Source: an uncultured Candidatus Rokubacteria bacterium (lineage in GTDB: Bacteria > Methylomirabilota > Methylomirabilia > Rokubacteriales > DASRDR01). Taken from it: a DNA stretch of 64,000 nt. The stretch covers positions 32,001 through 96,000 of the forward strand of contig CAWDVE010000018.1 of the NCBI GenBank assembly GCA_963805625.1, in the 5' to 3' direction. Position 1 is the first letter of the stretch. Every line of letters begins with the position of its first letter. Positions 1 through 64,000 of the stretch are shown here, piece by piece. Both the position numbers and the translations under genes were made by a program. Below the pieces are notes generated by a model, which did no database searches, was not told where the DNA came from, and was given only the letters and a program-made list of their open reading frames with translations.

Positions 1-462
1 GAGGTGAAGACGAACAAGGAGTACTCCGCCGTTCTGGCCGAGATCGAAGGGGCGAAGGTCGAGAAGGACCGCCTGGAGGAGGAGGTCCTCGGGCTCATGG
101 AGCTCCAGGAGCGTCTCAGCCGCGAGGTGGTCGAGGGCGAGGCGCGGCTCCGGCCCCAGGAGGCGGAGGCGCGGGTCCAGGAGGCGGCTGCCGCCGAGGA
201 GCTGCGCGCGCTCGAGGTGGACGTTGAGGCCGCCCGGAGCGAGCGGGAGGGCGCCGCCCGCGATGTCCCGCGGGACGTCCTGGTCCAGTACGGGCGGCTC
301 CTCAAGGTGCGGGCCGGGCTCGCCGTGGCGCTCGTGGGCAGCAACGGGATCTGCTCCGGCTGCCGGGTGACCCTCACGCCCCAGCGCTTCAACGAGGTGC
401 GCCAGTCCAGTCAGATCTTCGTCTGCGAGAACTGCGGCCGCTTCCTGTACTACCAGCCGTAA
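1..462 (+). CDS. C4-type zinc-ribbon domain coiled-coil protein (DUF164-like), 5' part outside window
   Basis: KTNKEY coiled-coil segment plus C-terminal CSGC...CENCGRFLY zinc ribbon; this family often lies near rnpB. Confidence 0.9.
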   Translation, partial: EVKTNKEYSAVLAEIEGAKVEKDRLEEEVLGLMELQERLSREVVEGEARLRPQEAEARVQEAAAAEELRALEVDVEAARSEREGAARDVPRDVLVQYGRLLKVRAGLAVALVGSNGICSGCRVTLTPQRFNEVRQSSQIFVCENCGRFLYYQP

Positions 463-516
463 GCCCGCAGCGCGGCGTCCCGCCGCCCTGCCCACGCCGC
501 CGCCCGCCCCGTCGAG

Positions 517-522
517 TATACT
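517..522 (+). promoter_or_regulatory. Putative -10 element (TATACT) for rnpB
   Basis: TATACT in a GC-rich intergenic region 44 nt upstream of the P1 helix. Confidence 0.45.
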
Positions 523-565
523 TTCAGCGATCGTCACGCTCGTGACCATGCTCTTTGACAGACGC

Positions 566-967
<402 letters not shown>

Positions 968-1017
968 TTTTCCTTTTATCGCGCATACTTACTCAGCGGC
1001 GCCTTACAGCGGCGCGG

Positions 1018-1033
1018 CGACGTACAGAACCCC
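1018..1033 (+). repeat. Downstream arm-like motif CGACGTACAGAACCCC, copy 1
   Basis: 16-bp identity with 5261-5276; both lie about 50 bp after an att-core copy. Confidence 0.75.
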
Positions 1034-1088
1034 CACACAGAAAGCGCGCGATGGCCGCTTTCTAGTGTTCCGTGATTGATCGCCCGGC

Positions 1089-2504
1089 TCACGCGCTTGG
1101 CTTGATGTTCTGGTTCAGTCGAAACAGGTTTGTCGGATCGTATCTAGTCTTCAAGGCGACGAGGCGGTTGTAGTTGGCGGCGCCATAGCTGTTGCGCACC
1201 AGCTCCTCCCCCTCCTCGCCGAGGCCCGCGAAGTTGAGATAAGCGCGGCCGCCGGAATGATGCTTCATGTTGCCCCAGAAGGCGCGCGACCAGGACAGGT
1301 TCCGCTCGTCGTCGGCCGGATTTTTCCAGATCGAATCGATGCTCAGCATGTAGCGCATGTTGCGCTCGCCGAAGGCGGTTGCGTTGCCGGCCACCCGGCC
1401 GACGGCGCCGCCCAGATACCACACCGAGCAGAGCGTCAGGTCGGAGGGGCGATCGGCGGCGCGTGGCGCGATCTCGTCGATCATCCGGTCGTCCAGGCCG
1501 TTCAGATAGAGCGATTTGAAGTAGGCGCGATGAACGCCCTTGGGGAACAGCCCATCGTAGAGCTTCTGAACGCTGCAGTAGGGCATCCGGCCGCTGATAT
1601 CCAGTACCGGCGTGGCCAATTCGCGCAGGGGCCTGACGGCTTGTTCGCCCTCGTGCGCCGGGCCCGCCCACACCCCGGCCAGAGCCATGACCCGCGCGCC
1701 CCAGGTCTCCTCGGGATATTCCGGATCCGTGGGGATCGTGGAGAATTCGACCAGCGTTCCGCCGATCTCGTCGGGCGCGGTTGCCATGAAATCGCGCCAG
1801 CCCTTCATCACCTGGGCGGCGTCCTCACTCCGGTAGATCACGCCCAGGAACATCACTTCCGGCCCGATCGGATGCAGCTGGAACTCGAACGAGGTGACGA
1901 CGCCGAAATTACCGCCGCCACCGCGCACGGCCCAGTAGAGATCGCTGTTCTCGGCCGCGCTGGCGGTGCGAAGCTGGCCGTCCGCGGTGACGATGTCGAC
2001 TGACAGGACGTTGTCGAGGCTGAGGCCATGCTTGCCGCGCAGCCAGCCGAGGCCACCGGCGAGCGTCAGCCCGCCCACGCCCGTCGCCGAGACGACGCCG
2101 CCCGGCGTTGCCAGACCATAGAGCTGCGCCTCGCGGTCGAAATCGCCCCAGGTTGCGCCGCCTTGCACCCACGCCCGCCGCGCCTTGGGATCGACCCGGA
2201 CCGCGTTCATCCGTGACAGATCGATCATGATGCCGCCGTCGCACGAACCGCTGCCCGCTGAGTTGTGGCCGCCGCACCGCACCGCAGCGAGAAGCCCGTT
2301 TTCGCGCGCGAAATTGACCGCGTGGACGGTGTCGGCGGTGCCGTTGCAGCGGGCGATGAGGGCCGGCTTCTTGTCGAACATGGCATTCCAGATGAGCCGC
2401 GCACTGTCATAGCCTTCGTCACCTGGTTGGAGCAGTTCGCCGCGCAGGTTGGCACGCAACGCTTTCGCCGCCGCTTCAAGACTAGTGGCTTGTCGGTTTG
2501 TCAT
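1089..2504 (-). CDS. FAD-binding oxidoreductase, berberine-bridge/VAO family
   Basis: RCGGH FAD-attachment motif, GGGGNFGVVT, C-terminal YDPTNLFRLNQNI. Confidence 0.95.
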   Translation of the reverse strand: MTNRQATSLEAAAKALRANLRGELLQPGDEGYDSARLIWNAMFDKKPALIARCNGTADTVHAVNFARENGLLAAVRCGGHNSAGSGSCDGGIMIDLSRMNAVRVDPKARRAWVQGGATWGDFDREAQLYGLATPGGVVSATGVGGLTLAGGLGWLRGKHGLSLDNVLSVDIVTADGQLRTASAAENSDLYWAVRGGGGNFGVVTSFEFQLHPIGPEVMFLGVIYRSEDAAQVMKGWRDFMATAPDEIGGTLVEFSTIPTDPEYPEETWGARVMALAGVWAGPAHEGEQAVRPLRELATPVLDISGRMPYCSVQKLYDGLFPKGVHRAYFKSLYLNGLDDRMIDEIAPRAADRPSDLTLCSVWYLGGAVGRVAGNATAFGERNMRYMLSIDSIWKNPADDERNLSWSRAFWGNMKHHSGGRAYLNFAGLGEEGEELVRNSYGAANYNRLVALKTRYDPTNLFRLNQNIKPSA

Positions 2505-2658
2505 GCTTGTCTCCCTTGCTAGCCGCGCGGCAACGCAGGCGGCGCGGCAAATCCGAAATCATTGACGGTACAAGACTATGGTTGAGCCCGAGCCTTCGTA
2601 AGAGGCAGAATGGACACTAACGGGGCAAATGTGACACCGCGCTGACCTGGGAGGATCG

Positions 2659-3735
2659 ATGGCGAGATCCGAAGCGAAGTTGCCGCGAATCTGTCTGCTC
2701 GCCGCGGCGGAAACCTCTCCCGCGGTGCTCTATGGCCTCTATGACGTCCTGAGTACGGCAGGGGCGGTCTATTCCGAACTGACCAGCGGGAATCCGGCGG
2801 AGAAGGTGCTCGACGTTAGGATCGTGGCCGCCACCACCGATCCGTTCCGCTGCTTCGGCGGTGTGATGGTCGAACCGCATGACGCCATCGACCGGCTACA
2901 TGAAACCGACGTCGCGATCGTGTGCGATATGTATACGCCAATCGACACGCCGCCGCGCGGGCGCTACGGGCGAGAGATCGAGTGGCTGAACCGAATCTAC
3001 GCCAAGGGCGCCATTCTCGGTTCCGTCTGCTCGGGCTCCCTGGTGCTCGCCGAGGCGGGCCTTCTGGACGGACTGCAGGCAGCCGGACATTGGGCCTATC
3101 GCGAATTGTTTCGTGAGCACTATCCGAAGGTGAAGTTTCGGGTGGATTCGATCTTGAGCGTTGCCGGTGAGCAAGACCGGATCGTGACAGCGGGGGGCGT
3201 GACCGCCTGGCAGGAACTGGCGCTCTACCTGATTGCCCGGTTTTGCGGGCCTCAGCATGCGATCAGGACGGCCAAGATCCACATCCTGTCCGATCACTCG
3301 GACGGCCAGTTGCCCTTTGCCGTGATCACACCGCGTGTGGGGAACACCGACGCTGTCATCGCCGACTGCCAACACTGGATCGCTGAGAATTACGCGTGCC
3401 AGAATCCTGTTGCCAGCATGATTGCTCACTCGGGCCTCAAGCCCCGCACCTTCGCCCGGCGGTTTCTGGCGGCGACCGGCTTTCATCCGGTGGACTATGT
3501 GCACGCGGTTCGCATGGAGGAGGCGAAACAACGCCTGGAAACCGATACCGTCAGCGTGGAGGAAATTGGCCACATCGTGGGCTATGAGGATCCCACCTTC
3601 TTTCGCCGCCTGTTCAAGCGCAAGGTCGGCCTGACCCTTGCGGCATACCGGCGAAAATTCTCCAAGATCGCGGCGATCGGACATTCGGGGACGCAGTATT
3701 CAACTCCGGCGCCTCGGCGGCGGAATTTCGGATGA
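2659..3735 (+). CDS. GlxA-family AraC regulator (DJ-1/PfpI domain + AraC HTH)
   Basis: SVCSGSLVLAEAGLLDG; C-terminal VGYEDPTFFRRLFKR; divergent from the oxidoreductase. Confidence 0.93.
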   Translation: MARSEAKLPRICLLAAAETSPAVLYGLYDVLSTAGAVYSELTSGNPAEKVLDVRIVAATTDPFRCFGGVMVEPHDAIDRLHETDVAIVCDMYTPIDTPPRGRYGREIEWLNRIYAKGAILGSVCSGSLVLAEAGLLDGLQAAGHWAYRELFREHYPKVKFRVDSILSVAGEQDRIVTAGGVTAWQELALYLIARFCGPQHAIRTAKIHILSDHSDGQLPFAVITPRVGNTDAVIADCQHWIAENYACQNPVASMIAHSGLKPRTFARRFLAATGFHPVDYVHAVRMEEAKQRLETDTVSVEEIGHIVGYEDPTFFRRLFKRKVGLTLAAYRRKFSKIAAIGHSGTQYSTPAPRRRNFG

Positions 3736-3784
3736 CGGCCCATGGGACCAACCTGCCCGCCACCCGGGTCGTCCGAGGAACACC

Positions 3785-3813
3785 TTGACCTAGGCTGAAC
3801 GAATTCCTACATT
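3785..3813 (+). promoter_or_regulatory. Sigma70-like promoter TTGACC-N17-TACATT
   Basis: Near-consensus hexamers with 17-bp spacing, pointing toward the repeat at 3975-4089. Confidence 0.55.
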
Positions 3814-3974
3814 CTAGCTCGCCACCGATTGCCCACCCCGTCTGGAGCTCGCCGGCCGCGAAGAGATTCCGGCCTCGCCGCCAGTCGGCGTCAGGACTCC
3901 CTCGGTGATCAGACGCTCAGAGCCACCGGGCCAGTTGTCGGGCAGGCCAGAGGCCATCGCCGCCGAGCCCCGCG

Positions 3975-4089
3975 CTTATGGGGCAGGCTATGTCACCGAT
4001 AAGCCAACTGACGTAAGTCCGCACCCGTACAGAATCCGGGGCAACTCGTCGATATCCCGGCTTACAGGCTCCCTCTGGCGCGTTTCTTT
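3975..4089 (+). repeat. Arm + rnpB att-core, copy 2
   Basis: CTTATG-N17-GATAAGC...GTACAGAATCC...TCGTCGATATC followed by the 26-bp rnpB 3' end (4056-4081) and GTTTCTTT. Confidence 0.88.
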
Positions 4090-4392
4090 GTCACGCCGAC
4101 ATCCGAAGCATGAGCTCCTCGGCAGCGTCCGCCCCGGTCCTTGCCGGGCGGCCCGCGGGGCGCTAGACTCCGGCCACCCTAGTGACGCGCCAGCTTGGCG
4201 ACGAGGGCGTCGCGGCCGCCCAGGCGGCGATCGAGCTGGATCGACAGCTTGCCGAGCTCGACCGCCTCGCTGTGCACTGATCGTCCGTGGCCAGATCTAT
4301 CAGTGCCACTGCTAGACCGAACAGGCGAGGCAGGGGTGGAACCGGATTCGCCCACGGTGCTACGGTTTCTCGTCTAACCAGGAGCCACGGAC

Positions 4393-5046
4393 ATCACGAT
4401 ACCGGAGCCTCGAGTACTTCGACCCGGGGAGCCCGCCCCGGATTTCACGCTGCCCACCGTCGAGCGCGAGGGCACGGTCTCACTGGCTGACTACCGAGGG
4501 CGGAGCTCCCTGCTCCTCGCCTTCTTCCGGGGGATCTACTGTCCGTTCTGCCGGCGGCAGATCGCCAAGCTAGGACTCTCACGAGACAAGCTGCTGTCGG
4601 TGGGCGTCGAAACTCTCGCCGTCGTGGCGAGTAACCTCGAGCGCACCCGTCTGTACTTCCGGTACCGGCCGACGGGTGTGCCCTTGGCCGTCGATCCGGC
4701 GCTCATCACCCATCGCGCCTTCGGGGTCTCACAAGTCCCGGTGACCCCAGAGTTGAGGGAAGCGCTTCGGACCTTCCGGACCGACGTGATGGGCGAGCTG
4801 CCGCAGCCGCTGCCGATCAGGGACGCGGTGAAGGTGCTCGATGCGCGGGACGGTTTCGAGCCCACCGAGACCGACACCCGAGAGGACCAGGAGCATGGTT
4901 TCTTGGACGTGGGGCAGTTCCTGGTGGACCGCAGAGGCATCGTACGCTGGGCCAACCTGGAGCTCGCCAGCGACGGCCCTGCAGGGCTCGGTAAGTTCCC
5001 CAGCGAGGAAGAGCTCCTCGCGCTGGCGCGGACGCGCGGCTCCTAG
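4393..5046 (+). CDS. AhpC/TSA-type redoxin (CPFC), start codon non-canonical or mutated
   Basis: The 4600 frame is open upstream as PGEPAPDFTLP...LLAFFRGIYCPFCRRQI; AGGAG precedes ATC at 4393. Confidence 0.8.
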   Translation: MTIPEPRVLRPGEPAPDFTLPTVEREGTVSLADYRGRSSLLLAFFRGIYCPFCRRQIAKLGLSRDKLLSVGVETLAVVASNLERTRLYFRYRPTGVPLAVDPALITHRAFGVSQVPVTPELREALRTFRTDVMGELPQPLPIRDAVKVLDARDGFEPTETDTREDQEHGFLDVGQFLVDRRGIVRWANLELASDGPAGLGKFPSEEELLALARTRGS

Positions 5047-5105
5047 CGCGCCGCCGATGCCGTCGACGTCCGGGACGACAGTGGCTGGAGCGCCGAGTGT
5101 CGGCC

Positions 5106-5276
5106 CTTATGAGGGGCCAGATCCCATCCATAAGCGGATCGATGCAGGTACGCGCCCTGCATGGAATTGGGGCACATTCGTCGATATCTCGGCTTACAGG
5201 CTCCCTCTGGCGCGTTTCTTTCATTGGGCATTTGCAACGCACTACTTCGTCGCCGGTAATCGACGTACAGAACCCC
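5106..5276 (+). repeat. Arm + rnpB att-core + downstream arm, copy 3 (attP-like junction)
   Basis: CTTATG-N17-CATAAGC; 5178-5221 matches 4046-4089 with 1 mismatch; CGACGTACAGAACCCC at 5261. Confidence 0.88.
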
Positions 5277-5460
5277 GGGATGTAAAGCCCGCTTATTCAC
5301 GAGGCCGTCCCCACCCCTGCGCGCGGCGCGCGAGCCAGCGTTCGAGCCGTCCCCGAGGGAACCGGACACCCGCCCCGGACGTGACGCCGTGCTCAATTGG
5401 AAATCCGTGCCCCTTCCTCGGCTCACGTGAGTTTCCAGGGTAGCCAGAGCATGGCCTCGC

Positions 5461-5538
5461 TCAGCGCCGCGTCCGTGATTCGGTGTAGACCACCATCGAT
5501 TTGATGTCCTTATGCCCGAGCGACTCCTTCACCCACTC
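5461..5538 (-). pseudogene. Tyrosine integrase C-terminal remnant
   Basis: EWVKESLGHKDIKSMVVYTE resembles box II VxxxLGHxxIxxTxxY; the upstream catalytic domain is absent. Confidence 0.7.
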
Positions 5539-5622
5539 GCGCGGCGAGAGGAACCGCCGTCCCGTGCTAATATCGCGCGGACGAAGCTCCGGCGCGATGC
5601 GGCCCGGCGCCGGCTCGACCCG

Positions 5623-8049
5623 ATGACGACGCGGTTGATCGGTGCGCGCATCTCGCGAAACGAGGATCCGCGGCTCCTCCGGGGGCTGGGCTCGTTCGTC
5701 GACGACATCGAGCCGCGCGGGGTGCTTCACGCCGCGTGCCTCCGCTCCCCGCATGCGCACGCGCGGGTCCTCGCGATCGATACCGCCCGGGCCCGCGCGC
5801 TGCCGGGTGTGCACCTGGTCCTGACCGCTGCCGAGCTCGGCGAGCTCAACCAGCCGTCGCCGCTCCTGATTCCGCACCCGGGCCTGTCCCATCCGAGGAC
5901 CCAGCGGCCGCTCGCGGTCGACCAGGTCCGCTACACGGGCGAGCTCGTCGCCTTCGTGGTGGCCGATGACCGCTACGTGGCCGAGGACGCCGCCGGCCTG
6001 ATCGACGTCGCCTACGAGTCCCTGCCGGTGGTGACCGATCTGGAGGCGGCCGGCAATCCCGGAGGACCGCTCGTCCACGCGGACGTGCCAGCGAACCGCG
6101 CGGCGCGCCTCGTTCAGCAGGTGGGAGACCCGGACGCGGCGTTCAGGCGGGCGGCCCACGTTCTGCAGGAGCGGCTCTATATCGAGCGGAGCTGCGGCAG
6201 CCCGATCGAGGCGCGCGGCGTGGTCGCGGAGTACGACGCCCGGACCGGGCAGCTCCGGGTGTGGAGCTCGACGCAGGCGCCGCTGCCCATCAAGAACGGC
6301 CTCGCCCGGATCTTCGGCCTGCCCGAATTCAAGGTCGAGGTCGTCGTGCCGGACACCGGGGGCGGCTTCGGCACAAAGATCATGCTGTTCTACCCCGAGG
6401 AGATCCTGGTCCCGTACGCGGCGATGCGGCTCGGGCGAGCCGTGAAGTGGACCGAGGACCGCCTCGAGCACTTCGTCAGCGCCAGCCACGAGCGCGGGCA
6501 GCTCCACGACGTCGAGGTCGCCTGTGACGCGGCCGGCCGGATCCTCGGACTCCGGGACCGGTTCCGCCACGACGCCGGGGCCTACACGCCGTATGGCATC
6601 GTCATCCCGCTCATCACTTCGACCCAGCTCCCCGGCCAGTACCGGATCCGGCACTACCAGGTCGAGTTCGACGTGCTCTACACGAACAAGGTGATGACGA
6701 CCCCCTACCGCGGCGCCGGGCGCCCCCACGGCGCCTTCGTCATGGAGCGGGTCATCGGCCTCATCGCTCGCGAGCTCGGGCTCGAGCCCGCCGAGGTGCG
6801 CCGCCGAAACCTCATCCAGCCGGACGAGTTCCCGTGGGACGTGGGGCTTACGTTCCAGGACGGCGGACCGACGCGCTACGACAGCGGGAACTACCCCGCG
6901 GGCCTCGAGATGGCGCTCGAGGCGATCGGCGCGCGAGACTTCCGGGCCCGGCAGGCGGCGGCCCGCGCCGAGGGGCGATACCTCGGCCTCGGCGTCGCCT
7001 GCTACGTCGAGGGGACCGGGATCGGGCCCTACGAGGGCGCCCACGTACGGGTCGAGCCGAGCGGGCGGATCTTCGTGGCGACTGGCCTCACGACGCAGGG
7101 CCAAGGCCACCAGACGACCTTCGCTCAGATCGCCGCCGAGGCGCTCGGGTGCTCGCCGGCCGACGTGACGGTGGTGACCGGCGACACGGGGCGATTCAAC
7201 TGGGGCGCGGGAACGTTCGCGAGCCGCGCGCTGGTGACGAGCGGCAACGCGGTGGCGGCGGCGGCCCGCAAGGTCCGCGACAAGGCGCTCCACCTCGCGG
7301 GCGAGCTGCTCGAGGCCTCGCCGGGCGACATCGAGCTGGTCGACGGCGCTGCCCGGGTCAAGGGGGTGCCCGGACGCGAGCTCACGCTCGGAGCCCTGGC
7401 CACGGTGGCCAACCCGATCCGCTACGCCTACGGGAAGGAGGCGGCGGAGTCGGCGCTCCGGCTCGTCAAGCCTCGCCGCGGCGCCGTCCTCCGCGACGAC
7501 GAGGAACCGGGGCTCGAGGCGCGCGGCTACTACGCGCCGCCGCAGGCGACCTTCGCGAGCGGCTGCCACGCGGCGATCGTCGAGGTGGACGTCGAGACCG
7601 GCGAGGTCACGTTCGAGAAGTATGTCGTCCAGCATGACTGCGGGACCATCGTGAACCCGACGATCGTCGAGGGACAGATCCACGGCGGCGTCGCCCAGGG
7701 CATCGGGGGTGCGCTCTACGAGAAGCTCGCGTACGACGAGCACGGGCAGCTTCTTGCCGGGAGCTTCATGGACTTCCTCATGCCCACAGCCGCGGAGATC
7801 CCCGACATCACCGTCGTTCACCTGGAGACGCCGTCCCCGTTGAACCCGCTGGGCGTCAAGGGGGTGGGCGAGGCCGGGGCCATCCCGGTCCCCGCGCTGG
7901 TGGCCGAGGCGGTGGACGACGCGCTCGCTCCCTTCGGCGTACGGGTGCGCGAGATGCCGCTCAACCCGACCCGGATCCGGGAGCTGGTCGAGCAAGCCAC
8001 CGCCGGTGCCGGCGGACGCGCGTCGATCGGCCGGCGCGCTGGACCCTGA
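5623..8049 (+). CDS. Xanthine dehydrogenase-family molybdopterin large subunit (CoxL form II-like; candidate uracil/thymine dehydrogenase L)
   Basis: GGGFGTK, PYRGAGRP, QGQGHQT, EGQIHGGVAQG, KGVGEAG. Confidence 0.93.
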   Translation: MTTRLIGARISRNEDPRLLRGLGSFVDDIEPRGVLHAACLRSPHAHARVLAIDTARARALPGVHLVLTAAELGELNQPSPLLIPHPGLSHPRTQRPLAVDQVRYTGELVAFVVADDRYVAEDAAGLIDVAYESLPVVTDLEAAGNPGGPLVHADVPANRAARLVQQVGDPDAAFRRAAHVLQERLYIERSCGSPIEARGVVAEYDARTGQLRVWSSTQAPLPIKNGLARIFGLPEFKVEVVVPDTGGGFGTKIMLFYPEEILVPYAAMRLGRAVKWTEDRLEHFVSASHERGQLHDVEVACDAAGRILGLRDRFRHDAGAYTPYGIVIPLITSTQLPGQYRIRHYQVEFDVLYTNKVMTTPYRGAGRPHGAFVMERVIGLIARELGLEPAEVRRRNLIQPDEFPWDVGLTFQDGGPTRYDSGNYPAGLEMALEAIGARDFRARQAAARAEGRYLGLGVACYVEGTGIGPYEGAHVRVEPSGRIFVATGLTTQGQGHQTTFAQIAAEALGCSPADVTVVTGDTGRFNWGAGTFASRALVTSGNAVAAAARKVRDKALHLAGELLEASPGDIELVDGAARVKGVPGRELTLGALATVANPIRYAYGKEAAESALRLVKPRRGAVLRDDEEPGLEARGYYAPPQATFASGCHAAIVEVDVETGEVTFEKYVVQHDCGTIVNPTIVEGQIHGGVAQGIGGALYEKLAYDEHGQLLAGSFMDFLMPTAAEIPDITVVHLETPSPLNPLGVKGVGEAGAIPVPALVAEAVDDALAPFGVRVREMPLNPTRIRELVEQATAGAGGRASIGRRAGP

Positions 8050-9023
8050 TGCAGCCCGTGACGCGGCCACGCCCTGGCGGGAGCGCCCGGCTCCGATCCG
8101 GACTGAGGGCCGTCCGCGTGAGTCGGTGTGTCCGCGATCGGATCGACGCGTGGTGTCGAGCCGTGGTGCTCGGGGTCCAGCGTCGCGCCTGTCATCTCAC
8201 CGTTGATGACGGACCGCTCCTGATTCTCTCGACACCGGACGTACCGCTTGCGCCGAATGCCCTCGCGGTCGACGTGGCGCCCCACGTCACGCTGGGGGAC
8301 GCCGGCTTCCGAATTGGCCAGCTCGTCGCGCTGGGGGCGAGCGCGCCGCCCGACCGTGACGCCGATTGGCTCGTCACCTTCGGGGCGGCGTCGACCTGGG
8401 AGCCGCGCCCCCGCGTCCACCGGGTCGTCCTATGCGACCTGGTCGATCGGTTGCGGGCCGCGCGCGCCACCGTCATCGCCGACGGCGCAGAGGAGTCACT
8501 CCTCCCGCTCCTCTGGGTGTCGGAGTCCGACGTGGCTGGGCTCCGGCCGGGTGTCGTCGAGACGGCGGGTATCGCGGCGCGGCTCCTCTTGGACGCGGCG
8601 ATCCGGCGTGATGCGGCCTCCCTGGCCCGGGCGGCCCGCGGTCTCGCGGGGCTCGGGCCCGGGTTGACCCCATCGGGAGACGATCTCCTCGCCGGTTTCG
8701 CCGCGGCCTGGATCCTGGTCGGTGAAGCCCGCGGTCTCGATCGCGTGGCTCGCGAGCGCGTGACGGAGGCCCTCTTCGCGGGAGCCGAGCGCCGCGCGTC
8801 GGCGCTCGGGCGAGTCTGGCTCGAGCACGCCCTCCGGGGCGAGCTCCTCGAGCCGATGACCCGGTTCGTCGCCGCCTTCCTCGCCGCGGAGCCTCGCGAC
8901 CTCGGCGCGGCCGTGCGCGGCGCGCTCGCGGTTGGATCTTCGTCCGGGACCGACTGGATGGTGGGATTCGTTCTCGGAGCCGTAGCAACCCTCGATCGAG
9001 TGACGCGGAATCAGCCATGGTGA
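8049..9023 (+). CDS. DUF2877 protein (YlbF/AllH/YahE-like)
   Basis: GLGPGLTPSGDDLLAG and GSSSGTD motifs. Confidence 0.85.
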   Translation: MQPVTRPRPGGSARLRSGLRAVRVSRCVRDRIDAWCRAVVLGVQRRACHLTVDDGPLLILSTPDVPLAPNALAVDVAPHVTLGDAGFRIGQLVALGASAPPDRDADWLVTFGAASTWEPRPRVHRVVLCDLVDRLRAARATVIADGAEESLLPLLWVSESDVAGLRPGVVETAGIAARLLLDAAIRRDAASLARAARGLAGLGPGLTPSGDDLLAGFAAAWILVGEARGLDRVARERVTEALFAGAERRASALGRVWLEHALRGELLEPMTRFVAAFLAAEPRDLGAAVRGALAVGSSSGTDWMVGFVLGAVATLDRVTRNQPW

Positions 9024-10471
9024 CGCGGGGCAGGGTGCGGTCCGACACCTTCATCGACTCGGTGGCGCTCATGCAGGTCACGGAACGCGTCCGGGCGCTC
9101 CCCGGCGTCAGGGCGGCCGCCCTGGTGATGGCGACGGACCTGAACCGCCGGCTGCTCGACGAGACCGACCTCCTCCCCGCTGAGGCCAAGCGGGCCGGAT
9201 CGGCCGACCTCGTCATCACGGTGCGCGCGGAGACCGCCACCGCGGCGGACGCCGCTCTCGGTCAGGCCGAGGGATTCCTCGCCGCGCACCGGGGCGACCA
9301 GGGCCCGCACCGGAGCGAGCCGCCGCGCTCGATCGTCAGCTCGGCTCGCCGGCTGCCGGGGGCCAACGTCGCCCTGGTCTCGGTTCCCGGAGCCTATGCG
9401 ACGGCCGAGGCCCACCAGGCGCTCTCGGCCGGACTCCACGTGTTCTTGTTCAGCGATGGCGTGACGCTGGCCGACGAGATCGCGCTCAAGAAACGGGCCG
9501 AGACACGCGGGCTGCTCGTCATGGGACCGGAGTGCGGGACGAGTTTCCTGAACGGCGTGGGGCTCGGCTTCGCGAATCGCGTCCGGCAGGGACACGTCGG
9601 GCTGGTCGCGGCGTCCGGGACCGGACTCCAGGAGGTCGCGAGCCTGATCCACCGGCTGGGCGCGGGAGTCTCGCAGGGCATCGGTACCGGTGGGCGAGAC
9701 CTCCACGAAGCCGTGGGCGGGCTCGCCACGCTCCAGGTCCTGTCCTGGCTGGCCCGGGATCCCGAGACACACGTGATCGGACTCGTCTCGAAGGCCCCGT
9801 CGGCTGCCGTGGCCGAGCGGGTGCTGAAGGCCGCCGGCGCGTCCGGCAAGCCCGTGGTGGCGTACCTGCCCGGCTGGCGCGGGGCGACTCCGGCCGGTGT
9901 GCTGAGCGTGGCGACGCTCGAGGCGGCCGCGCTCGGGTGCGTCCGGGCGCTCGGGCGCAAGAGGCCGGGCTTCGACCGGCAGCGCGGGCGACGTCCGGGG
10001 CGCCCCCGCCCGGGCCAGGTGCTCGGCCTCTTCACGGGCGGCACGCTGTGTGACGAGGCGCGGACGATCGTCGGTGCTGCCGCGCGGGAGTTCATCGACT
10101 TCGGCGCCTCGGACTACACAGGGGGTCGGCCGCATCCGATCATCGACCCGAGTCTCCGGAACGCGGCCCTGGCGCGCGCCGGGAGCGATCGAAAGGTGGG
10201 AGTGCTGCTGATAGACGTGATCCTCGGCGACGGCGCCCATCCGGACCCAGCCGGCGCGCTCGCCGCCGCCATCGGCGAGGCGCGGACCCGCGCCCATCGG
10301 GGGCGCCGGACGCTCGAGGTCGTCGCGCACGTGGTCGGGACCGACGAGGATCCCCAGGGGCTCGCGAAGCAGGAAGGGGCGCTCCGGCGCGCGGGTGCCC
10401 GAGTCTGCCCGACGAACCGCCTGGCCGCCGAGCTGGCGCGAGACCTCGTAGGAGGACGCCGTGGCCGCTGA
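9017..10471 (+). CDS. fdrA: FdrA/AllF/YahF-like acyl-CoA-synthetase-fold protein
   Basis: DSVALMQ, ALVSVPGAYA, MGPECGT, AASGTGLQE, GRPHPIIDP, VVGTDEDPQ. Confidence 0.92.
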   Translation: MVTRGRVRSDTFIDSVALMQVTERVRALPGVRAAALVMATDLNRRLLDETDLLPAEAKRAGSADLVITVRAETATAADAALGQAEGFLAAHRGDQGPHRSEPPRSIVSSARRLPGANVALVSVPGAYATAEAHQALSAGLHVFLFSDGVTLADEIALKKRAETRGLLVMGPECGTSFLNGVGLGFANRVRQGHVGLVAASGTGLQEVASLIHRLGAGVSQGIGTGGRDLHEAVGGLATLQVLSWLARDPETHVIGLVSKAPSAAVAERVLKAAGASGKPVVAYLPGWRGATPAGVLSVATLEAAALGCVRALGRKRPGFDRQRGRRPGRPRPGQVLGLFTGGTLCDEARTIVGAAAREFIDFGASDYTGGRPHPIIDPSLRNAALARAGSDRKVGVLLIDVILGDGAHPDPAGALAAAIGEARTRAHRGRRTLEVVAHVVGTDEDPQGLAKQEGALRRAGARVCPTNRLAAELARDLVGGRRGR

Positions 10472-11867
10472 GGGCGGGCTATTCGGCGCGGAGCTCAGGG
10501 TCGTCAGTGCCGGGGTCGATCTCTTCGCCGACGCGCTCGCCGCCCGCGGCGTCGAGGTCAGCCGCGTGGACTGGCGCCCGCCGGTCTCCGGCACGGCATC
10601 GACTCTCTGGCGAGACGAGGTCGACGCCGCCAACCGCGAGGCGCTCCGGCGACTCAGCGCCGCCCAGCCCGTCCTGATCGACGTCCGTCCGGCCCTCGAG
10701 GTCGTGCCCGGGATGACGCCGACGACGCTGCTCCACGCGGGGCCCCCGCTCCCGTGGGCGCGGATGAGCGGGCCGGTGCGGGGCGCCGTCATCGGGGCGC
10801 TTCTCTACGAGCGCCTCGCCGAGACGCCCGAGGAGGCCGAGCAGCTCGCTGCGTCGGGCGCCCTCGCGTTCGATCCCTGCCACCATCACGGCGCGGTCGG
10901 GCCGATGGCCGGGATCACGACGGCGCGCATGCCGGTCCTCGTGGTCGAGAACCGGACCAACGGCAATCGGAGCTACGCCACCCTGAACGAGGGGCTCGGC
11001 AAGGCGCTTCGCTACGGCGCCTTCGCGCCCGACGTCATCGAGCGGCTCCGGTGGTTCGAGGCGATCCTCGGACCGGCGCTCAGCGAGGTGCTCCGACGGA
11101 TCGGGGGTGTCGACATCCGGAGCCTGATCGCCCAGGCCGTCCAGATGGGAGACGAGTGCCACAACCGGAACCGGGCCGCCTCCGCGCTCCTCATCAAGAC
11201 GCTGGCGCCTCACGTGGCCGCCCTCGACCTCCCGCCGGCGGAGCGCGAGCGCATCCTCACCTTCGCGGCCGGGAATGACCACTTCTTCCTGAACGTGGGC
11301 ATGGCAGCGTGCAAGGCGGCGCTCGACGCCGCCCACGGCGTCCCCCGGAGCAGCATGGTGACGGTGATGGCGCGCAACGGCACCGAGTTCGGCATCCGCG
11401 TGAGCGGGCTCGGCGACCGGTGGTTCACCGGCCCGTCCGGGACGCCAGTCGGGCTCTACTTCGCGGGGTTCAGCGGGGAGGACGCCAACCCCGACATGGG
11501 CGACAGCGCGATCACCGAGACGGCCGGCCTCGGCGCCTTCGCGATGGCCGGCGCGCCGGCCATCGTCCAGTTCGTGGGCGGAACCCCGGCCGACGCGCTG
11601 GGCTACACTCGGCGCATGTACGAGATCACGCTCGGCGAGAGCGAGGCCTACCGGCTGCCGGCGCTCGACTTCCGGGGGACGCCGACCGGGATCGACGTCA
11701 GGCTCGTGCTCCAGACCGGGATCCTGCCCCAGATCAACACGGGCATCGCACACCGCCGCCCGGGGATCGGTCAGATCGGGGCCGGTCTCGTCAATCCGCC
11801 CCTCGCGTGCTTCGAGGCGGCCGGCCGAGCGCTGGCAGCCGAGCTGGCCCGAACGAGCCAGGCGTGA
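10461..11867 (+). CDS. DUF1116 protein (YlbE/AllG/YahG-like)
   Basis: LHAGPP, PCHHHGAVGPMAG, MGDECHNRN, NPDMGDSAITET, PQINTGIAH. Confidence 0.92.
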   Translation: MAAEGGLFGAELRVVSAGVDLFADALAARGVEVSRVDWRPPVSGTASTLWRDEVDAANREALRRLSAAQPVLIDVRPALEVVPGMTPTTLLHAGPPLPWARMSGPVRGAVIGALLYERLAETPEEAEQLAASGALAFDPCHHHGAVGPMAGITTARMPVLVVENRTNGNRSYATLNEGLGKALRYGAFAPDVIERLRWFEAILGPALSEVLRRIGGVDIRSLIAQAVQMGDECHNRNRAASALLIKTLAPHVAALDLPPAERERILTFAAGNDHFFLNVGMAACKAALDAAHGVPRSSMVTVMARNGTEFGIRVSGLGDRWFTGPSGTPVGLYFAGFSGEDANPDMGDSAITETAGLGAFAMAGAPAIVQFVGGTPADALGYTRRMYEITLGESEAYRLPALDFRGTPTGIDVRLVLQTGILPQINTGIAHRRPGIGQIGAGLVNPPLACFEAAGRALAAELARTSQA

Positions 11868-11878
11868 GGGCAGGGGGC

Positions 11879-12703
11879 GTGAGCGCGCTCCGCGCCGCGG
11901 AGGGGGCCGCGCCGGCTCCCACACTGCCGGTCCGGCGGTGGCTCTCGTCATTCGCGGTGGCGGGGGCCCTCGTCCTTGCGTGGGAGGGGAGCAAGGCGCT
12001 GTTCGCGATTCCGCGGTACAAGCTTCCCCACGTCCACGAGATCCTCGGCGAGTTCGTCCGGGAGGGCGCGGACGGCACGCCCTGGCTCCTGATCATGGCC
12101 CACAACGCCGGGTACACGGCGCTCGAGAGCTTCGCCGGCTTCGCGCTCGGAGCCAGCACGGGCCTCGTCTTGGCCGTCCTCTTCGCGCGCTTCCGGCTGC
12201 TCGAGCGGGGCCTCTTGCCCTACGTGATGGTGTCCCAGACGGTGCCGATCCTCGCCGTCGCGCCGATGGTGGTCGTCTGGCTCGGCACCTCGTGGGTATC
12301 CAAGGCGGTGATCGCGGCGTACCTGACCTTCTTCCCGGTGACGGTCAACATGCTGCGGGGCCTCCGGGCGGTCGACCCGGACGCCCTCGCCCTCATGCGG
12401 GCGCTCGCCGCGACGCCGCGTCAGGTATTCCTGAAGCTCCGCTTCCCGGCCGCGCTTCCCTATCTCTTCACCGCGCTGCGGATCTCGGCGACCGCGAGCG
12501 TCGTCGGCGCGATCATCGGCGAGCTCCCGGTCGGGAGCCGGTTCGGGATGGGTGTGGTGATCATCAACGCGGCCCAGTACTACAACTGGCAGCCCGCGAA
12601 CCTCTGGGCGGCCATCCTGGTGTCGGCGCTCCTCGGGATCGCGTTCTACCACGCGGTCGCCGCCGTCGAGCGGCGCTGCATCCGCTGGCAGCCGACGACG
12701 TAG
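11879..12703 (+). CDS. NitT/TauT ABC permease
   Basis: Hydrophobic protein, SQTVPILAVAP, KLRFPAALPYLF; start could alternatively be GTG 11864. Confidence 0.9.
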   Translation: MSALRAAEGAAPAPTLPVRRWLSSFAVAGALVLAWEGSKALFAIPRYKLPHVHEILGEFVREGADGTPWLLIMAHNAGYTALESFAGFALGASTGLVLAVLFARFRLLERGLLPYVMVSQTVPILAVAPMVVVWLGTSWVSKAVIAAYLTFFPVTVNMLRGLRAVDPDALALMRALAATPRQVFLKLRFPAALPYLFTALRISATASVVGAIIGELPVGSRFGMGVVIINAAQYYNWQPANLWAAILVSALLGIAFYHAVAAVERRCIRWQPTT

Positions 12704-12706
12704 GCC

Positions 12707-13753
12707 GTGCCACACAGGACCCTGGCAGCGATTGTCCCGTTTACCAGGACCCGAGAGGCGAACGTCACGCGCTCCCGGTCGGCCGTTCTCCTCGCCCTGA
12801 CCCTGAGCCTCCTCGCTGCTCCGGTCGCCGCCCAGGTGCCGCAGTCCGGGCGAGTATCGCGGATCGGCCTTCTGTTCACGGGCTCGCCTCCACCCGAGTC
12901 CAATCGTGCGGTCGAGGCGTTACGACGCGGCCTCCGCGACCTCGGCTACGTGGAGGGTCGGACCATCCAGCTCGAGTACCGGTGGGCGCCGGAAGGTGGA
13001 TCCGATCAACTCCCTGGTCTGGCGGCTGAGTTGGTCCGTCTCGGGGTGGATGTCATCGTCGCCCAGACGAACGTCCACACCAGGGCGGCCAGCCAGGCGA
13101 CGTCGACGATTCCCATCGTGTTCGGCGCGGTCAGCGATCCGGTCGAGAGCGGTCTCGTGGCCGGCCTGGCCCGGCCGGGCGGGAACGTGACAGGGTCGAG
13201 CTTGCTAGCGCCGGAAGTCGTCAGGAAGCTGCTCGAGTTTCTCAAGGAAGCGGTTCCGGACGCCTCCCGGATCGCTGTTCTCGCAGATCCGGAGGGAAGC
13301 GTGCAGAGCCGGAAGGAGGCAGAGGCGGGGGCCCAGGTGCTGGGTCTGCGGCTTCATCGACTGGACGTGCGCGATCCGAGGGAGCTCGATCAGGCATTCC
13401 AGGCGGCCATGGCGGCCCGCGCCCAGGCCGTCATCACGATTCCGAGCTCCTTCTTTGCCCGACACCGCGGGCGCGTGGCGGAGCTCGCCCTGAAGAGCCG
13501 GCTCCCGGCGGTCTCCATCGAGACGGGATTCGCGGAGGCAGGCGGCCTCCTGTCCTATGGCCCGAACATTCCAGACAGCTTCCGGCGGGCTGCCCTCTAC
13601 GTCGACAAGATCCTCAAGGGCGCGAAGCCGGCCGACTTGCCCGTCGAGCAACCCACCAAGTTCGACCTGGTCCTCAACCTGAAGACCGCCAAGGCGCTCG
13701 GCCTGACGATCCCTCCCTCGGTTCTGGTGCGGGCAGATCGGGTGATCGAATGA
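12707..13753 (+). CDS. ABC_sub_bind-type substrate-binding protein
   Basis: LRDLGYVEG, DPVESGLVAGLARPGGNVTG, KPADLPVEQPTKFDLVLNLKTAKALGLTIP. Confidence 0.92.
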   Translation: MPHRTLAAIVPFTRTREANVTRSRSAVLLALTLSLLAAPVAAQVPQSGRVSRIGLLFTGSPPPESNRAVEALRRGLRDLGYVEGRTIQLEYRWAPEGGSDQLPGLAAELVRLGVDVIVAQTNVHTRAASQATSTIPIVFGAVSDPVESGLVAGLARPGGNVTGSSLLAPEVVRKLLEFLKEAVPDASRIAVLADPEGSVQSRKEAEAGAQVLGLRLHRLDVRDPRELDQAFQAAMAARAQAVITIPSSFFARHRGRVAELALKSRLPAVSIETGFAEAGGLLSYGPNIPDSFRRAALYVDKILKGAKPADLPVEQPTKFDLVLNLKTAKALGLTIPPSVLVRADRVIE

Positions 13754-13791
13754 CCGTGCGCCTGCGTCTCAGGCGCGGGTAGGACGCACGC

Positions 13792-14595
13792 GTGGGGATC
13801 ATCGAGCTCGAGGGCGTGAGCAAGACGTATCCGAGCCCGGCTGGCGAGATGGAGGCGCTCCACGACGTCTCGTTCGCCGTCGAGCGCGGGGAGCTCGTCT
13901 CGCTGATCGGCCCGTCGGGATGCGGGAAGTCCACCCTCCTCCGGATCGTCGGCGACCTCGTCCCGCCATCGGGAGGCGCGGTCACCGTGAACGGGAAGCA
14001 CCCGGGGGCGGCGCGCCTCGACCGGGACTACGGTATCGTGTTCCAGGCGCCCGTGCTCTACGACTGGCGTACGGTGGAGGCCAACGTCGGCCTGCCGCTC
14101 GAGGTGATCGGCTGGCCGCGGCCGGAGCGCGACCAGCGGGTGCGGGCGCTCCTGCGGCTGGTCGGGCTCGACGCCTTCCGCCGCCATTATCCCTGGCAGC
14201 TCTCGGGCGGGATGCAGCAACGGGTCGCCATCGCGCGGGCGCTTGCGACCAATCCGGCGATCCTGCTCATGGACGAGCCGTTCGGAGCGCTCGACGAGAT
14301 GACGCGGGAGCGCCTGAACCTGGAGTTCCTGAACATCTGCCGCGAGACCGGCGCCACCGTGCTCTTCGTCACCCACAGCATCGCGGAGGCGGTCTTCCTC
14401 TCGACCCGCGTCGTCGTGCTAACCGCCCGACCCGGCCGCATCGAGCGGGTGGTGGACGTGGACCTTCCACAGCCCCGTAGCGAGAAGACGCGCGCTCTGC
14501 CGCGCTTCTTCGAGCTGGTCACTTTCGTGCGGGAGCACCTGGTCGAGGACCCCGCCCTGGCCGCCGCGGGGAGCCCCGCCAGCGAGGTTAGGTAG
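13792..14595 (+). CDS. NitT/TauT ABC ATP-binding protein
   Basis: GPSGCGKST, LSGGMQQR, MDEPFGALD. Confidence 0.95.
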   Translation: MGIIELEGVSKTYPSPAGEMEALHDVSFAVERGELVSLIGPSGCGKSTLLRIVGDLVPPSGGAVTVNGKHPGAARLDRDYGIVFQAPVLYDWRTVEANVGLPLEVIGWPRPERDQRVRALLRLVGLDAFRRHYPWQLSGGMQQRVAIARALATNPAILLMDEPFGALDEMTRERLNLEFLNICRETGATVLFVTHSIAEAVFLSTRVVVLTARPGRIERVVDVDLPQPRSEKTRALPRFFELVTFVREHLVEDPALAAAGSPASEVR

Positions 14596-14598
14596 CCG

Positions 14599-15369
14599 AT
14601 GCGACGCACGCGCGACTACGTGCCCGTCCTGGGGGTCTTCGCGCTCGGCCTCCTGTTGTGGGAGGGGTTCGTCTTCGCCTTCTCGATCGAGTTCTACCTC
14701 CTCCCGGCCCCGCACGTGATCGCGGCGACCCTCCGCCAGACCTACCCGGTCCTGCTGGAGGCGGCTCTCTACACGTTCGGCGAGGCGCTGGCCGGCTACG
14801 CCCTCGGCTGCGGTGGTGGCGTGCTGGTCGCCGCGCTGGCGAGCCGGTTCCCGGCGTTCGCCGGCGTCGTCCTTCCCTACGCGATCGCGTCGGCGTCGGT
14901 GCCGATCGTCGCGCTGGCGCCGCTGGCGATCGTCTGGTTCGGCATCGGCCCAGGCTCCAAGATCGCCATCGCGACCCTGATGACCTTCTTCCCGACCTTC
15001 GTCGGCACGCTCCGGGGCCTGCTCGGGGTCGACGCCCGGAGCCTCGAGCTGATGCGGAGCATCGCCGCCACCGAGTGGCAGGTGTTCTGGAAGCTCCGGC
15101 TCCCGCACAGCCTGCCTCACATGTTCACCGCGTTCCGGGCGTGCACCACGCTCGCGATGATCGGCGCGGTCGTGAGCGAGTTCTTCGGCGGCCCGATGAA
15201 GTCGCTCGGCGTGTACATCAAGAGCACGGCGAGTCTCTTCCAGACCCGCCAGTCGTGGTCGGCGATCCTCGTGGCCTGCGTGCTCGGGCTGACGTTCTAT
15301 CTGGCGGTGGCGCTCGTGGAGCGCCTCACCGTGCCGTGGCGAGTCGGCGAGGACCGCGCCGGCGCGTGA
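14599..15369 (+). CDS. NitT/TauT ABC permease
   Basis: YLLPAP, hydrophobic helices, FWKLRLPHSLP. Confidence 0.92.
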   Translation: MRRTRDYVPVLGVFALGLLLWEGFVFAFSIEFYLLPAPHVIAATLRQTYPVLLEAALYTFGEALAGYALGCGGGVLVAALASRFPAFAGVVLPYAIASASVPIVALAPLAIVWFGIGPGSKIAIATLMTFFPTFVGTLRGLLGVDARSLELMRSIAATEWQVFWKLRLPHSLPHMFTAFRACTTLAMIGAVVSEFFGGPMKSLGVYIKSTASLFQTRQSWSAILVACVLGLTFYLAVALVERLTVPWRVGEDRAGA

Positions 15370-15416
15370 ACGCCGCCCGGCGGTCGAAACTCCATGCGAT
15401 CTCGGAGGGACCGGCG

Positions 15417-16433
15417 ATGACGAGACAGAGGAACGGGACGACCTGGATCGCGCTGACCATGCTGGTACTGGCGGCGCTCCTGTGGCCGGGGTCGGCCGTG
15501 GCCCAGGCCACGAAGGTGCGGCTTCAGCTCAAGTGGGTGACCCAGGCCCAGTTCGCGGGCTACTACGCGGCCAAGCACCAGGGCCTCTATCGCGCCGAGA
15601 ACCTGGACGTCACCATCATCCCCGGCGGCCCGGACATCGTGCCCGAGCAGGTGGTGGCGGGCGGCGGGGCGGAGTTCGGGATCGACTGGTTGCCGAGTCT
15701 CCTGTCCGCGCGCGAGCAGGGCGTGCCGCTGGTCAACATCGGCCAGGTGTTCGCCTACAGCGGCATGCGGGAGCTCGCGTTCAAGACGTCCGGCATCAAG
15801 ACGCCGGCGGACCTCAAGGGCCGGAAGGTCGCGGTGTGGTTCGGCGGCAACGAGTTCGCCCTCCTGGCGACGCTCGCCAAGTACAAGCTCGACCCGCAGA
15901 AGGACCTCACGCTGGTCCAACAGCCGTTCGACATGAACCTCCTCCTCCAGAAGCAGGTCGACGCAGCGGCGGCCATGACCTACAACGAGTACAAGCAGGT
16001 GCTGGACGGGGGCGTGAAGCCGGAGGACCTGGTCGTCATCGACTTCAACGTCGAGGGCACAGCCATGCTCGAGGACGGGATCTTCGTCCGCGCGGACTGG
16101 CTCCGCGCCGGCAAGAACAAGGAGACCGCCGCCCGGTTCCTCCGGGCCTCCCTCAAGGGCTGGGAGTTCTGCCGGAACCAGGCGGCCGCCTGCGTAGACC
16201 TCGTGCTGAAGGAGAGCCCGGTGCTCGGCAAGCCGCACCAGGCCTGGATGATGGCCGAGATCAACAAGCTCGTCTGGGGCCCGCCCGCACCCAAGACGCC
16301 GGCGGGGAAGATGGACCCCGAGGCCTTCAAGCGCACCGCCGACATCGCGCTGAAGTTCGGCGTGATCAAGAAGCCCGCCGAGGCGTCCGCCTACACCCAC
16401 GAGATCTGGGAGCTGACCCGGACCCTCAAGTAG
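15417..16433 (+). CDS. NMT1/THI5-like substrate-binding protein (pyrimidine-type)
   Basis: Signal peptide then LQLKWVTQAQFAGYYAA; GGAGGG RBS. Confidence 0.92.
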   Translation: MTRQRNGTTWIALTMLVLAALLWPGSAVAQATKVRLQLKWVTQAQFAGYYAAKHQGLYRAENLDVTIIPGGPDIVPEQVVAGGGAEFGIDWLPSLLSAREQGVPLVNIGQVFAYSGMRELAFKTSGIKTPADLKGRKVAVWFGGNEFALLATLAKYKLDPQKDLTLVQQPFDMNLLLQKQVDAAAAMTYNEYKQVLDGGVKPEDLVVIDFNVEGTAMLEDGIFVRADWLRAGKNKETAARFLRASLKGWEFCRNQAAACVDLVLKESPVLGKPHQAWMMAEINKLVWGPPAPKTPAGKMDPEAFKRTADIALKFGVIKKPAEASAYTHEIWELTRTLK

Positions 16434-16453
16434 GCTGACGGGGAGACCGGTTC

Positions 16454-17722
16454 ATGGACCTGGTGATCCGGGGCGCGCGCGTCGCGGGGTTCGATCGGCC
16501 GGTCGACATCGGCGTCCGCGACGGGCGCATCGCACGGCTCGCCCCGGGGCTGCACGACCGAGGGGCGGTCGAGATCGAGGCCGAGGGCCGGCTCGTGACG
16601 CCGGCCCTCGTCGAACCGCACCTCCACCTGGACGCCGTCCTCACCGAGGGCGAGCCGCGGTCCAACCGGAGCGGCTCACTGTTCGAGGGCATCGAGATCT
16701 GGGGCGAGCGCGTGAAGAGCCTCACGCCGGCAGACATCACGCGCCGGACCGACACGGCTCTCCGCTGGCTCCTGGCCCACGGCGTCACCCACCTCCGTGC
16801 CCACGTGGACGTGTGCGACCCGGCGCTCACGGCGGTGCGGGCGCTCCTCCAGGTCCGCGAGGCCTGGCGCGGCGTGATGGACATCCAGCTCGTCGCGTTC
16901 CCCCAGCAGGGGATCTACTCCTTCCCCGACGGCGAGAAGCTCATGATCGAGGCGCTCGAGCTCGGCGTGGACGTCGTGGGCGGCATCCCGCACTACGAGT
17001 GGACCCGGGAGTACGGGGAGCGGGACGTGAAGACCGCGCTGGCGCTGGCCGCACGCTACGGGCGGCCCGCCGACCTCCACTGCGACGAGACCGACGACGA
17101 CCAGAGCCGCTTCCTGGAGGTGCTCGCCGCCGAGACGATCCGCCTCGGCCTCCAGGGACGGGTGACGGCGAGCCATACCACCGCGATGCACTCCTACAAC
17201 AACGCCTACGCCTACAAGCTGATCCGTCTGGCGCGGGCCGCCGGCCTCCACTTCGTCACGAACCCGCTCGACAACTCCGTCCTCCAGGGGCGCTTCGACT
17301 CCTATCCGATCCGGCGCGGGTTCACGCGGGTGAAGGAGCTCCTCCGGGCTGGTGTGAACGTCGCCTTCGGCCACGACTCGATCATGGACCCCTGGTATCC
17401 GCTAGGGGTCGGCGACCCGGTCCAGTCCTGCTTCGTGATGGTCCACTACGGCCACATGTCAGGCCACGACGAGCTCGAGCAGATGCTCGACTTCGTGACG
17501 ACCCGGGCGGCCGAGTGCCTCGGCCTCCCGGACTACGGCCTCGCCGAGGGCCGCCGCGCAGACCTGGTCGTCTTCGACGCGCCGACGCCGGTCGACGCGG
17601 TGCGGACCCTGGCGGTCCGGACGGCGGTGGTGTCTCGCGGCCGCGTCGTCGCGCGGACCTCGCCGCCGCGGACCACGGTCACGCTGGACGGGCGCGAGTC
17701 GCCGGTGACGTTCCTGAGGTGA
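16454..17722 (+). CDS. codA: Cytosine deaminase (bacterial amidohydrolase type)
   Basis: EPHLHLD, NRSGSLFEGIEIW, GIPHYE, HCDETDD, SHTTAMHSYN, GHDSIMDPWYPLG. Confidence 0.95.
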   Translation: MDLVIRGARVAGFDRPVDIGVRDGRIARLAPGLHDRGAVEIEAEGRLVTPALVEPHLHLDAVLTEGEPRSNRSGSLFEGIEIWGERVKSLTPADITRRTDTALRWLLAHGVTHLRAHVDVCDPALTAVRALLQVREAWRGVMDIQLVAFPQQGIYSFPDGEKLMIEALELGVDVVGGIPHYEWTREYGERDVKTALALAARYGRPADLHCDETDDDQSRFLEVLAAETIRLGLQGRVTASHTTAMHSYNNAYAYKLIRLARAAGLHFVTNPLDNSVLQGRFDSYPIRRGFTRVKELLRAGVNVAFGHDSIMDPWYPLGVGDPVQSCFVMVHYGHMSGHDELEQMLDFVTTRAAECLGLPDYGLAEGRRADLVVFDAPTPVDAVRTLAVRTAVVSRGRVVARTSPPRTTVTLDGRESPVTFLR

Positions 17723-17744
17723 GCGGGGTCGGGGGGATGGCCGA

Positions 17745-18071
17745 ATGATCTCGAGGCACTGGAAGGGCATCGCCAGGCCGGGGCAGGCAGAGCGGTACGT
17801 CGACCACCTCCGGCGCGACGTCTTCCCGAAGCTCGTGGCGATTCCCGGCTTCGTCCGCACCACGATCCTGAGGCGAGAGGTCGCCGACGGCACCGAGTTC
17901 CAGATCGTCACGGTGTGGCGCTCGCTGAGCGCCGTCGAGACGTTTGCCGGGAAGGATCCGGACGCCGCCGTCGTTCCGCCCATCGTCCAGGCGATGATGG
18001 CGGCCTATGATCGTGACGTCGTGCGCCACGAGCTGGCCGACAGCTACGAGCCCGTGGCACAGCCCCAGTGA
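17745..18071 (+). CDS. ABM/dimeric alpha-beta barrel small protein
   Basis: MISRHWKG...IPGF...VTVWRSLSAVETFAG pattern. Confidence 0.75.
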   Translation: MISRHWKGIARPGQAERYVDHLRRDVFPKLVAIPGFVRTTILRREVADGTEFQIVTVWRSLSAVETFAGKDPDAAVVPPIVQAMMAAYDRDVVRHELADSYEPVAQPQ

Positions 18072-18883
18072 CCGGATCGGGGGGCGGCGCTGGCCCGGCG
18101 CGACGGCGCGCGCCCCGGAGCAGCGAGCTCCGCGGCTGGCTGGTGTTCGGCGTGGTCGCCCTCGCCGGCTGGGAGGCGGCGTCGCGACTCTACGCCCAGC
18201 CCTACCTCCTCCCCGCCCCGTCGCAGATCGCGCGGGAGCTGGGCGAGAACTGGGAGCTCGTCCTCGCCTATGCCTGGATCACCACCCAGGAGGTCGTGGT
18301 CGGGTTCACCCTCGGGGCGGTCGTGGCGCTCCTGGCCGCCATGCTCTTCCTGTGGCTGCCCGCATTCCTGGAGGACTTCCTCTACCGCGTGATCGTGACC
18401 CTGAACAGCACCCCGTTCGTGGCCCTGGCCTCGCTGGCGGTGGTCTGGTTCGGGCTCGGGATCACCAGCAAGATCCTGATCGCGGGGATGTACACCTTCT
18501 TCGCGGTGCTCTACACGACCCACAAGGAGTTCATCTCGATCGAGCCGATCCGCGAGCAGCTCATGGACGTCTACGGCGCGACGTGGTGGCAGCGGATCTT
18601 CCTGCTGAAGGTGCCCTCGGCCCTCCCCATCGTGTTCGTGAGCCTGAAGGGCGGCGTGATGGCGGCGGTCAACGGCGCGATCGTCGGCGAGCTGTTCGGG
18701 GCCTTCGAGGGGCTCGGCTACATGATCCTGGACTCGCGGTACGTCGGGAACACGGTGCGGGTGTTTCTCGCGGCCGTCTTCTGCACGCTGATCGGCTGGC
18801 TCCTGCTGGGCGTGGTTGCGCTGGCCGAGCGGGCCCTGCTACCGTGGCACGTGAGCATGGCGCGCGATCGGGGCGCGTCTTAG
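18068..18883 (+). CDS. NitT/TauT ABC permease
   Basis: YLLPAPSQI, AIVGELFG. Confidence 0.9.
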   Translation: MTGSGGGAGPARRRAPRSSELRGWLVFGVVALAGWEAASRLYAQPYLLPAPSQIARELGENWELVLAYAWITTQEVVVGFTLGAVVALLAAMLFLWLPAFLEDFLYRVIVTLNSTPFVALASLAVVWFGLGITSKILIAGMYTFFAVLYTTHKEFISIEPIREQLMDVYGATWWQRIFLLKVPSALPIVFVSLKGGVMAAVNGAIVGELFGAFEGLGYMILDSRYVGNTVRVFLAAVFCTLIGWLLLGVVALAERALLPWHVSMARDRGAS

Positions 18884-18911
18884 AGCCATCAACGAAAAGG
18901 AGGACACGACG

Positions 18912-19925
18912 ATGAGGCGATCGCTTCGGCTCCTGGCCCTCGTGCTGGTGCTCGCCTTCGCCGCGCTTCCCGCCGGAACCGGCCTCCCGGACGCCCAGGC
19001 CCAGGCGGCCAAGACGAAGGTGACGGTCTTCGAGGCCTGGTTCATCCACAACGAGTCGATGGGGACGCCGACGGCGGTCGAGAAAGGCTTGTTCGAGGGT
19101 CTCGACGTCAAGGTGGTGGGTGGCGGCCCGGGGCTGTCCTCCATCGACCGGGTGATGGCGGAAAGCAAGGGCGGCGGCGTCGCGTTCGGGGTGGACTACC
19201 CCTACAACGTTCTGGAGGCGCGCGAGAAGCAGAAGCTCCCGCTGGTCGTCGTCGCCCACGATTTCCAGAAGTCGGCGGTGCGGCTCATCTCGTGGAAGGA
19301 GATCAAGAGCGCGAAGGACATCGAGGGCACCGTCGCCACCTGGATCGGCTACGACAAGCAGGTGAAGGCCGCGATCGGGCCGGACTGGGCGAAGCGCATC
19401 AAGGTCGTCAACCAGCAGGGCGACCCCGCGACGATCGGCTCGTGGCTCAAGAAGGACTACCCCTTTGCGCACGCGATGATCTACAACGAGATCCTCGTCG
19501 CCAAGCGGATGGCGAAGGACAAGTACTGGACGTACTCGTTCTCGGACTTCGGGATCGACTGGCCGGAGAACGTGGTGTTCACGACCGAGGAGACCATCAA
19601 GAAGCATCCCAAGGTCATCCAGGCCTTCCTGGCCGGGCGGTACAAGGGCTACAAGCACGCCCTGGCCAACCGCGACGAGGCTGTGCAGATCCTCCTCAAG
19701 TACAACAGCAACCTGAAGGGACAGGAGAAGCACGAGCTGGAGGGGATGGAGGCCATCGCGTCGGTCATGGTGACGCCCGACACGAAGGCCAAGGGCCTCG
19801 GGTACATCAACCCGGCTGGCTGGGACCGGGTGGCCCGTGACCTCAGCAAGGCCGGGTTCTACCCCTCGGCGCCCGACGTCAAGGCGGCCTACACCGCGGA
19901 GTTCCCGAGCGGGGTGACTCCCTAG
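18912..19925 (+). CDS. NMT1/THI5-like substrate-binding protein
   Basis: AAGGAGG RBS, signal peptide, GGGPG motif, flanked by permease and ATPase. Confidence 0.85.
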   Translation: MRRSLRLLALVLVLAFAALPAGTGLPDAQAQAAKTKVTVFEAWFIHNESMGTPTAVEKGLFEGLDVKVVGGGPGLSSIDRVMAESKGGGVAFGVDYPYNVLEAREKQKLPLVVVAHDFQKSAVRLISWKEIKSAKDIEGTVATWIGYDKQVKAAIGPDWAKRIKVVNQQGDPATIGSWLKKDYPFAHAMIYNEILVAKRMAKDKYWTYSFSDFGIDWPENVVFTTEETIKKHPKVIQAFLAGRYKGYKHALANRDEAVQILLKYNSNLKGQEKHELEGMEAIASVMVTPDTKAKGLGYINPAGWDRVARDLSKAGFYPSAPDVKAAYTAEFPSGVTP

Positions 19926-19941
19926 GCCCGAGCCGGGGGAG

Positions 19942-20775
19942 ATGGCCCCGCCGCTCGTCCGGCTCGAGCGGGTCTCGAAGCGCTACGAAGTCGCCCGGCG
20001 GCCGGGGCCCGCCGGCGTCGAGGAGGAGACCGCACTGCAGGCGGTCACCGACTTCACGCTCGACGTGGGGGCGGGGGAGTTCGTCTCCATCATCGGTCCC
20101 TCCGGGTGCGGCAAGACCACGGTGCTGTTCCTCCTGGCCGGCCTGCGACCGCCCAGCGCCGGCCACGTGGAGGTCTGCGGCCAGCCCGCCGCCAATGCGA
20201 TGCGGAGCGGGCTGGCAAGCGTCATCTTCCAGCAGCCCGTCCTCTTCGAGTGGCTGACGGTGGAGGACAACGTCCTCCTCCCGCTGCGGATGCGGGACCC
20301 GCGCTGGTGGGCGTGGCCGCTTCGCCGGCGGGGCTACGCGGCGCGCGCCCATGAGGCCCTGGCCACGGTCGAGCTCGACGCGTTCGCCCACTACCGGCCA
20401 GACGCCCTGTCCGGGGGCATGCAGCAGCGCGTGGCGATCGCGCGGGCGCTGACGCTGGCGCCCCGGGTCCTGCTGCTCGACGAGCCCTTCGGGGCGCTGG
20501 ACGAGCTCACGCGCGATCGGATGAACCAAGAGCTGCTCCGGCTCTGGGAGGCACGTGGTCTCAGCATTGTCTTCGTGACGCACTCGATCGAGGAGGCGGT
20601 CTTCCTCTCCGACCGCGTCGTCGTGATGGGCCGGGCGCGCTCGGAAAAGACCGGCTCCAGCATCGTGCGGATCGTCGACGTGGACTTGCCCCGGCCGCGT
20701 CGCCTGGCGGTGAAGGAGGAGGTCGCCTTCTTCCAGAAGGTGCGCGAGGGGCGCGAGGCGCTCCGGGAGGCGTAG
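19942..20775 (+). CDS. NitT/TauT ABC ATP-binding protein
   Basis: GPSGCGKTT, LSGGMQQR, LDEPFGALD. Confidence 0.95.
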   Translation: MAPPLVRLERVSKRYEVARRPGPAGVEEETALQAVTDFTLDVGAGEFVSIIGPSGCGKTTVLFLLAGLRPPSAGHVEVCGQPAANAMRSGLASVIFQQPVLFEWLTVEDNVLLPLRMRDPRWWAWPLRRRGYAARAHEALATVELDAFAHYRPDALSGGMQQRVAIARALTLAPRVLLLDEPFGALDELTRDRMNQELLRLWEARGLSIVFVTHSIEEAVFLSDRVVVMGRARSEKTGSSIVRIVDVDLPRPRRLAVKEEVAFFQKVREGREALREA

Positions 20776-21016
20776 CCCTGTAAGGATTTGAACTCTCCAC
20801 TCCTGCTGCGAACGTGTGCTGCTAGCGACCGGCTCCGGCCGCGCGCGGCTCACGGCGCGTCGCGTTGGAAGCCATTGTTCTGTGGCATGGGTACTTGAAA
20901 GCGCTGCTTAGACAGACCGACAACGATAATGCGAGCACGGTCGGCGCGAAACAGGCCGGCGCGCCAAGGCGTCCTAGGTGAGCTATGATGGGCAGTCTGT
21001 CCGGGGAGAAACGACC

Positions 21017-21569
21017 ATGACACCCCTCAGATTGGCTGGTCTTGTGATCGCGACTCTGCTCGCGGTGCCTCATGCCGGTCGACGACGAACGCAAGAAGGT
21101 CTTGGACTTCGACAGCCCTTATCATCTCCTGCAAAGCACCTATTTGGTGGCGCCCGGCTCGCCCATCCACACGCTTGCGGATGCCAACCGCGCCGGCGTG
21201 CGCATCTTCGGTGCGCAGGATACGGCGACCTTCCGCGCCTCCAACCGCGCCTCGCCCAACGCCACCCATACCGCGGTTGCCGGGCCCGTCAACGCGATCG
21301 AAACGATGCTGGCGGGCAAGGCCGATGCGATCGCGCTCGGGCGCGCATCGCTCGGCGGCATCGCCGCCAAGATTCCGGGCTCGCGCATCCTCGAGGGCGG
21401 CTTTCTCAATTCCACGACCGCCATCGCCGTGCCGAAAGGAAAGCCCGCGGCGCTGGCTTACGTGAGCGCGTTTGTCGAGGAGGCAAAGGCGTCGGGCCTG
21501 GTGCGCCGCGGCTTGGACAGCGTCGGGCTGACGAACGAGCAGGTTGCGCCGGCGGGCATGAAACCATAG
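21017..21569 (+). pseudogene. Family-3 (polar amino acid) substrate-binding protein with internal deletion
   Basis: RBS and signal peptide MTPLRLAGLVIATLLAV join out of frame to the mid-protein MPVDDERKKVLDFDSPY. Confidence 0.7.
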
Positions 21570-21747
21570 TTGTTGCGAAGACAGGCCACGCAACATCACC
21601 TCTCCGCGCGCGGATGGCTAAATTCACGGCCCCCGCTTCACGTACTCGCCGAGAACGCATTCAGTCCGCCATCGTGATTCGCCGTCGGCCGACTAAGATC
21701 GTCGTCCAGTGACGGAGCGCCCAGCCTCGAGTGGTGGGACCGGATCG

Positions 21748-24700
21748 ATGCCTGAGGCTCCGGCCCGGCTCCGGGTTGGGATCGACACCGGCGGCACGTT
21801 CACCGACGTCGTCGCCGTGGAAGAGGCGACGGGCGAGATCTTCGCGACCAAGACGCCATCCAGGCCCGAGGATCCGTCGCTCGCCGTGCTGGAAGGGCTG
21901 CGGAAGGTCCTGCGGCTCGCCGGGGCGCCGGCCGGCGCGGTGGTGGCGGTCTCGCACGGGACGACGGTCGCGACGAACGCGCTCCTGGAGGAGCGGTTCG
22001 ACGAGCTCGGGCTGGTGACGACCGAGGGGTTCCGGCACGTCCTCGAGATCGCGCGGCAGAGCGTCCCGCAGGGCTACGGCAACTCCTACTTCTGGGTGAA
22101 GCCGGCGCGGATCGTGCCGCTGCACTGCGTGCGCGAGGTCCCGGAGCGCGTGAGCCACCGGGGCGAGGTCCTGCGGGAGTTCGATGAGTCGGCGGCGGCC
22201 GAGGTGGCCGGGTGGTGCCGGCGCCGGGGCATCTCGGCGATCGGCGTGAGCTTTCTCCACGGCTACGCCAACCCGGCGCACGAGCAGCGGATGCGGGCAG
22301 CGCTCGCCCGCGTGCACCCGGAGGCGCACGTCTCGCTCTCCTCCGAGGTGTGGCCGGAGTACCGGGAGTACGAGCGCACCGTAACGACACTGGTCGACGC
22401 CTTCGCCAAGGGCCGTGTGTCCGGCTACGTGGAGCGGATCGGGGCCCGGCTCGCCACGGAGCTCGGGCCCGGCGTGCCCTTCCAGGTGATGAAGTCCAAC
22501 GGCGGCGTGATCTCCGCCCGCGAGGTCGTCAGCCACCCGATCACCACCATCCTGAGCGGACCGGCCGCCGGCGCGCTCGGCGCCGCGTTTCTGGCCGCCG
22601 CCGCCGGCTTCGAGCGCATCCTCACCATGGATGCGGGCGGGACCAGCACCGACGTCTGCCTGGTCGAGGGTGGCGAACCGGGGCTCACCACCGATGGCAC
22701 CGTCGGCCGGTTCCCTGTCAAGGTGCCGATGATCGATCTCGTCACGGTCGGGACGGGCGGCGGCTCGATCGCCTCGCGCGCGCCCGACGGCGGCCTCAAG
22801 GTCGGGCCGGCCAGCGCGGGCGCGGACCCCGGGCCCATGTGCTACGGCCGCGGCGGCACGCGGCCCACCGTCACCGACGCCCAGCTCGTCCTCGGACGCA
22901 TCCCGCAGCATCTCCTCGGCGGCGAGGTGCCGCTGTCGCTCGAGCTCGCCCGGAAGGGCATCGAGGCCCTCGCCGCGGAGCTCAGCCTCACCCCCGAGCG
23001 CACGGCCGAGGGCATCCTCGAGATCGCGGTTTGGAACCAGGCCAACGCCGTCGAGCAGATGAGCGTCAAGCGCGGCCTCGATCCGCGGGATTACACGCTG
23101 GTGGCGTTCGGCGGCTCCGGTCCTCTCCAGGCGGGCCGCCTCGTCGAGCTGCTGGGCCTGCGCGCGGCTCTCATTCCTGCGTCGCCCGGCACGGTCTCCG
23201 CCTTCGGCCTTCTCACCGTCGACCTCAAGAACGACTACGTCCAGACCGCCGTGCAGCGCCACGACCGGCTCGATCTCGCCCTCGTCAACGGCCACCTGGC
23301 GCGGCTCGAGGCGAAGGCGGCCGCGGCACTCGCCCGCGAAGGCGTGCCGGAGTCGGCGCGCCGTCTGGTCCGCCTGGCCGACCTCCGGTACTTCGGCCAG
23401 GCGTGGGAAGTCACCGTGGCGCTGCCGTCCGGTGCGATCGACGCCGCGGGCGCCGCCGAGACCGTGGAGCGCTTCCACGCCGCCCACGAGAAGCGCTACG
23501 GCTACAGCTATCGGGGCGAGCGTCCGGATGCGAGCGGGACCCGACAAGGGGTCGAATGGGTGAACGTGAGGGTCGTGGGTGTCGGCGTGACCGGGCGTCC
23601 GACGCCGCGGGCGCTCGCCGTCGGCGACGGGCACGCCGAGCGCGCCCGGACGGGAACGCGGCGCGTCGGGTTCGCCGGGGGAGACGTCGAGTGCCCCGTG
23701 TACGATCGCGCGCGGCTCCAGCCGGGCGATCGCCTGGCCGGCCCCGCGATCGTGGAGGAGTTCGGCGCCACGACCGTCGTCTGCCCCGGCCAGCGCGTCG
23801 AGGTCGACCGCTTCGGCAACATGATCCTGACCAGCGCGGCCGTGGCCACCCCCGCGCATAGGGCCGATGCTGGGACCGACACGATGCCCGGAGAGGCGCC
23901 GGCCAGCCCCGGGATCCAGCCCGCCCCCCCAGATCCCATCATTCTCCAGATTGTGCAGGGGACGCTGACCTCGGTCGAGGCGGAGGTCGAGGCGGCCATC
24001 GAGCGGACCGCCCGGTCGCCGATGATCCGGGAGGCGCGGGACTTCCGGGCTGGCATCCATGACCGGCACTGCAGGAAACTCACCGGCCGCTCGTACTCGT
24101 CCCTCGTCCAGCCGGTGGTGCGGGACTTCCCGCCGGACACGATGCGGCCCGGCGACGTCTACTTCCACAACGACGTCTACGAGTCGGAGGGCGGGATCGG
24201 CCATCTCCCCGACCTCTGCGTGACGGTGCCGGTCTTCGATCCTCATCAGGGAGACCGAGTGGTCGCGTTCGTTCAGGCGTTCGGGCACCACGACGACATT
24301 GGCGGGGCCGTGCCCGGCTCGATGCCGTCCCACGCCACGAGCGCCCACCAGGAAGGTCTGATGGTCCCGCCGGTCAAGCTCTACGACGCGGGTCGCCCGA
24401 ACCGCGACGTGCTCCGGATCCTCGTGCGGAACTCGCGGCTCCCCGACAGCCTCCGCGGCGACCTCGACAGCGAGGTCTCGGCCTGCCGGCTGGGCGCCGC
24501 GCGGCTCGGCGCGCTCTTTGGCCGGTACGGCGCGGCCCAGGTCGAGGCGTGCTTCGAGGCGATCCTCGCGCGGACGACTGAGACCTTCCGCCGGGAGCTC
24601 CTCGCCCGGATCCCCGATGGCACCCACACGTGGGAGGACTACGCCGAGCACGACGGCGTCGACCCGCCCCGGCTACACGCGCAGCGCATCACCATGACCA

Positions 24701-25803
24701 AGGCCGGCGGCCGCCTGATCCTCGACTTCACGGGCACGAGCCCCCAGGCCCGGGGGCCAATCAACCACGCCGGCAACTACGCCGACGGCGTGTTCCTCAA
24801 GAAGTGGCTCGCCCCGATCCTGCGCAACCTCGCCGACACGCCCGAGCGGATGGCCGAGCTGGACGTCAACGAGGGGGTCGTCCCGCTGATCGAGCTTCGG
24901 TTCCCGCCGCCCGGGACCCTGCTGACGCCGGTCTTCCCGGCTCCGACCAACGCGCGTACGTTCGTCATCCTGCGCCTGCTCGGGGTGCTCGCCGGCGTCC
25001 TTGCCAAGGCCACCGGGGGCCGCATGCCGGCCGACCAGGAGACGATCCGCTACACGGGCTTTCACGGCACGGATCCCGAGGGCGAGTTCTACCTGATGCG
25101 CGAGGTGCTCGGAGGCGGGTCGGGCGGCCGGCACTACGCGGAGGGCTCCGACGTCGTGCACATCGTGCCGGACAGCAAGAACCTGCCCGTCGAGTTCACG
25201 GAGACGCGCTTCCCGCTCCGGATCGAGCGGCTCGCCCTGGCGACGGACTCCGGCGGCGCGGGCCGGCGGCGTGGCGGGCTCGGCTACCTGAAGGAGTTCC
25301 GCACCCTCGCGGACAGCTACTTCCTCTCGGTGGCCGACCGCTCGATCCTCTCCTGTTGGGGACTTGAGGGCGGCCGGGCGGGGCAGCCGTTCCGGGTGAC
25401 GGTCGACCCGGGCGGTAGGGGCGAGCGCGTCCTGCCCGGCCTGGTCGACGATGAGCCGATCCCGGCGGGGACGCTCGTGCGCGTCGAGACAACCGGCGGC
25501 GGCGGCTGGGGCGATCCCCTCGAGCGTGAGCCGTCGCGCGTGATCCTCGACGTGGTCCAGGGCAAGGTCTCGGCGCGGGCGGCCCGGGAGGAGTACGGGG
25601 TGGTCCTGGTCCCGGATCCCCACGGCGAGGTGAGCCACGACGCGGATGCCACCGCCGCGCTACGGGACCGGCTTCGAGAAACACGTGGGCGGCTGCCGTT
25701 CTTCGATCGGGGGCCGGGCTACCGGCGCCTCGCCGGCCGGGACCAGGCTGACGTCGACCTCCTCGATCCGGCGGGGGCTGGGCTGGAGCCCGAGCGGCCG
25801 TGA
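21748..25803 (+). CDS. Fused hydantoinase A+B / 5-oxoprolinase-type ATP-dependent amidohydrolase
   Basis: IDTGGTFTD, HGTTVATN, SGPAAG, DAGGTSTD in the A half; HLPD, HHDDIGG, DSGGAG, GGGGWGDP in the B half; alternative start 21709. Confidence 0.95.
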   Translation: MPEAPARLRVGIDTGGTFTDVVAVEEATGEIFATKTPSRPEDPSLAVLEGLRKVLRLAGAPAGAVVAVSHGTTVATNALLEERFDELGLVTTEGFRHVLEIARQSVPQGYGNSYFWVKPARIVPLHCVREVPERVSHRGEVLREFDESAAAEVAGWCRRRGISAIGVSFLHGYANPAHEQRMRAALARVHPEAHVSLSSEVWPEYREYERTVTTLVDAFAKGRVSGYVERIGARLATELGPGVPFQVMKSNGGVISAREVVSHPITTILSGPAAGALGAAFLAAAAGFERILTMDAGGTSTDVCLVEGGEPGLTTDGTVGRFPVKVPMIDLVTVGTGGGSIASRAPDGGLKVGPASAGADPGPMCYGRGGTRPTVTDAQLVLGRIPQHLLGGEVPLSLELARKGIEALAAELSLTPERTAEGILEIAVWNQANAVEQMSVKRGLDPRDYTLVAFGGSGPLQAGRLVELLGLRAALIPASPGTVSAFGLLTVDLKNDYVQTAVQRHDRLDLALVNGHLARLEAKAAAALAREGVPESARRLVRLADLRYFGQAWEVTVALPSGAIDAAGAAETVERFHAAHEKRYGYSYRGERPDASGTRQGVEWVNVRVVGVGVTGRPTPRALAVGDGHAERARTGTRRVGFAGGDVECPVYDRARLQPGDRLAGPAIVEEFGATTVVCPGQRVEVDRFGNMILTSAAVATPAHRADAGTDTMPGEAPASPGIQPAPPDPIILQIVQGTLTSVEAEVEAAIERTARSPMIREARDFRAGIHDRHCRKLTGRSYSSLVQPVVRDFPPDTMRPGDVYFHNDVYESEGGIGHLPDLCVTVPVFDPHQGDRVVAFVQAFGHHDDIGGAVPGSMPSHATSAHQEGLMVPPVKLYDAGRPNRDVLRILVRNSRLPDSLRGDLDSEVSACRLGAARLGALFGRYGAAQVEACFEAILARTTETFRRELLARIPDGTHTWEDYAEHDGVDPPRLHAQRITMTKAGGRLILDFTGTSPQARGPINHAGNYADGVFLKKWLAPILRNLADTPERMAELDVNEGVVPLIELRFPPPGTLLTPVFPAPTNARTFVILRLLGVLAGVLAKATGGRMPADQETIRYTGFHGTDPEGEFYLMREVLGGGSGGRHYAEGSDVVHIVPDSKNLPVEFTETRFPLRIERLALATDSGGAGRRRGGLGYLKEFRTLADSYFLSVADRSILSCWGLEGGRAGQPFRVTVDPGGRGERVLPGLVDDEPIPAGTLVRVETTGGGGWGDPLEREPSRVILDVVQGKVSARAAREEYGVVLVPDPHGEVSHDADATAALRDRLRETRGRLPFFDRGPGYRRLAGRDQADVDLLDPAGAGLEPERP

Positions 25804-26678
25804 AGCCCCCCGTCTTCGAGTACACGGCGGTCAGCTCGATCGACGAGGCCGTTGCCGAGCTCGGGCAGCACGGCGATGCGGCGAAGCTCCTCGCCGGGGG
25901 CCAGAGCCTTGTCCCGCTCCTGAACATGCGACTGGCCACGCCCGAGCGCCTGATCGATCTCAACCGCGTGGCGGAGCTCGTGTACATCACGGTTCGCAGC
26001 GGCGGCCTTGCCGTAGGGGCGATGACGCGGCAGCGGGCCGTGGAGCGCAGCGCGCTCGCCGCCACGCACGTTCCCCTCCTGAGCGACGCGCTCCCTTGGG
26101 TGGGACACTTCCAGATCCGGAACCGCGGGACCCTGGGGGGCAGCCTGAGCCATGCCGACCCGGCCGCCGAGCTGCCGGCGGTGGCTCTCTGCCTAGACGC
26201 CCGCTTCACCGTCCGGGGGCCGGCGGGCGAGCGGACGCTCGTGGCGCAGGAGTTCTTCTTGACCCAGTTGACTACGGCTCTCGCGCCGACCGAGCTGCTC
26301 ACCGAGGCCTGGTTCCCCGCGATCCCGCGGAACTCGGGTTCGGCCTGGCTCGAGCTGGCCCGGCGCCACGGGGATTACGCGCTCGTCGGCGTGGGGGCGG
26401 TCGTGACGATGTCGGGCGACGAAATCGGGGAGGCGCGGATCGCCCTGACCGGGGTGGGGGACCGGCCCATCCGGGCGCGCGAGGCCGAGGCGCAACTCAT
26501 GGGTGAGTCGCCCACGCCGAGCATGCTGGCCGAGGCTGTCGAGGCTGTCCGGCGGGCGATCGACCCGGGGAGCGACATCCACGCGACCGCGGCGTACCGT
26601 CGGCACATCGCCGGCGTGCTCACCGGGCGGGCCATCCGGCTCGCCGTGGCGCGTGCGACGGGAGCCGAGCGTGCCTGA
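25800..26678 (+). CDS. Mo-hydroxylase FAD subunit (CoxM-like)
   Basis: [26 protein letters not shown]. Confidence 0.95.
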
Positions 26679-26741
26679 CCGCCGGGCTCGGTCTCAGGGC
26701 CCCCGTCCCCCAAAGGGTGGAGCGGCGTGCGGGGGTCCGGA

Positions 26742-27239
26742 ATGACGCCAGCCCCGCTCGAGATGTGCCTGCGGGTCAACGGGCGCGAGCACGCGGAAAC
26801 AGTGCCGCCGCGCCTCTTGCTCTCGGACTTCCTCCGCCACCGCCTGGGCCTGACCGGCACCCACGTCGGGTGCGAGCACGGCGTCTGCGGGGCCTGCACT
26901 GTGCTCCTCGACGGCGAGGCGGTGCGGTCGTGCCTGCTCCTCGCCATCCAGGCCGCCGGCGCCGAGGTGACGACCGTCGAGGGGCTGGCGGAGGCGGACG
27001 GCCCGCTCCATCCGGTCCAGCAGGCCTTCCACGAGATGCACGCGCTCCAGTGCGGGTTCTGCACGCCGGGGTTTCTCCTGTCGGTCGTCGCCTTCCTGCG
27101 GGACGTACCTGCACCCTCGGACGACGAGATCCGGCGCGGGCTGGCGGGCAATCTCTGTCGCTGTACCGGCTACCAGAACATCGTGCGGGCCGTCCGGCGG
27201 GCGAGCGAGCTCCTGGCGGACCCGCCGCCGCCCGCCTGA
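26742..27239 (+). CDS. Mo-hydroxylase 2Fe-2S subunit (CoxS-like)
   Basis: [23 protein letters not shown]. Confidence 0.95.
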
Positions 27240-27283
27240 CGGGCGCGGGCGAACGAGACCCTCTGACCACGGAGAACCAGGCG

Positions 27284-28378
27284 ATGGCAACCGAGGTAGC
27301 CAAGGTCGAGCTCAAGACGGTGCAGGACGCCTCCGGTCTCGAGGCAGCGATCCTCGCGGGGCGGTTCACCGCCGACCAGGTCGTGGCGGTGGTCGGCAAG
27401 ACCGAGGGCAATGGCGGCGTCAACGACTTCACCCGCATCCTCGCCGACCAGGCCTTCCGGCGTGTGCTACAGCAATACGGGCGCCGCAGCGCCGAGGAGG
27501 TCGCGCGGGTGCCCATGGTGTGGTCGGGCGGGTGCGATGGCGTGCTCACCCCGCACGCCACCGTGTTCGCGCGGAACGAGCGGCGGGGACCGGCTGGCCA
27601 GCCGCGGCTCGTCATCGGCGCCGCGATGAGCGCCGAGCTCTTGCCCGAAGACATCGGCCGGCCGGCCATGGTCGAGAAGGTCGCCGAGGGGGTGCGAGCC
27701 GCGATGCGGGACGCCGACCTCCAGGACGCGGCCGACGTGCACTACGTCCAGACGAAGACGCCGCTCCTCACGATCGAGTCCGTGGCCGACGCTCACCGCC
27801 GGGGCCACGGCGTGGCCTGCAAGGTCCACGAATCCATGGATGTCTCGAACGGCACGACCGCGCTCGGCATCGCCGTCGCGCTCGGCGAGATCCCGATGCC
27901 GCGCGCCGAGCAGATTTGCCAGGACTTCGACCTCTATTCATCGGTCGCCTCGTGCTCATCCGGTGTGGAGCTGACGCGGGCCCAGATCGTGCTGATGGGC
28001 AACCGGGCGGGCGCCGGCGGCCGGTACCGGATCGGCCACAGCGTGATGAAGGACGCCCTGGATCTCGACGGGATCTACGAGGCGATCCGGGATGCGGGCC
28101 TGGACCTGCCGGCCCGGCCTCGCGCTGAGGACCTCGGCGGGCGTCTCGTCAACTGCTTCGTGAAGTGCGAGGCGGACCACCGCGGGGTGCTGCGCGGCCG
28201 CCGCCAGATCATGCTCGACGACTCGGACGTACACCACCACCGCCACGCCAAGGCGGCGGTCGGGGCCGTGGTGGCAGCCGCCATCGGCGATCCCGCCGTC
28301 TTCGTCTCGGTCGGGGCCATGCACCAGGGGCCCCACGGCGGCGGGCCGGTCGTCGCGATCGTCAACGTCGGGGAGTGA
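27284..28378 (+). CDS. Barbiturase (ring-opening amidohydrolase, AtzD/Bar family)
   Basis: [37 protein letters not shown]: barbiturase-type rather than cyanuric acid hydrolase-type variants. Confidence 0.88.
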
Positions 28379-28778
28379 AGCGGCACCCCTGGAAGGTTGT
28401 CGATCGGATCGTGGACCCTGAGAAGGCTGGTCGCGTCTGGGGCTGGACCGCTGCGCCTAGGTGAACGGGCCATTCTCGACGCTGAGGCCGACAGATCCCA
28501 GGAGCGCGTCCCTCCGCGCGGGACCGGCCAGCGGGTGGTGAGGGCGGGTCGCCGCCGGAGGGTGACAGCCACGGTCGGCAACTCGTGGCGGCCGAATTTC
28601 TCGTATGCGATGCGCGATGTGTCAAAGGAGTCAGCGGGGCGCCGGGAAGCGCCTGCGCGACGGCTTCCCGCTGCCGTCGGACCGTGGTTGGGCCCTCGCC
28701 CGTGAGGTGATGGATCCACACCCGTGTGTCTCGTCGACCGCTCTCACCGTCGATCACTCGCAACACCCGTGTGGTCAT
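28362..28778 (-). CDS. Hypothetical small protein, possible mobile-element remnant
   Basis: Strong GAGGAGG RBS before ATG 28778; the 3' part looks degenerate. Confidence 0.35.
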
Positions 28779-28989
28779 GGTTATCCTCCTCGGTCGGTCA
28801 ATCGTTGCCGCGTGGGCGCGCTACTCCGAGCAGATCGCTGAGCCGCCCAGCCACCGCCTTCACATCGTCGACCGCTTCGGCATCGGAACCGGCCAGGCCG
28901 CGTGCGACGAGGAGGCTCAATTCCACCTCATCCACGTCACCGAGCTGAGCGGGGAGCCTCGGCAGCACGGACACCCCGTCGAGAGATTC

Positions 28990-29682
28990 CGCAACAAGAA
29001 GGCCGGCCTGATGGCGAACGTGAAGCTCCGCCAGGCGGTGACGGTGGCGCTCTCCATGCAGCCGATCCTCCAGGTGACCGTTGGCAACCCCGATCTCTTC
29101 CAGCTGACGCCAAGCATCTACCCGAAGGGAACGTCCTGGTACTCCGAGGTCGGCGCCCCCTGGTACAACCAGGGCAACGCCGAGCGGGCCAAGCAGCTCG
29201 CCGCCGAGGCGGGGTACAAGGGCGAGCCGATCCGCTGGCTGACCAGCCAGCAGTACCCCTGGATGTACAAGTCGAGCGCGGTGGCGGCGGATCAGCTCAA
29301 GAAGGCTGGGTTCAACATCGACCTGCAGGTCTACGAGTGGGCCGGTGTGGTCGAGCGCCGGGCGAAGCCCGCGGAGTGGGAGATGTTCACCACCGGCCAC
29401 GGGTTCGTCCCGGATCCGGCGCTGATCGACCTGTTCAGCCCGACATACCCCGGCTGGTGGGAATCGCCCGCGAAGAACCAACTCCTGCAGGACTTCAACC
29501 GGGCCCTCGACCCGCGAGCCCGCGCCCAGATCTGGCAGAAGATGCAGGAGCTTGTGTTCACCGAGGGCGGCTGGGTCAAGACCGGCGACTTCTCTCGCAT
29601 CCGGCTCCGGTCGAAGACGCTGGAAGGGTTCGTGCCGGTGGAGATCGGGATGATCGTCTGGAACGTCTCCGTCGCGAAGTGA
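28990..29682 (+). pseudogene. Family-5 (peptide/nickel) substrate-binding protein, 5'-truncated
   Basis: Only the C-terminal ~230 aa (NVKLRQAV...AEAGYKGEPI...) is present; upstream sequence is unrelated. Confidence 0.8.
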
Positions 29683-29787
29683 CGGCCGACAGCTACCGGT
29701 GAGACCGCAGGGCGGGCTGCGGACGGCGGGGCCCGGGCCCCGCCTCCGCGGCCCCCATCCCCCGGCTCGACGCCGGGCGGCGGAGGG

Positions 29788-30735
29788 GTGGCGGTGACCT
29801 CGTACCTCGCCGGGCGGGTGTTGGCGCTGGTGCCCGTCCTGCTGGTGGTCGCCGTGGTCGTCTTCCTCATCGCGCGGTTCACGCCGGGCGACCCGATTCG
29901 CGTCCTCCTCGGCGAGGACGCCCGCCCGGAGCAGGTCCAAGCGCTCCGGCAGCACCTCGGCCTCGACGCGCCGCTCCCGGTGCAGTTCGCGCTCTGGCTC
30001 GGGCGCGCCCTCCAGGGCGACCTGGGGCGCTCGCTCTTCAACCGCCTCCCCGTCACCCGCACCATCGCCCAGCACGTCGGTCCGACCGCGATGCTGTCGC
30101 TCCTGGCCCTGTCGGTGGCGCTGGCGATCGGCATCCCGATCGGCATCGCGTCGGCGGTCTACCGCAACTCCTGGCTCGACCAGGCGAGCCTGACCCTCGT
30201 CATGCTGGGCGCCGCCGTCCCGAGCTTCTGGCTGGGGCTCACGCTGATCGTCGTCTTCGCCGTGAACCTCGGGTGGCTCCCCTCCTCCGGGTTCCGGCCG
30301 CCCGACGAGGGGCTCTGGCGAAGCGTGCGCTATCTGATCCTCCCCGGGATCGCGCTCGGCGTGCCCAACTCCGCGCTCATCATCCGGTTCGTGCGCGGGA
30401 GCCTGCTCGACGTCATCGCGACCGACTACGTGCGCACCGCCAGAGCCAAGGGGCTGGCCGAGCGCGCGGTCATCTTCCGCCACGCTCTGCGGAACGCCCT
30501 GGTGCCGATCCTCACCGTCATCGGCCTCACGTTCGCGGCGCTGATGGGCGGCGCGGTGGTCACGGAGACGGTGTTCAGCATCCCCGGCATGGGGCAGCTG
30601 GTGGTCTCGTCGGTGCTGCGGCGGGATTACCCCGTGATCCAGGGCGTAACCCTGATCGTGGCAGCGTCCTACGTCCTCATCAACCTCCTGGTGGACGTGC
30701 TCTACCTCGTGGTCGACCCGCGGGTGAAATACTGA
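29788..30735 (+). CDS. Peptide/nickel ABC permease (DppB-like)
   Basis: PGDP, GDLGRS, DYVRTARAKGL, RDYPVIQG. Confidence 0.93.
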   Translation: MAVTSYLAGRVLALVPVLLVVAVVVFLIARFTPGDPIRVLLGEDARPEQVQALRQHLGLDAPLPVQFALWLGRALQGDLGRSLFNRLPVTRTIAQHVGPTAMLSLLALSVALAIGIPIGIASAVYRNSWLDQASLTLVMLGAAVPSFWLGLTLIVVFAVNLGWLPSSGFRPPDEGLWRSVRYLILPGIALGVPNSALIIRFVRGSLLDVIATDYVRTARAKGLAERAVIFRHALRNALVPILTVIGLTFAALMGGAVVTETVFSIPGMGQLVVSSVLRRDYPVIQGVTLIVAASYVLINLLVDVLYLVVDPRVKY

Positions 30736-31610
30736 TGGCCGAGCGCGCCCTGGCCATCAGGTCCCCGGCGCTCGCCGGCGCCCGCCCCGGGATCGGGACG
30801 CTCGTCCTCCGGATGGTGCGGCAGCGCCGCGTCATCGGCCTGGGCGGCCTGATCCTGCTCGTGATGCTCGGCATGGCGGCCGCCGCCCCGGCCCTCGCGC
30901 CGTACGACCCCCTGGACATCCAGCCGATGGAGCGTCTGCGCCGGCCGGCGGCGGCGCATCCCTTCGGGAGACATCCTGAGCCGCGTGATCTACGGCGCCC
31001 GCCTGTCGCTTCTCGTCGGCGGGCTGGTGACGCTGCTGGCCATCGCGGTGGGGACTGTGATCGGCTCGTCGCGGGATGGAGCCCGCGCGCCGACCGCACC
31101 ATCATGCGCGTGATGGACGGCGTGATGGCCTTCCCCGACATCCTCCTGGCCATCGCCCTCATGGCCGCGCTCGGGCCGAGCGTCCGGAACGTGGTGATCG
31201 CGCTCGCCTTCGTCTACACGCCGCGGGTCGCCCGCGTGGTCCGCGCGTCGGTCCTGGTGGTCGTCAACCAGGACTACGTGGACGCCGCGCGGGCGATCGG
31301 CGCACGGGGCCGGCGCATCCTGGCGCGTCACGTGTTCGCGAACTGCGTGTCCCCCATCATCGTCCAGGGGACGTTCGTCGCGGCCTACGCCATGCTGGGA
31401 GAGGCGGCGCTCTCCTTCCTCGGCGTGGGGGTGCCCCCGGAGACGCCGACCTGGGGCGGGATCATCGCGATGGGCCAAGTCTATCTGAGCCAGGCGTGGT
31501 GGATCAGCATCTTCCCGGGCGCGGCGGTGATCCTGAGCGTGCTCGCCCTCAACCTGGTCGGGGACGGGCTGCGCGACTTCCTGGACCCCCGCCTTCGCTA
31601 CGCGGCATAG
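30735..31610 (+). pseudogene. Peptide ABC permease (DppC-like) with two compensating frameshifts
   Basis: HPFG lacks TDxxG; DILSRVIYGARLSL...TVIG lies in another frame at about 30968-31064 and the frame is then restored. Confidence 0.8.
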
Positions 31611-32039
31611 GACCGGGCGCGCAGACGTCGGCGCCGCGCGGCCGGAAGGAGCTTCCCCCGCCATCACGGGGGCCGGTGCCGATCCTCGGCGACGGCCGAC
31701 GTCCCGAGAGCCATCTCCCCCACACCGAGAATGGTTTCGCGCGGTGTGCCAGGGCCGAGGGGAGGTTGAGCGTCGTTCCGGCACCCCGCACTGTCCCGGT
31801 ACCCGGGTAGAACGGCGCCCGGTGCACCGGCCGAGGTCGGCCGCTCCGTCAGCCGCCGAAGGGCTTCGACGATTCGGAGGATGACCAGGAAGACCTGAGC
31901 GAGCCTAGCCCGCCGTTGGACTAGAGATCCCGAGCGGCGATGGTCACGCTGGTTCGGGCTGTCCCGGACGGGACACAAGCGAGGTTCGGGACACTGCTGC
32001 CGCCGACGGGGGCAGGAAGCGGCCGGCGAGGCATCGGGC

Positions 32040-32118
32040 CTTATGAGGAGTGCGATCTCGTCCATAAGCCGGTTGACGCAAGTCCGTGCCCTGTACAGAA
32101 TCCAGGGCATGTCGTCGA
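32040..32118 (+). repeat. Third copy of the upstream att-arm, without rnpB core
   Basis: CTTATG-N17-CATAAGC...AAGTCCG...GTACAGAATCC...TCGTCGA aligns with 3975-4052 and 5106-5184. Confidence 0.75.
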
Positions 32119-32126
32119 GGCCGTGA

Positions 32127-32432
32127 ATGAGCACCCCTGAACGCCCGATCTGTAGTCTGTGCAAGGCAGTGGCGGTGACCCTCAGGGGTGGTGGCGTCGT
32201 CCACTGGGAACGACAGGACACCCCCGACCTCCACTACATGACGACGGCGCCGGCGATCCGGCGCCGACAATGGGCCGGCGAGGATCGGGTCGCGCGGCTG
32301 CGCGAGCAGATCGACGCGATCACCAAGGCCGGTCGTGTCGCCTGGGTCGACGTCAAGGACAACGGGGACTTCGTGCTGTATCAGGCCCCGCACGGGACCG
32401 TCCCGGTCAACATCCCTCGAACCCCCAGGTAA
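32127..32432 (+). CDS. Hypothetical protein with CxxC
   Basis: 101 aa, CSLC, plausible composition; no family recognised. Confidence 0.45.
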   Translation: MSTPERPICSLCKAVAVTLRGGGVVHWERQDTPDLHYMTTAPAIRRRQWAGEDRVARLREQIDAITKAGRVAWVDVKDNGDFVLYQAPHGTVPVNIPRTPR

Positions 32433-32490
32433 TCGCATCCGACCAACTCCGCGCTGGCCCGGACCAGGGATCGGCGGGCAGCCACCTGCT

Positions 32491-33342
32491 TCATCCGAGA
32501 CCCACCAGCTCCAGTGGACGTTCGTGGAGGATCTGGTCGATCAGCTCTGGCGGGATCGGCGGGAGCCCCACGCCGTCGCCCCAGTCGTTGATGGCCTGGA
32601 AGGCCGCGGCGGCCTCCCGTGTCGTCATCACCGGAAAGTCCGAGCCGAACAGAAGGCGGTCGGTCACCTTGTACTCGATCGCCGCCCGGAGGCCGTTGTA
32701 GAGCTGCCACCGGCGGTGAAAGCGCGCCGAGAGGTCGGCGAACACGTTCTCGTTCTTGCGCATCAGCATCACCGTCTCCTGCATCATCGGCTGCCCGAGA
32801 TGCGCGACGATCATGCGCAAGCGGGGAAACGCCCGGCCGACCCGGTCCAGGAGCAAGGGGTTGCCCCACTCGAGCGCCGCCTCCGGGTCGTAGGCGCCGC
32901 CCATGTGGAACATGACCGGGACCCGGAACGCGTCGGCCATCTCGTAGAGGCGCCAGGCCGCCGGGCTCCAGGGATCGAATCCGTGGTAGACGGGGGAGAG
33001 CTTCAGGCCGCGGAGACCGAGCGTCGTGACGCTCCGCTCGAACTCGCGCGCGGCGGCCCCGTCGTTCGGGTCGACTGCGGCGAAGCCGACCGCCCGCCCC
33101 GGGTACCGCGCGACGTACTCGGCGATGAAGTCGTTCGGGATGCTGCGGCCCCACTTGGTCGGCATCTTGATCACGACGAACTTCTCGGCCCCGCCGTCGG
33201 CCACGCTCCGGCGGTGGTGCTCCGGCCAGGCCTCACCGCCCATCACCCCGCGGGTCTGCAGCGCGGCCTGCGCCTCGGCGCCGATGTGCTCCGGCAGATA
33301 GCAGTGGGTGTGCCAGTCGATGAGCTGCCGCAGGGGGGGCAT
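32491..33342 (-). CDS. Amidohydrolase_2 family protein
   Basis: IDWHTH, GLKL, FHMG, AHLGQP, LFGSDFP. Confidence 0.92.
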   Translation of the reverse strand: MPPLRQLIDWHTHCYLPEHIGAEAQAALQTRGVMGGEAWPEHHRRSVADGGAEKFVVIKMPTKWGRSIPNDFIAEYVARYPGRAVGFAAVDPNDGAAAREFERSVTTLGLRGLKLSPVYHGFDPWSPAAWRLYEMADAFRVPVMFHMGGAYDPEAALEWGNPLLLDRVGRAFPRLRMIVAHLGQPMMQETVMLMRKNENVFADLSARFHRRWQLYNGLRAAIEYKVTDRLLFGSDFPVMTTREAAAAFQAINDWGDGVGLPPIPPELIDQILHERPLELVGLG

Positions 33343-33371
33343 CTCCGTGCGAGCGGGCCGTGAGCGGACGC

Positions 33372-34562
33372 TCAGCGCCCGGCGGCGCGGTCCCGGGCTC
33401 CGGAGGGCGTGGCGGCGGGGGGAGCAGTCTCCATCGGCCGGCGGAAGGCGGGCATCACCTTCGTCGCGAAGAGCTCGAGGTTGCGCAGGATCAGCCGCTG
33501 GGGGATCCCCGGATGCGCGTGCTCCACGAGCAGGGACTGGAGACCGCACACCTCGGCCAGTTCGTGAACCCGCTCCGCCACGTGCTCCGGAGGCCCGACC
33601 AGAAGGTTTCGCGGCTCGAGGAACTCCCAATCGAGCTTCGTGCCGGGCTCGAGCTCCTCGCCCGGGTTCGTGAATACCTCGCGCCCGCGGAACGGATCGT
33701 TGTAGATGAAGGCGGACAGGATGGGTGCCTCGGCCTCACGGCGGGCGGCCTCCATCGTCGGCGCCACGTAGAGGTTCCGCAGCACGGCCTGGCCCGACGA
33801 CGGGGACACCGGCCGGCCCTCGATCCGGGACCGGATCTCCGCGTAGAGCTCCATGCGCTGCCGCACCCGGCGCGGCGGCGGCTGCCAGTAGCAGGGCTGG
33901 AGCCCCAGCTCGGCGGCGAAGCTGACCGAGCGGTCGGTCGACACGGTCATCCACAGCGGCGGATGCGGCCGCTGGAAGGGTTTGGGCGTGACGCGCAGCT
34001 TCAGGACCCGGTCGCCGTCCTGCCACGCCGGGTCCGCCGGGTAGCGCGGATGCGCGAACCGAGTGTCGGGGGCGGGGAACGTGTAGTTCGGGCCCGCGTG
34101 GGCAAACCGCTCCTCGGTCCAGGCCTTCCGCACGATCTCGACGGTCTCGCGAAAGAGCTCGCGGTTCTCCTGATCCTTCCGCGGGTCGGCGTGTGGATGG
34201 AACTGCGGGCCCTCGTAAGGCCAAATGCCGCGGCCGAAGCCGACGTCGACCCGGCCCCGGGTGAGATTGTCCAGGATGGCCAGGTCCTCCGCCAGCCGGA
34301 TCGGATGCCACCAGGGGGCGATGTTCGCCATTTGTCCGATCCGGATGCGGCGCGTCCGCGCCGCCAGGTCGGCCCCCACCAGGATCGGATTCGGAAGGTC
34401 GCCGAGACCGTAGGGGCCGAAGTGATGCTCCCCCATCCACACCGCGTCGTAGCCGAGCTCCTCCGCCAGGACGACCTGCTCTCGCAGGTTGTCGAGCAGG
34501 TCCGCCGGCGTCTCGGCGCCGCCGTCACAGTCGTAGAGCGTGGTGAAGAGGCCAACCCGCAT
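33372..34562 (-). CDS. LLM-class flavin-dependent oxidoreductase
   Basis: AEELGYDAVWMGEHH, HPIRLAED, PKPFQRPHPPLW. Confidence 0.93.
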   Translation of the reverse strand: MRVGLFTTLYDCDGGAETPADLLDNLREQVVLAEELGYDAVWMGEHHFGPYGLGDLPNPILVGADLAARTRRIRIGQMANIAPWWHPIRLAEDLAILDNLTRGRVDVGFGRGIWPYEGPQFHPHADPRKDQENRELFRETVEIVRKAWTEERFAHAGPNYTFPAPDTRFAHPRYPADPAWQDGDRVLKLRVTPKPFQRPHPPLWMTVSTDRSVSFAAELGLQPCYWQPPPRRVRQRMELYAEIRSRIEGRPVSPSSGQAVLRNLYVAPTMEAARREAEAPILSAFIYNDPFRGREVFTNPGEELEPGTKLDWEFLEPRNLLVGPPEHVAERVHELAEVCGLQSLLVEHAHPGIPQRLILRNLELFATKVMPAFRRPMETAPPAATPSGARDRAAGR

Positions 34563-34744
34563 CAGGGCCCTCCTGGCCTGGGGACACGCGAACCCGGCGT
34601 CTCCGCCGGGAACCGCTCCAGCTGCCCGTCCCGATCCACGACCACCGCCCCGAATGGTGTCTGCCCCCGGGTGATGGCGGCCTCGGCCAGCTCGAGGGCG
34701 CGCACCATGAAGACCGCGTCCTGTCGCTCTCGCGCCTGGCTCAT
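34562..34744 (-). pseudogene. Nucleoside/guanine deaminase (TadA-like) with internal deletion
   Basis: FMVRALELA...GQTPFGAVVV present; HAE and PCxxC zinc motifs missing. Confidence 0.7.
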
Positions 34745-34772
34745 CCCGGCGCTCACCGCCCCTGCCCGCTCG

Positions 34773-35421
34773 TCAGAGCGGCCACTCGCGCTCCGCGCGC
34801 CAGGTGACGCCGTCACGGTAGTCGTAGTACTTCGTCCGGCGCAGGACCGCCTCTCCCCTGCCGCGGACGCCCCCCGGCAGGATACCCTGGTGGAGCCGCA
34901 CGTCGGTGTAGTGGCGGGGCGCGAGCTCCCGCGCCGCGTGGGCGTGACGCTCGCTGACGCGCCAGTGCTCGCGCGCCTCGTCCCCGTCGAGGAGGATCAG
35001 GTTGCCCCAGTCCCCGTCGCCGAGCTCGAGCGAGCTGTAGCTGAGGATGCCCGGATGGCCGGGAAACTCCTGGATCAGCTCCTCGTCCCGGACGGTGAGC
35101 GGCGTGCTGTCGACGTCCCGGCGCTTCACCGCGAAGAAGCCGACCCAGGCGAGGTCCCGGCCGTCTCCCAGTCGGCGCGCGTCGCAGATGATCGCCCGGT
35201 GCGCCCGGCCCATCCGTCTCGTGCCCCGCGAGCACGAGCGGGTACGGCCCCGCCGGCAGGGCGGCCGCGCTGATCTGATACCGGATGTTGTCCAGCATCA
35301 GCCCGACCGCCGCCAGGTCCCTGGTGGTCCGAGCGGGATCCGTGAACCCCCGGCCGACCGCGGTCTCCCGCGGCGCCAAACGCACGCAGTCGTCCACCGC
35401 GCCCTCCGTCGCGCCGATCAT
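34773..35421 (-). pseudogene. Hypothetical protein split by a 1-nt frameshift near 35210
   Basis: N-terminal ORF (..GHETDG) and C-terminal ORF (RAHRAII...GILSYSSLEL...HW) abut in different frames. Confidence 0.6.
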
Positions 35422-35495
35422 TCCTGGCCCCGGCGGGCCTTGTCAACGGGCCGACCGCCGGACCGTAGCCAACACCCTGGGTAGAATGAGGGGCG

Positions 35496-36300
35496 ATGCT
35501 CCGCCTGGCATCCTTTCTCGCCGAGAACGCCCGGCCGCTCTACGAGCGGATCGCAGGCTATCTGGCCGACCGGCTGGGCGGTCCGGTAGAGCTCCTGGCC
35601 GGCGTACCCGGGGAGGAGCAGCACCGCCGGCTCGACGGGGGCGCCATCGACGCCGCGTTCATTTGCGGGCTTCCGTACGCCCGGAAGCACGATCGCCCGG
35701 ACCGCCCGATCGAGCTCCTGTGCGCCCCCGTGATGGCCGCGCCGCGCTACGCCGGGGTGCCGGTCTACTTCACCGATGTGGTCGTCCGGCGGGACCATCC
35801 GGCGCGGACCTTCGCGGATCTCCGCGGCCACGTCTGGGCCTACAACGACGAGGGCTCCCACTCTGGGTACAACGTCGTGCGGCACCACTTGCTCGCCCTC
35901 GGGGAAACGCGGGGGTACTTCGGCCGGGTGGTCGCCTCGGGCGCGCACCAGCGCTCGATCCAGATGGTCCTGGACGGCACGATCGACGCGTCCGGCATCG
36001 ACAGCACGGTGCTGGAGACCGAGGCGGCCCGCCGACCGGAGCTCGAGGCGGAGTCTCCGCACGATCGCCGTGATCGGACCGAGCCCCATTCCCCCGGTCG
36101 TCGTGGCCCGCGGGCTCGACCCGTCACGTAAGGCACGCCTCCGAGAGCTCTTCCTCGGGATGTCGGCGGACCCCGCGGGGCGCGCCGTCCTCGCGGAGGG
36201 CCGGATGGCTGGCTTCGTCCCGGTGCGGGACGCCGACTACGACCCGATCCGCGAGATGGCCCGGCGGGCCCAGGCGGCGGGCTTCCTCACGCTGCGCTGA
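35496..36300 (+). pseudogene. PhnD/SsuA-type substrate-binding protein, frameshift near 36051
   Basis: AFICGLPY, NDEGSHSGYN, GAHQRSI; continues in another frame as SLRTIAVIGPSPIPP...DADYDPIR. Confidence 0.8.
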
Positions 36301-36332
36301 GAGGCCGCGAATCAGTCCTTCGCGGGGCGGCG

Positions 36333-37577
36333 TCAGCTGAGGAGCTTCGCGTCGAAGGGGTAGGTGCAGAGGAGCTCGCAGCCCGACGCCGTCACCACCA
36401 CCTGGTCTTCGAGCTTGACGCCGAACGGGGCTCCGACCTTGCCCGCGTAGCACTCGAGGTTCAGGACCATGTTCTCCTTGAGCTCGCGCTGGGGCAGGAT
36501 GCGTCGCGGCCCGCGGTCGTCGTCCACGTACGGGATGCCGGGGCCCTCGTCCTCGAGCCCCGCCTGGTGGACCATGCCCGGGTAGCGCATCGCGCGGTAG
36601 GCCTCGGGCAGCTTCGGCGCCTGCGCGGCGAACTCCGCGAACGTCATCCCCGGCCGGACGAGCTCGACCATGCCGGTCACGCAGTCGTAGGCGACCCGGT
36701 ACGCCTCCTTCTGCGCGGGCGAGGGATCGTCCCCGCAGAGGAAGGTGCGCGAGACGTCGATGACGTACCCCTCGTAGCCGTTGGCGTCGGTGTCGACGCC
36801 GACCAGGTCGCCGGGCTGGACGATCTTGTCGTGGGCCTCGGTGAGCCACGGGTTCGTGTTGGTGCCGGACGCGACGAGGCGGGTGAAGAGAAACTCACCG
36901 TGGCGCCGGAGGAGCGAGTCGCTCAGCACGGCGAGCAGCTCGTACTCCCGGATCCCCGGACGGATGGCCGCCTCGAACTCGGCCAGCATCGCGTCCCCGA
37001 TCCCGCCGTTCACGGCCATGAGCTGGACCTCTTCCGGGGTCTTCACCTCTCGGGCGTCGACCGTCGCCGGGCTCGCGTCGGCGAGCTGAAACCCCTCGGC
37101 CTGGAGCGCCAGGAAGCCGATCGTGTCCAGGCGGTCGACGCCGATCCGCTCCCGGTCCAGGCCCATCTCCCGCAGCACCGAGCGGAGCGACTGGGCCCAC
37201 TCCCGGGCCTTGGCGGCCGACTCCACTCCGCCGAACTGCCAGGTGAACGCCGTCCGGACGTCCTGGACCAGCTTCTGGGCGACGTGGACCGACCCCTTGT
37301 ACTCGAACAGCACGGGGGGGCCCTCGGCCGGCACCACGCAGTACCGGGCGAAGGTGCCGGCCGTCCAGACGCCCATCACGTCGACCCCGGTCGCGTACCG
37401 GATGTTCGCCGTGCCGTAGAAGAGGCACACCGGCAGATCGTGGCGCTTCATCATCGCCTGCAGCCGGGCGAGGCGCCCGGCGCGCAGCGCGCCGAAGTCG
37501 ATCTCGGAGAGGTTCGGCACGCGCAGCGCGCTGACGCGGGGGCGGGCGGCCAGGGCGCGGCCTCGCTCGGTGATCAT
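36333..37577 (-). CDS. M24 metallopeptidase-family protein, DddP-like
   Basis: NIRYATG, RLVASGTNTNPW, DTD...DVSRT, HQAGLEDE, GVKLEDQV, YPFD. Confidence 0.85.
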   Translation of the reverse strand: MITERGRALAARPRVSALRVPNLSEIDFGALRAGRLARLQAMMKRHDLPVCLFYGTANIRYATGVDVMGVWTAGTFARYCVVPAEGPPVLFEYKGSVHVAQKLVQDVRTAFTWQFGGVESAAKAREWAQSLRSVLREMGLDRERIGVDRLDTIGFLALQAEGFQLADASPATVDAREVKTPEEVQLMAVNGGIGDAMLAEFEAAIRPGIREYELLAVLSDSLLRRHGEFLFTRLVASGTNTNPWLTEAHDKIVQPGDLVGVDTDANGYEGYVIDVSRTFLCGDDPSPAQKEAYRVAYDCVTGMVELVRPGMTFAEFAAQAPKLPEAYRAMRYPGMVHQAGLEDEGPGIPYVDDDRGPRRILPQRELKENMVLNLECYAGKVGAPFGVKLEDQVVVTASGCELLCTYPFDAKLLS

Positions 37578-37749
37578 GCGTACGGCTCCTTTCGGTGACG
37601 GGTTCGCCTCCCGGGGCAGCGCCGGCGGCGGCCACGCATGGCCCCGGCAGTATCGGCGAGGGAACCGGGGCCGATAAGGGGCACGTTGCGGCACGGCGCC
37701 GCGCCGCACTACAATGTGGGCGCCCCGCGGCGACAGAGACACCCCGGCG

Positions 37750-38688
37750 ATGGCACGCTTCTGCCTGAAGCACTTGCTCGCCCTGACCACCACGCTCCTC
37801 GTGGTGTCATTCCTGGTCTTCGCCCTCAACGAGTTCTCCCCGGGGGACGTCGTGCGGAAGATCCTGGGCGCCTACGCGACCCAGGAGCAGGTGGCGCACC
37901 TGACGAATGAAATGGGCCTCGACCGGCCGGTCATCGTGCGGTACGTCGAGTACCTCAGCAAGCTCGCCTCCGGCGACCTGGGCTTCTCGACCAGGTTCAA
38001 GGTGCCGGTCCGGCAGATCATCTGGGACCGGCTCCGGAACACCCTCGTCCTGGCCGCCATCGCGTTCGCGCTGATCGTGCCGGTCTCGATGCTCCTCGGT
38101 GTCCTCGCCGGCATGCGGGAGGGCTCCTGGCTCGACCGCGTGATCCTCGTGTTCAGCACGGTGTCCGCCTCGGTGCCAGAGTTCGCGATGGGGGTCTTCC
38201 TGGCGAGCATCTTCGTCGTGGGGCTCGGATGGCTGCCGGGCACCGCGACGCTGGTGGCCGGAGGCGGCTGGTCGGTGGCGTCCCAGTTCGTCCTCCCCGT
38301 CGCGGTCATCGTCCTCTACGACGCGGGGTACGTGGTCAGCATGATCCGGGCCTCCATGGTGGAGGTGATGCAGCGGCCCTACATCCGGACCGCGGTGCTG
38401 AAGGGCATGGCCTTCCGGTGGGTCGTCCTGGGTCACGCGCTCCGGAACGCGATGATCAACCCCGTAACGGTGATCTGCCTGCAGCTCAGCTACTTGGTCT
38501 CCGGGGTGGTCGTGGTCGAGACCGTGTTCGCCTACCCGGGATTCGGCCGCATGATGCTGGAGGCCGCCCTGTTCAAGGACATCGCGCTCATCGAGGCCGG
38601 GGCACTGGTCGCGGTCGGCGTCGCGATCTTCACGCAGATCCTGGGCGACCTCGCCTACATGCTCCTCGACCCGAGGATCCGCGCGTGA
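37750..38688 (+). CDS. Peptide ABC permease (DppB-like)
   Basis: GDLGFS, PYIRTAVLKG, ETVFAYPG. Confidence 0.93.
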   Translation: MARFCLKHLLALTTTLLVVSFLVFALNEFSPGDVVRKILGAYATQEQVAHLTNEMGLDRPVIVRYVEYLSKLASGDLGFSTRFKVPVRQIIWDRLRNTLVLAAIAFALIVPVSMLLGVLAGMREGSWLDRVILVFSTVSASVPEFAMGVFLASIFVVGLGWLPGTATLVAGGGWSVASQFVLPVAVIVLYDAGYVVSMIRASMVEVMQRPYIRTAVLKGMAFRWVVLGHALRNAMINPVTVICLQLSYLVSGVVVVETVFAYPGFGRMMLEAALFKDIALIEAGALVAVGVAIFTQILGDLAYMLLDPRIRA

Positions 38689-39593
38689 CGCCGCCGAGCG
38701 TGGACTCCGCGACCGTCCAGCCCGTCGCGCTCCCGCGCGCCCCGGCGGCCCTGGCGGGGCTCCGGACCCTCGGGCGCGGGCTCCTGCGTGTCACCGAGTC
38801 CCCGGCGGCGACCGTCGGCCTCGCGATCGTCCTCCTTTGGGTGCTGGCCGCGATCCTGGCGCCCCTCCTCTCCCCCTACGCGCCCAACGCGAACGACTTC
38901 GCGGCGCTGGCGAGTCCGACCCCTTCGCGCGCGCACTGGCTCGGAACCGACCACCTCGGCCGGGACATCGTCGCGCGGATCCTGTGGGGCGCTCGCACGG
39001 TGCTCACGGTCGCGCCGCTGGCCGTCCTCGGCGCGACCCTCCTCGGCGCGCTCCTCGGGCTTTCGGCCGGATACTACCGGGGCTGGGTGGACCTGATCAT
39101 CAGTCGCGCGGGCGACATCATCCTCACCTTCCCGGTCATCATCCTCTACATGATCGTCCTGGCGGCCTTCGGCTCCTCGGCGGGCAACATCATCGCGGTT
39201 CTCACGCTCACCAAGGCGCCGATCATCGCCCGGATCGTGCGCGGGCTCACGCTCGAGCTCCGCGAGCGCGAGTACGTGGCCGCCGCGAAGATGCGGGGCG
39301 AGTCGGCGCTCTACATCATGGTCGTCGAGATCCTGCCGAACGCCCGCGGGCCGCTCCTCGTCGACATGTGCCTTCGCATGGGCTACACGATCGTCCTCAT
39401 CGGGGTGCTCGGCTTCCTCGGCATCGGCCTGCCGCCGCCCGACCCCGACTGGGGCGGCATGGTCAAGGACACCTACGGCATGATGTCGGTCTGGCCGCAC
39501 ATGTCGCTCTTTCCCTGCGCGGCCATCTCCTCGCTCGTGATCGGCTTCAATCTCCTCGCGGTCGGCCTCCGGGAGATCGCGCTGCGTGACTGA
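38685..39593 (+). CDS. Peptide ABC permease (DppC-like)
   Basis: HWLGTDHLGRD, EYVAAAKMRGE, PDWGGM. Confidence 0.93.
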   Translation: MTPPSVDSATVQPVALPRAPAALAGLRTLGRGLLRVTESPAATVGLAIVLLWVLAAILAPLLSPYAPNANDFAALASPTPSRAHWLGTDHLGRDIVARILWGARTVLTVAPLAVLGATLLGALLGLSAGYYRGWVDLIISRAGDIILTFPVIILYMIVLAAFGSSAGNIIAVLTLTKAPIIARIVRGLTLELREREYVAAAKMRGESALYIMVVEILPNARGPLLVDMCLRMGYTIVLIGVLGFLGIGLPPPDPDWGGMVKDTYGMMSVWPHMSLFPCAAISSLVIGFNLLAVGLREIALRD

Positions 39594-41718
39594 GCCGGAG
39601 CGGGCCGCCGTGTCCCGCCGCCCCCGGCCGGCGACGGGCGGGGGGCCCGGAGCCGCGCCTGCCCCGCGACCGCCGCTCCTCGAGTTCCAGGACGTGCAGA
39701 TCTCGTACTTCCCCCGGGCCGGCGAGGTCACGGTCATCCCGGGGCTGAGCTTCACGCTCGGTCAGGGAGAAGCCCTCGGGCTGGTGGGGGAATCCGGCTG
39801 CGGCAAGTCCACAGTCGCGCTGAGCATCATGCGCTTCCTCGGGCGGACCGGACGCGTCACGAGCGGCCGGATCCTCTTCGAGGGCCAGAACCTGGCCACG
39901 ATGGACGAGGCTGCGATCCGCCGACTCCGCGGGCGGCGGATCGCGATGGTCTACCAGGATCCGATGGCCAGCCTGAATCCCGTGATGACCGTCGGCCGTC
40001 AGCTCATGGAAGTGCCCATGCTCCACGAGGGGATCGGCGCGACGGCCGCCCGCGAGCGCGCCCTCCGCATGCTGGAGGAGGTCAACCTGGCCGACCCCGC
40101 CGGCGTCTTCCGACGCTACCCGCACCAGCTCTCGGGGGGACAGCAGCAGCGGATCGTGATCGCGATGGCCCTCATCGCGGAGCCCGCGTTGCTCGTCATG
40201 GACGAGCCCACGACCGGGCTGGACGTCACCGTGGAGGCGGCCGTTCTCGACCTCGTCCGCGCGCTCCGTCAGCGGCACAACTCAGCGATCCTCTACATCA
40301 GCCACAACCTCGGCACGGTGGCCCGCGTCTGCGACCGTGTCGGCGTGATGTACGGCGGCGAGCTGGTCGAGGAGGGCGCCCTCCGCCACGTCTTCGCGAA
40401 CCCGCGCCACCCCTACACGCGAGGCCTCCTCGACTGCCTGCCGACGCTCGGCCGCGACAAGCGCGGCGCCCCGCTCACGCCGATTCCCGGGCAGGTCGGC
40501 TCGCTGCGCGAGCGCCCGATCGGCTGCGGGTTCGCCAGCCGGTGCGTGCACGCCGACCCGGGCCGGTGCCTGACCGCGCCCATCGCCCTGTCCGACGTCC
40601 CCGGGGACGAGCGACACCGCGTCCGGTGCGTCCGGGCGGGCGAGCTCTCATCGTGGGCGCGCCGGGAGGCCATCGCGGGCACGCCCGACGGCGCGGCCGC
40701 CAGGCCGGCCACGCTGGTCGTCGACCGCCTCCGCAAGGTCTACCGGCCACGGAAGGGCTGGCTCGGGATGCGGCGAGGGTCCGTGCGGGCGCTCAACGAG
40801 GTCGATCTCCAGGCGACGAAGGCCCGGACTCTCGCCATCGTCGGCGAGTCGGGCTCGGGGAAATCGACCCTCGCCCGGGTGTTGAGCGGGCTCGAGACCG
40901 CCACCGGGGGCCAGGTCCACCTGGGCGACACGGAGGTGGGTGCCATCTCGATCGACCGGCGCTCGGGCGCGCTGCGCCGAAAACTCCAGATGGTCTTCCA
41001 GAACCCGGACAGCACGCTCAACCCGAGTCACACGGTGGGCTACTCGATCGGTCGCGCCCTCCGCCGGCTGCGCCATCTCTCGCGCGAGGCCACCCGGCAG
41101 GAGGTCGCCCATCTCCTCGAGGTCGTCAAGCTGCCGGCAGAGCTGGCCGGACGGAAGCCCCACCAGCTGTCAGGTGGCCAGAAGCAGCGCGTCGCCATCG
41201 CGCGGGCGCTCGCCGGCGACCCGGACGTCATGGTCGCCGACGAGCCCGTCTCCGCGCTCGACGTGTCCGTGCAGGCGGCGATCGTCAACCTGCTGAGCGA
41301 GCTCCAGGCCAGCCGCGAATCCACGCTCGTGTTCATCTCCCACGACCTCGCCGTGGTGCGCTATCTCGCCGACCACGTCGCGGTGATGTATCTCGGCAAG
41401 GTCGTCGAGTTCGGTCCCGTGGAAGCCGTGTTTTCCCCACCCCACCACCCCTACACCGAGGCGCTCCTGTCCGCCGTGCCGGTGCCGGATCCGGATGACC
41501 AGCGCCCGCGCATCCTACTGGAAGGCGCCCTCCCGAGCGCCACCGCGGTGCAGCGCGGCTGTCCCTTCAGCACGCGCTGCCCGCGCCGGGTGGGCCCGAT
41601 CTGCGACGATTCGCCGCCTCCCGAGCAGAGTCTCCCCGACGGGCACCGGATCGCCTGCCACATCCCTCTCGAGGAGCTCACCCGGCTCCACCACGCGGGC
41701 CTGCCGGTCCCGCCCTGA
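39586..41718 (+). CDS. Dual-domain peptide ABC ATPase (DppD/F fusion)
   Basis: Two Walker A motifs (GESGCGKST, GESGSGKST), two LSGGQ, two HPYT domains. Confidence 0.95.
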   Translation: MTEPERAAVSRRPRPATGGGPGAAPAPRPPLLEFQDVQISYFPRAGEVTVIPGLSFTLGQGEALGLVGESGCGKSTVALSIMRFLGRTGRVTSGRILFEGQNLATMDEAAIRRLRGRRIAMVYQDPMASLNPVMTVGRQLMEVPMLHEGIGATAARERALRMLEEVNLADPAGVFRRYPHQLSGGQQQRIVIAMALIAEPALLVMDEPTTGLDVTVEAAVLDLVRALRQRHNSAILYISHNLGTVARVCDRVGVMYGGELVEEGALRHVFANPRHPYTRGLLDCLPTLGRDKRGAPLTPIPGQVGSLRERPIGCGFASRCVHADPGRCLTAPIALSDVPGDERHRVRCVRAGELSSWARREAIAGTPDGAAARPATLVVDRLRKVYRPRKGWLGMRRGSVRALNEVDLQATKARTLAIVGESGSGKSTLARVLSGLETATGGQVHLGDTEVGAISIDRRSGALRRKLQMVFQNPDSTLNPSHTVGYSIGRALRRLRHLSREATRQEVAHLLEVVKLPAELAGRKPHQLSGGQKQRVAIARALAGDPDVMVADEPVSALDVSVQAAIVNLLSELQASRESTLVFISHDLAVVRYLADHVAVMYLGKVVEFGPVEAVFSPPHHPYTEALLSAVPVPDPDDQRPRILLEGALPSATAVQRGCPFSTRCPRRVGPICDDSPPPEQSLPDGHRIACHIPLEELTRLHHAGLPVPP

Positions 41719-41755
41719 GGGGCGAAAACCCCGGCGCGATCCGGGCCGCGCCGGC

Positions 41756-41893
41756 TCAGGGACGCCACAGCACGCGGCCAGCTCGCGCTCCTGTATGCCG
41801 CCCGTCCCGGATCGTCATCTCCCCGGCGACGAGGACGTGCTCGATGCCGGCCGGGAAGCGGTGCGGGTCGGCGTACGTGGCAAGATCCTGCAC
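41756..41893 (-). pseudogene. D-aminoacylase-family C-terminal remnant
   Basis: DLATYADPHRFPAGIEHVLVAGEMTIRDGRHTGARAGRVL then stop. Confidence 0.75.
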
Positions 41894-41895
41894 GC

Positions 41896-42087
41896 CACTT
41901 CCGCGCCGAATTCGAGAAAATCGCCGCCGAGATCCTCTACGTCGCGCCGCCCGATGTGTACTCCAGCGTGCCGTTCACGCGCATCGTGCGCCCCAAGTGG
42001 CCGCTCGATCCGGATGCCTTCGCCGACCTCGAGGCGGCGGGCCTGCTGCCGGCGAGCGACGAGAGCGCGCGCCCCGGGCCGCGGTGA
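41896..42087 (+). pseudogene. MlrC/M81 peptidase C-terminal remnant
   Basis: HFRAEFEKIAAEI...FTRIVRPKWPLD then stop. Confidence 0.7.
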
Positions 42088-42354
42088 CTCACCTCGGTCC
42101 TCCCGGGGCACTCGGCGACGGCCGGTCGTCCGGTCACTTCCGCGCCGGTCAGGGTCGCTCTTCCCTGGCGCCCTGCCGCACTTGGCCGAGCTGGCCTAGG
42201 CGCGAAACGCTGGCGCGGGCGGTCGACTGAGACCGGACGAGGCGCCGGTAGACCGGCCGGCGCGGATCCGCGGCGCGCCAGCGGTCCCCAAGAATGGCTC
42301 AGGGGCCTCCCGTCGAGGCCCCTGAGGGTGTCCCGCCCGCCGCGCGGGCGGCGG

Positions 42355-44034
42355 CTACGCGCTGATCGCGAGCTGGTTAGCGAAGATGTAGCCGGTCGGG
42401 TGCATCCGGAAGCCCTGCACACGCTTGTCCTGGAACGTGAAGAGCGCGCGCCACACCGGCTGGATGATCGGACCGTCGTCCTGCAGGATCGCCTCGAGCT
42501 TCGCCATGAGCTCCCGGCGCTGCCCCACGTCGAGCGTGCCCTCAGCCTGCGCGAGCAGACTGTCGAAGTCCTTGTTGGAGTAGTTCGCCTCGTTCCACGG
42601 CACACCGGTTCGGTAGGCCAGCGCGAGGCTCATGACTCCGAGTGGCCGGTGGGCCCATGTCGTGAAGCCGAAGGGCACCTTCGTCCACACTTCCCAGTAC
42701 TGGGTCGACGGCATGACGTTGATCTTGACCCGAATGCCGGCTTCCTTCCACTGCTCGACCATCGTCTGGACGGCCACAAGCTCCCAGGCAGGCTGGGGGC
42801 GGCACGCCAACTCGACATCGATCCCGTTCGGATGGCCGGCGTCGGCGAGCAGTTTCTTCGCCTTCGTAACGTCCCGCTGGAACGCCGGGAGCTTCGCGTA
42901 CTCCGGGTGGACCGGGCTCACATGGTGGTGCTCACCCGGCTGCCCGAGGCCGCGATGCGAGACCTGGAGGACCGCGTTCGCATCGATCGCGTACCGCATC
43001 GCCTGGCGCACGCGCTTGTCGTCGAACGGCTTGACTGGGTGCATGCGCGCGGTCGCAGTGTACGCCGTGGTGACCTGGTAGAGCTGGAGGTGGGGCAGCT
43101 TCTGGAGCGTCTCGAGCTGGACGATGTCGGCGAGGTACAGCCCGTCCACCTGTTTCCCCGCCAGCGCGCTGACCGCGGCGGCCGGATCGTCCCCGAGGTC
43201 GATGAACTCGAGCGTGTCGAGGTAGGGTCCCCCGCCCCAGTATCCGGGCTTGGCCTTGAAGACCTGCTTCCGCCCGACTTCGTTCTCGACCATGGTGAAG
43301 GCGCCGGTGCCGTTCGAACCCACTTTGAACTCGCCATTCTCGGCGGGATCCAGGATCAGCAGCGGGTAGTGGAAGAGATGCTCGGGGATGGCGAGCTGCG
43401 GGGTCCGACCGTTCAGGCGCACGGTGAAGTCGTCGACCTTCTGGATGGCGTTGGCGTCCCAGAGGCGGGTGGACTTCTTCGCGTTGCCCTTGTCGTCCTT
43501 CTCGCCGGTCTCGTACTCCTCGAGGATGAACCCCTTCATGAGGCCGACCACGGACGACCCCGTCTTGGCGTCGAGGACGCGCTTGAGGTTCCAGACGGCG
43601 TCGTCGGCCGTGAACGCCCGGCCGCTGTGCCACTTGACGTTTCGCCGGAGGCGGAGCGTCCACGTCTTGAGGTCGGGGCTGGCCTCCCACTTCTCGACGA
43701 GACCCGGGCGCGTGATGTTGTCCACCCCCGTGACGGCCAGGTAGTCGCACACCTGCCGCGCCGCGTTCGCCGACTCGATCCAGCTGTAGGTGTGGGGGCT
43801 CTTGAGATCCTGGCACCGCATGCCGAGCCGGAGGGTCCCACCTTTCGGCAGCGTCTGGGCCTCGGCGGCCGGCAGGAGCCGCTCCCCCGTGACCTTGCCC
43901 GCGAACGCGTAGGCCGCCCCCGCGGACATGCCGAGGAGGGTCGCGGTCCTGAGAAACTCGCGGCGGTCAAGCGTGCGCTCCGCGAGCTGCCGCTTGAGCG
44001 TGGGGATGTACGGGTGCTCTCGGCTGTCTGCCAT
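42355..44034 (-). CDS. Family-5 ABC substrate-binding protein, Tat-type leader
   Basis: DRREFLR, LRRNVKWHSGRAFTADD, GTGAF. Confidence 0.93.
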   Translation of the reverse strand: MADSREHPYIPTLKRQLAERTLDRREFLRTATLLGMSAGAAYAFAGKVTGERLLPAAEAQTLPKGGTLRLGMRCQDLKSPHTYSWIESANAARQVCDYLAVTGVDNITRPGLVEKWEASPDLKTWTLRLRRNVKWHSGRAFTADDAVWNLKRVLDAKTGSSVVGLMKGFILEEYETGEKDDKGNAKKSTRLWDANAIQKVDDFTVRLNGRTPQLAIPEHLFHYPLLILDPAENGEFKVGSNGTGAFTMVENEVGRKQVFKAKPGYWGGGPYLDTLEFIDLGDDPAAAVSALAGKQVDGLYLADIVQLETLQKLPHLQLYQVTTAYTATARMHPVKPFDDKRVRQAMRYAIDANAVLQVSHRGLGQPGEHHHVSPVHPEYAKLPAFQRDVTKAKKLLADAGHPNGIDVELACRPQPAWELVAVQTMVEQWKEAGIRVKINVMPSTQYWEVWTKVPFGFTTWAHRPLGVMSLALAYRTGVPWNEANYSNKDFDSLLAQAEGTLDVGQRRELMAKLEAILQDDGPIIQPVWRALFTFQDKRVQGFRMHPTGYIFANQLAISA

Positions 44035-44201
44035 CGTCGGATCCTCCCTGGTGCGGTCTGGTGCGGAAGGTCAGGGCATGGGGACAGGAAAGTTGCGCGC
44101 CCGCCCATGCGGCGACCTGAGCGCTCCCATCTCAGCGCGTCGGGTCGAGCTTGTCAAGGCAGCCGTGGCATGATACACGGACGGGCCATAGGGAGGTCGA
44201 C

Positions 44202-45767
44202 ATGACACACGAGCGAGTCTCTCGCCGAGCGTTCCTGGCCGGGACCACCGCCGCCGGGCTCACCCTGGCCGCGACGCGCGGGCGGCCGGCCGAGGCGGCC
44301 GATCCGAAGGTCCTCAAGGTCCGGTCGTACTATCAGCTCGAGATCCTGGACCCAGCGTTCCAGATTTCCGCGTCCGACGGGGACATCATCGACACGATCC
44401 TCCTGGGGCTGGTGGGCACGAAGCCCGGTGAGACCTGGGGCTGGGAGCGGGACGCCGCGCTGTCGATCGAGCAGGTCGACCCGACCCACATCAAGTTCCA
44501 GCTCCGCCCCGGCCTCGGCTGGACCGGGGGGTTCGGCGAGGTCACCGCCGAGGACGTCAAGTTCTCCTACGAGCGGATCGCCAACCCCGCCATGAAGTCT
44601 CCCTACCGCGGGGACTGGGCGAAGCTCGACCAGGTGCAGGTCACGGGGACCCAAAGCGGGGTCATCACGCTCAAGGAGCCATTCATCCCGCTCTGGACGA
44701 CAACCTTGCCGACGGCCTCCTCGGCGATCGTGTGCAAGAAAGCCGTCGAGCGCATGGACGGCCAGCGCTTCACGATGGACCCGGGTGCGGTCTGCGGGCC
44801 CTACCGAATCCGGAAGTGGGAGCCTCGCCAGTCGATCACGCTCGAGCGCAACCCCCAGTGGACCGGCCCCCCGCCCGCCTTCGACGAGATCCAGGCGATC
44901 GGCATCGTCGACGCCAACGCGGCGGAGATCGCCTACGAGGCCGGCCAGATCGACGTGACCCAGGTGCCTATGACCTCGGTGCCGCGCCTGCGGGGTAAGA
45001 TACCCGCCAACTCGTCGCTCGTCGCCCGCCCGGGACTCACCTACTGGTGGCTCGGCATGCAGAGCGAGTCCGGAATCTTCTCGGACATCCGGGTGCGCAA
45101 GGCGGTCCAGCTGGCGGTCGATGTCCAGGCGGTCCTGGACGGCGCCTTCTTCGGCGTGGCAACGCGGTCCACCGGCATCATCGCGCCCGGCCTGGTCGGT
45201 CACCGGGAGAAGAACCTCGTGGCCGGACCGGATCTCGAGGGCGCGCGAAAGCTGCTGGCCGAGGCTGGCCACTCCCGGGGCTTCAAGACCGAGATCGGCG
45301 CCCGCAACACGCCAGAGTTCATCAACGCGGCGCAGGTGATCGCCGCTAGCCTGGCCAAGGTCGGGATCCAGGCGGAGGTGGTGCCGTTCGACACCGGGGT
45401 GCAGAAGGCAATGGCCTCCGACAAGGCCGGCGGTTGGAAGAAGATGCAGATGCACATTCAGCGCTTCTCGATGCGACCGGACCCGAGCTGGGCGACGGTC
45501 TGGTTCACCTCGGCGCAGATCGGCGAATGGAACTTCGAGCGCATCAGCAACCCGGAGTTCGACCAGCTCCACGAGAAGGCGCTCGCCGAGGTGGATCCCG
45601 CCAAGCGGAATGCCATGTACGTCCGGATGCAGGACCTCATGGAGCAGTCGGGGGCCTACGTATTCCTGACCCACGGGATCAATGCGCTTCTCTACCGGAA
45701 CCACCTCAAGCCGTCCTTCACGCCCGACGGGAACCGGATGGTGCTCCGCAAGTTCCAGCTCGCCTGA
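44202..45767 (+). CDS. Family-5 ABC substrate-binding protein, Tat signal
   Basis: GGAGG RBS, SRRAFL, GEVTAEDVKFSYER. Confidence 0.93.
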   Translation: MTHERVSRRAFLAGTTAAGLTLAATRGRPAEAADPKVLKVRSYYQLEILDPAFQISASDGDIIDTILLGLVGTKPGETWGWERDAALSIEQVDPTHIKFQLRPGLGWTGGFGEVTAEDVKFSYERIANPAMKSPYRGDWAKLDQVQVTGTQSGVITLKEPFIPLWTTTLPTASSAIVCKKAVERMDGQRFTMDPGAVCGPYRIRKWEPRQSITLERNPQWTGPPPAFDEIQAIGIVDANAAEIAYEAGQIDVTQVPMTSVPRLRGKIPANSSLVARPGLTYWWLGMQSESGIFSDIRVRKAVQLAVDVQAVLDGAFFGVATRSTGIIAPGLVGHREKNLVAGPDLEGARKLLAEAGHSRGFKTEIGARNTPEFINAAQVIAASLAKVGIQAEVVPFDTGVQKAMASDKAGGWKKMQMHIQRFSMRPDPSWATVWFTSAQIGEWNFERISNPEFDQLHEKALAEVDPAKRNAMYVRMQDLMEQSGAYVFLTHGINALLYRNHLKPSFTPDGNRMVLRKFQLA

Positions 45768-45774
45768 CGGGGCG

Positions 45775-46638
45775 ATGCCGGCAGGCCCCCCGCCGCCCCG
45801 GGCTGGTCCGGCATTCCGCCGGCTCCTGCGGGATCCCCTCGGCGCCCTGGGTGTGGCGCTGGTCGCGCTCGTCGTCGCCGGTGCCGTGCTGGCCGGAGCG
45901 CTGAGCGGGGCGGACCCGACGGCGCTCGACCTGCCGGCCCGACAGCTAGGGCCGAGCTGGGCGCACCCCCTCGGGACCGACCATCTCGGGCGCGACCTCT
46001 TCGCGCGCGTGCTCCACGGCGGGCAGGTCGCCCTCGAGGTCTCGGGCGTCTCGGTGGGGTTGTCGCTCGCGGTCGGTCTTGTCCTCGGTATGCTCGCCGG
46101 CTACGGCCCACCCTGGCTCGACAACACGCTGGTGCTGGCCTTCGACGCGGTGCGCTCGTTCCCGACCATCATGTTCGCCCTGGCGCTCGTCACGCTGCTC
46201 GGGCCGAGCATCTTCACGATCGTGGTGATCGTCGTGATCACGTCCTTCCCGGTCTACGGCCGGGTCGTCCGAACCCAGACCCAGTCGCTCAAGACCCACG
46301 AGTTCGTCCTCGCCGAGCGGGCCCTGGGGGCGCGCCTCGGCCGGGTGCTTGGGCGGCACATCCTTCCGAACGTGGTGGGCCCCGTGCTCATCCTGGCCAG
46401 CATGGAGATCCCGGTCGTGGTCACGATCGAGGCTGGCCTCTCGTTCCTGGGGGTGGGGATCCGGCCGCCGACGCCGAGCTGGGGCTCGATCCTGAACGAC
46501 GGCTACACGTTCATTCGCGACACGCCATGGCCCGTCCTCGCCGCGGGGCTGCCGCTCGTGGTAACGACGCTCGGATTCACGTTCCTGGGCGAGGCCTTGC
46601 GCGACCTCTTCGACCCCACCCTCCGCCACGAGCGCTGA
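45775..46638 (+). CDS. Peptide ABC permease (DppC-like)
   Basis: HPLGTDHLGRD, LSFLGVG, PSWG. Confidence 0.93.
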   Translation: MPAGPPPPRAGPAFRRLLRDPLGALGVALVALVVAGAVLAGALSGADPTALDLPARQLGPSWAHPLGTDHLGRDLFARVLHGGQVALEVSGVSVGLSLAVGLVLGMLAGYGPPWLDNTLVLAFDAVRSFPTIMFALALVTLLGPSIFTIVVIVVITSFPVYGRVVRTQTQSLKTHEFVLAERALGARLGRVLGRHILPNVVGPVLILASMEIPVVVTIEAGLSFLGVGIRPPTPSWGSILNDGYTFIRDTPWPVLAAGLPLVVTTLGFTFLGEALRDLFDPTLRHER

Positions 46639-46670
46639 ACGGCGCTCGGTCCCGCGCCGGCGGGCGCCGA

Positions 46671-46751
46671 TCACGCCTCGTACTTGAAGGACACCTGCAC
46701 GTGGGCTCGACGGGCGACGATCTTCACGCTGTCGATCTGCACGTCGAGCTT
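46671..46751 (-). pseudogene. Dodecin 3' remnant
   Basis: KLDVQIDSVKIVARRAHVQVSFKYEA, colinear with 55660-55740; in-frame TAG immediately upstream. Confidence 0.8.
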
Positions 46752-46778
46752 CTAGACTGTGAGTGTTCGCGCGCGGGC

Positions 46779-47723
46779 TCAGAGTCGCTCGCGGAGGCGC
46801 GGGTCGAGGACCGCCACCGTGAGGTCCGCCGCGAGGGTCGAAAGGACAAATAGCGCGGTGGTGACCAGGACGGTCCCCATGACCACCGGGTAGTTCCGGC
46901 TGATCACGCCATCGTAGACCAGCCGCCCGAGACCCGGACGCGCGAAGACGATCTCCGCGAACACCGCGCCCGAGAGCAGCCGCCCGATCCCGACCCCCAG
47001 CAGCGCGACCGTCGGCAGGATCGCGAGGCGCAGTGCGTAGCGATACACGATGCGACGCTCCGGGAGTCCCAACGCACGCGCCGCCCGGATGTGGTTCTCC
47101 CCCAGGACTTCGATCATCGACGCTCGGACCAGCCGAGCGAGGAAGCCCACCCAGCCGAGCCCGATCGCCAGCGAAGGCAGCACGAGATGCCAGAGCTGGT
47201 CGGCAACGTCTCCGGAGCGGCCCGCGCCGATTGCCGGGAACCACTTGAGCCACACGGCGAAGACGAGCAGCGAGTAGATCGCCACGATGAATGACGGGAG
47301 GGCGATCGCGCTGACTGACAGGACGCCTGTGGCGCGGTCGACCCAGCTCCCGCGATGCGCGGCCGAGAAGCACCCGAGCGGAATCCCGACCAGCAGGGCC
47401 CAGCCGATCCCCAGGGTCGTAAGGGCCGCGGTGGACGGGAGCGCCCGCCACACCAGGCTCGCCACGCTCTGCCGCGACCAGATGTCCGTGCCGAGGTCCC
47501 CACGGAGGACGCTCCCCACAAACCGGGCGAACTGCACGGGCAGCGGCCGGTCAAGGCCCATGCGCACGCGGAACTCTTCCCGCATCTCCGGCGTCGCCCG
47601 GGGCCCGAGCGCCACGCTCGCCGGATCGCCTGGCACGAGGTGGACGGCGGAGAACAGGATCGCCATGGCGACGCCCACGATGACGATCGCCAGGGCCAGG
47701 CGGCGAGCCAGGTAGCGTGTCAC
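46779..47723 (-). CDS. Peptide ABC permease (DppB-like)
   Basis: PGDPA, GDLG, HIRAARALGL, RNYPVVMG. Confidence 0.93.
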   Translation of the reverse strand: MTRYLARRLALAIVIVGVAMAILFSAVHLVPGDPASVALGPRATPEMREEFRVRMGLDRPLPVQFARFVGSVLRGDLGTDIWSRQSVASLVWRALPSTAALTTLGIGWALLVGIPLGCFSAAHRGSWVDRATGVLSVSAIALPSFIVAIYSLLVFAVWLKWFPAIGAGRSGDVADQLWHLVLPSLAIGLGWVGFLARLVRASMIEVLGENHIRAARALGLPERRIVYRYALRLAILPTVALLGVGIGRLLSGAVFAEIVFARPGLGRLVYDGVISRNYPVVMGTVLVTTALFVLSTLAADLTVAVLDPRLRERL

Positions 47724-47770
47724 GATGGCACCTCGCGCGACCACGACGATACGCCGGCTACCCGAGTCCC

Positions 47771-47842
47771 GACAAGCCGGTATAATGCGGCGGCGTGACC
47801 ATCGTGGCCACGTCCCCGTGGGCGATCCAGCCGGTTGACTCG
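47771..47842 (+). pseudogene. Copy of the CocE promoter and first ~16 codons
   Basis: GACAAGCCGGTATAAT...GTGACCATCGTGGC matches 56019-56056; MTIVATSPWAIQ versus MTIVATFPRAIQ. Confidence 0.8.
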
Positions 47843-48016
47843 CGGGGCTCGGCCGCAACTGCCCGACCGCCGTTTGGTGGATCGCCACCCCAGGGACTGG
47901 CCATCCTACTCGGCACGCTCGACATCGCACTCCTCGGCGATCGCTTTCGCCGCGGCTGATGGTCGCGCCGCGAGAAACGGGGCCCAACTAGACCCGCTGA
48001 GAGAACAGAGGTCGAA

Positions 48017-49003
48017 ATGCCTACACGGAGCGTGACAGACAGGCTGCGGGCCGGCGAGGTGCTGCTCATGGACGGGGGCACCGGCTCGGAGCTACAGCGT
48101 CGAGGCGTCGAGGTCCTCTTGGGCTCGCGCGGTGACAAGCTCGGGCCCTGGTCCGCGACCGCCAACCTGGACGCGCCGGACGTGGTCCAGCAGGTCCACC
48201 AGGACTACCTACGGGTCGGGGCCGACATCATCATCAGCAACAACTTCCGGACCACCCGCACCCGGCTGGCTCCCGTGGGGCTCGGTGAGCGCTGGAAGGA
48301 CTACGCCGAGGCCGGGGGACGCCTCGCCGTGCGGGCGCGAAACGCCATCAATCCCGAGGCCTACGTGGCGGGCGGGATGGCGGCCCCCGGGCTGGGCATG
48401 CTGAACGACCGCGCCGAGACCGATGTCGCGATCATGGGCGAGCAGGAATATCGCCGGGAGTTCGCCGAGCACTCGAAGGTCCTCGCGGCGACCGGTGTGG
48501 ACGTGATGTTGCCAGAGTTCGTCAACTACATCGCGGACTGCGTGGCGGCGGTGGATGCCTGTGTCGAGGCGGGCCGCCCCGTGTGGCTGGGCGTCCCCAT
48601 GGTCACGACCGACGGCATCACGCGGAACGGCGAGACCATGGAGGATCTGGCGAGGGCGCTGCGGGGGCATCCCGTCGAGGCCATCCTGCTCATGTGCAGC
48701 CGTCCGGAGGGCGTCAGCGCCACCCTGCCTCGCCTGCGTCAGGCCTTCGACGGGGCGATCGGCGCCTACCCCAACGTCGGCTACAACCCGATGGCCCCCG
48801 TCGGCGGTCGCGTGCACCTCGGCCCGGACATCATTTCGGCTCAGGCCCACAGCCCGTCGCGGCTGGCGGAGCTCGCCCAGGAGTGGATCGAGATGGGCGC
48901 CCAGATCGTCGGGGGCTGCTGCGCCACCGGCCCCGAGCACATCATGGCCATGAAGGTCGTGGTCGACGGCGTCCGGCGTTCGAAGCGCGAGCCTGTCGGC
49001 TGA
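48017..49003 (+). CDS. Homocysteine S-methyltransferase family protein
   Basis: DGGTGSEL, GADII, MCS, GGCCATGPEHI. Confidence 0.92.
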   Translation: MPTRSVTDRLRAGEVLLMDGGTGSELQRRGVEVLLGSRGDKLGPWSATANLDAPDVVQQVHQDYLRVGADIIISNNFRTTRTRLAPVGLGERWKDYAEAGGRLAVRARNAINPEAYVAGGMAAPGLGMLNDRAETDVAIMGEQEYRREFAEHSKVLAATGVDVMLPEFVNYIADCVAAVDACVEAGRPVWLGVPMVTTDGITRNGETMEDLARALRGHPVEAILLMCSRPEGVSATLPRLRQAFDGAIGAYPNVGYNPMAPVGGRVHLGPDIISAQAHSPSRLAELAQEWIEMGAQIVGGCCATGPEHIMAMKVVVDGVRRSKREPVG

Positions 49004-49014
49004 CGATCCCGGCC

Positions 49015-51042
49015 ATGCGAATCGTCGAGACGCTGCCCCACCGGGTTCGTGAGATCGAGAACGTCTGGATCCCTGCCGGACGCACGGGCCACCGCATGGC
49101 GGCGCGCCTGTGGCTCCCGGAGGGCGCGGAGGATCGCCCGGTGCCGGCGATCCTCACCTACCTGCCGTACCGCAAGCGGGATTCGACCCGCGCGGGCGAC
49201 GATCCGATGCACCGCTACTTCTCCGGGCATGGGTACGCGTGCCTCCGCGTCGACATGCGCGGCTCCGGCGACTCCGACGGGCTGATGGACGACGAGTACG
49301 CGGCGCAGGAGCTCGGCGACGGCAAGAATCTGATCGCGTGGATCGCGGCCCAATCCTGGTGCACCGGCAAGGTCGGCATGATCGGCAGCTCCTGGGGTGG
49401 GTTCAACGCCCTCCAGATCGCGGCCCTCCGCCCCCCCGCACTCGCGGCGATCATCACCAACTGCTCGACCGACGACCGGTACACCGACGACATGCACTAC
49501 ATGGGCGGATGTCTGCTCAACGACACCCTCGACTGGGGCTCGTCCTTCTTCGCCCGCCTGCACCGGCCACCGGATCCGGAGATCTCGGGCCCCGACTGGC
49601 GCCGGAAGTGGCAGGAGCGGCTGGATCAGCTCGCCTTGCCGCTCGCCGTGTGGCTCCGGCACCAGCGGCGCGACCGGTACTGGAAGCACGGCTCGGTCAA
49701 CGAGGACTACGCGGCGATCCAGTGCCCGGTCTTCGCCACCGGCGGGTGGATGGACGGCTACTCGAACGCCATCCCCCGGCTCCTCGCGCACCTCCGGGTG
49801 CCGCGGCTCGGGCTCATCGGCGCGTGGGGTCACAAGTACGGCCACCAGGCCGTCCCGGGACCGGCGATCGGCTACCTGCAGGAGTGCCTTCGCTGGTTCG
49901 ACCATTGGCTCCGGGGCCGGGACACCGGGATCATGCGCGAGCCGATGCTGCGTGCGTTCATGCAGGAGGAGGTGCCGCCCACCGGCGACTATCCGGTCTG
50001 CCCCGGCCGCTGGGTCGCCGAGCCGGTGTGGCCGTCGCCCGCGATACGGCACCAACGGCTTCATCTGAACGCGGGCGGCGCGCTCCGCGCCCGGGCGGGC
50101 CGCGCCGTGACGCTCACCCACCGGTCGGAGCAGACGATCGGCGTCGGCGGCGGCGAGTGGTGTCCTCACGGCGTCGGCGGCTACGGGCCGCAGTGCCCGA
50201 CCGACCAGCGGGAGGACGACGTGCGGAGCCTCGTGTTCGAGACGGAGCCGCTGCGCCGGCCGCTCGAGATCCTGGGTCAGCCAGCGGTTACGCTGGCGCT
50301 CACCGTGGACAAGCCGGTGGCGTTCGTCGCGGTCCGGCTCAACGACGTCTTTCCGGACGGCCACGTGTCACGGGTGACCTTCGGCGTCCTCAACCTCACC
50401 CACCGGGACTCCCACGAGTTCCCGGCGCCCGTGCCGGTGGGGAAACGGCTCCGCGTCCGGGTGCCGCTCAACGACATCGCCTACTCCTTCAAGACCGGGC
50501 ACCGGGTGCGTGTGGCGATCTCGACGACCTACTGGCCGATGGTGTGGCCTGCGCCGGAGCCGGTGACGCTTCGCCTCGCGACTGGTGCGAGCGTGCTCGA
50601 GCTGCCGGTCCGCGCGCGGCGCCCCATCGACGCGAAGGTCCGGTTCGCGCCGCCGGAGCAGGGGCCGCCGATGACCAAAGTCGTGGTCGAGCCGCCCACC
50701 TCGGTCCGCGTCATCGAGCGGGACGTGGTCACAGGAACCGTCACCGTCCGGGCCGAGGAGAACGAAGGGCGGGCCGTCATCATCGACACCGGCGTCGAGA
50801 TCGGCCGCTGGGTCCAGGAGCGCTTGACCGTCACCGAGGGCGATCCCCTGAGCGCCGAGACCGCGATGGGCAGCATCTTCACCTACGCGAAGGGCGACTG
50901 GCGGACCAAGGTGTCCGGCCGCTGCACGCTCCGCGCGACGCGGACCCACTGGCTGCTCTCGGCCGACCTCGACGCCTGGGAGGGCGACGAGAAGATCTTC
51001 AGCCGCCACCTGGAGGTGCCGATCCGGCGCGACCTGATGTGA
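49015..51042 (+). CDS. CocE/NonD family serine hydrolase
   Basis: YLPYRK, VDMRGSGDSDG, GSSWGG, DDRYTDD. Confidence 0.93.
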   Translation: MRIVETLPHRVREIENVWIPAGRTGHRMAARLWLPEGAEDRPVPAILTYLPYRKRDSTRAGDDPMHRYFSGHGYACLRVDMRGSGDSDGLMDDEYAAQELGDGKNLIAWIAAQSWCTGKVGMIGSSWGGFNALQIAALRPPALAAIITNCSTDDRYTDDMHYMGGCLLNDTLDWGSSFFARLHRPPDPEISGPDWRRKWQERLDQLALPLAVWLRHQRRDRYWKHGSVNEDYAAIQCPVFATGGWMDGYSNAIPRLLAHLRVPRLGLIGAWGHKYGHQAVPGPAIGYLQECLRWFDHWLRGRDTGIMREPMLRAFMQEEVPPTGDYPVCPGRWVAEPVWPSPAIRHQRLHLNAGGALRARAGRAVTLTHRSEQTIGVGGGEWCPHGVGGYGPQCPTDQREDDVRSLVFETEPLRRPLEILGQPAVTLALTVDKPVAFVAVRLNDVFPDGHVSRVTFGVLNLTHRDSHEFPAPVPVGKRLRVRVPLNDIAYSFKTGHRVRVAISTTYWPMVWPAPEPVTLRLATGASVLELPVRARRPIDAKVRFAPPEQGPPMTKVVVEPPTSVRVIERDVVTGTVTVRAEENEGRAVIIDTGVEIGRWVQERLTVTEGDPLSAETAMGSIFTYAKGDWRTKVSGRCTLRATRTHWLLSADLDAWEGDEKIFSRHLEVPIRRDLM

Positions 51043-51245
51043 TGGCCCGGCCGCCGGGGAAGCCCGCTCCCGAGGTGGAGCGTCTCGCCTCGGCCGACGG
51101 AATCCGGGCGTCGGGCGGTCGACGGAACGAAAGGACGGGAACGCGCGACGCGCGGTGACGCGGGGCCGGCGATCCGCGTCCGATCGCGAGGCGGGCGTGA
51201 GGGCTCGGGGGGCAGAGCTCGGAAGGGCCGGGCCCTCCGGCCGGG

Positions 51246-52463
51246 TCAGGCCATGCCGGTCATGCCGCCGCCGTTGCCACCTCCGGTCCGTCGGGGACCC
51301 TCGAGCTCGCCCAGGCTCTCCAGCACCCACTGGTTGAACTGATGGCACCCGCTCTCCTGCGGGACGAAGTTGCCGTGCGCCAGCGGCCGGGCGTGGAGCC
51401 CCTCCTGCTGCCACTCGCAGTTCCGGGCGTCCTGGCGGTTCGTCAGGTCCCAGAGAGCGACGTAGTGGTCGAGGTCGAACTCCGGGCGCTTCATGCTCTC
51501 CGGCTCGAACAGCCAGTCGTAGATCATGCGGACGCTCTCGGGCCCCGTCGCCAGCATCTGATGCGAGTTGACGTAGTCCGGGTGCACGTTGAGGAAGAAG
51601 TTCGGCCGCAAGGTCTGCGACTGGTAGAGGTTGGTCCGCTCCTCGGCCGACAGCCCCTTGAACGGCGGGATGCGCGCCGTCCCATCCATCGTGAGCGTTG
51701 CCGCGCCGGGCTTGTAGCGGGGCCGCGCCGAGGCGAGCGGATTGCCGGCCTCGTCCGTGCGGAGACCCCAGGCGCCGGCGTCCCAGAAGAGGGTGGCGAT
51801 CTCGCAGAGCTCGGGATGCACGGGGGGACAGTGGAAGCACTCCGAGAAATTCTCGAAGAGGAGCTTCCAGTTGGCCTTGACGTCCATGACGATCCGCTTC
51901 CCGATCCGGAGGTCCGAGAAGCCGTAGTTCTTGAACCGCTCCGGCACGTCGCCGAGGGCGTCGCCGAGGGGCGCGGCCTGGTCGCCGGCCAGGTTGACGA
52001 AGATGAAGCCGCCCCAGGTGCCGATGGCTACCTGGAAGAGGGGGTAGTCCGCCCGGTCGAAGCCTGCGGTCTCCATCTGGCGCGGGGTGCCGACGAGCCG
52101 CCCGTCCAGGCTGTAGGTCCAGGTGTGGTAGGGGCACACGAGGCTTCGGCCGGGAAGCCGGCCCTGCTCCTCGGTGCAGAGGATCGAGCCGCGATGGCGG
52201 CACGTGTTGTGGAAGGCGCGGAGCTGGCCGTCGAGATCTCGGAGGATGACGATGCTCTGGGTGCCGATCTTGATGACCTTGTAGTCCCGGGGCGCGGGCA
52301 CTTCCTCTTCACGCCCGGCCATGACCCACATGCCGTACCAGAAGACCTCGAGCTCCCGCTCGTAGTGCTGGGGGTCGTAGTAGTAGCGCGCGGGGATGCT
52401 GGGCTCGAGCTGGTCGAGCGCCACCCGCCGCACGTGATACGTGGATGCCTGCGACCCCTGCAT
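51246..52463 (-). CDS. Rieske non-heme iron oxygenase alpha subunit (betaine/choline N-demethylase-like)
   Basis: CRHRG...CPYH, NWKLLFENFSECFHCPPVHPEL. Confidence 0.92.
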   Translation of the reverse strand: MQGSQASTYHVRRVALDQLEPSIPARYYYDPQHYERELEVFWYGMWVMAGREEEVPAPRDYKVIKIGTQSIVILRDLDGQLRAFHNTCRHRGSILCTEEQGRLPGRSLVCPYHTWTYSLDGRLVGTPRQMETAGFDRADYPLFQVAIGTWGGFIFVNLAGDQAAPLGDALGDVPERFKNYGFSDLRIGKRIVMDVKANWKLLFENFSECFHCPPVHPELCEIATLFWDAGAWGLRTDEAGNPLASARPRYKPGAATLTMDGTARIPPFKGLSAEERTNLYQSQTLRPNFFLNVHPDYVNSHQMLATGPESVRMIYDWLFEPESMKRPEFDLDHYVALWDLTNRQDARNCEWQQEGLHARPLAHGNFVPQESGCHQFNQWVLESLGELEGPRRTGGGNGGGMTGMA

Positions 52464-52708
52464 ACGTCCTCCTTGTCGGTTCTCCCGGCGATCCCGCGGC
52501 AGCCCCGAGGCGCCGAGGCGGACCGGCCTGACAACCTCCTATTGTACGCGCCCGGCGCCCGCTTTCGCGCCTCTCCCACGCGGCCCCGCCGGGCACGCCG
52601 AACGGCGCGGAGGCCGGTGGCGGCTGGTGCCGGCCTGAGGGGTGGGGTATCGTCGGCGATCGGGGGCGAAGCGCCCCGAACATCCACTCGGCGGGGGGGC
52701 GACTGGCC

Positions 52709-53719
52709 ATGTCAGAGCGTGCGCCGCAGGACTGGGAGGTATCCCCGCGCGCGACCGAGCTGCATCGCTCGGCGCTCGTGTGGGACGATCATGGCGGCTT
52801 CGCGTACAGCACGGCCTCGGCGCTGAAGGACCTCCAGCGCTGGCGCGCCTCGGGCATCGACTACCTGTCCATCAACGTCGGCTACGACGTGACACCGTGG
52901 ACCCTGGCGGTCGAGGCCGTGTCGCAGGACCGGCACTGGATCCGGGCACACCCCGAGGACTTCGTGCAGGTGAAGGGCGTGGACGACGTCCACCGCGCCA
53001 AGCGCGAGGGCAAGCTGGCCGTGTCCTTCGATCTGGAGGGCATGGACGCCCTGAACGGGGACGTCGGCATGGTCGACGTCTACTACCGGCTGGGCGTGCG
53101 ACAGATGCTGTTCGCCTACAACCGGAACAACAAGGCGGGCGGTGGCTGCCATGACGAGGACATCGGGCTCACGCCGTTCGGGCGCGACGTCATCCGCGAG
53201 ATGAACCGCGTGGGCATGCTCGTGGACTGCTCCCACTCCGGGCACCGGACCACGATGGAGGCGATGGAGGCGTCGGCGGCGCCGGTCATCTTCTCGCACT
53301 CGAATGCGCGCCGCCTGTGCGACCACGAGCGCAACATCAAGGACGATCAGATCAAGGGATGCGCGGCCACCGGCGGCGTGATCGCGGTCACGGGGGTCGG
53401 GCGCTTCCTCGGTCCTCGCGGGCCGGTGGTCGACCACCTGGTCGAGCACATCGACTACATGGTGGAGCTCGTCGGCCCGGAGCACGTCGGCCTCGGCATG
53501 GACAGCGTGCTGCAGCAGAAGCCGCCGGGGGCGCCGTTCCGGGGCAGCCGGGCGTACTGGCCGGAATCCCAGTACCCGGACAGCGGCTCCGGCTATGTCG
53601 ATCCCGAGGCCTGGCCGCGCATCACCCAGGCCCTCCTCGACCGCGGTTACGGGGAGGCCGCCGTCCGTGGGATCCTGGGGAAGAACTTCCTCCGCGTCGC
53701 CGAGCGCGCGTGGAAGTGA
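52709..53719 (+). CDS. Membrane dipeptidase (M19) family protein
   Basis: WDDH, LEG, DCSH, FSHSN, HERNIKD, HVGLGMD. Confidence 0.92.
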   Translation: MSERAPQDWEVSPRATELHRSALVWDDHGGFAYSTASALKDLQRWRASGIDYLSINVGYDVTPWTLAVEAVSQDRHWIRAHPEDFVQVKGVDDVHRAKREGKLAVSFDLEGMDALNGDVGMVDVYYRLGVRQMLFAYNRNNKAGGGCHDEDIGLTPFGRDVIREMNRVGMLVDCSHSGHRTTMEAMEASAAPVIFSHSNARRLCDHERNIKDDQIKGCAATGGVIAVTGVGRFLGPRGPVVDHLVEHIDYMVELVGPEHVGLGMDSVLQQKPPGAPFRGSRAYWPESQYPDSGSGYVDPEAWPRITQALLDRGYGEAAVRGILGKNFLRVAERAWK

Positions 53720-53733
53720 TCCCCACGTCCTGA

Positions 53734-54459
53734 CGCTACCCGGAGCAAGCCGAAGCGCGCCCCACCCACGCGAGCGCCGAGGCCGGCGCCATCGGGGAGG
53801 GCTGCCTCCGCCGCGACGCCCCAGACGACGTCCACGTCCTGCGCGATCGGCTGGCTGTCGTCCAGCCCGGGCCAAGCGCGGGGCGACTCCCGGGCGAGGC
53901 CCTCCTCATCTCGTCCCTTCGCCTGATCGGGCCGTTCGTGTTCCTGAACGTCTGGCTCGGCGACCAGGCGCAACTGAGCGATCGGCGATGCGGCTGCCCG
54001 CTGGAGACAATCGGATGGACAACGCACCTCCGCTCGATCCGCAGCGAGGAGAAGCTCACCGCGTGGGGCATGTCGCTGCTCGATAGCGACATCGTCCAGG
54101 TGCTCGAGGAGACGCTGCCGGCGCGCTTCGGCGGAGGGCCGACGCACTACCAGCTGGTCGAAGACGCAACGGAGGACGACCTTCCGCGACTGCGGCTCCT
54201 GATTCACCCTGAAGTGGGGCCGGTGGACCCCGCGCAGGTGACCGCCGCATTCCTCGAGGCCATCGCGCCCGGGAGCGGTGCAGAGCGGGTCGCCCGGCTC
54301 GTGTGGGATCAGGCGGAAGCGGTCCACGTGGAGCGACGCCCGCCGCTAGTGGGAGCGAGCGGGAAGATCCACCACATCCATCCCGCTGCGGCCGGCGGCG
54401 CACCCTCGGCCAACCGCTGCCGCGTCGCGGCGGACCTCGGGAGGCGACCGATCGGGTGA
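53734..54459 (+). pseudogene. 5'-truncated phenylacetate-CoA-ligase-like (AMP-binding) protein
   Basis: Open from an in-frame stop at 53731: AEAGAIGEGC...DDVHV...LNVWLGD...RRCGC...IRSEEKLT; N-terminal half absent. Confidence 0.6.
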
Positions 54460-55388
54460 TGAGATATCAACGCTTCGCCCCGCTCGGCCGAGACCTGTCC
54501 CGGCTTGTCCTCGGCACGGCCGTCTACGAACACGCCCCGCTCGACGTGGCTCTCGACCTCCTCGACGCCTTCCGCGACCTCGGCGGCAACGTGGTCGACA
54601 CAGGACGCGAGTACGGCAACGCGGAGCCCATCCTCGGTCGCTGGCTGCGCGAGCGCGACCTGGTCGACGAGATCGTCGTCCTCACCAAGGGCGCCCACTA
54701 CGACAAGGACACCGGCCGGAGTCGCGTCAACCCAAGGGAGATCACACAGGATCTCGAAGAGAGCCTCAAGGCGCTCGGGCGGACATCCATCGACATCTAC
54801 TGCCTGCACCGGGACGATCCGAGCGCCCCCGTGGGGGCCATCCTCGAGAGCCTCAGCCAGCACCAGCGCTCGGGGCGCATCCGTGTCGTCGGCGCCTCCA
54901 ACTGGACGGTCGCGCGCCTCGAGGAAGCCGCCCGTCATGCCGCTCGGCACGGGCTCGATGGGTTCGCCTGCTCGAGCCCGGGCCTGAGCCTCGCCGCCCC
55001 CAAGGAACAGCCATGGCCCGGCTGTGTCACGATCCACGAGCCCGCGATCCGCGCGTGGTACGCGCAGCGCCAGCTCCCGGTCTTCGCGTGGGCGTCGCTC
55101 GCCGGCGGCTTCTTTGCCGGTGTCCAGGGCGCCGACGTCGCGCGCGTGTACGAGAACGCCGATAATCGCGAGCGCCTCCTGCGGGCGCGAGCGCTCGGCT
55201 ACCGTAAGGGGGCCACACCCGGCCAGATAGCGCTCGCCTGGGTCCTCCACCAGCCCTTTCCCATCTACGCCCTCATCGGGCCGAGGAGTGTCGCGGAGCT
55301 TCGTGAGAGCGTCGCCGCGCTCGACCTCGACCTGACGCCGGCAGAGTGGCGCTGGCTCGACCTGGAGCAGGACACCGAGGGAGGCTAG
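54459..55388 (+). CDS. Aldo/keto reductase
   Basis: LVLGT, DTGREYG, TKG, IDIYCLHRDD, GASNW, QIALAW. Confidence 0.93.
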   Translation: MRYQRFAPLGRDLSRLVLGTAVYEHAPLDVALDLLDAFRDLGGNVVDTGREYGNAEPILGRWLRERDLVDEIVVLTKGAHYDKDTGRSRVNPREITQDLEESLKALGRTSIDIYCLHRDDPSAPVGAILESLSQHQRSGRIRVVGASNWTVARLEEAARHAARHGLDGFACSSPGLSLAAPKEQPWPGCVTIHEPAIRAWYAQRQLPVFAWASLAGGFFAGVQGADVARVYENADNRERLLRARALGYRKGATPGQIALAWVLHQPFPIYALIGPRSVAELRESVAALDLDLTPAEWRWLDLEQDTEGG

Positions 55389-55659
55389 CCTGCGCGGAGT
55401 CGCGGCGGCCGAGCCGCCGAGGCGCGAGAAGTGCTGGTCCGCCCGTCCTTCCACCTTGGAAGTGGAGGTACGCGCCACCGAGGGAGCGCCCTTCCGCGCG
55501 TGCGCGATGCGCACCGCGCCAAGTCGCACACCCCGAGGGCGCGGCCTCCGCACTCCACGGCCGGTCTGCCGGAAGTCGATGCCTCGTCGCAGATCGGAAG
55601 CTCCCGCGCTGCGGGGTGCGGAGCCCGACGGGCCGGCCCCCGCCGCCGGCCGGCGCGGA

Positions 55660-55884
55660 TCAGCCCTCGTACTTGAAGGAGACCTGCACCCGCGCGCGAT
55701 AGGCGACGATCCTCCCGTTGTCGATCTTCACGTCGAGCTTCTGGACCTCCGCGATCCGGAGGTCCCGGAGTGACCGCGTCGCCGTCTCTACCGCGTTCTG
55801 GGTGGCCTCCTCCCACGAGCGCTTGCTGGTCCCGATGATGTCGATGACCCGGTACACGCCTTCGCCGGATGCCTTCTTCGCCAT
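55660..55884 (-). CDS. Dodecin family protein
   Basis: VYRVIDIIGTS..SWEEA...YRARVQVSFKYE; GGAGG RBS. Confidence 0.92.
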   Translation of the reverse strand: MAKKASGEGVYRVIDIIGTSKRSWEEATQNAVETATRSLRDLRIAEVQKLDVKIDNGRIVAYRARVQVSFKYEG

Positions 55885-56028
55885 CGTTCGTCCTCCCGTC
55901 GCCACGAGGCCCTGTGTGAAGATCGCACGTCTCTCCGATCGGTAGCATAGCCCCGGAGCCGATCCGCAGTGAGGCGCGATCTCGGCGGAGTGGGTCCGAG
56001 GCGCGCCGCCGGTCACCGGACAAGCCGG

Positions 56029-56034
56029 TATAAT
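56029..56034 (+). promoter_or_regulatory. -10 box TATAAT, 8 nt before the CocE start (likely leaderless)
   Basis: Perfect TATAAT with no SD before GTG 56043; conserved in the copy at 47781. Confidence 0.6.
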
Positions 56035-56042
56035 CCGACGCC

Positions 56043-58058
56043 GTGACCATCGTGGCGACGTTCCCGCGGGCGATCCAGCGGCTCGACCCGGTCTGGATCC
56101 GGCTCAGGGACGGGACGCGCCTGGCGGCGCGCGTCTGGCTCCCCGTCGACGCCGAGGCGAGCCCCGTGCCCGCCATCCTCGAGTACCTCCCCTATCGTCG
56201 GCGTGACTTCACCGCGCAGCGGGACGCGCTGACTCACCCCTACGTCGCCGGGCACGGTTACGCCTGCGTCCGCGTGGACATGCGCGGCAGCGGCGACTCG
56301 GACGGTGTCCTCACCGACGAGTACCTCCCGCTCGAGCAGGACGACGCGGTGGAGGTCATCGCCTGGCTCGCCGCCCAGCCGTGGTGCACCGGGGCGGTGG
56401 GCATGATGGGCAACTCCTGGGGCGGGTTCAACGCGCTCCAGGTCGCCGCCCGCCGGCCCCCGGCGCTCCGGGCGATCATCACCTCCTGCTCCACGGACGA
56501 CCGCTACGCCGACGACATCCACTACATGGGCGGGTGCCTCCTCACGGACAACCTGCGCTGGGCGTCGACCATGTTCGCCCACAACTCTCGCCCGCCGGAC
56601 CCGGCGGTCGTCGGCGCGCGCTGGCGAACGATGTGGCTCGAGCGCCTCCGCGGGAGCGGCCTCTGGGTCGACACGTGGCTCCGCCACCAGCGGCGCGATG
56701 CCTTCTGGCGCCAAGGCTCGGTGTGCGAGGACTTCGCCGCGATCCAGTGCCCGGTCCTCGCGGTGGGCGGCTGGCTGGACGGCTATTCCAACGCGATCCC
56801 GCGCCTGATGCAGGGGCTCGGCGTGCGGCGCCACGGCCTCATTGGCCAGTGGGCGCACCGCTACCCCCACATGGCCCTGCCCGGGCCAGCGGTGGGCTTC
56901 CTCCAGCTCGCCCTCCGCTGGTGGGACACCTGGCTCAAGGGCGTGGCTCCCAGGGACCCCGACGGGCCCCTGCTCCGCGTCTTCATGCCGGAGAGCGTCC
57001 CCCCCGCGGCCATGTACTCGACCCGACCCGGTCGCTGGGTCGCGGAGGGCGCCTGGCCCTCGCCCCGCATCACCCCGCGGCGGTACGTCCTTCACCGGGC
57101 TCGCCTCGCGCCTGAGCCCGGACCCGAGGTGCCGCTGTCGCTCCGCTCGCCGGAGACGCTCGGGCTCCACGCTGGCCGCTGGTGTCCCTACGGTCTCACG
57201 CCCGATCTCCCGCTGGACCAGCGGCTCGAGGACGGCGGGGCGCTCACCTTCGACACCGATCCGCTCCCCGAACGGCTCGAGATCCTGGGCCCGCCGGTGG
57301 CCGACCTCGAGGTGGCGGTGAACCGGCCGGTGGCGCTGGTCGCCGCGCGCCTCTCCGATGTCGCCCCCGACGGCGCGGCCACGCGCGTCAGCTACGGCCT
57401 CCTCAACCTCACCCACCGGGAGAGCCACGAGCACCCGACGGCGCTCGAGCCGGGGCGCCGCTACCGGGTGCGCCTCCAGCTCAACGACGTCGCGCAGGCC
57501 TTCCCGGCGGGGCACCGCATCCGCCTCGCGCTCTCGACCGCCTACTGGCCGACCGTCTGGCCGGCGCCCGAGCCGGTCACGCTGACGCTCTACACCGGCG
57601 CCAGCGCCCTCACTCTCCCGGTGCGGCCCCCCGATCCGGCGGACGCTGCGCTCCCTCCGCTACCGCCCGTCGAGACCGCGCCCCCACTCCCGGTCACGGC
57701 ATACGAGCCGTCGCGCTCCGAGCGTGTCGTCCACCACAACGTCACGACCGGCGAGGTGACGCTCGACTGGACCCAGGACAGCGGCCCCCACCGGTATGAC
57801 GACATCGACCTCACGGTGCACACGCTGACCGCTGACCGTTTCACGATCCGACCCGAGGATCCCCTGTCCGCGTGCGTGGAGATCGCCTGGACGGTCCGGC
57901 TCGCCCGCGGGAGCTGGGGTGTGGAGACGCGGACCCGGACACGGCTCACGGCAACCCGGAACACCTTCGAGCTCTTCGCGAGCCTCGAGGCGTTCGAGGG
58001 AGACACGCCGGTCCACGAGCAGCACTGGGAGCGGTCGATCCCACGCGATCTGGTCTGA
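56043..58058 (+). CDS. CocE/NonD family serine hydrolase (paralog of 49015)
   Basis: EYLPYRR, VDMRGSGDSDG, GNSWGG, DDRYADD. Confidence 0.93.
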   Translation: MTIVATFPRAIQRLDPVWIRLRDGTRLAARVWLPVDAEASPVPAILEYLPYRRRDFTAQRDALTHPYVAGHGYACVRVDMRGSGDSDGVLTDEYLPLEQDDAVEVIAWLAAQPWCTGAVGMMGNSWGGFNALQVAARRPPALRAIITSCSTDDRYADDIHYMGGCLLTDNLRWASTMFAHNSRPPDPAVVGARWRTMWLERLRGSGLWVDTWLRHQRRDAFWRQGSVCEDFAAIQCPVLAVGGWLDGYSNAIPRLMQGLGVRRHGLIGQWAHRYPHMALPGPAVGFLQLALRWWDTWLKGVAPRDPDGPLLRVFMPESVPPAAMYSTRPGRWVAEGAWPSPRITPRRYVLHRARLAPEPGPEVPLSLRSPETLGLHAGRWCPYGLTPDLPLDQRLEDGGALTFDTDPLPERLEILGPPVADLEVAVNRPVALVAARLSDVAPDGAATRVSYGLLNLTHRESHEHPTALEPGRRYRVRLQLNDVAQAFPAGHRIRLALSTAYWPTVWPAPEPVTLTLYTGASALTLPVRPPDPADAALPPLPPVETAPPLPVTAYEPSRSERVVHHNVTTGEVTLDWTQDSGPHRYDDIDLTVHTLTADRFTIRPEDPLSACVEIAWTVRLARGSWGVETRTRTRLTATRNTFELFASLEAFEGDTPVHEQHWERSIPRDLV

Positions 58059-58163
58059 TGGACGGACGGCCGCGTCGGCCGGGCCGCGGCTCGCGAAGCC
58101 CGCGCGCGTCCGGGCCTTGCGAGCCTCGCGCACCCGCCCTATGATCCCCGCGCGAGGCGCTTC

Positions 58164-59810
58164 GTGACAAACCCCGTGGTGGATTCCAAATCCGTGACCG
58201 GAAAGACCCCCGCGCCCGAGCGGCACGTGCCGCTCATCGTGGTCGGTGGCGGCCCGGCGGGCGTCGCGGCGGCGACGGCAGCGGCCCGGGCCGGGGTGCG
58301 CGTGCTACTCCTCGACGAGCATCCGCTCGATCCCGAGCTGATGGCGATGGACGTGCCGCTCTACTTCGGCCAGCGCATGAGTGCCGCCGTCCGGGACCGG
58401 GGCGTCATGCTCGAGCGCGTCGTCCGCGCGAACCCCGCGCTCGAGGAGGCCGTCGAGGCCGGAGTCGAGGTGGAGCTGGGCGTTTCGGTGTGGGGCGCGT
58501 TCCGGCCGGGGCCCACCATGCGCGAGATCGGCGGCGCCTGCGTCGGCGTGGCGGACCAGTCGCGCTCGTGGCTCGTCGGGTACGACCGGCTGGTCGTGGC
58601 GGCGGGGGCGCGGGACCTCGGGCTCGCGTTCCGGGGCTGGGAGAAGGCCGGCACCATGGGGGCCGCCGGCGCCCTTGCGCTCCTCACCCGGTACCAGGCG
58701 TTCGCCGCCCGCCGCATGGTCGTGCTGGGCTCGGGGCCGCTCGGCCTGGCCGTGGCGACCCTCGCGCGAGCGCGCGGTATCGAGGTGCCCGCGGTCGTAG
58801 AGGTGAGCCCGGCGCTCCGCGGGGATCCGAGCGTGCGGGACCGGCTCGAGCGAGAGGGCGTGGGCTTCTACCCGGGCCACGTCGTCGCCGAGGCACTGGG
58901 GAGCCGCGACGAGATCGAGGGGGTCCGTCTCGCCGCGCTCGACGGCGATCTCCGGTTGATCCCGGGACGCGAGACCGACATCGTGTGCGATACGGTGTGC
59001 CTCGCCATCGGGCTCGTGCCCCAGGTCGAGCTCCTCCAGATCCTGGGCTGCCGGCTCGTGTTCCGCTCCGAGCGCGGAGGGTTCGTCCCCGAGATCGACG
59101 TCGAGCAGCGCACGAGCCTGCCCGAGGTCTTCGCCGCCGGTGACGGCGCGGGCGTCGACGAAAGCGCCGTGACGTCGCCTGACCGGGCCGTGGCCGAGGG
59201 CCGCCGCGCGGGTCTCGCCGCGGCGGCCTCGCTCGGGGCCATCCCCCCCGAGCGGGCGCAGGCCCTCCTGCGCGAGACGCAGGGGCCCGCCGAGACGGCC
59301 GCGCCGCGCGTGCACGACTACTGGCGGCAGTGGCTCCGCGCCACGCTCGCGGCCGGCGGAGGGGACATCCTCGCGTGCCAGTGCGAGGAGGTCACACGGG
59401 GCGAGCTGGTCGGCGTCCAGCCCCCCCGCTATCTCGGCCCGCCGTCGGCGCCGATGCGCGCCCGGAGCGTCGGCACCCTGAGCCAGGACGGGCCGCTCCA
59501 CCCCGATCAGGTCAAGCGCCTGACGCGCGCCGGCATGGGCCCGTGTCAGGGCCGCCGCTGCCGGGAGCAGGTGGCGCTCCTGCTCGCGGAGGCGGGCGAC
59601 GTGCCGGTCGATACCATCCCGCTCGCGAGCTACCGGCCGCCCGTCCGGCCACTCCCGCTCTCCGTCCTGTGGCCCCACGACGAGCCGGTGTCGATGCGCG
59701 AGCACTGGGTGAGCTGGTTCGGGATCCCGACCCAGTTCGCGCCGCACTGGGCGGGCGATCCGGACATGACGGTCATGCTCGACGTGCCGGGCGGGATGCC
59801 GGTCGAATGA
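58164..59810 (+). CDS. FAD/NAD oxidoreductase with BFD-like 2Fe-2S domain (opine oxidase A/HcnB-like)
   Basis: GGGPAG, AAGD, CQCEEV, TRAGMGPCQGRRC, RPPVRP. Confidence 0.9.
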   Translation: MTNPVVDSKSVTGKTPAPERHVPLIVVGGGPAGVAAATAAARAGVRVLLLDEHPLDPELMAMDVPLYFGQRMSAAVRDRGVMLERVVRANPALEEAVEAGVEVELGVSVWGAFRPGPTMREIGGACVGVADQSRSWLVGYDRLVVAAGARDLGLAFRGWEKAGTMGAAGALALLTRYQAFAARRMVVLGSGPLGLAVATLARARGIEVPAVVEVSPALRGDPSVRDRLEREGVGFYPGHVVAEALGSRDEIEGVRLAALDGDLRLIPGRETDIVCDTVCLAIGLVPQVELLQILGCRLVFRSERGGFVPEIDVEQRTSLPEVFAAGDGAGVDESAVTSPDRAVAEGRRAGLAAAASLGAIPPERAQALLRETQGPAETAAPRVHDYWRQWLRATLAAGGGDILACQCEEVTRGELVGVQPPRYLGPPSAPMRARSVGTLSQDGPLHPDQVKRLTRAGMGPCQGRRCREQVALLLAEAGDVPVDTIPLASYRPPVRPLPLSVLWPHDEPVSMREHWVSWFGIPTQFAPHWAGDPDMTVMLDVPGGMPVE

Positions 59811-59841
59811 TGAGGCGGCGCGGGCCCGGAGGAAGCGACTC

Positions 59842-61014
59842 GTGACGGAGCCGCGCGGGGCCAGCGTCGTGGTCGTCGGCGGCGGCGTCACCGGGCTCAG
59901 CGCCGCCTGGTGGCTCGCCCGCGCGGGCGTCGACGTCCTGGTGCTCGAGGCGGGCATCGTCGGGTGGGAGGCGTCAGGACGGAACGGCGGCGGCGCGACC
60001 CACGTCTACAGCCCCCTCGGCCTCGAGGAGCAGCGGCTCTGGCCCCAAATGGACACGCTGCTCGGGTATCCCACCGAGCACGCGCCGCACCGGATCAAGG
60101 TGGCGCTGACGGAAGATCAGCTCGCGCTCTACCGGACGAACGCCGGGATCGCCGCCCAGCAGGGGTTCCGGACCGAGCCGCTCGACGTCAAGGAGCTCCG
60201 AGAGCTCGTTCCGATCGTCGGGGACAACGCGATCGGCGGCTTTTACCTCCACTTCGGCGGCCACGCGAACCCGCAGCGCACCGTCCAGGCCTACGCGTGG
60301 GCGCTTCAGGACCTCGGTGGTCGGATCCGCCAGCACACGCCCGTCACGGGGTTCCGCACCGCCGGGGGGCGCGTCACCGCCGTCGAGACCGCCGCCGGCC
60401 CGGTCGGCGCCGAGACGGTCGTCCTCGCGGCTGGGCCGCAGACGGAGCGCCTCGCCGCCCGGCTCGGCGTCCGGGTCCCGCTCGCGCCGTCGCGTGTCGA
60501 GATGATCTGTACCGAGCCCCTGCCGCTCATGAAGGTCGGCGGGGTCGACGGCAACGGCCTCTACGGCCGCCAGACGCGGCGGGGCAACCTGGTCTACGGC
60601 GGCGGCCCGCACGAATGGCTGGACGGTGCCGGGCTCGCGGCGGCGCCGGGGTCCCGGCCCACGACCCCGCTCCTCCGGAGCCTGGGCCGGCGCCTCGCCG
60701 AGCTCTTCCGTGGAGCCGCCCACGTGCGGCTCATCCGGAGCTGGGCCGGAATCGTGGAGAACACTCCTGACGGGCTCCCGATCCTTGATCGGCTGGCCGA
60801 CCCTGCCAACGTGGTGCTCGCCACGATGTCGAGCGTCGGCTTCGGGCTGTCCCCGGCCTCCGGGAAGGCGATCAGCGAGCTCGCGCTCCACGGCGAGTGC
60901 CGCTTCGCCAATCTCACCGCCCTCCGGCTGGCGCGTTTCGCCCATACGCCGCCCGACTGGCGCGCTCAGCTCGGCTGGCTCCCCTCGGGATCGGAAGTCG
61001 GGGTCAGACTTTGA
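59842..61014 (+). CDS. DAO-family FAD oxidoreductase (opine oxidase B/HcnC-like)
   Basis: GGGVTG, ASGRNGG, WAG...TPDGLP, GFGLSP. Confidence 0.92.
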   Translation: MTEPRGASVVVVGGGVTGLSAAWWLARAGVDVLVLEAGIVGWEASGRNGGGATHVYSPLGLEEQRLWPQMDTLLGYPTEHAPHRIKVALTEDQLALYRTNAGIAAQQGFRTEPLDVKELRELVPIVGDNAIGGFYLHFGGHANPQRTVQAYAWALQDLGGRIRQHTPVTGFRTAGGRVTAVETAAGPVGAETVVLAAGPQTERLAARLGVRVPLAPSRVEMICTEPLPLMKVGGVDGNGLYGRQTRRGNLVYGGGPHEWLDGAGLAAAPGSRPTTPLLRSLGRRLAELFRGAAHVRLIRSWAGIVENTPDGLPILDRLADPANVVLATMSSVGFGLSPASGKAISELALHGECRFANLTALRLARFAHTPPDWRAQLGWLPSGSEVGVRL

Positions 61015-61097
61015 CTTCCCGACAATTCTGGCGCCCGCCAGGACCAGACCACGACCGGCTGGGCGGTGCCGGCAAGCCCGGAAGTCAAAGTCTGACC
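61000..61097. repeat. REP-like inverted repeat (20-bp arms, 60-bp spacer), right arm split by IS
   Basis: GGGGTCAGACTTTGACTTCC at 61000-61019 versus GGAAGTCAAAGTCTGACC at 61080-61097 plus CC at 62454-62455. Confidence 0.8.
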
Positions 61098-62446
61098 GGC
61101 CAGGTGCCACACCATCTCGGTCGGTTAGGTGCCAGCGCATCTCGGTCACGGTGATACTGGAGTAAAGCCTGTGAGCGAGGGGGAGCCATGGCGAAAAGGG
61201 GCGGCGACGAGAGGCGACGCGGCGAACGCTGGTGGCGAAGGTCCGGGCCGGGGCCTCTATGCGGGCGGTGGCGCGCGCCCATGGAGTGAGCCTGTCCACG
61301 GTGCAGTGGTGGCACCGCCGGGCCGGGGCGCAGGCCCTGGACGACGTGGACTGGAGCGATCAGCCACGGGTGGCCAAGCGCATCCACCGGATCCCCGAGG
61401 CGGTGGAGCAGCTGGTGATGACCTTGCGGCACGACCTGAGGACGACCAGCGATCTGGGCGAGTATGGCGCCCGGGCCATCCACCGCGCCTTCGCGGCGCG
61501 TCGGCCGGCGACGGCCGTGCCGTCCGTGCGCACCATCGGCCGGATTCTGTACCGCCGGGGGGTCCTGGATCGTGTTCGCCGGCTGCGTCGGCCCCCGCCC
61601 CGCCCCGGCTGGTACCTCCCGGGCACCCCGGGACGGGGGGAGCTCGACAGCTTCGACATTGTAGAGGGCTTGGCGCTCACCGGGGGGCTGCAGCTGGAGG
61701 TCCTGACCGTCGTGTCCTTGTATGGGGGATTGCCCGGGGCCTGGCCGCAGCCGCTCGTGACGGCGAGCACCGCGGTGGCGGCGCTCGTCGCGCACTGGCG
61801 CACATGGGGCCTGCCGGCATACGCCCAATTTGACAATGACAGCATCTTCACCGGGACGCACCGCTGGCCCGATGCGCTGGGTCGCGTCGTCCGCACGTGC
61901 CTGCGCCTGGGCGTCCGCCCGGTCTTCGCCCCACCCCAGGAAAGTGGCTTCCAAGCCGCCATCGAGAACTTCAACGGCCGCTGGCAGGCCAAGGTCTGGA
62001 CCCGATTCCATCACGAATCGCTGGCCGCCCTGCAGGAGCGCTCCGACCGGTACATCCGCGCCTACCATCAGCGGGCGGCCGCGCGGATCGAGGCCGCCCC
62101 GCCGCGCCGCCCGTTCCCCGTCGCCTGGCAGGCCGATCTGCAAGCCCGCCTGCAGGGTGAGGTCTTGTTCCTGCGACGCACTTCGGACGCGGGGACGGTG
62201 CGCCTGCTCAATCGCACCCTGGAGGTCGCGCCCCATTGGCCCCACCGCCTGGTGCGATGCGAGCTGGATCTCACCGCCGGGATGCTCCGCTTCTACGCCC
62301 TGCGGCGTCGAGCGCCGGATCAGCAGCCTCTCTTGCGTGAGGCGCCCTATGTCTTTCCCCACAAGCCCTTCCACGAGTGACCGAGATGCGGTGGCACCTT
62401 CCCTCGAGTCGTCTCTTCTCCGACCGAGATGGTGTGGCACCTGGCC
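61098..62446 (+). mobile_element. Insertion sequence, 1349 bp, 27-bp perfect terminal IRs, 7-bp TSD TCTGACC
   Basis: GGCCAGGTGCCACACCATCTCGGTCGG at 61098-61124 and its reverse complement at 62420-62446; TSD at 61091-61097 and 62447-62453. Confidence 0.95.
61232..62380 (+). CDS. DDE transposase (HTH + rve integrase core; IS481/IS1202-like)
   Basis: HTH SMRAVARAHGVSLSTVQWW, PSVRTIGRIL, DSFD / QFDND / IENFN; true start may be the out-of-frame ATG 61188. Confidence 0.88.
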   Translation: MAKVRAGASMRAVARAHGVSLSTVQWWHRRAGAQALDDVDWSDQPRVAKRIHRIPEAVEQLVMTLRHDLRTTSDLGEYGARAIHRAFAARRPATAVPSVRTIGRILYRRGVLDRVRRLRRPPPRPGWYLPGTPGRGELDSFDIVEGLALTGGLQLEVLTVVSLYGGLPGAWPQPLVTASTAVAALVAHWRTWGLPAYAQFDNDSIFTGTHRWPDALGRVVRTCLRLGVRPVFAPPQESGFQAAIENFNGRWQAKVWTRFHHESLAALQERSDRYIRAYHQRAAARIEAAPPRRPFPVAWQADLQARLQGEVLFLRRTSDAGTVRLLNRTLEVAPHWPHRLVRCELDLTAGMLRFYALRRRAPDQQPLLREAPYVFPHKPFHE

Positions 62447-62455
62447 TCTGACCCC

Positions 62456-63565
62456 ATGAAAGCCGCGGTTTGCCGGGAGCTGGGTCAGCCCCTGGTCGTC
62501 GAGGACGTCATTCTCGACTCGCCCAAGGCCGGCGAGGTCCGCGTGCGGATCGGAGCGGTCGCGATCTGTCACAGTGACGTGCATCTGATCCGCGGGGACT
62601 GGGCCGGCTGGAGCAGCACACCGCCGCCCGTGGTGGCCGGGCACGAAGCCGCGGGAGTCGTCAGCGAGGTCGGCCCGGGGGTCACGCGAGTGCACCCGGG
62701 CGACCGCGTCGTCGTCTCGCTCCTCCGAACGTGCGGCGGCTGCGTCCCCTGCCTCACCGGTGCGGCGTACCTCTGCGAGGGGCAGTTCGCGCTCATCACG
62801 GAGCATCGGCTCCACAGCCGCACCGGCCAGCCGATCAACGCGGGTATCCGCGTCGCCGGGTTCGCAGAGTCGGTGGTGGTGGACCAGTCGCAGCTGGTCG
62901 TCGTCCCGGCCGACCTCGGGCTCGACCGGGCGTGCCTCCTGGCCTGCGGCGTCATCACGGGCGTCGGGGCCGTCCTCAACACCGCGCAGCTCACGCCGGG
63001 CAGCAGCGCCGTGATCATCGGCGCGGGCGGCGTCGGCGTCAACGCGATCCAGGGCGCGGCGCTCGCGGGGGCGACGCCCATCGTCGCCGTCGACGTCGTC
63101 GCACGAAAGCTGCCGACCGCGCGGAGCTTCGGCGCCACGCACGCCGTGGACGGGCGGCAGGGCGACGTGCGCGGGCTGGTGCGAGAGCTGACCGCCGGCC
63201 GGGGCGCCGACTACGTGTTCGTGACCGTGGGCAGCCCGGCGGCCGTGACCCAGGCGCTCACCCTCGCCCGACGGGGGGGAACCGTGGTACTGGTGGGAAT
63301 GCCGGCGGCCGGGGCCACCGCGCCGATCCCCATCGGGGACTTCGCCGGCAACGGGCTCAGGCTCCTCGGGAGCAATATGGGCTCGACCCGGCTCGGCGTG
63401 GACGTCCCTCGCCTCGTCGCGCGCTACCGGGAAGGCCGCCTGAACCTGGACGAGCTCATCACGGCCCGCTATCCGCTCGATCGGATCAACGAGGCGATCG
63501 TGGCGATGGAGGGCGGCGAGGCGCTCCGGAACGTCATCGTGTTCCCGGCTGCCGACGCGCCATGA
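62456..63565 (+). CDS. Zn-dependent alcohol dehydrogenase
   Basis: ICHSD, GHEAAG, CGGCVPC...C, GAGGVG. Confidence 0.95.
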   Translation: MKAAVCRELGQPLVVEDVILDSPKAGEVRVRIGAVAICHSDVHLIRGDWAGWSSTPPPVVAGHEAAGVVSEVGPGVTRVHPGDRVVVSLLRTCGGCVPCLTGAAYLCEGQFALITEHRLHSRTGQPINAGIRVAGFAESVVVDQSQLVVVPADLGLDRACLLACGVITGVGAVLNTAQLTPGSSAVIIGAGGVGVNAIQGAALAGATPIVAVDVVARKLPTARSFGATHAVDGRQGDVRGLVRELTAGRGADYVFVTVGSPAAVTQALTLARRGGTVVLVGMPAAGATAPIPIGDFAGNGLRLLGSNMGSTRLGVDVPRLVARYREGRLNLDELITARYPLDRINEAIVAMEGGEALRNVIVFPAADAP

Positions 63566-63696
63566 ACCCCGCCCCGGATGCCGGCGGCCGCCTGACGCGC
63601 ACCCTGCCCGGGCGCTTCTACCACGATCCCGCGGCGAGCCCGGCAGTGGCGGGGGTCCGGGCACGGGCGCCTCAGGCGCCCGCGGGACGCCGGTAA
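63562..63696 (+). pseudogene. 5' remnant of a Rieske oxygenase alpha subunit
   Basis: ATGA overlap with the ADH stop; LTRTLPGRFYHDPA resembles SIPARYYYDP of 51246-52463, then breaks off. Confidence 0.55.
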
Positions 63697-64000
63697 GTCA
63701 GCCCGTACGCGAGGTTCTCCTGGCGGAGCCGCTTGTCGGTGCCGAAGAGGATGTGCTTCGACATGTCGGGCGAGTAGCGGCTCGCTGGGGGCCGCCGCCC
63801 GAGGGCCTCGGCGAGGCTCCGGACGTGGTGCGGCCCGGCGCCGCAGCAGACGCCGAGGTAGCGGACCCCGAGGTCGTAGGCCTCTTTGCCGAACTCGGCG
63901 ATCTCGTAACGGTTGCAGACGAAGGGATCGAGCGCCGCCGGAAAGGGCCGGTTCTCGGGGATCACCTTGCAGTGGGGATCGTTCAGAGACTGGAAGGTCG
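63672..64000 (-). CDS. Betaine-homocysteine S-methyltransferase-like protein, 3' part
   Basis: FPAALDPF, YLGVCCGAGPHHVR, ASRYSPDMSKH. Confidence 0.85.
   Translation of the reverse strand, partial: TFQSLNDPHCKVIPENRPFPAALDPFVCNRYEIAEFGKEAYDLGVRYLGVCCGAGPHHVRSLAEALGRRPPASRYSPDMSKHILFGTDKRLRQENLAYGLTYRRPAGA

Follow-up and report, generated by a model that had tools for sequence, protein, structure and literature searches.

The gene cluster considered here lies at positions 5623-28378 of a 64,000-nucleotide stretch of Candidatus Rokubacteria DNA, which is the whole stretch analyzed and will be referred to as the window. All the genes that the first-pass annotation had named in the cluster, on the + strand throughout, were confirmed by profile and PDB searches and by their translations. 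The cluster contains the following features:

5623-8049, +, Mo-hydroxylase large subunit (L), Pfam MoCoBD, likely the L subunit of a uracil/thymine dehydrogenase
8049-9023, +, AllH/DUF2877 homolog (PF11392, 73 bits)
9017-10471, +, AllF/FdrA homolog with a YahF-like domain boundary (PF00549)
10461-11867, +, AllG/DUF1116 homolog (PF06545, 324 bits)
11864-12703, +, ABC permease of importer 1 (PF00528)
12707-13753, +, ABC_sub_bind protein (PF04392)
13792-14595, +, ABC ATPase of importer 1 (PF00005)
14599-15369, +, permease of importer 1 (PF00528)
15417-16433, +, NMT1/THI5-type binding protein of importer 1 (PF09084)
16454-17722, +, CodA (cytosine deaminase), above cut-off for PRK07572 (509 bits, cut-off 438) and PRK09230 (496 bits, cut-off 483)
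17745-18071, +, small ABM-fold protein (PF03992, 28 bits)
18068-18883, +, permease of importer 2 (PF00528)
18912-19925, +, NMT1-type binding protein of importer 2 (PF09084)
19942-20775, +, ATPase of importer 2 (PF00005)
21709-25803, +, fused HyuAB hydantoinase/oxoprolinase, 1364 aa (PF05378/PF01968/PF19278/PF02538)
25800-26678, +, Mo-hydroxylase FAD subunit (M) (PF00941, PF03450)
26742-27239, +, Mo-hydroxylase 2Fe-2S subunit (S), two Cys clusters in the translation
27284-28378, +, barbiturase-clade ring-opening amidohydrolase (PF09663, PDB search, signature columns, tree)

The fused HyuAB gene had been overlooked in the first-pass annotation. Its report that the window has neither a racemase-fold gene nor a carbamate kinase holds: neither of these, nor an amidase, was found in the first 40 kb, and family searches of the organism's own genome place none of them on the stretch. 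Start and stop codons overlap all the way from L through AllH, AllF and AllG to the first permease, and again between HyuAB and M. At the site of the ABC_sub_bind gene, relatives show variable insertions, with the gene varying in copy number or absent, and its product is probably outside the pathway discussed below. The gene for the ABM-fold protein is present in one of three same-genus clusters compared, and upp (uracil phosphoribosyltransferase) adjoins the cluster in four relatives.

We consider it probable that the cluster serves the oxidative breakdown of pyrimidines and that its AllHFG trio cleaves ureidomalonate to malonamate and carbamoyl phosphate; the genes, families, synteny, and clades are observed, and we infer every substrate assignment from them. 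The two NMT1-type ABC systems would import pyrimidines, CodA would convert cytosine to uracil, the Mo enzyme would oxidize uracil to barbiturate, and the barbiturase-clade enzyme would open the latter to ureidomalonate. AllHFG would then use phosphate to split ureidomalonate into malonamate and carbamoyl phosphate, as E. coli AllFGH does with oxalurate, and this step would stand in for the amidase that follows barbiturase in Rhodococcus-type loci. Malonamate would be hydrolyzed by an amidase encoded elsewhere and the resulting malonate converted to malonyl-CoA, while carbamoyl phosphate would yield ATP where the operon has a carbamate kinase, as in many Actinomycetota. The oxidative route of Rhodococcus erythropolis, which sets urea free, consists of a Mo uracil/thymine dehydrogenase, the barbiturase 5HWE, and ureidomalonase, and the window has members of the clades of the first two. 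Our literature search found no paper on a barbiturase pathway ending in carbamoyl phosphate formation by AllHFG.

The ring opener matches PF09663 with 476 bits and scores 486 bits to the PDB barbiturase 5HWE; the top-scoring cyanuric acid hydrolase reaches 325. Aligned to 5HWE, it has K39, S81, K158, S225, K294, and S342, so that the Ser/Lys catalytic sites of the Toblerone family are present. The signature of group VI, the barbiturases, is Asn195, His321, Lys325, Val345, and Ser/Ala at 346 in AtzD numbering (PMC3758960), and four of these five residues are found (N189, H319, K323, V343). Position 346, which is Asp in most proteobacterial relatives, is Gly344 here instead of Ser/Ala, and for this reason the protein is filed as barbiturase-clade rather than as a strict member of group VI. 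In a FastTree phylogeny it falls, with L144, in a 118-row clade (support 100) apart from the proteins with a cyanuric acid hydrolase signature; the characterized barbiturase is in the same grouping, and the window protein is 64% identical to the product of a Rhodococcus-type gene that matches 5HWE at 368 of 369 positions. These residues also bear on a triazine route, true or shared, from 5-azacytosine/5-azauracil via cyanurate to carboxybiuret, which AllHFG would split into allophanate and carbamoyl phosphate. In related Rokubacteria, members of this Mo clade (76-83% identical) and AllFG (AllG 64-78%, of the window's AllG clade) do adjoin an AtzD whose R195/T321/R325 give it a cyanuric acid hydrolase signature, and an enterobacterial plasmid has the order atzD-permease-allHFG-arcC. 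However, the window's ring opener has barbiturase residues and is the only AtzD-family gene of its genome, and barbiturase is reported to be unreactive with cyanuric acid in the available part of PMC4051656, which makes this route quite unlikely here.

The Mo-hydroxylase is likely a uracil/thymine dehydrogenase. Its L subunit belongs to a 19-row clade of subunits linked to barbiturase-type (bar) or atzD genes (SH-aLRT 100), which spans several phyla and excludes all 10 paralogs of the same genome. The subunit used for comparison adjoins the barbiturase with 368/369 identity to 5HWE; this Rhodococcus-type reference was identified by its place beside that gene, and its position suggests that it belongs to the characterized uracil/thymine dehydrogenase. 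Identities to the Rhodococcus-type subunits are 48/36/64% for L/M/S, with L differing in two segments close to the active site. The NCBIfam model NF040766 would make the enzyme an aerobic CO dehydrogenase unconnected to the pathway, and it matches L with 1072 bits (cut-off 950), but it scores the barbiturase-linked Rhodococcus-type subunit at 1401. Form I aerobic CO dehydrogenases have the active-site loop AYxCSFR; L has PYRGAGR in its place, whereas the paralog at C12:9135 has AYRCSFR. With the clade tied to bar/atzD across phyla as well, a CO dehydrogenase is extremely improbable, and the NCBIfam name is probably a mislabel for this clade.

The AllHFG trio of the predicted pyrimidine pathway is made up of FdrA, DUF1116, and DUF2877 family subunits, whose conserved residues are intact. 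The AllH homolog retains the 12 near-invariant family residues, and the AllF homolog, which scores 401.7 bits to PRK06091 (below the cut-off of 433) and is 38% identical to both E. coli YahF and AllF, retains G370-R371-x-H373-P374. The predicted structure of AllG (pLDDT 94) lies within an rmsd of 0.8 A of 3CLQ. Its N-terminal segment corresponds to the C-terminal segment of E. coli AllF, an arrangement as in YahG, and the F/G domain boundary is thus of the YahF/G type, shifted with respect to AllF/AllG. Purified E. coli AllFGH forms oxalurate from oxamate and carbamoyl phosphate, is active without added CoA, and has oxalurate as the only substrate shown for the family (PMC11326118). The three window subunits are homologous to it (38%, 50%, and 35% over matched parts), and acylurea phosphorolysis is predicted alike, with a substrate one CH2 longer than oxalurate. 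E. coli has the order allF-allG-allH-allK downstream of allantoin genes, whereas the window has H-F-G with neither all genes of that kind nor a kinase, and its genome lacks an intact counterpart of the carbamate kinase AllK. The closer match is the orphan E. coli yahE-yahF-yahG-yahI-yahJ, with the same gene order and domain split; F and G score higher to YahF/YahG than to AllF/AllG (319 vs 281 and 456 vs 410 bits). The yah region shares a CodA-family (deaminase-like) neighbor and also has a carbamate kinase-like gene, but unlike the window it has no AtzD-family gene and no Mo enzyme; our search of the partly available literature found no substrate of the yah trio in print.

In line with the coupling proposed in the first-pass annotation, All genes and barbiturase-type genes co-occur: of 121 bar-type loci, 27 have All genes next to bar, from four lineages in which Rokubacteria, Pseudomonadota, and Actinomycetota are represented. 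All 27 are on the same strand, 20 within 3.5 kb, and in many allH or allF starts within ~150 bases of the bar match. As the core order of the cluster is also found again in same-genus genomes, this linkage is not due to chance. Carbamate kinase is in the operon at 17 of the 121 loci; a frequent arrangement in Actinomycetota is bar-permease-carbamate kinase-allHFG. A single gammaproteobacterial locus (L105) reads bar-carbamate kinase-allH-allF-allG-malonyl-CoA decarboxylase-malonyl-CoA synthase, and its last two genes tie the trio to a malonyl skeleton. These neighborhoods support the view that the trio repeatedly accompanies barbiturase-type genes, in many cases with a kinase between them, and the Mo enzyme is of the clade linked to Rhodococcus-type barbiturase; of the coupling proposed earlier, the genomic part stands, whereas the chemistry is predicted.

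The CoA-binding and CoA-ligase domains of AllF raise the question of which bond is cut, as AllF might move the malonyl group to CoA to give malonyl-CoA and urea. A CoA-ligase role was suggested for FdrA before the enzyme assay (PMC3364942, in the part available), malonamidase is not seen at many bar-allHFG loci, and an intact carbamate kinase is missing from the genome, which does carry a urease-like gene (628 bits, cut-off 680). This cut is nevertheless very unlikely, given that E. coli AllFGH turns over without CoA addition (PMC11326118), that the kinase sits directly in the operon at 17 loci, and that L105 encodes a separate malonyl-CoA synthase.

Ureidomalonase had been expected to be a racemase-fold protein, but a racemase-like gene was seen in just 1 of 121 bar-type loci, and in 13 of 15 Mycobacteriaceae loci the gene after bar encodes an amidase-signature protein. 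In all 13 Mycobacteriaceae genomes with the Rhodococcus-type amidase directly after bar, AllG is absent; where these loci have the amidase and an NCS2 permease, the window has AllHFG, CodA, and NMT1-type ABC importers. Another genome of this sample (G484) has bar-carbamate kinase, allHFG 26 kb away, and no Rhodococcus-type amidase ortholog. In the Actinomycetota sample, 17/17 bar-type genomes have AllG and 0/17 a close ortholog of that amidase, with no amidase within E 1e-70 of it in 16 of 17. The predicted anti-correlation is therefore strong in raw counts (amidase/AllG 8/47 vs 27/33), but it fails once relatedness is corrected for (four independent pairs, median p = 1). AllFG and amidase both lie beside bar at L063, L070, L078, and L088, annotated as betaproteobacterial or similar, where AllH was not detected, and 6 of 80 bar genomes have neither amidase nor AllG. 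Among the seven alphaproteobacterial genomes with AllG and no amidase, the AllG locus was fetched for six and lies away from bar in each; four of these loci adjoin biuret-hydrolase-like or similar genes.

Such loci suit a reading in which the substrate of AllHFG is still oxalurate or some other acylurea (triuret, biuret, carboxybiuret), its tie to barbiturase is no more than a common place in an island for nitrogen scavenging, and ureidomalonate is handled by an unlinked amidase. A search for amidases found none in the cluster but 16 matches elsewhere in the genome, one of which (C10:902381) is sister to the proteobacterial bar-linked clade. In the available part of PMC12625717, nitrifier allFGHK adjoins biuret/triuret hydrolases, outside an allantoin context and near genes for carbamoyl-urea compounds, and oxalurate is kept as the substrate, which is also the only one shown for the family (PMC11326118); the string "barbitur" occurs nowhere in the main text and three supplements of the former. 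Against this reading, which we find unlikely, stand the cluster's lack of allantoin genes, the position of its AllG outside the E. coli AllG branch, the close spacing of allH/allF and bar, and the Actinomycetota without a near amidase.

HyuAB follows a different pattern. Of 59 barbiturase genomes, 46 have a close ortholog, and so do 7 of 61 relatives, each of these seven also with an AtzD-family gene. An ortholog lies near the Rhodococcus-type barbiturase too, a further likeness being upp, which is close to the cluster in relatives. The presence of HyuAB in 13/13 amidase-type Mycobacteriaceae genomes without AllG means that it tracks barbiturase rather than AllHFG. Both putative versions of the pathway, amidase and AllHFG, count HyuAB among their core members. 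It belongs to an ATP-dependent lactamase family, its best PDB match being N-methylhydantoinase (692 bits), and it might drive the ATP-dependent opening of a 5-methylbarbiturate derived from thymine, although this is a guess. CodA-family enzymes can deaminate creatinine, so CodA and HyuAB could also form a creatinine/hydantoin route, in which AllHFG would act on the N-carbamoyl product of HyuAB and not on that of barbiturase. The hydantoinase match fits this, but HyuAB follows barbiturase into genomes lacking AllG, and no hyu gene was found in the fetched stretch of 20 of the 27 bar-All loci, so that such a route is highly improbable.

The pathway had been called energy-conserving, which suits the many other genomes with a carbamate kinase in the operon. 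A search of this genome did find one homolog (C17:312005-312943), but it scores 244 bits to TIGR00746, below the cut-off of 358, and has GGR, HGGVPPG, and QVD in place of the GGN, HGNGPQVG, and DKD motifs; 25 of 27 other aligned carbamate kinases keep GGN and HGNGPQVG. Since this sole kinase is degenerate, a gain of ATP is unsupported here, and carbamoyl phosphate would more likely feed pyrimidine or arginine synthesis.

Genes of the cyanuric-acid-hydrolase type and biuret-hydrolase-like genes are further partners of AllHFG, a pattern that suggests a broader family of acylurea phosphorolases. We tentatively propose, with some doubt, that AllFGH-type trios are widespread acylurea:phosphate carbamoyltransferases behind different ring openers, yielding ATP with a carbamate kinase, and that HyuAB is the ATP-dependent opener of the thymine branch. 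Their substrates would be ureidomalonate with barbiturase, carboxybiuret or biuret with cyanuric acid hydrolase, and oxalurate with allantoin enzymes, and with the kinase both pyrimidine and triazine breakdown would yield ATP; the finding would, if true, bear on cyanuric acid breakdown, because cyanuric-acid-hydrolase-type genes are likewise followed by this trio and kinase. If the pyrimidine pathway is as predicted, the oxidative route known mainly from Rhodococcus would have an alternative last stage in which the ureido group of the ring is conserved in carbamoyl phosphate, present in Rokubacteria, Actinomycetota, and Pseudomonadota of soil and water. A transcarbamylase family that was first described in 2024 would thereby acquire its second substrate, and the pathway would hint at how the orphan E. 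coli yahEFG-I-J operon could be examined.

The genome that holds the window (G000) is 7.27 Mb in size and 99.9% complete, and the window corresponds to G000:C18:32001-96000. Its pyrimidine-related cluster had been described correctly as regards gene inventory, with one omission, namely the fused hydantoinase/oxoprolinase gene hyuAB.

Gene order of the cluster
5623-28378, + strand, first part in order: Mo-hydroxylase large subunit (Mo L), AllH, AllF, AllG, permease, inserted binding protein, ATPase, permease, NMT1 protein
5623-28378, + strand, second part in order: CodA, ABM protein, permease-NMT1-ATPase set, binding-protein fragment, HyuAB, FAD subunit (Mo M), 2Fe-2S subunit (Mo S), barbiturase-like protein

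The gene ends of Mo L, AllH, AllF, AllG and the first permease overlap, as do those of HyuAB and Mo M, and the order is kept in same-genus genomes, in four of which upp adjoins the cluster upstream of the Mo gene, at the position taken in the window by a FAD oxidase. This oxidase, of the BBE type, lies with a divergent AraC/DJ-1 regulator in the upstream flank (1089-3735), and a peptide-type ABC transporter occupies the downstream flank (28726-31610). The binding-protein fragment, of solute-binding family 3, is found at 21072-21569 between the second importer and hyuAB; in relatives, this junction and those next to it hold different small insertions. A promoter and terminator scan returned sites no more commonly than in shuffled sequence, and in two RNA runs only minor fractions of the stretch are represented (0.12 and 0.05).

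The barbiturase-like protein scores 486 bits against barbiturase 5HWE versus 325 against the best cyanuric acid hydrolase. In the available text of Peat et al. 2013 (PMC3758960), the barbiturase signature consists of Asn195, His321, Lys325, Val345 and Ser/Ala346; the window protein keeps the first four and has Gly at the fifth, a position that is Asp in most proteobacterial relatives. It falls in the clade of the Rhodococcus-type barbiturase of locus L144, whose product is identical to 5HWE at 368 of 369 positions, and on sequence grounds it is a barbiturase-clade enzyme. According to PMC4051656, barbiturase does not react with cyanuric acid. Rokubacteria are the source of the closest named barbiturase homologues among the best 80 of at least 578 GTDB candidates. 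A predicted structure of the protein was discarded (pLDDT 47, shallow alignment).

Regarding the Mo enzyme, a tree of 33 selected large subunits places the window sequence inside a clade of 19 rows (SH-aLRT 100) made up exclusively of subunits from barbiturase or atzD clusters, L144 included, and containing none of the organism's own 10 paralogues; a second tree was built with FastTree from 47 rows. From their position, we infer that the L144 Mo genes encode the characterised uracil/thymine dehydrogenase. The barbiturase-linked clade (window 5623-8049; loci L144, L156 and L158) scores above the cut-off of NCBIfam NF040766 (‘aerobic carbon-monoxide dehydrogenase large subunit’, group 5), the L144 subunit higher than that of the window, and this naming is probably a mislabel. 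The loop of the window subunit reads PYRGAGR, and that of the paralogue at G000:C12:9135 reads AYRCSFR, the loop of form I CO dehydrogenases; this paralogue is a form I-type subunit.

The recurrence of the cluster was assessed in four samples: relatives (AtzD-family gene in 27 of 61 genomes, 18 used), the GTDB set of the best 80 of at least 578 candidates, Actinomycetota (22 of 401 matched, 20 used), and a family sample including Rhodococcus-type loci (28 of 301 matched, 15 full-length barbiturase-type used), plus two named records. Once one duplicate and 15 loci lacking the barbiturase signature had been removed, 121 barbiturase-type loci were left, many of them truncated at contig ends, and their genes were counted by six-frame profile searches. 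The proposed co-occurrence of barbiturase with the FdrA, DUF1116 and DUF2877 proteins (AllF, AllG and AllH) is borne out as a recurrent pairing: All genes are present in 27 of the 121 loci, invariably on the barbiturase strand and in 20 cases within 3.5 kb, and carbamate kinase (CK) in 17. The typical order is bar-permease-CK-allH-allF-allG-(Mo M, S, L) in Actinomycetota and bar-allH-allF-allG in Acidimicrobiia, and locus L105 reads bar-CK-allH-allF-allG-malonyl-CoA decarboxylase-malonyl-CoA synthase. Six loci (L063, L069, L070, L078, L086 and L088) have bar followed by allF-allG, with allH not detected in the fetched stretch. Four alphaproteobacterial ones (L093, L094, L099 and L102) are two-gene codA-bar units that lack a nearby amidase as well as any AllG in the genome.

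In the known Rhodococcus route, the step after ring opening had been assigned to a ureidomalonase described as racemase-fold, of which no gene was recognised in the window. Such an identity is unlikely, because an amidase-signature protein directly follows bar in 13 of 15 Mycobacteriaceae-type loci, and five racemase-type queries gave one weak match in the 121 loci. The organism's own two racemase-fold genes both lie on other contigs. An amidase is also found near bar in most alphaproteobacterial loci, and the amidase after bar would be the ureidomalonase. In 14 of the 15 Mycobacteriaceae loci (L139-L153), a family III CoA-transferase and a carboxyltransferase are present, likely a malonate-to-acetyl-CoA module.

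The anticipated anti-correlation of ureidomalonase with the AllFGH-like proteins, tested as amidase versus AllG, holds in the raw counts and is not significant in independent comparisons. The test set comprised 80 barbiturase genomes (32 Actinomycetota plus 48 of the 80 GTDB loci, hand-picked to span locus types with longer contigs favoured). AllG is encoded in 8 of 47 genomes that have an amidase gene no more than 6 kb from bar versus 27 of 33 without (Fisher p ~1e-8, raw counts); however, the barbiturase tree (79 rows) yielded four independent pairs, in which the exclusion is non-significant, and for this reason it is not used as proof. Orthologues of the Rhodococcus-type amidase with at least 77% identity are found in the 13 amidase-type genomes. 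Among the 18 Actinomycetota with AllG and the four Rokubacteria that were searched, no match exceeds 42% identity. Against exclusion count six alphaproteobacterial genomes scored as having AllG whose AllG loci lie away from bar, four loci with both amidase and AllFG, and six genomes with neither. The amidase tree does not resolve the Rhodococcus-type amidases as orthologues of the proteobacterial bar-linked ones.

The window's AllH, AllF and AllG are homologous to the E. coli subunits and retain the residues that are near-invariant in the family. The AllG model, of good quality, fits 3CLQ with a deviation of 0.8 A; in a restricted fold comparison this was its one match, and the model gave no substrate clue. 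Gene order and domain boundary are shared with E. coli yahEFG, whereas allFGH differs in both. In E. coli K-12 (L114), this window-like set is followed by a kinase-like and a deaminase-like gene, and yahEFG-yahI-yahJ may act on yet another acylurea. Purified AllFGH converts oxamate and carbamoyl phosphate to oxalurate with Mg2+ and without added CoA (Kim and Kim 2024, PMC11326118), and the available text of that paper reports no substrates other than oxamate and oxalurate. We lean towards phosphorolysis of ureidomalonate by AllHFG. The oxidative pyrimidine pathway proposed to end in these proteins is partly supported, by gene linkage and clades; the racemase-fold ureidomalonase is unlikely, and the energy gain in the organism's own genome is unsupported.

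A less likely alternative is that AllHFG acts on another acylurea and an unlinked amidase handles ureidomalonate. No amidase is present in the cluster; the genome has 16 amidase matches outside it, one of them sister to the proteobacterial bar-linked clade, and this protein could be a malonamidase if AllHFG cleaves ureidomalonate, or the ureidomalonase under the alternative.

As for the energy-conserving variant, the genome search for carbamate kinase returned a degenerate homologue only (C17:312005-312943), at 244 bits versus a cut-off of 358 and with the GGN, HGNGPQVG and DKD motifs lost. ATP gain is therefore unsupported in this genome and plausible for the actinobacterial operons with the kinase; here, carbamoyl phosphate would be used anabolically. 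GGN and HGNGPQVG are kept in 25 of 27 other aligned kinases, both exceptions being same-genus genomes; the kinase is also below cut-off in three cluster-bearing same-genus genomes, and two other Rokubacteria gave no match. At this site (L009, G000:C17:311472-312943), a second allG survives as its C-terminal 176 aa and precedes the kinase-like gene. Same-genus genomes have a full-length allG with an equally degenerate kinase, and other Rokubacteria keep allHFG-kinase, in many cases with pyrB/pyrC and a hydantoin-racemase-type gene close by; the site looks like a decaying ancestral locus.

A close HyuAB orthologue is encoded in 46 of 59 barbiturase genomes, including all 15 of the Mycobacteriaceae type. 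Among 61 relatives, seven have one, each together with an AtzD-family gene; HyuAB is therefore common to both pathway versions and does not feed specifically into AllHFG. Barbiturase is strictly specific, and hydantoinase/oxoprolinase family chemistry is ATP-driven; HyuAB might, as a guess from these two points, open 5-methylbarbiturate at the expense of ATP.

Beyond barbiturase, the window's Mo and AllG clades also pair in other Rokubacteria with AtzD proteins bearing the cyanuric acid hydrolase signature. This clade (L019-L025, L028, L029 and L031), linked to the window's Mo/AllFG clades, has R195/T321/R325, Trp before the first SGG and Ala345, and is either a triazine pathway version or a convergent barbiturase. 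An enterobacterial plasmid (NZ_CP042536.1, L138:6701-16779) encodes an unknown membrane protein, a cyanuric-acid-hydrolase-type gene, an NCS2 permease, allH, allF, allG, arcC and LysR; of the 40 plasmid matches listed, 38 come from enterobacteria or related Gammaproteobacteria, with 47% identity, and the operon given here is that of a single record. A comparable set lacking the kinase is found at locus L117. In Alphaproteobacteria, Betaproteobacteria and Rokubacteria (L179, L183, L195, L170 and L184), allF-allG, some with allH and kinase, adjoin biuret-hydrolase-like or allophanate hydrolase genes, and allFG sets with biuret-hydrolase-like genes also appear in the accessible part of PMC12625717. 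A full-text literature search, with most subscription papers outside its scope, found no paper linking AllFGH to barbiturase or ureidomalonate, judging by titles, abstract openings and passages.

The AllFG neighbours each make or handle a carbamoyl-amide, which fits a single chemistry applied to several substrates; the same neighbour genes are also compatible with a triazine or mixed-substrate reading. The cluster itself probably encodes a variant of the known oxidative pyrimidine pathway.
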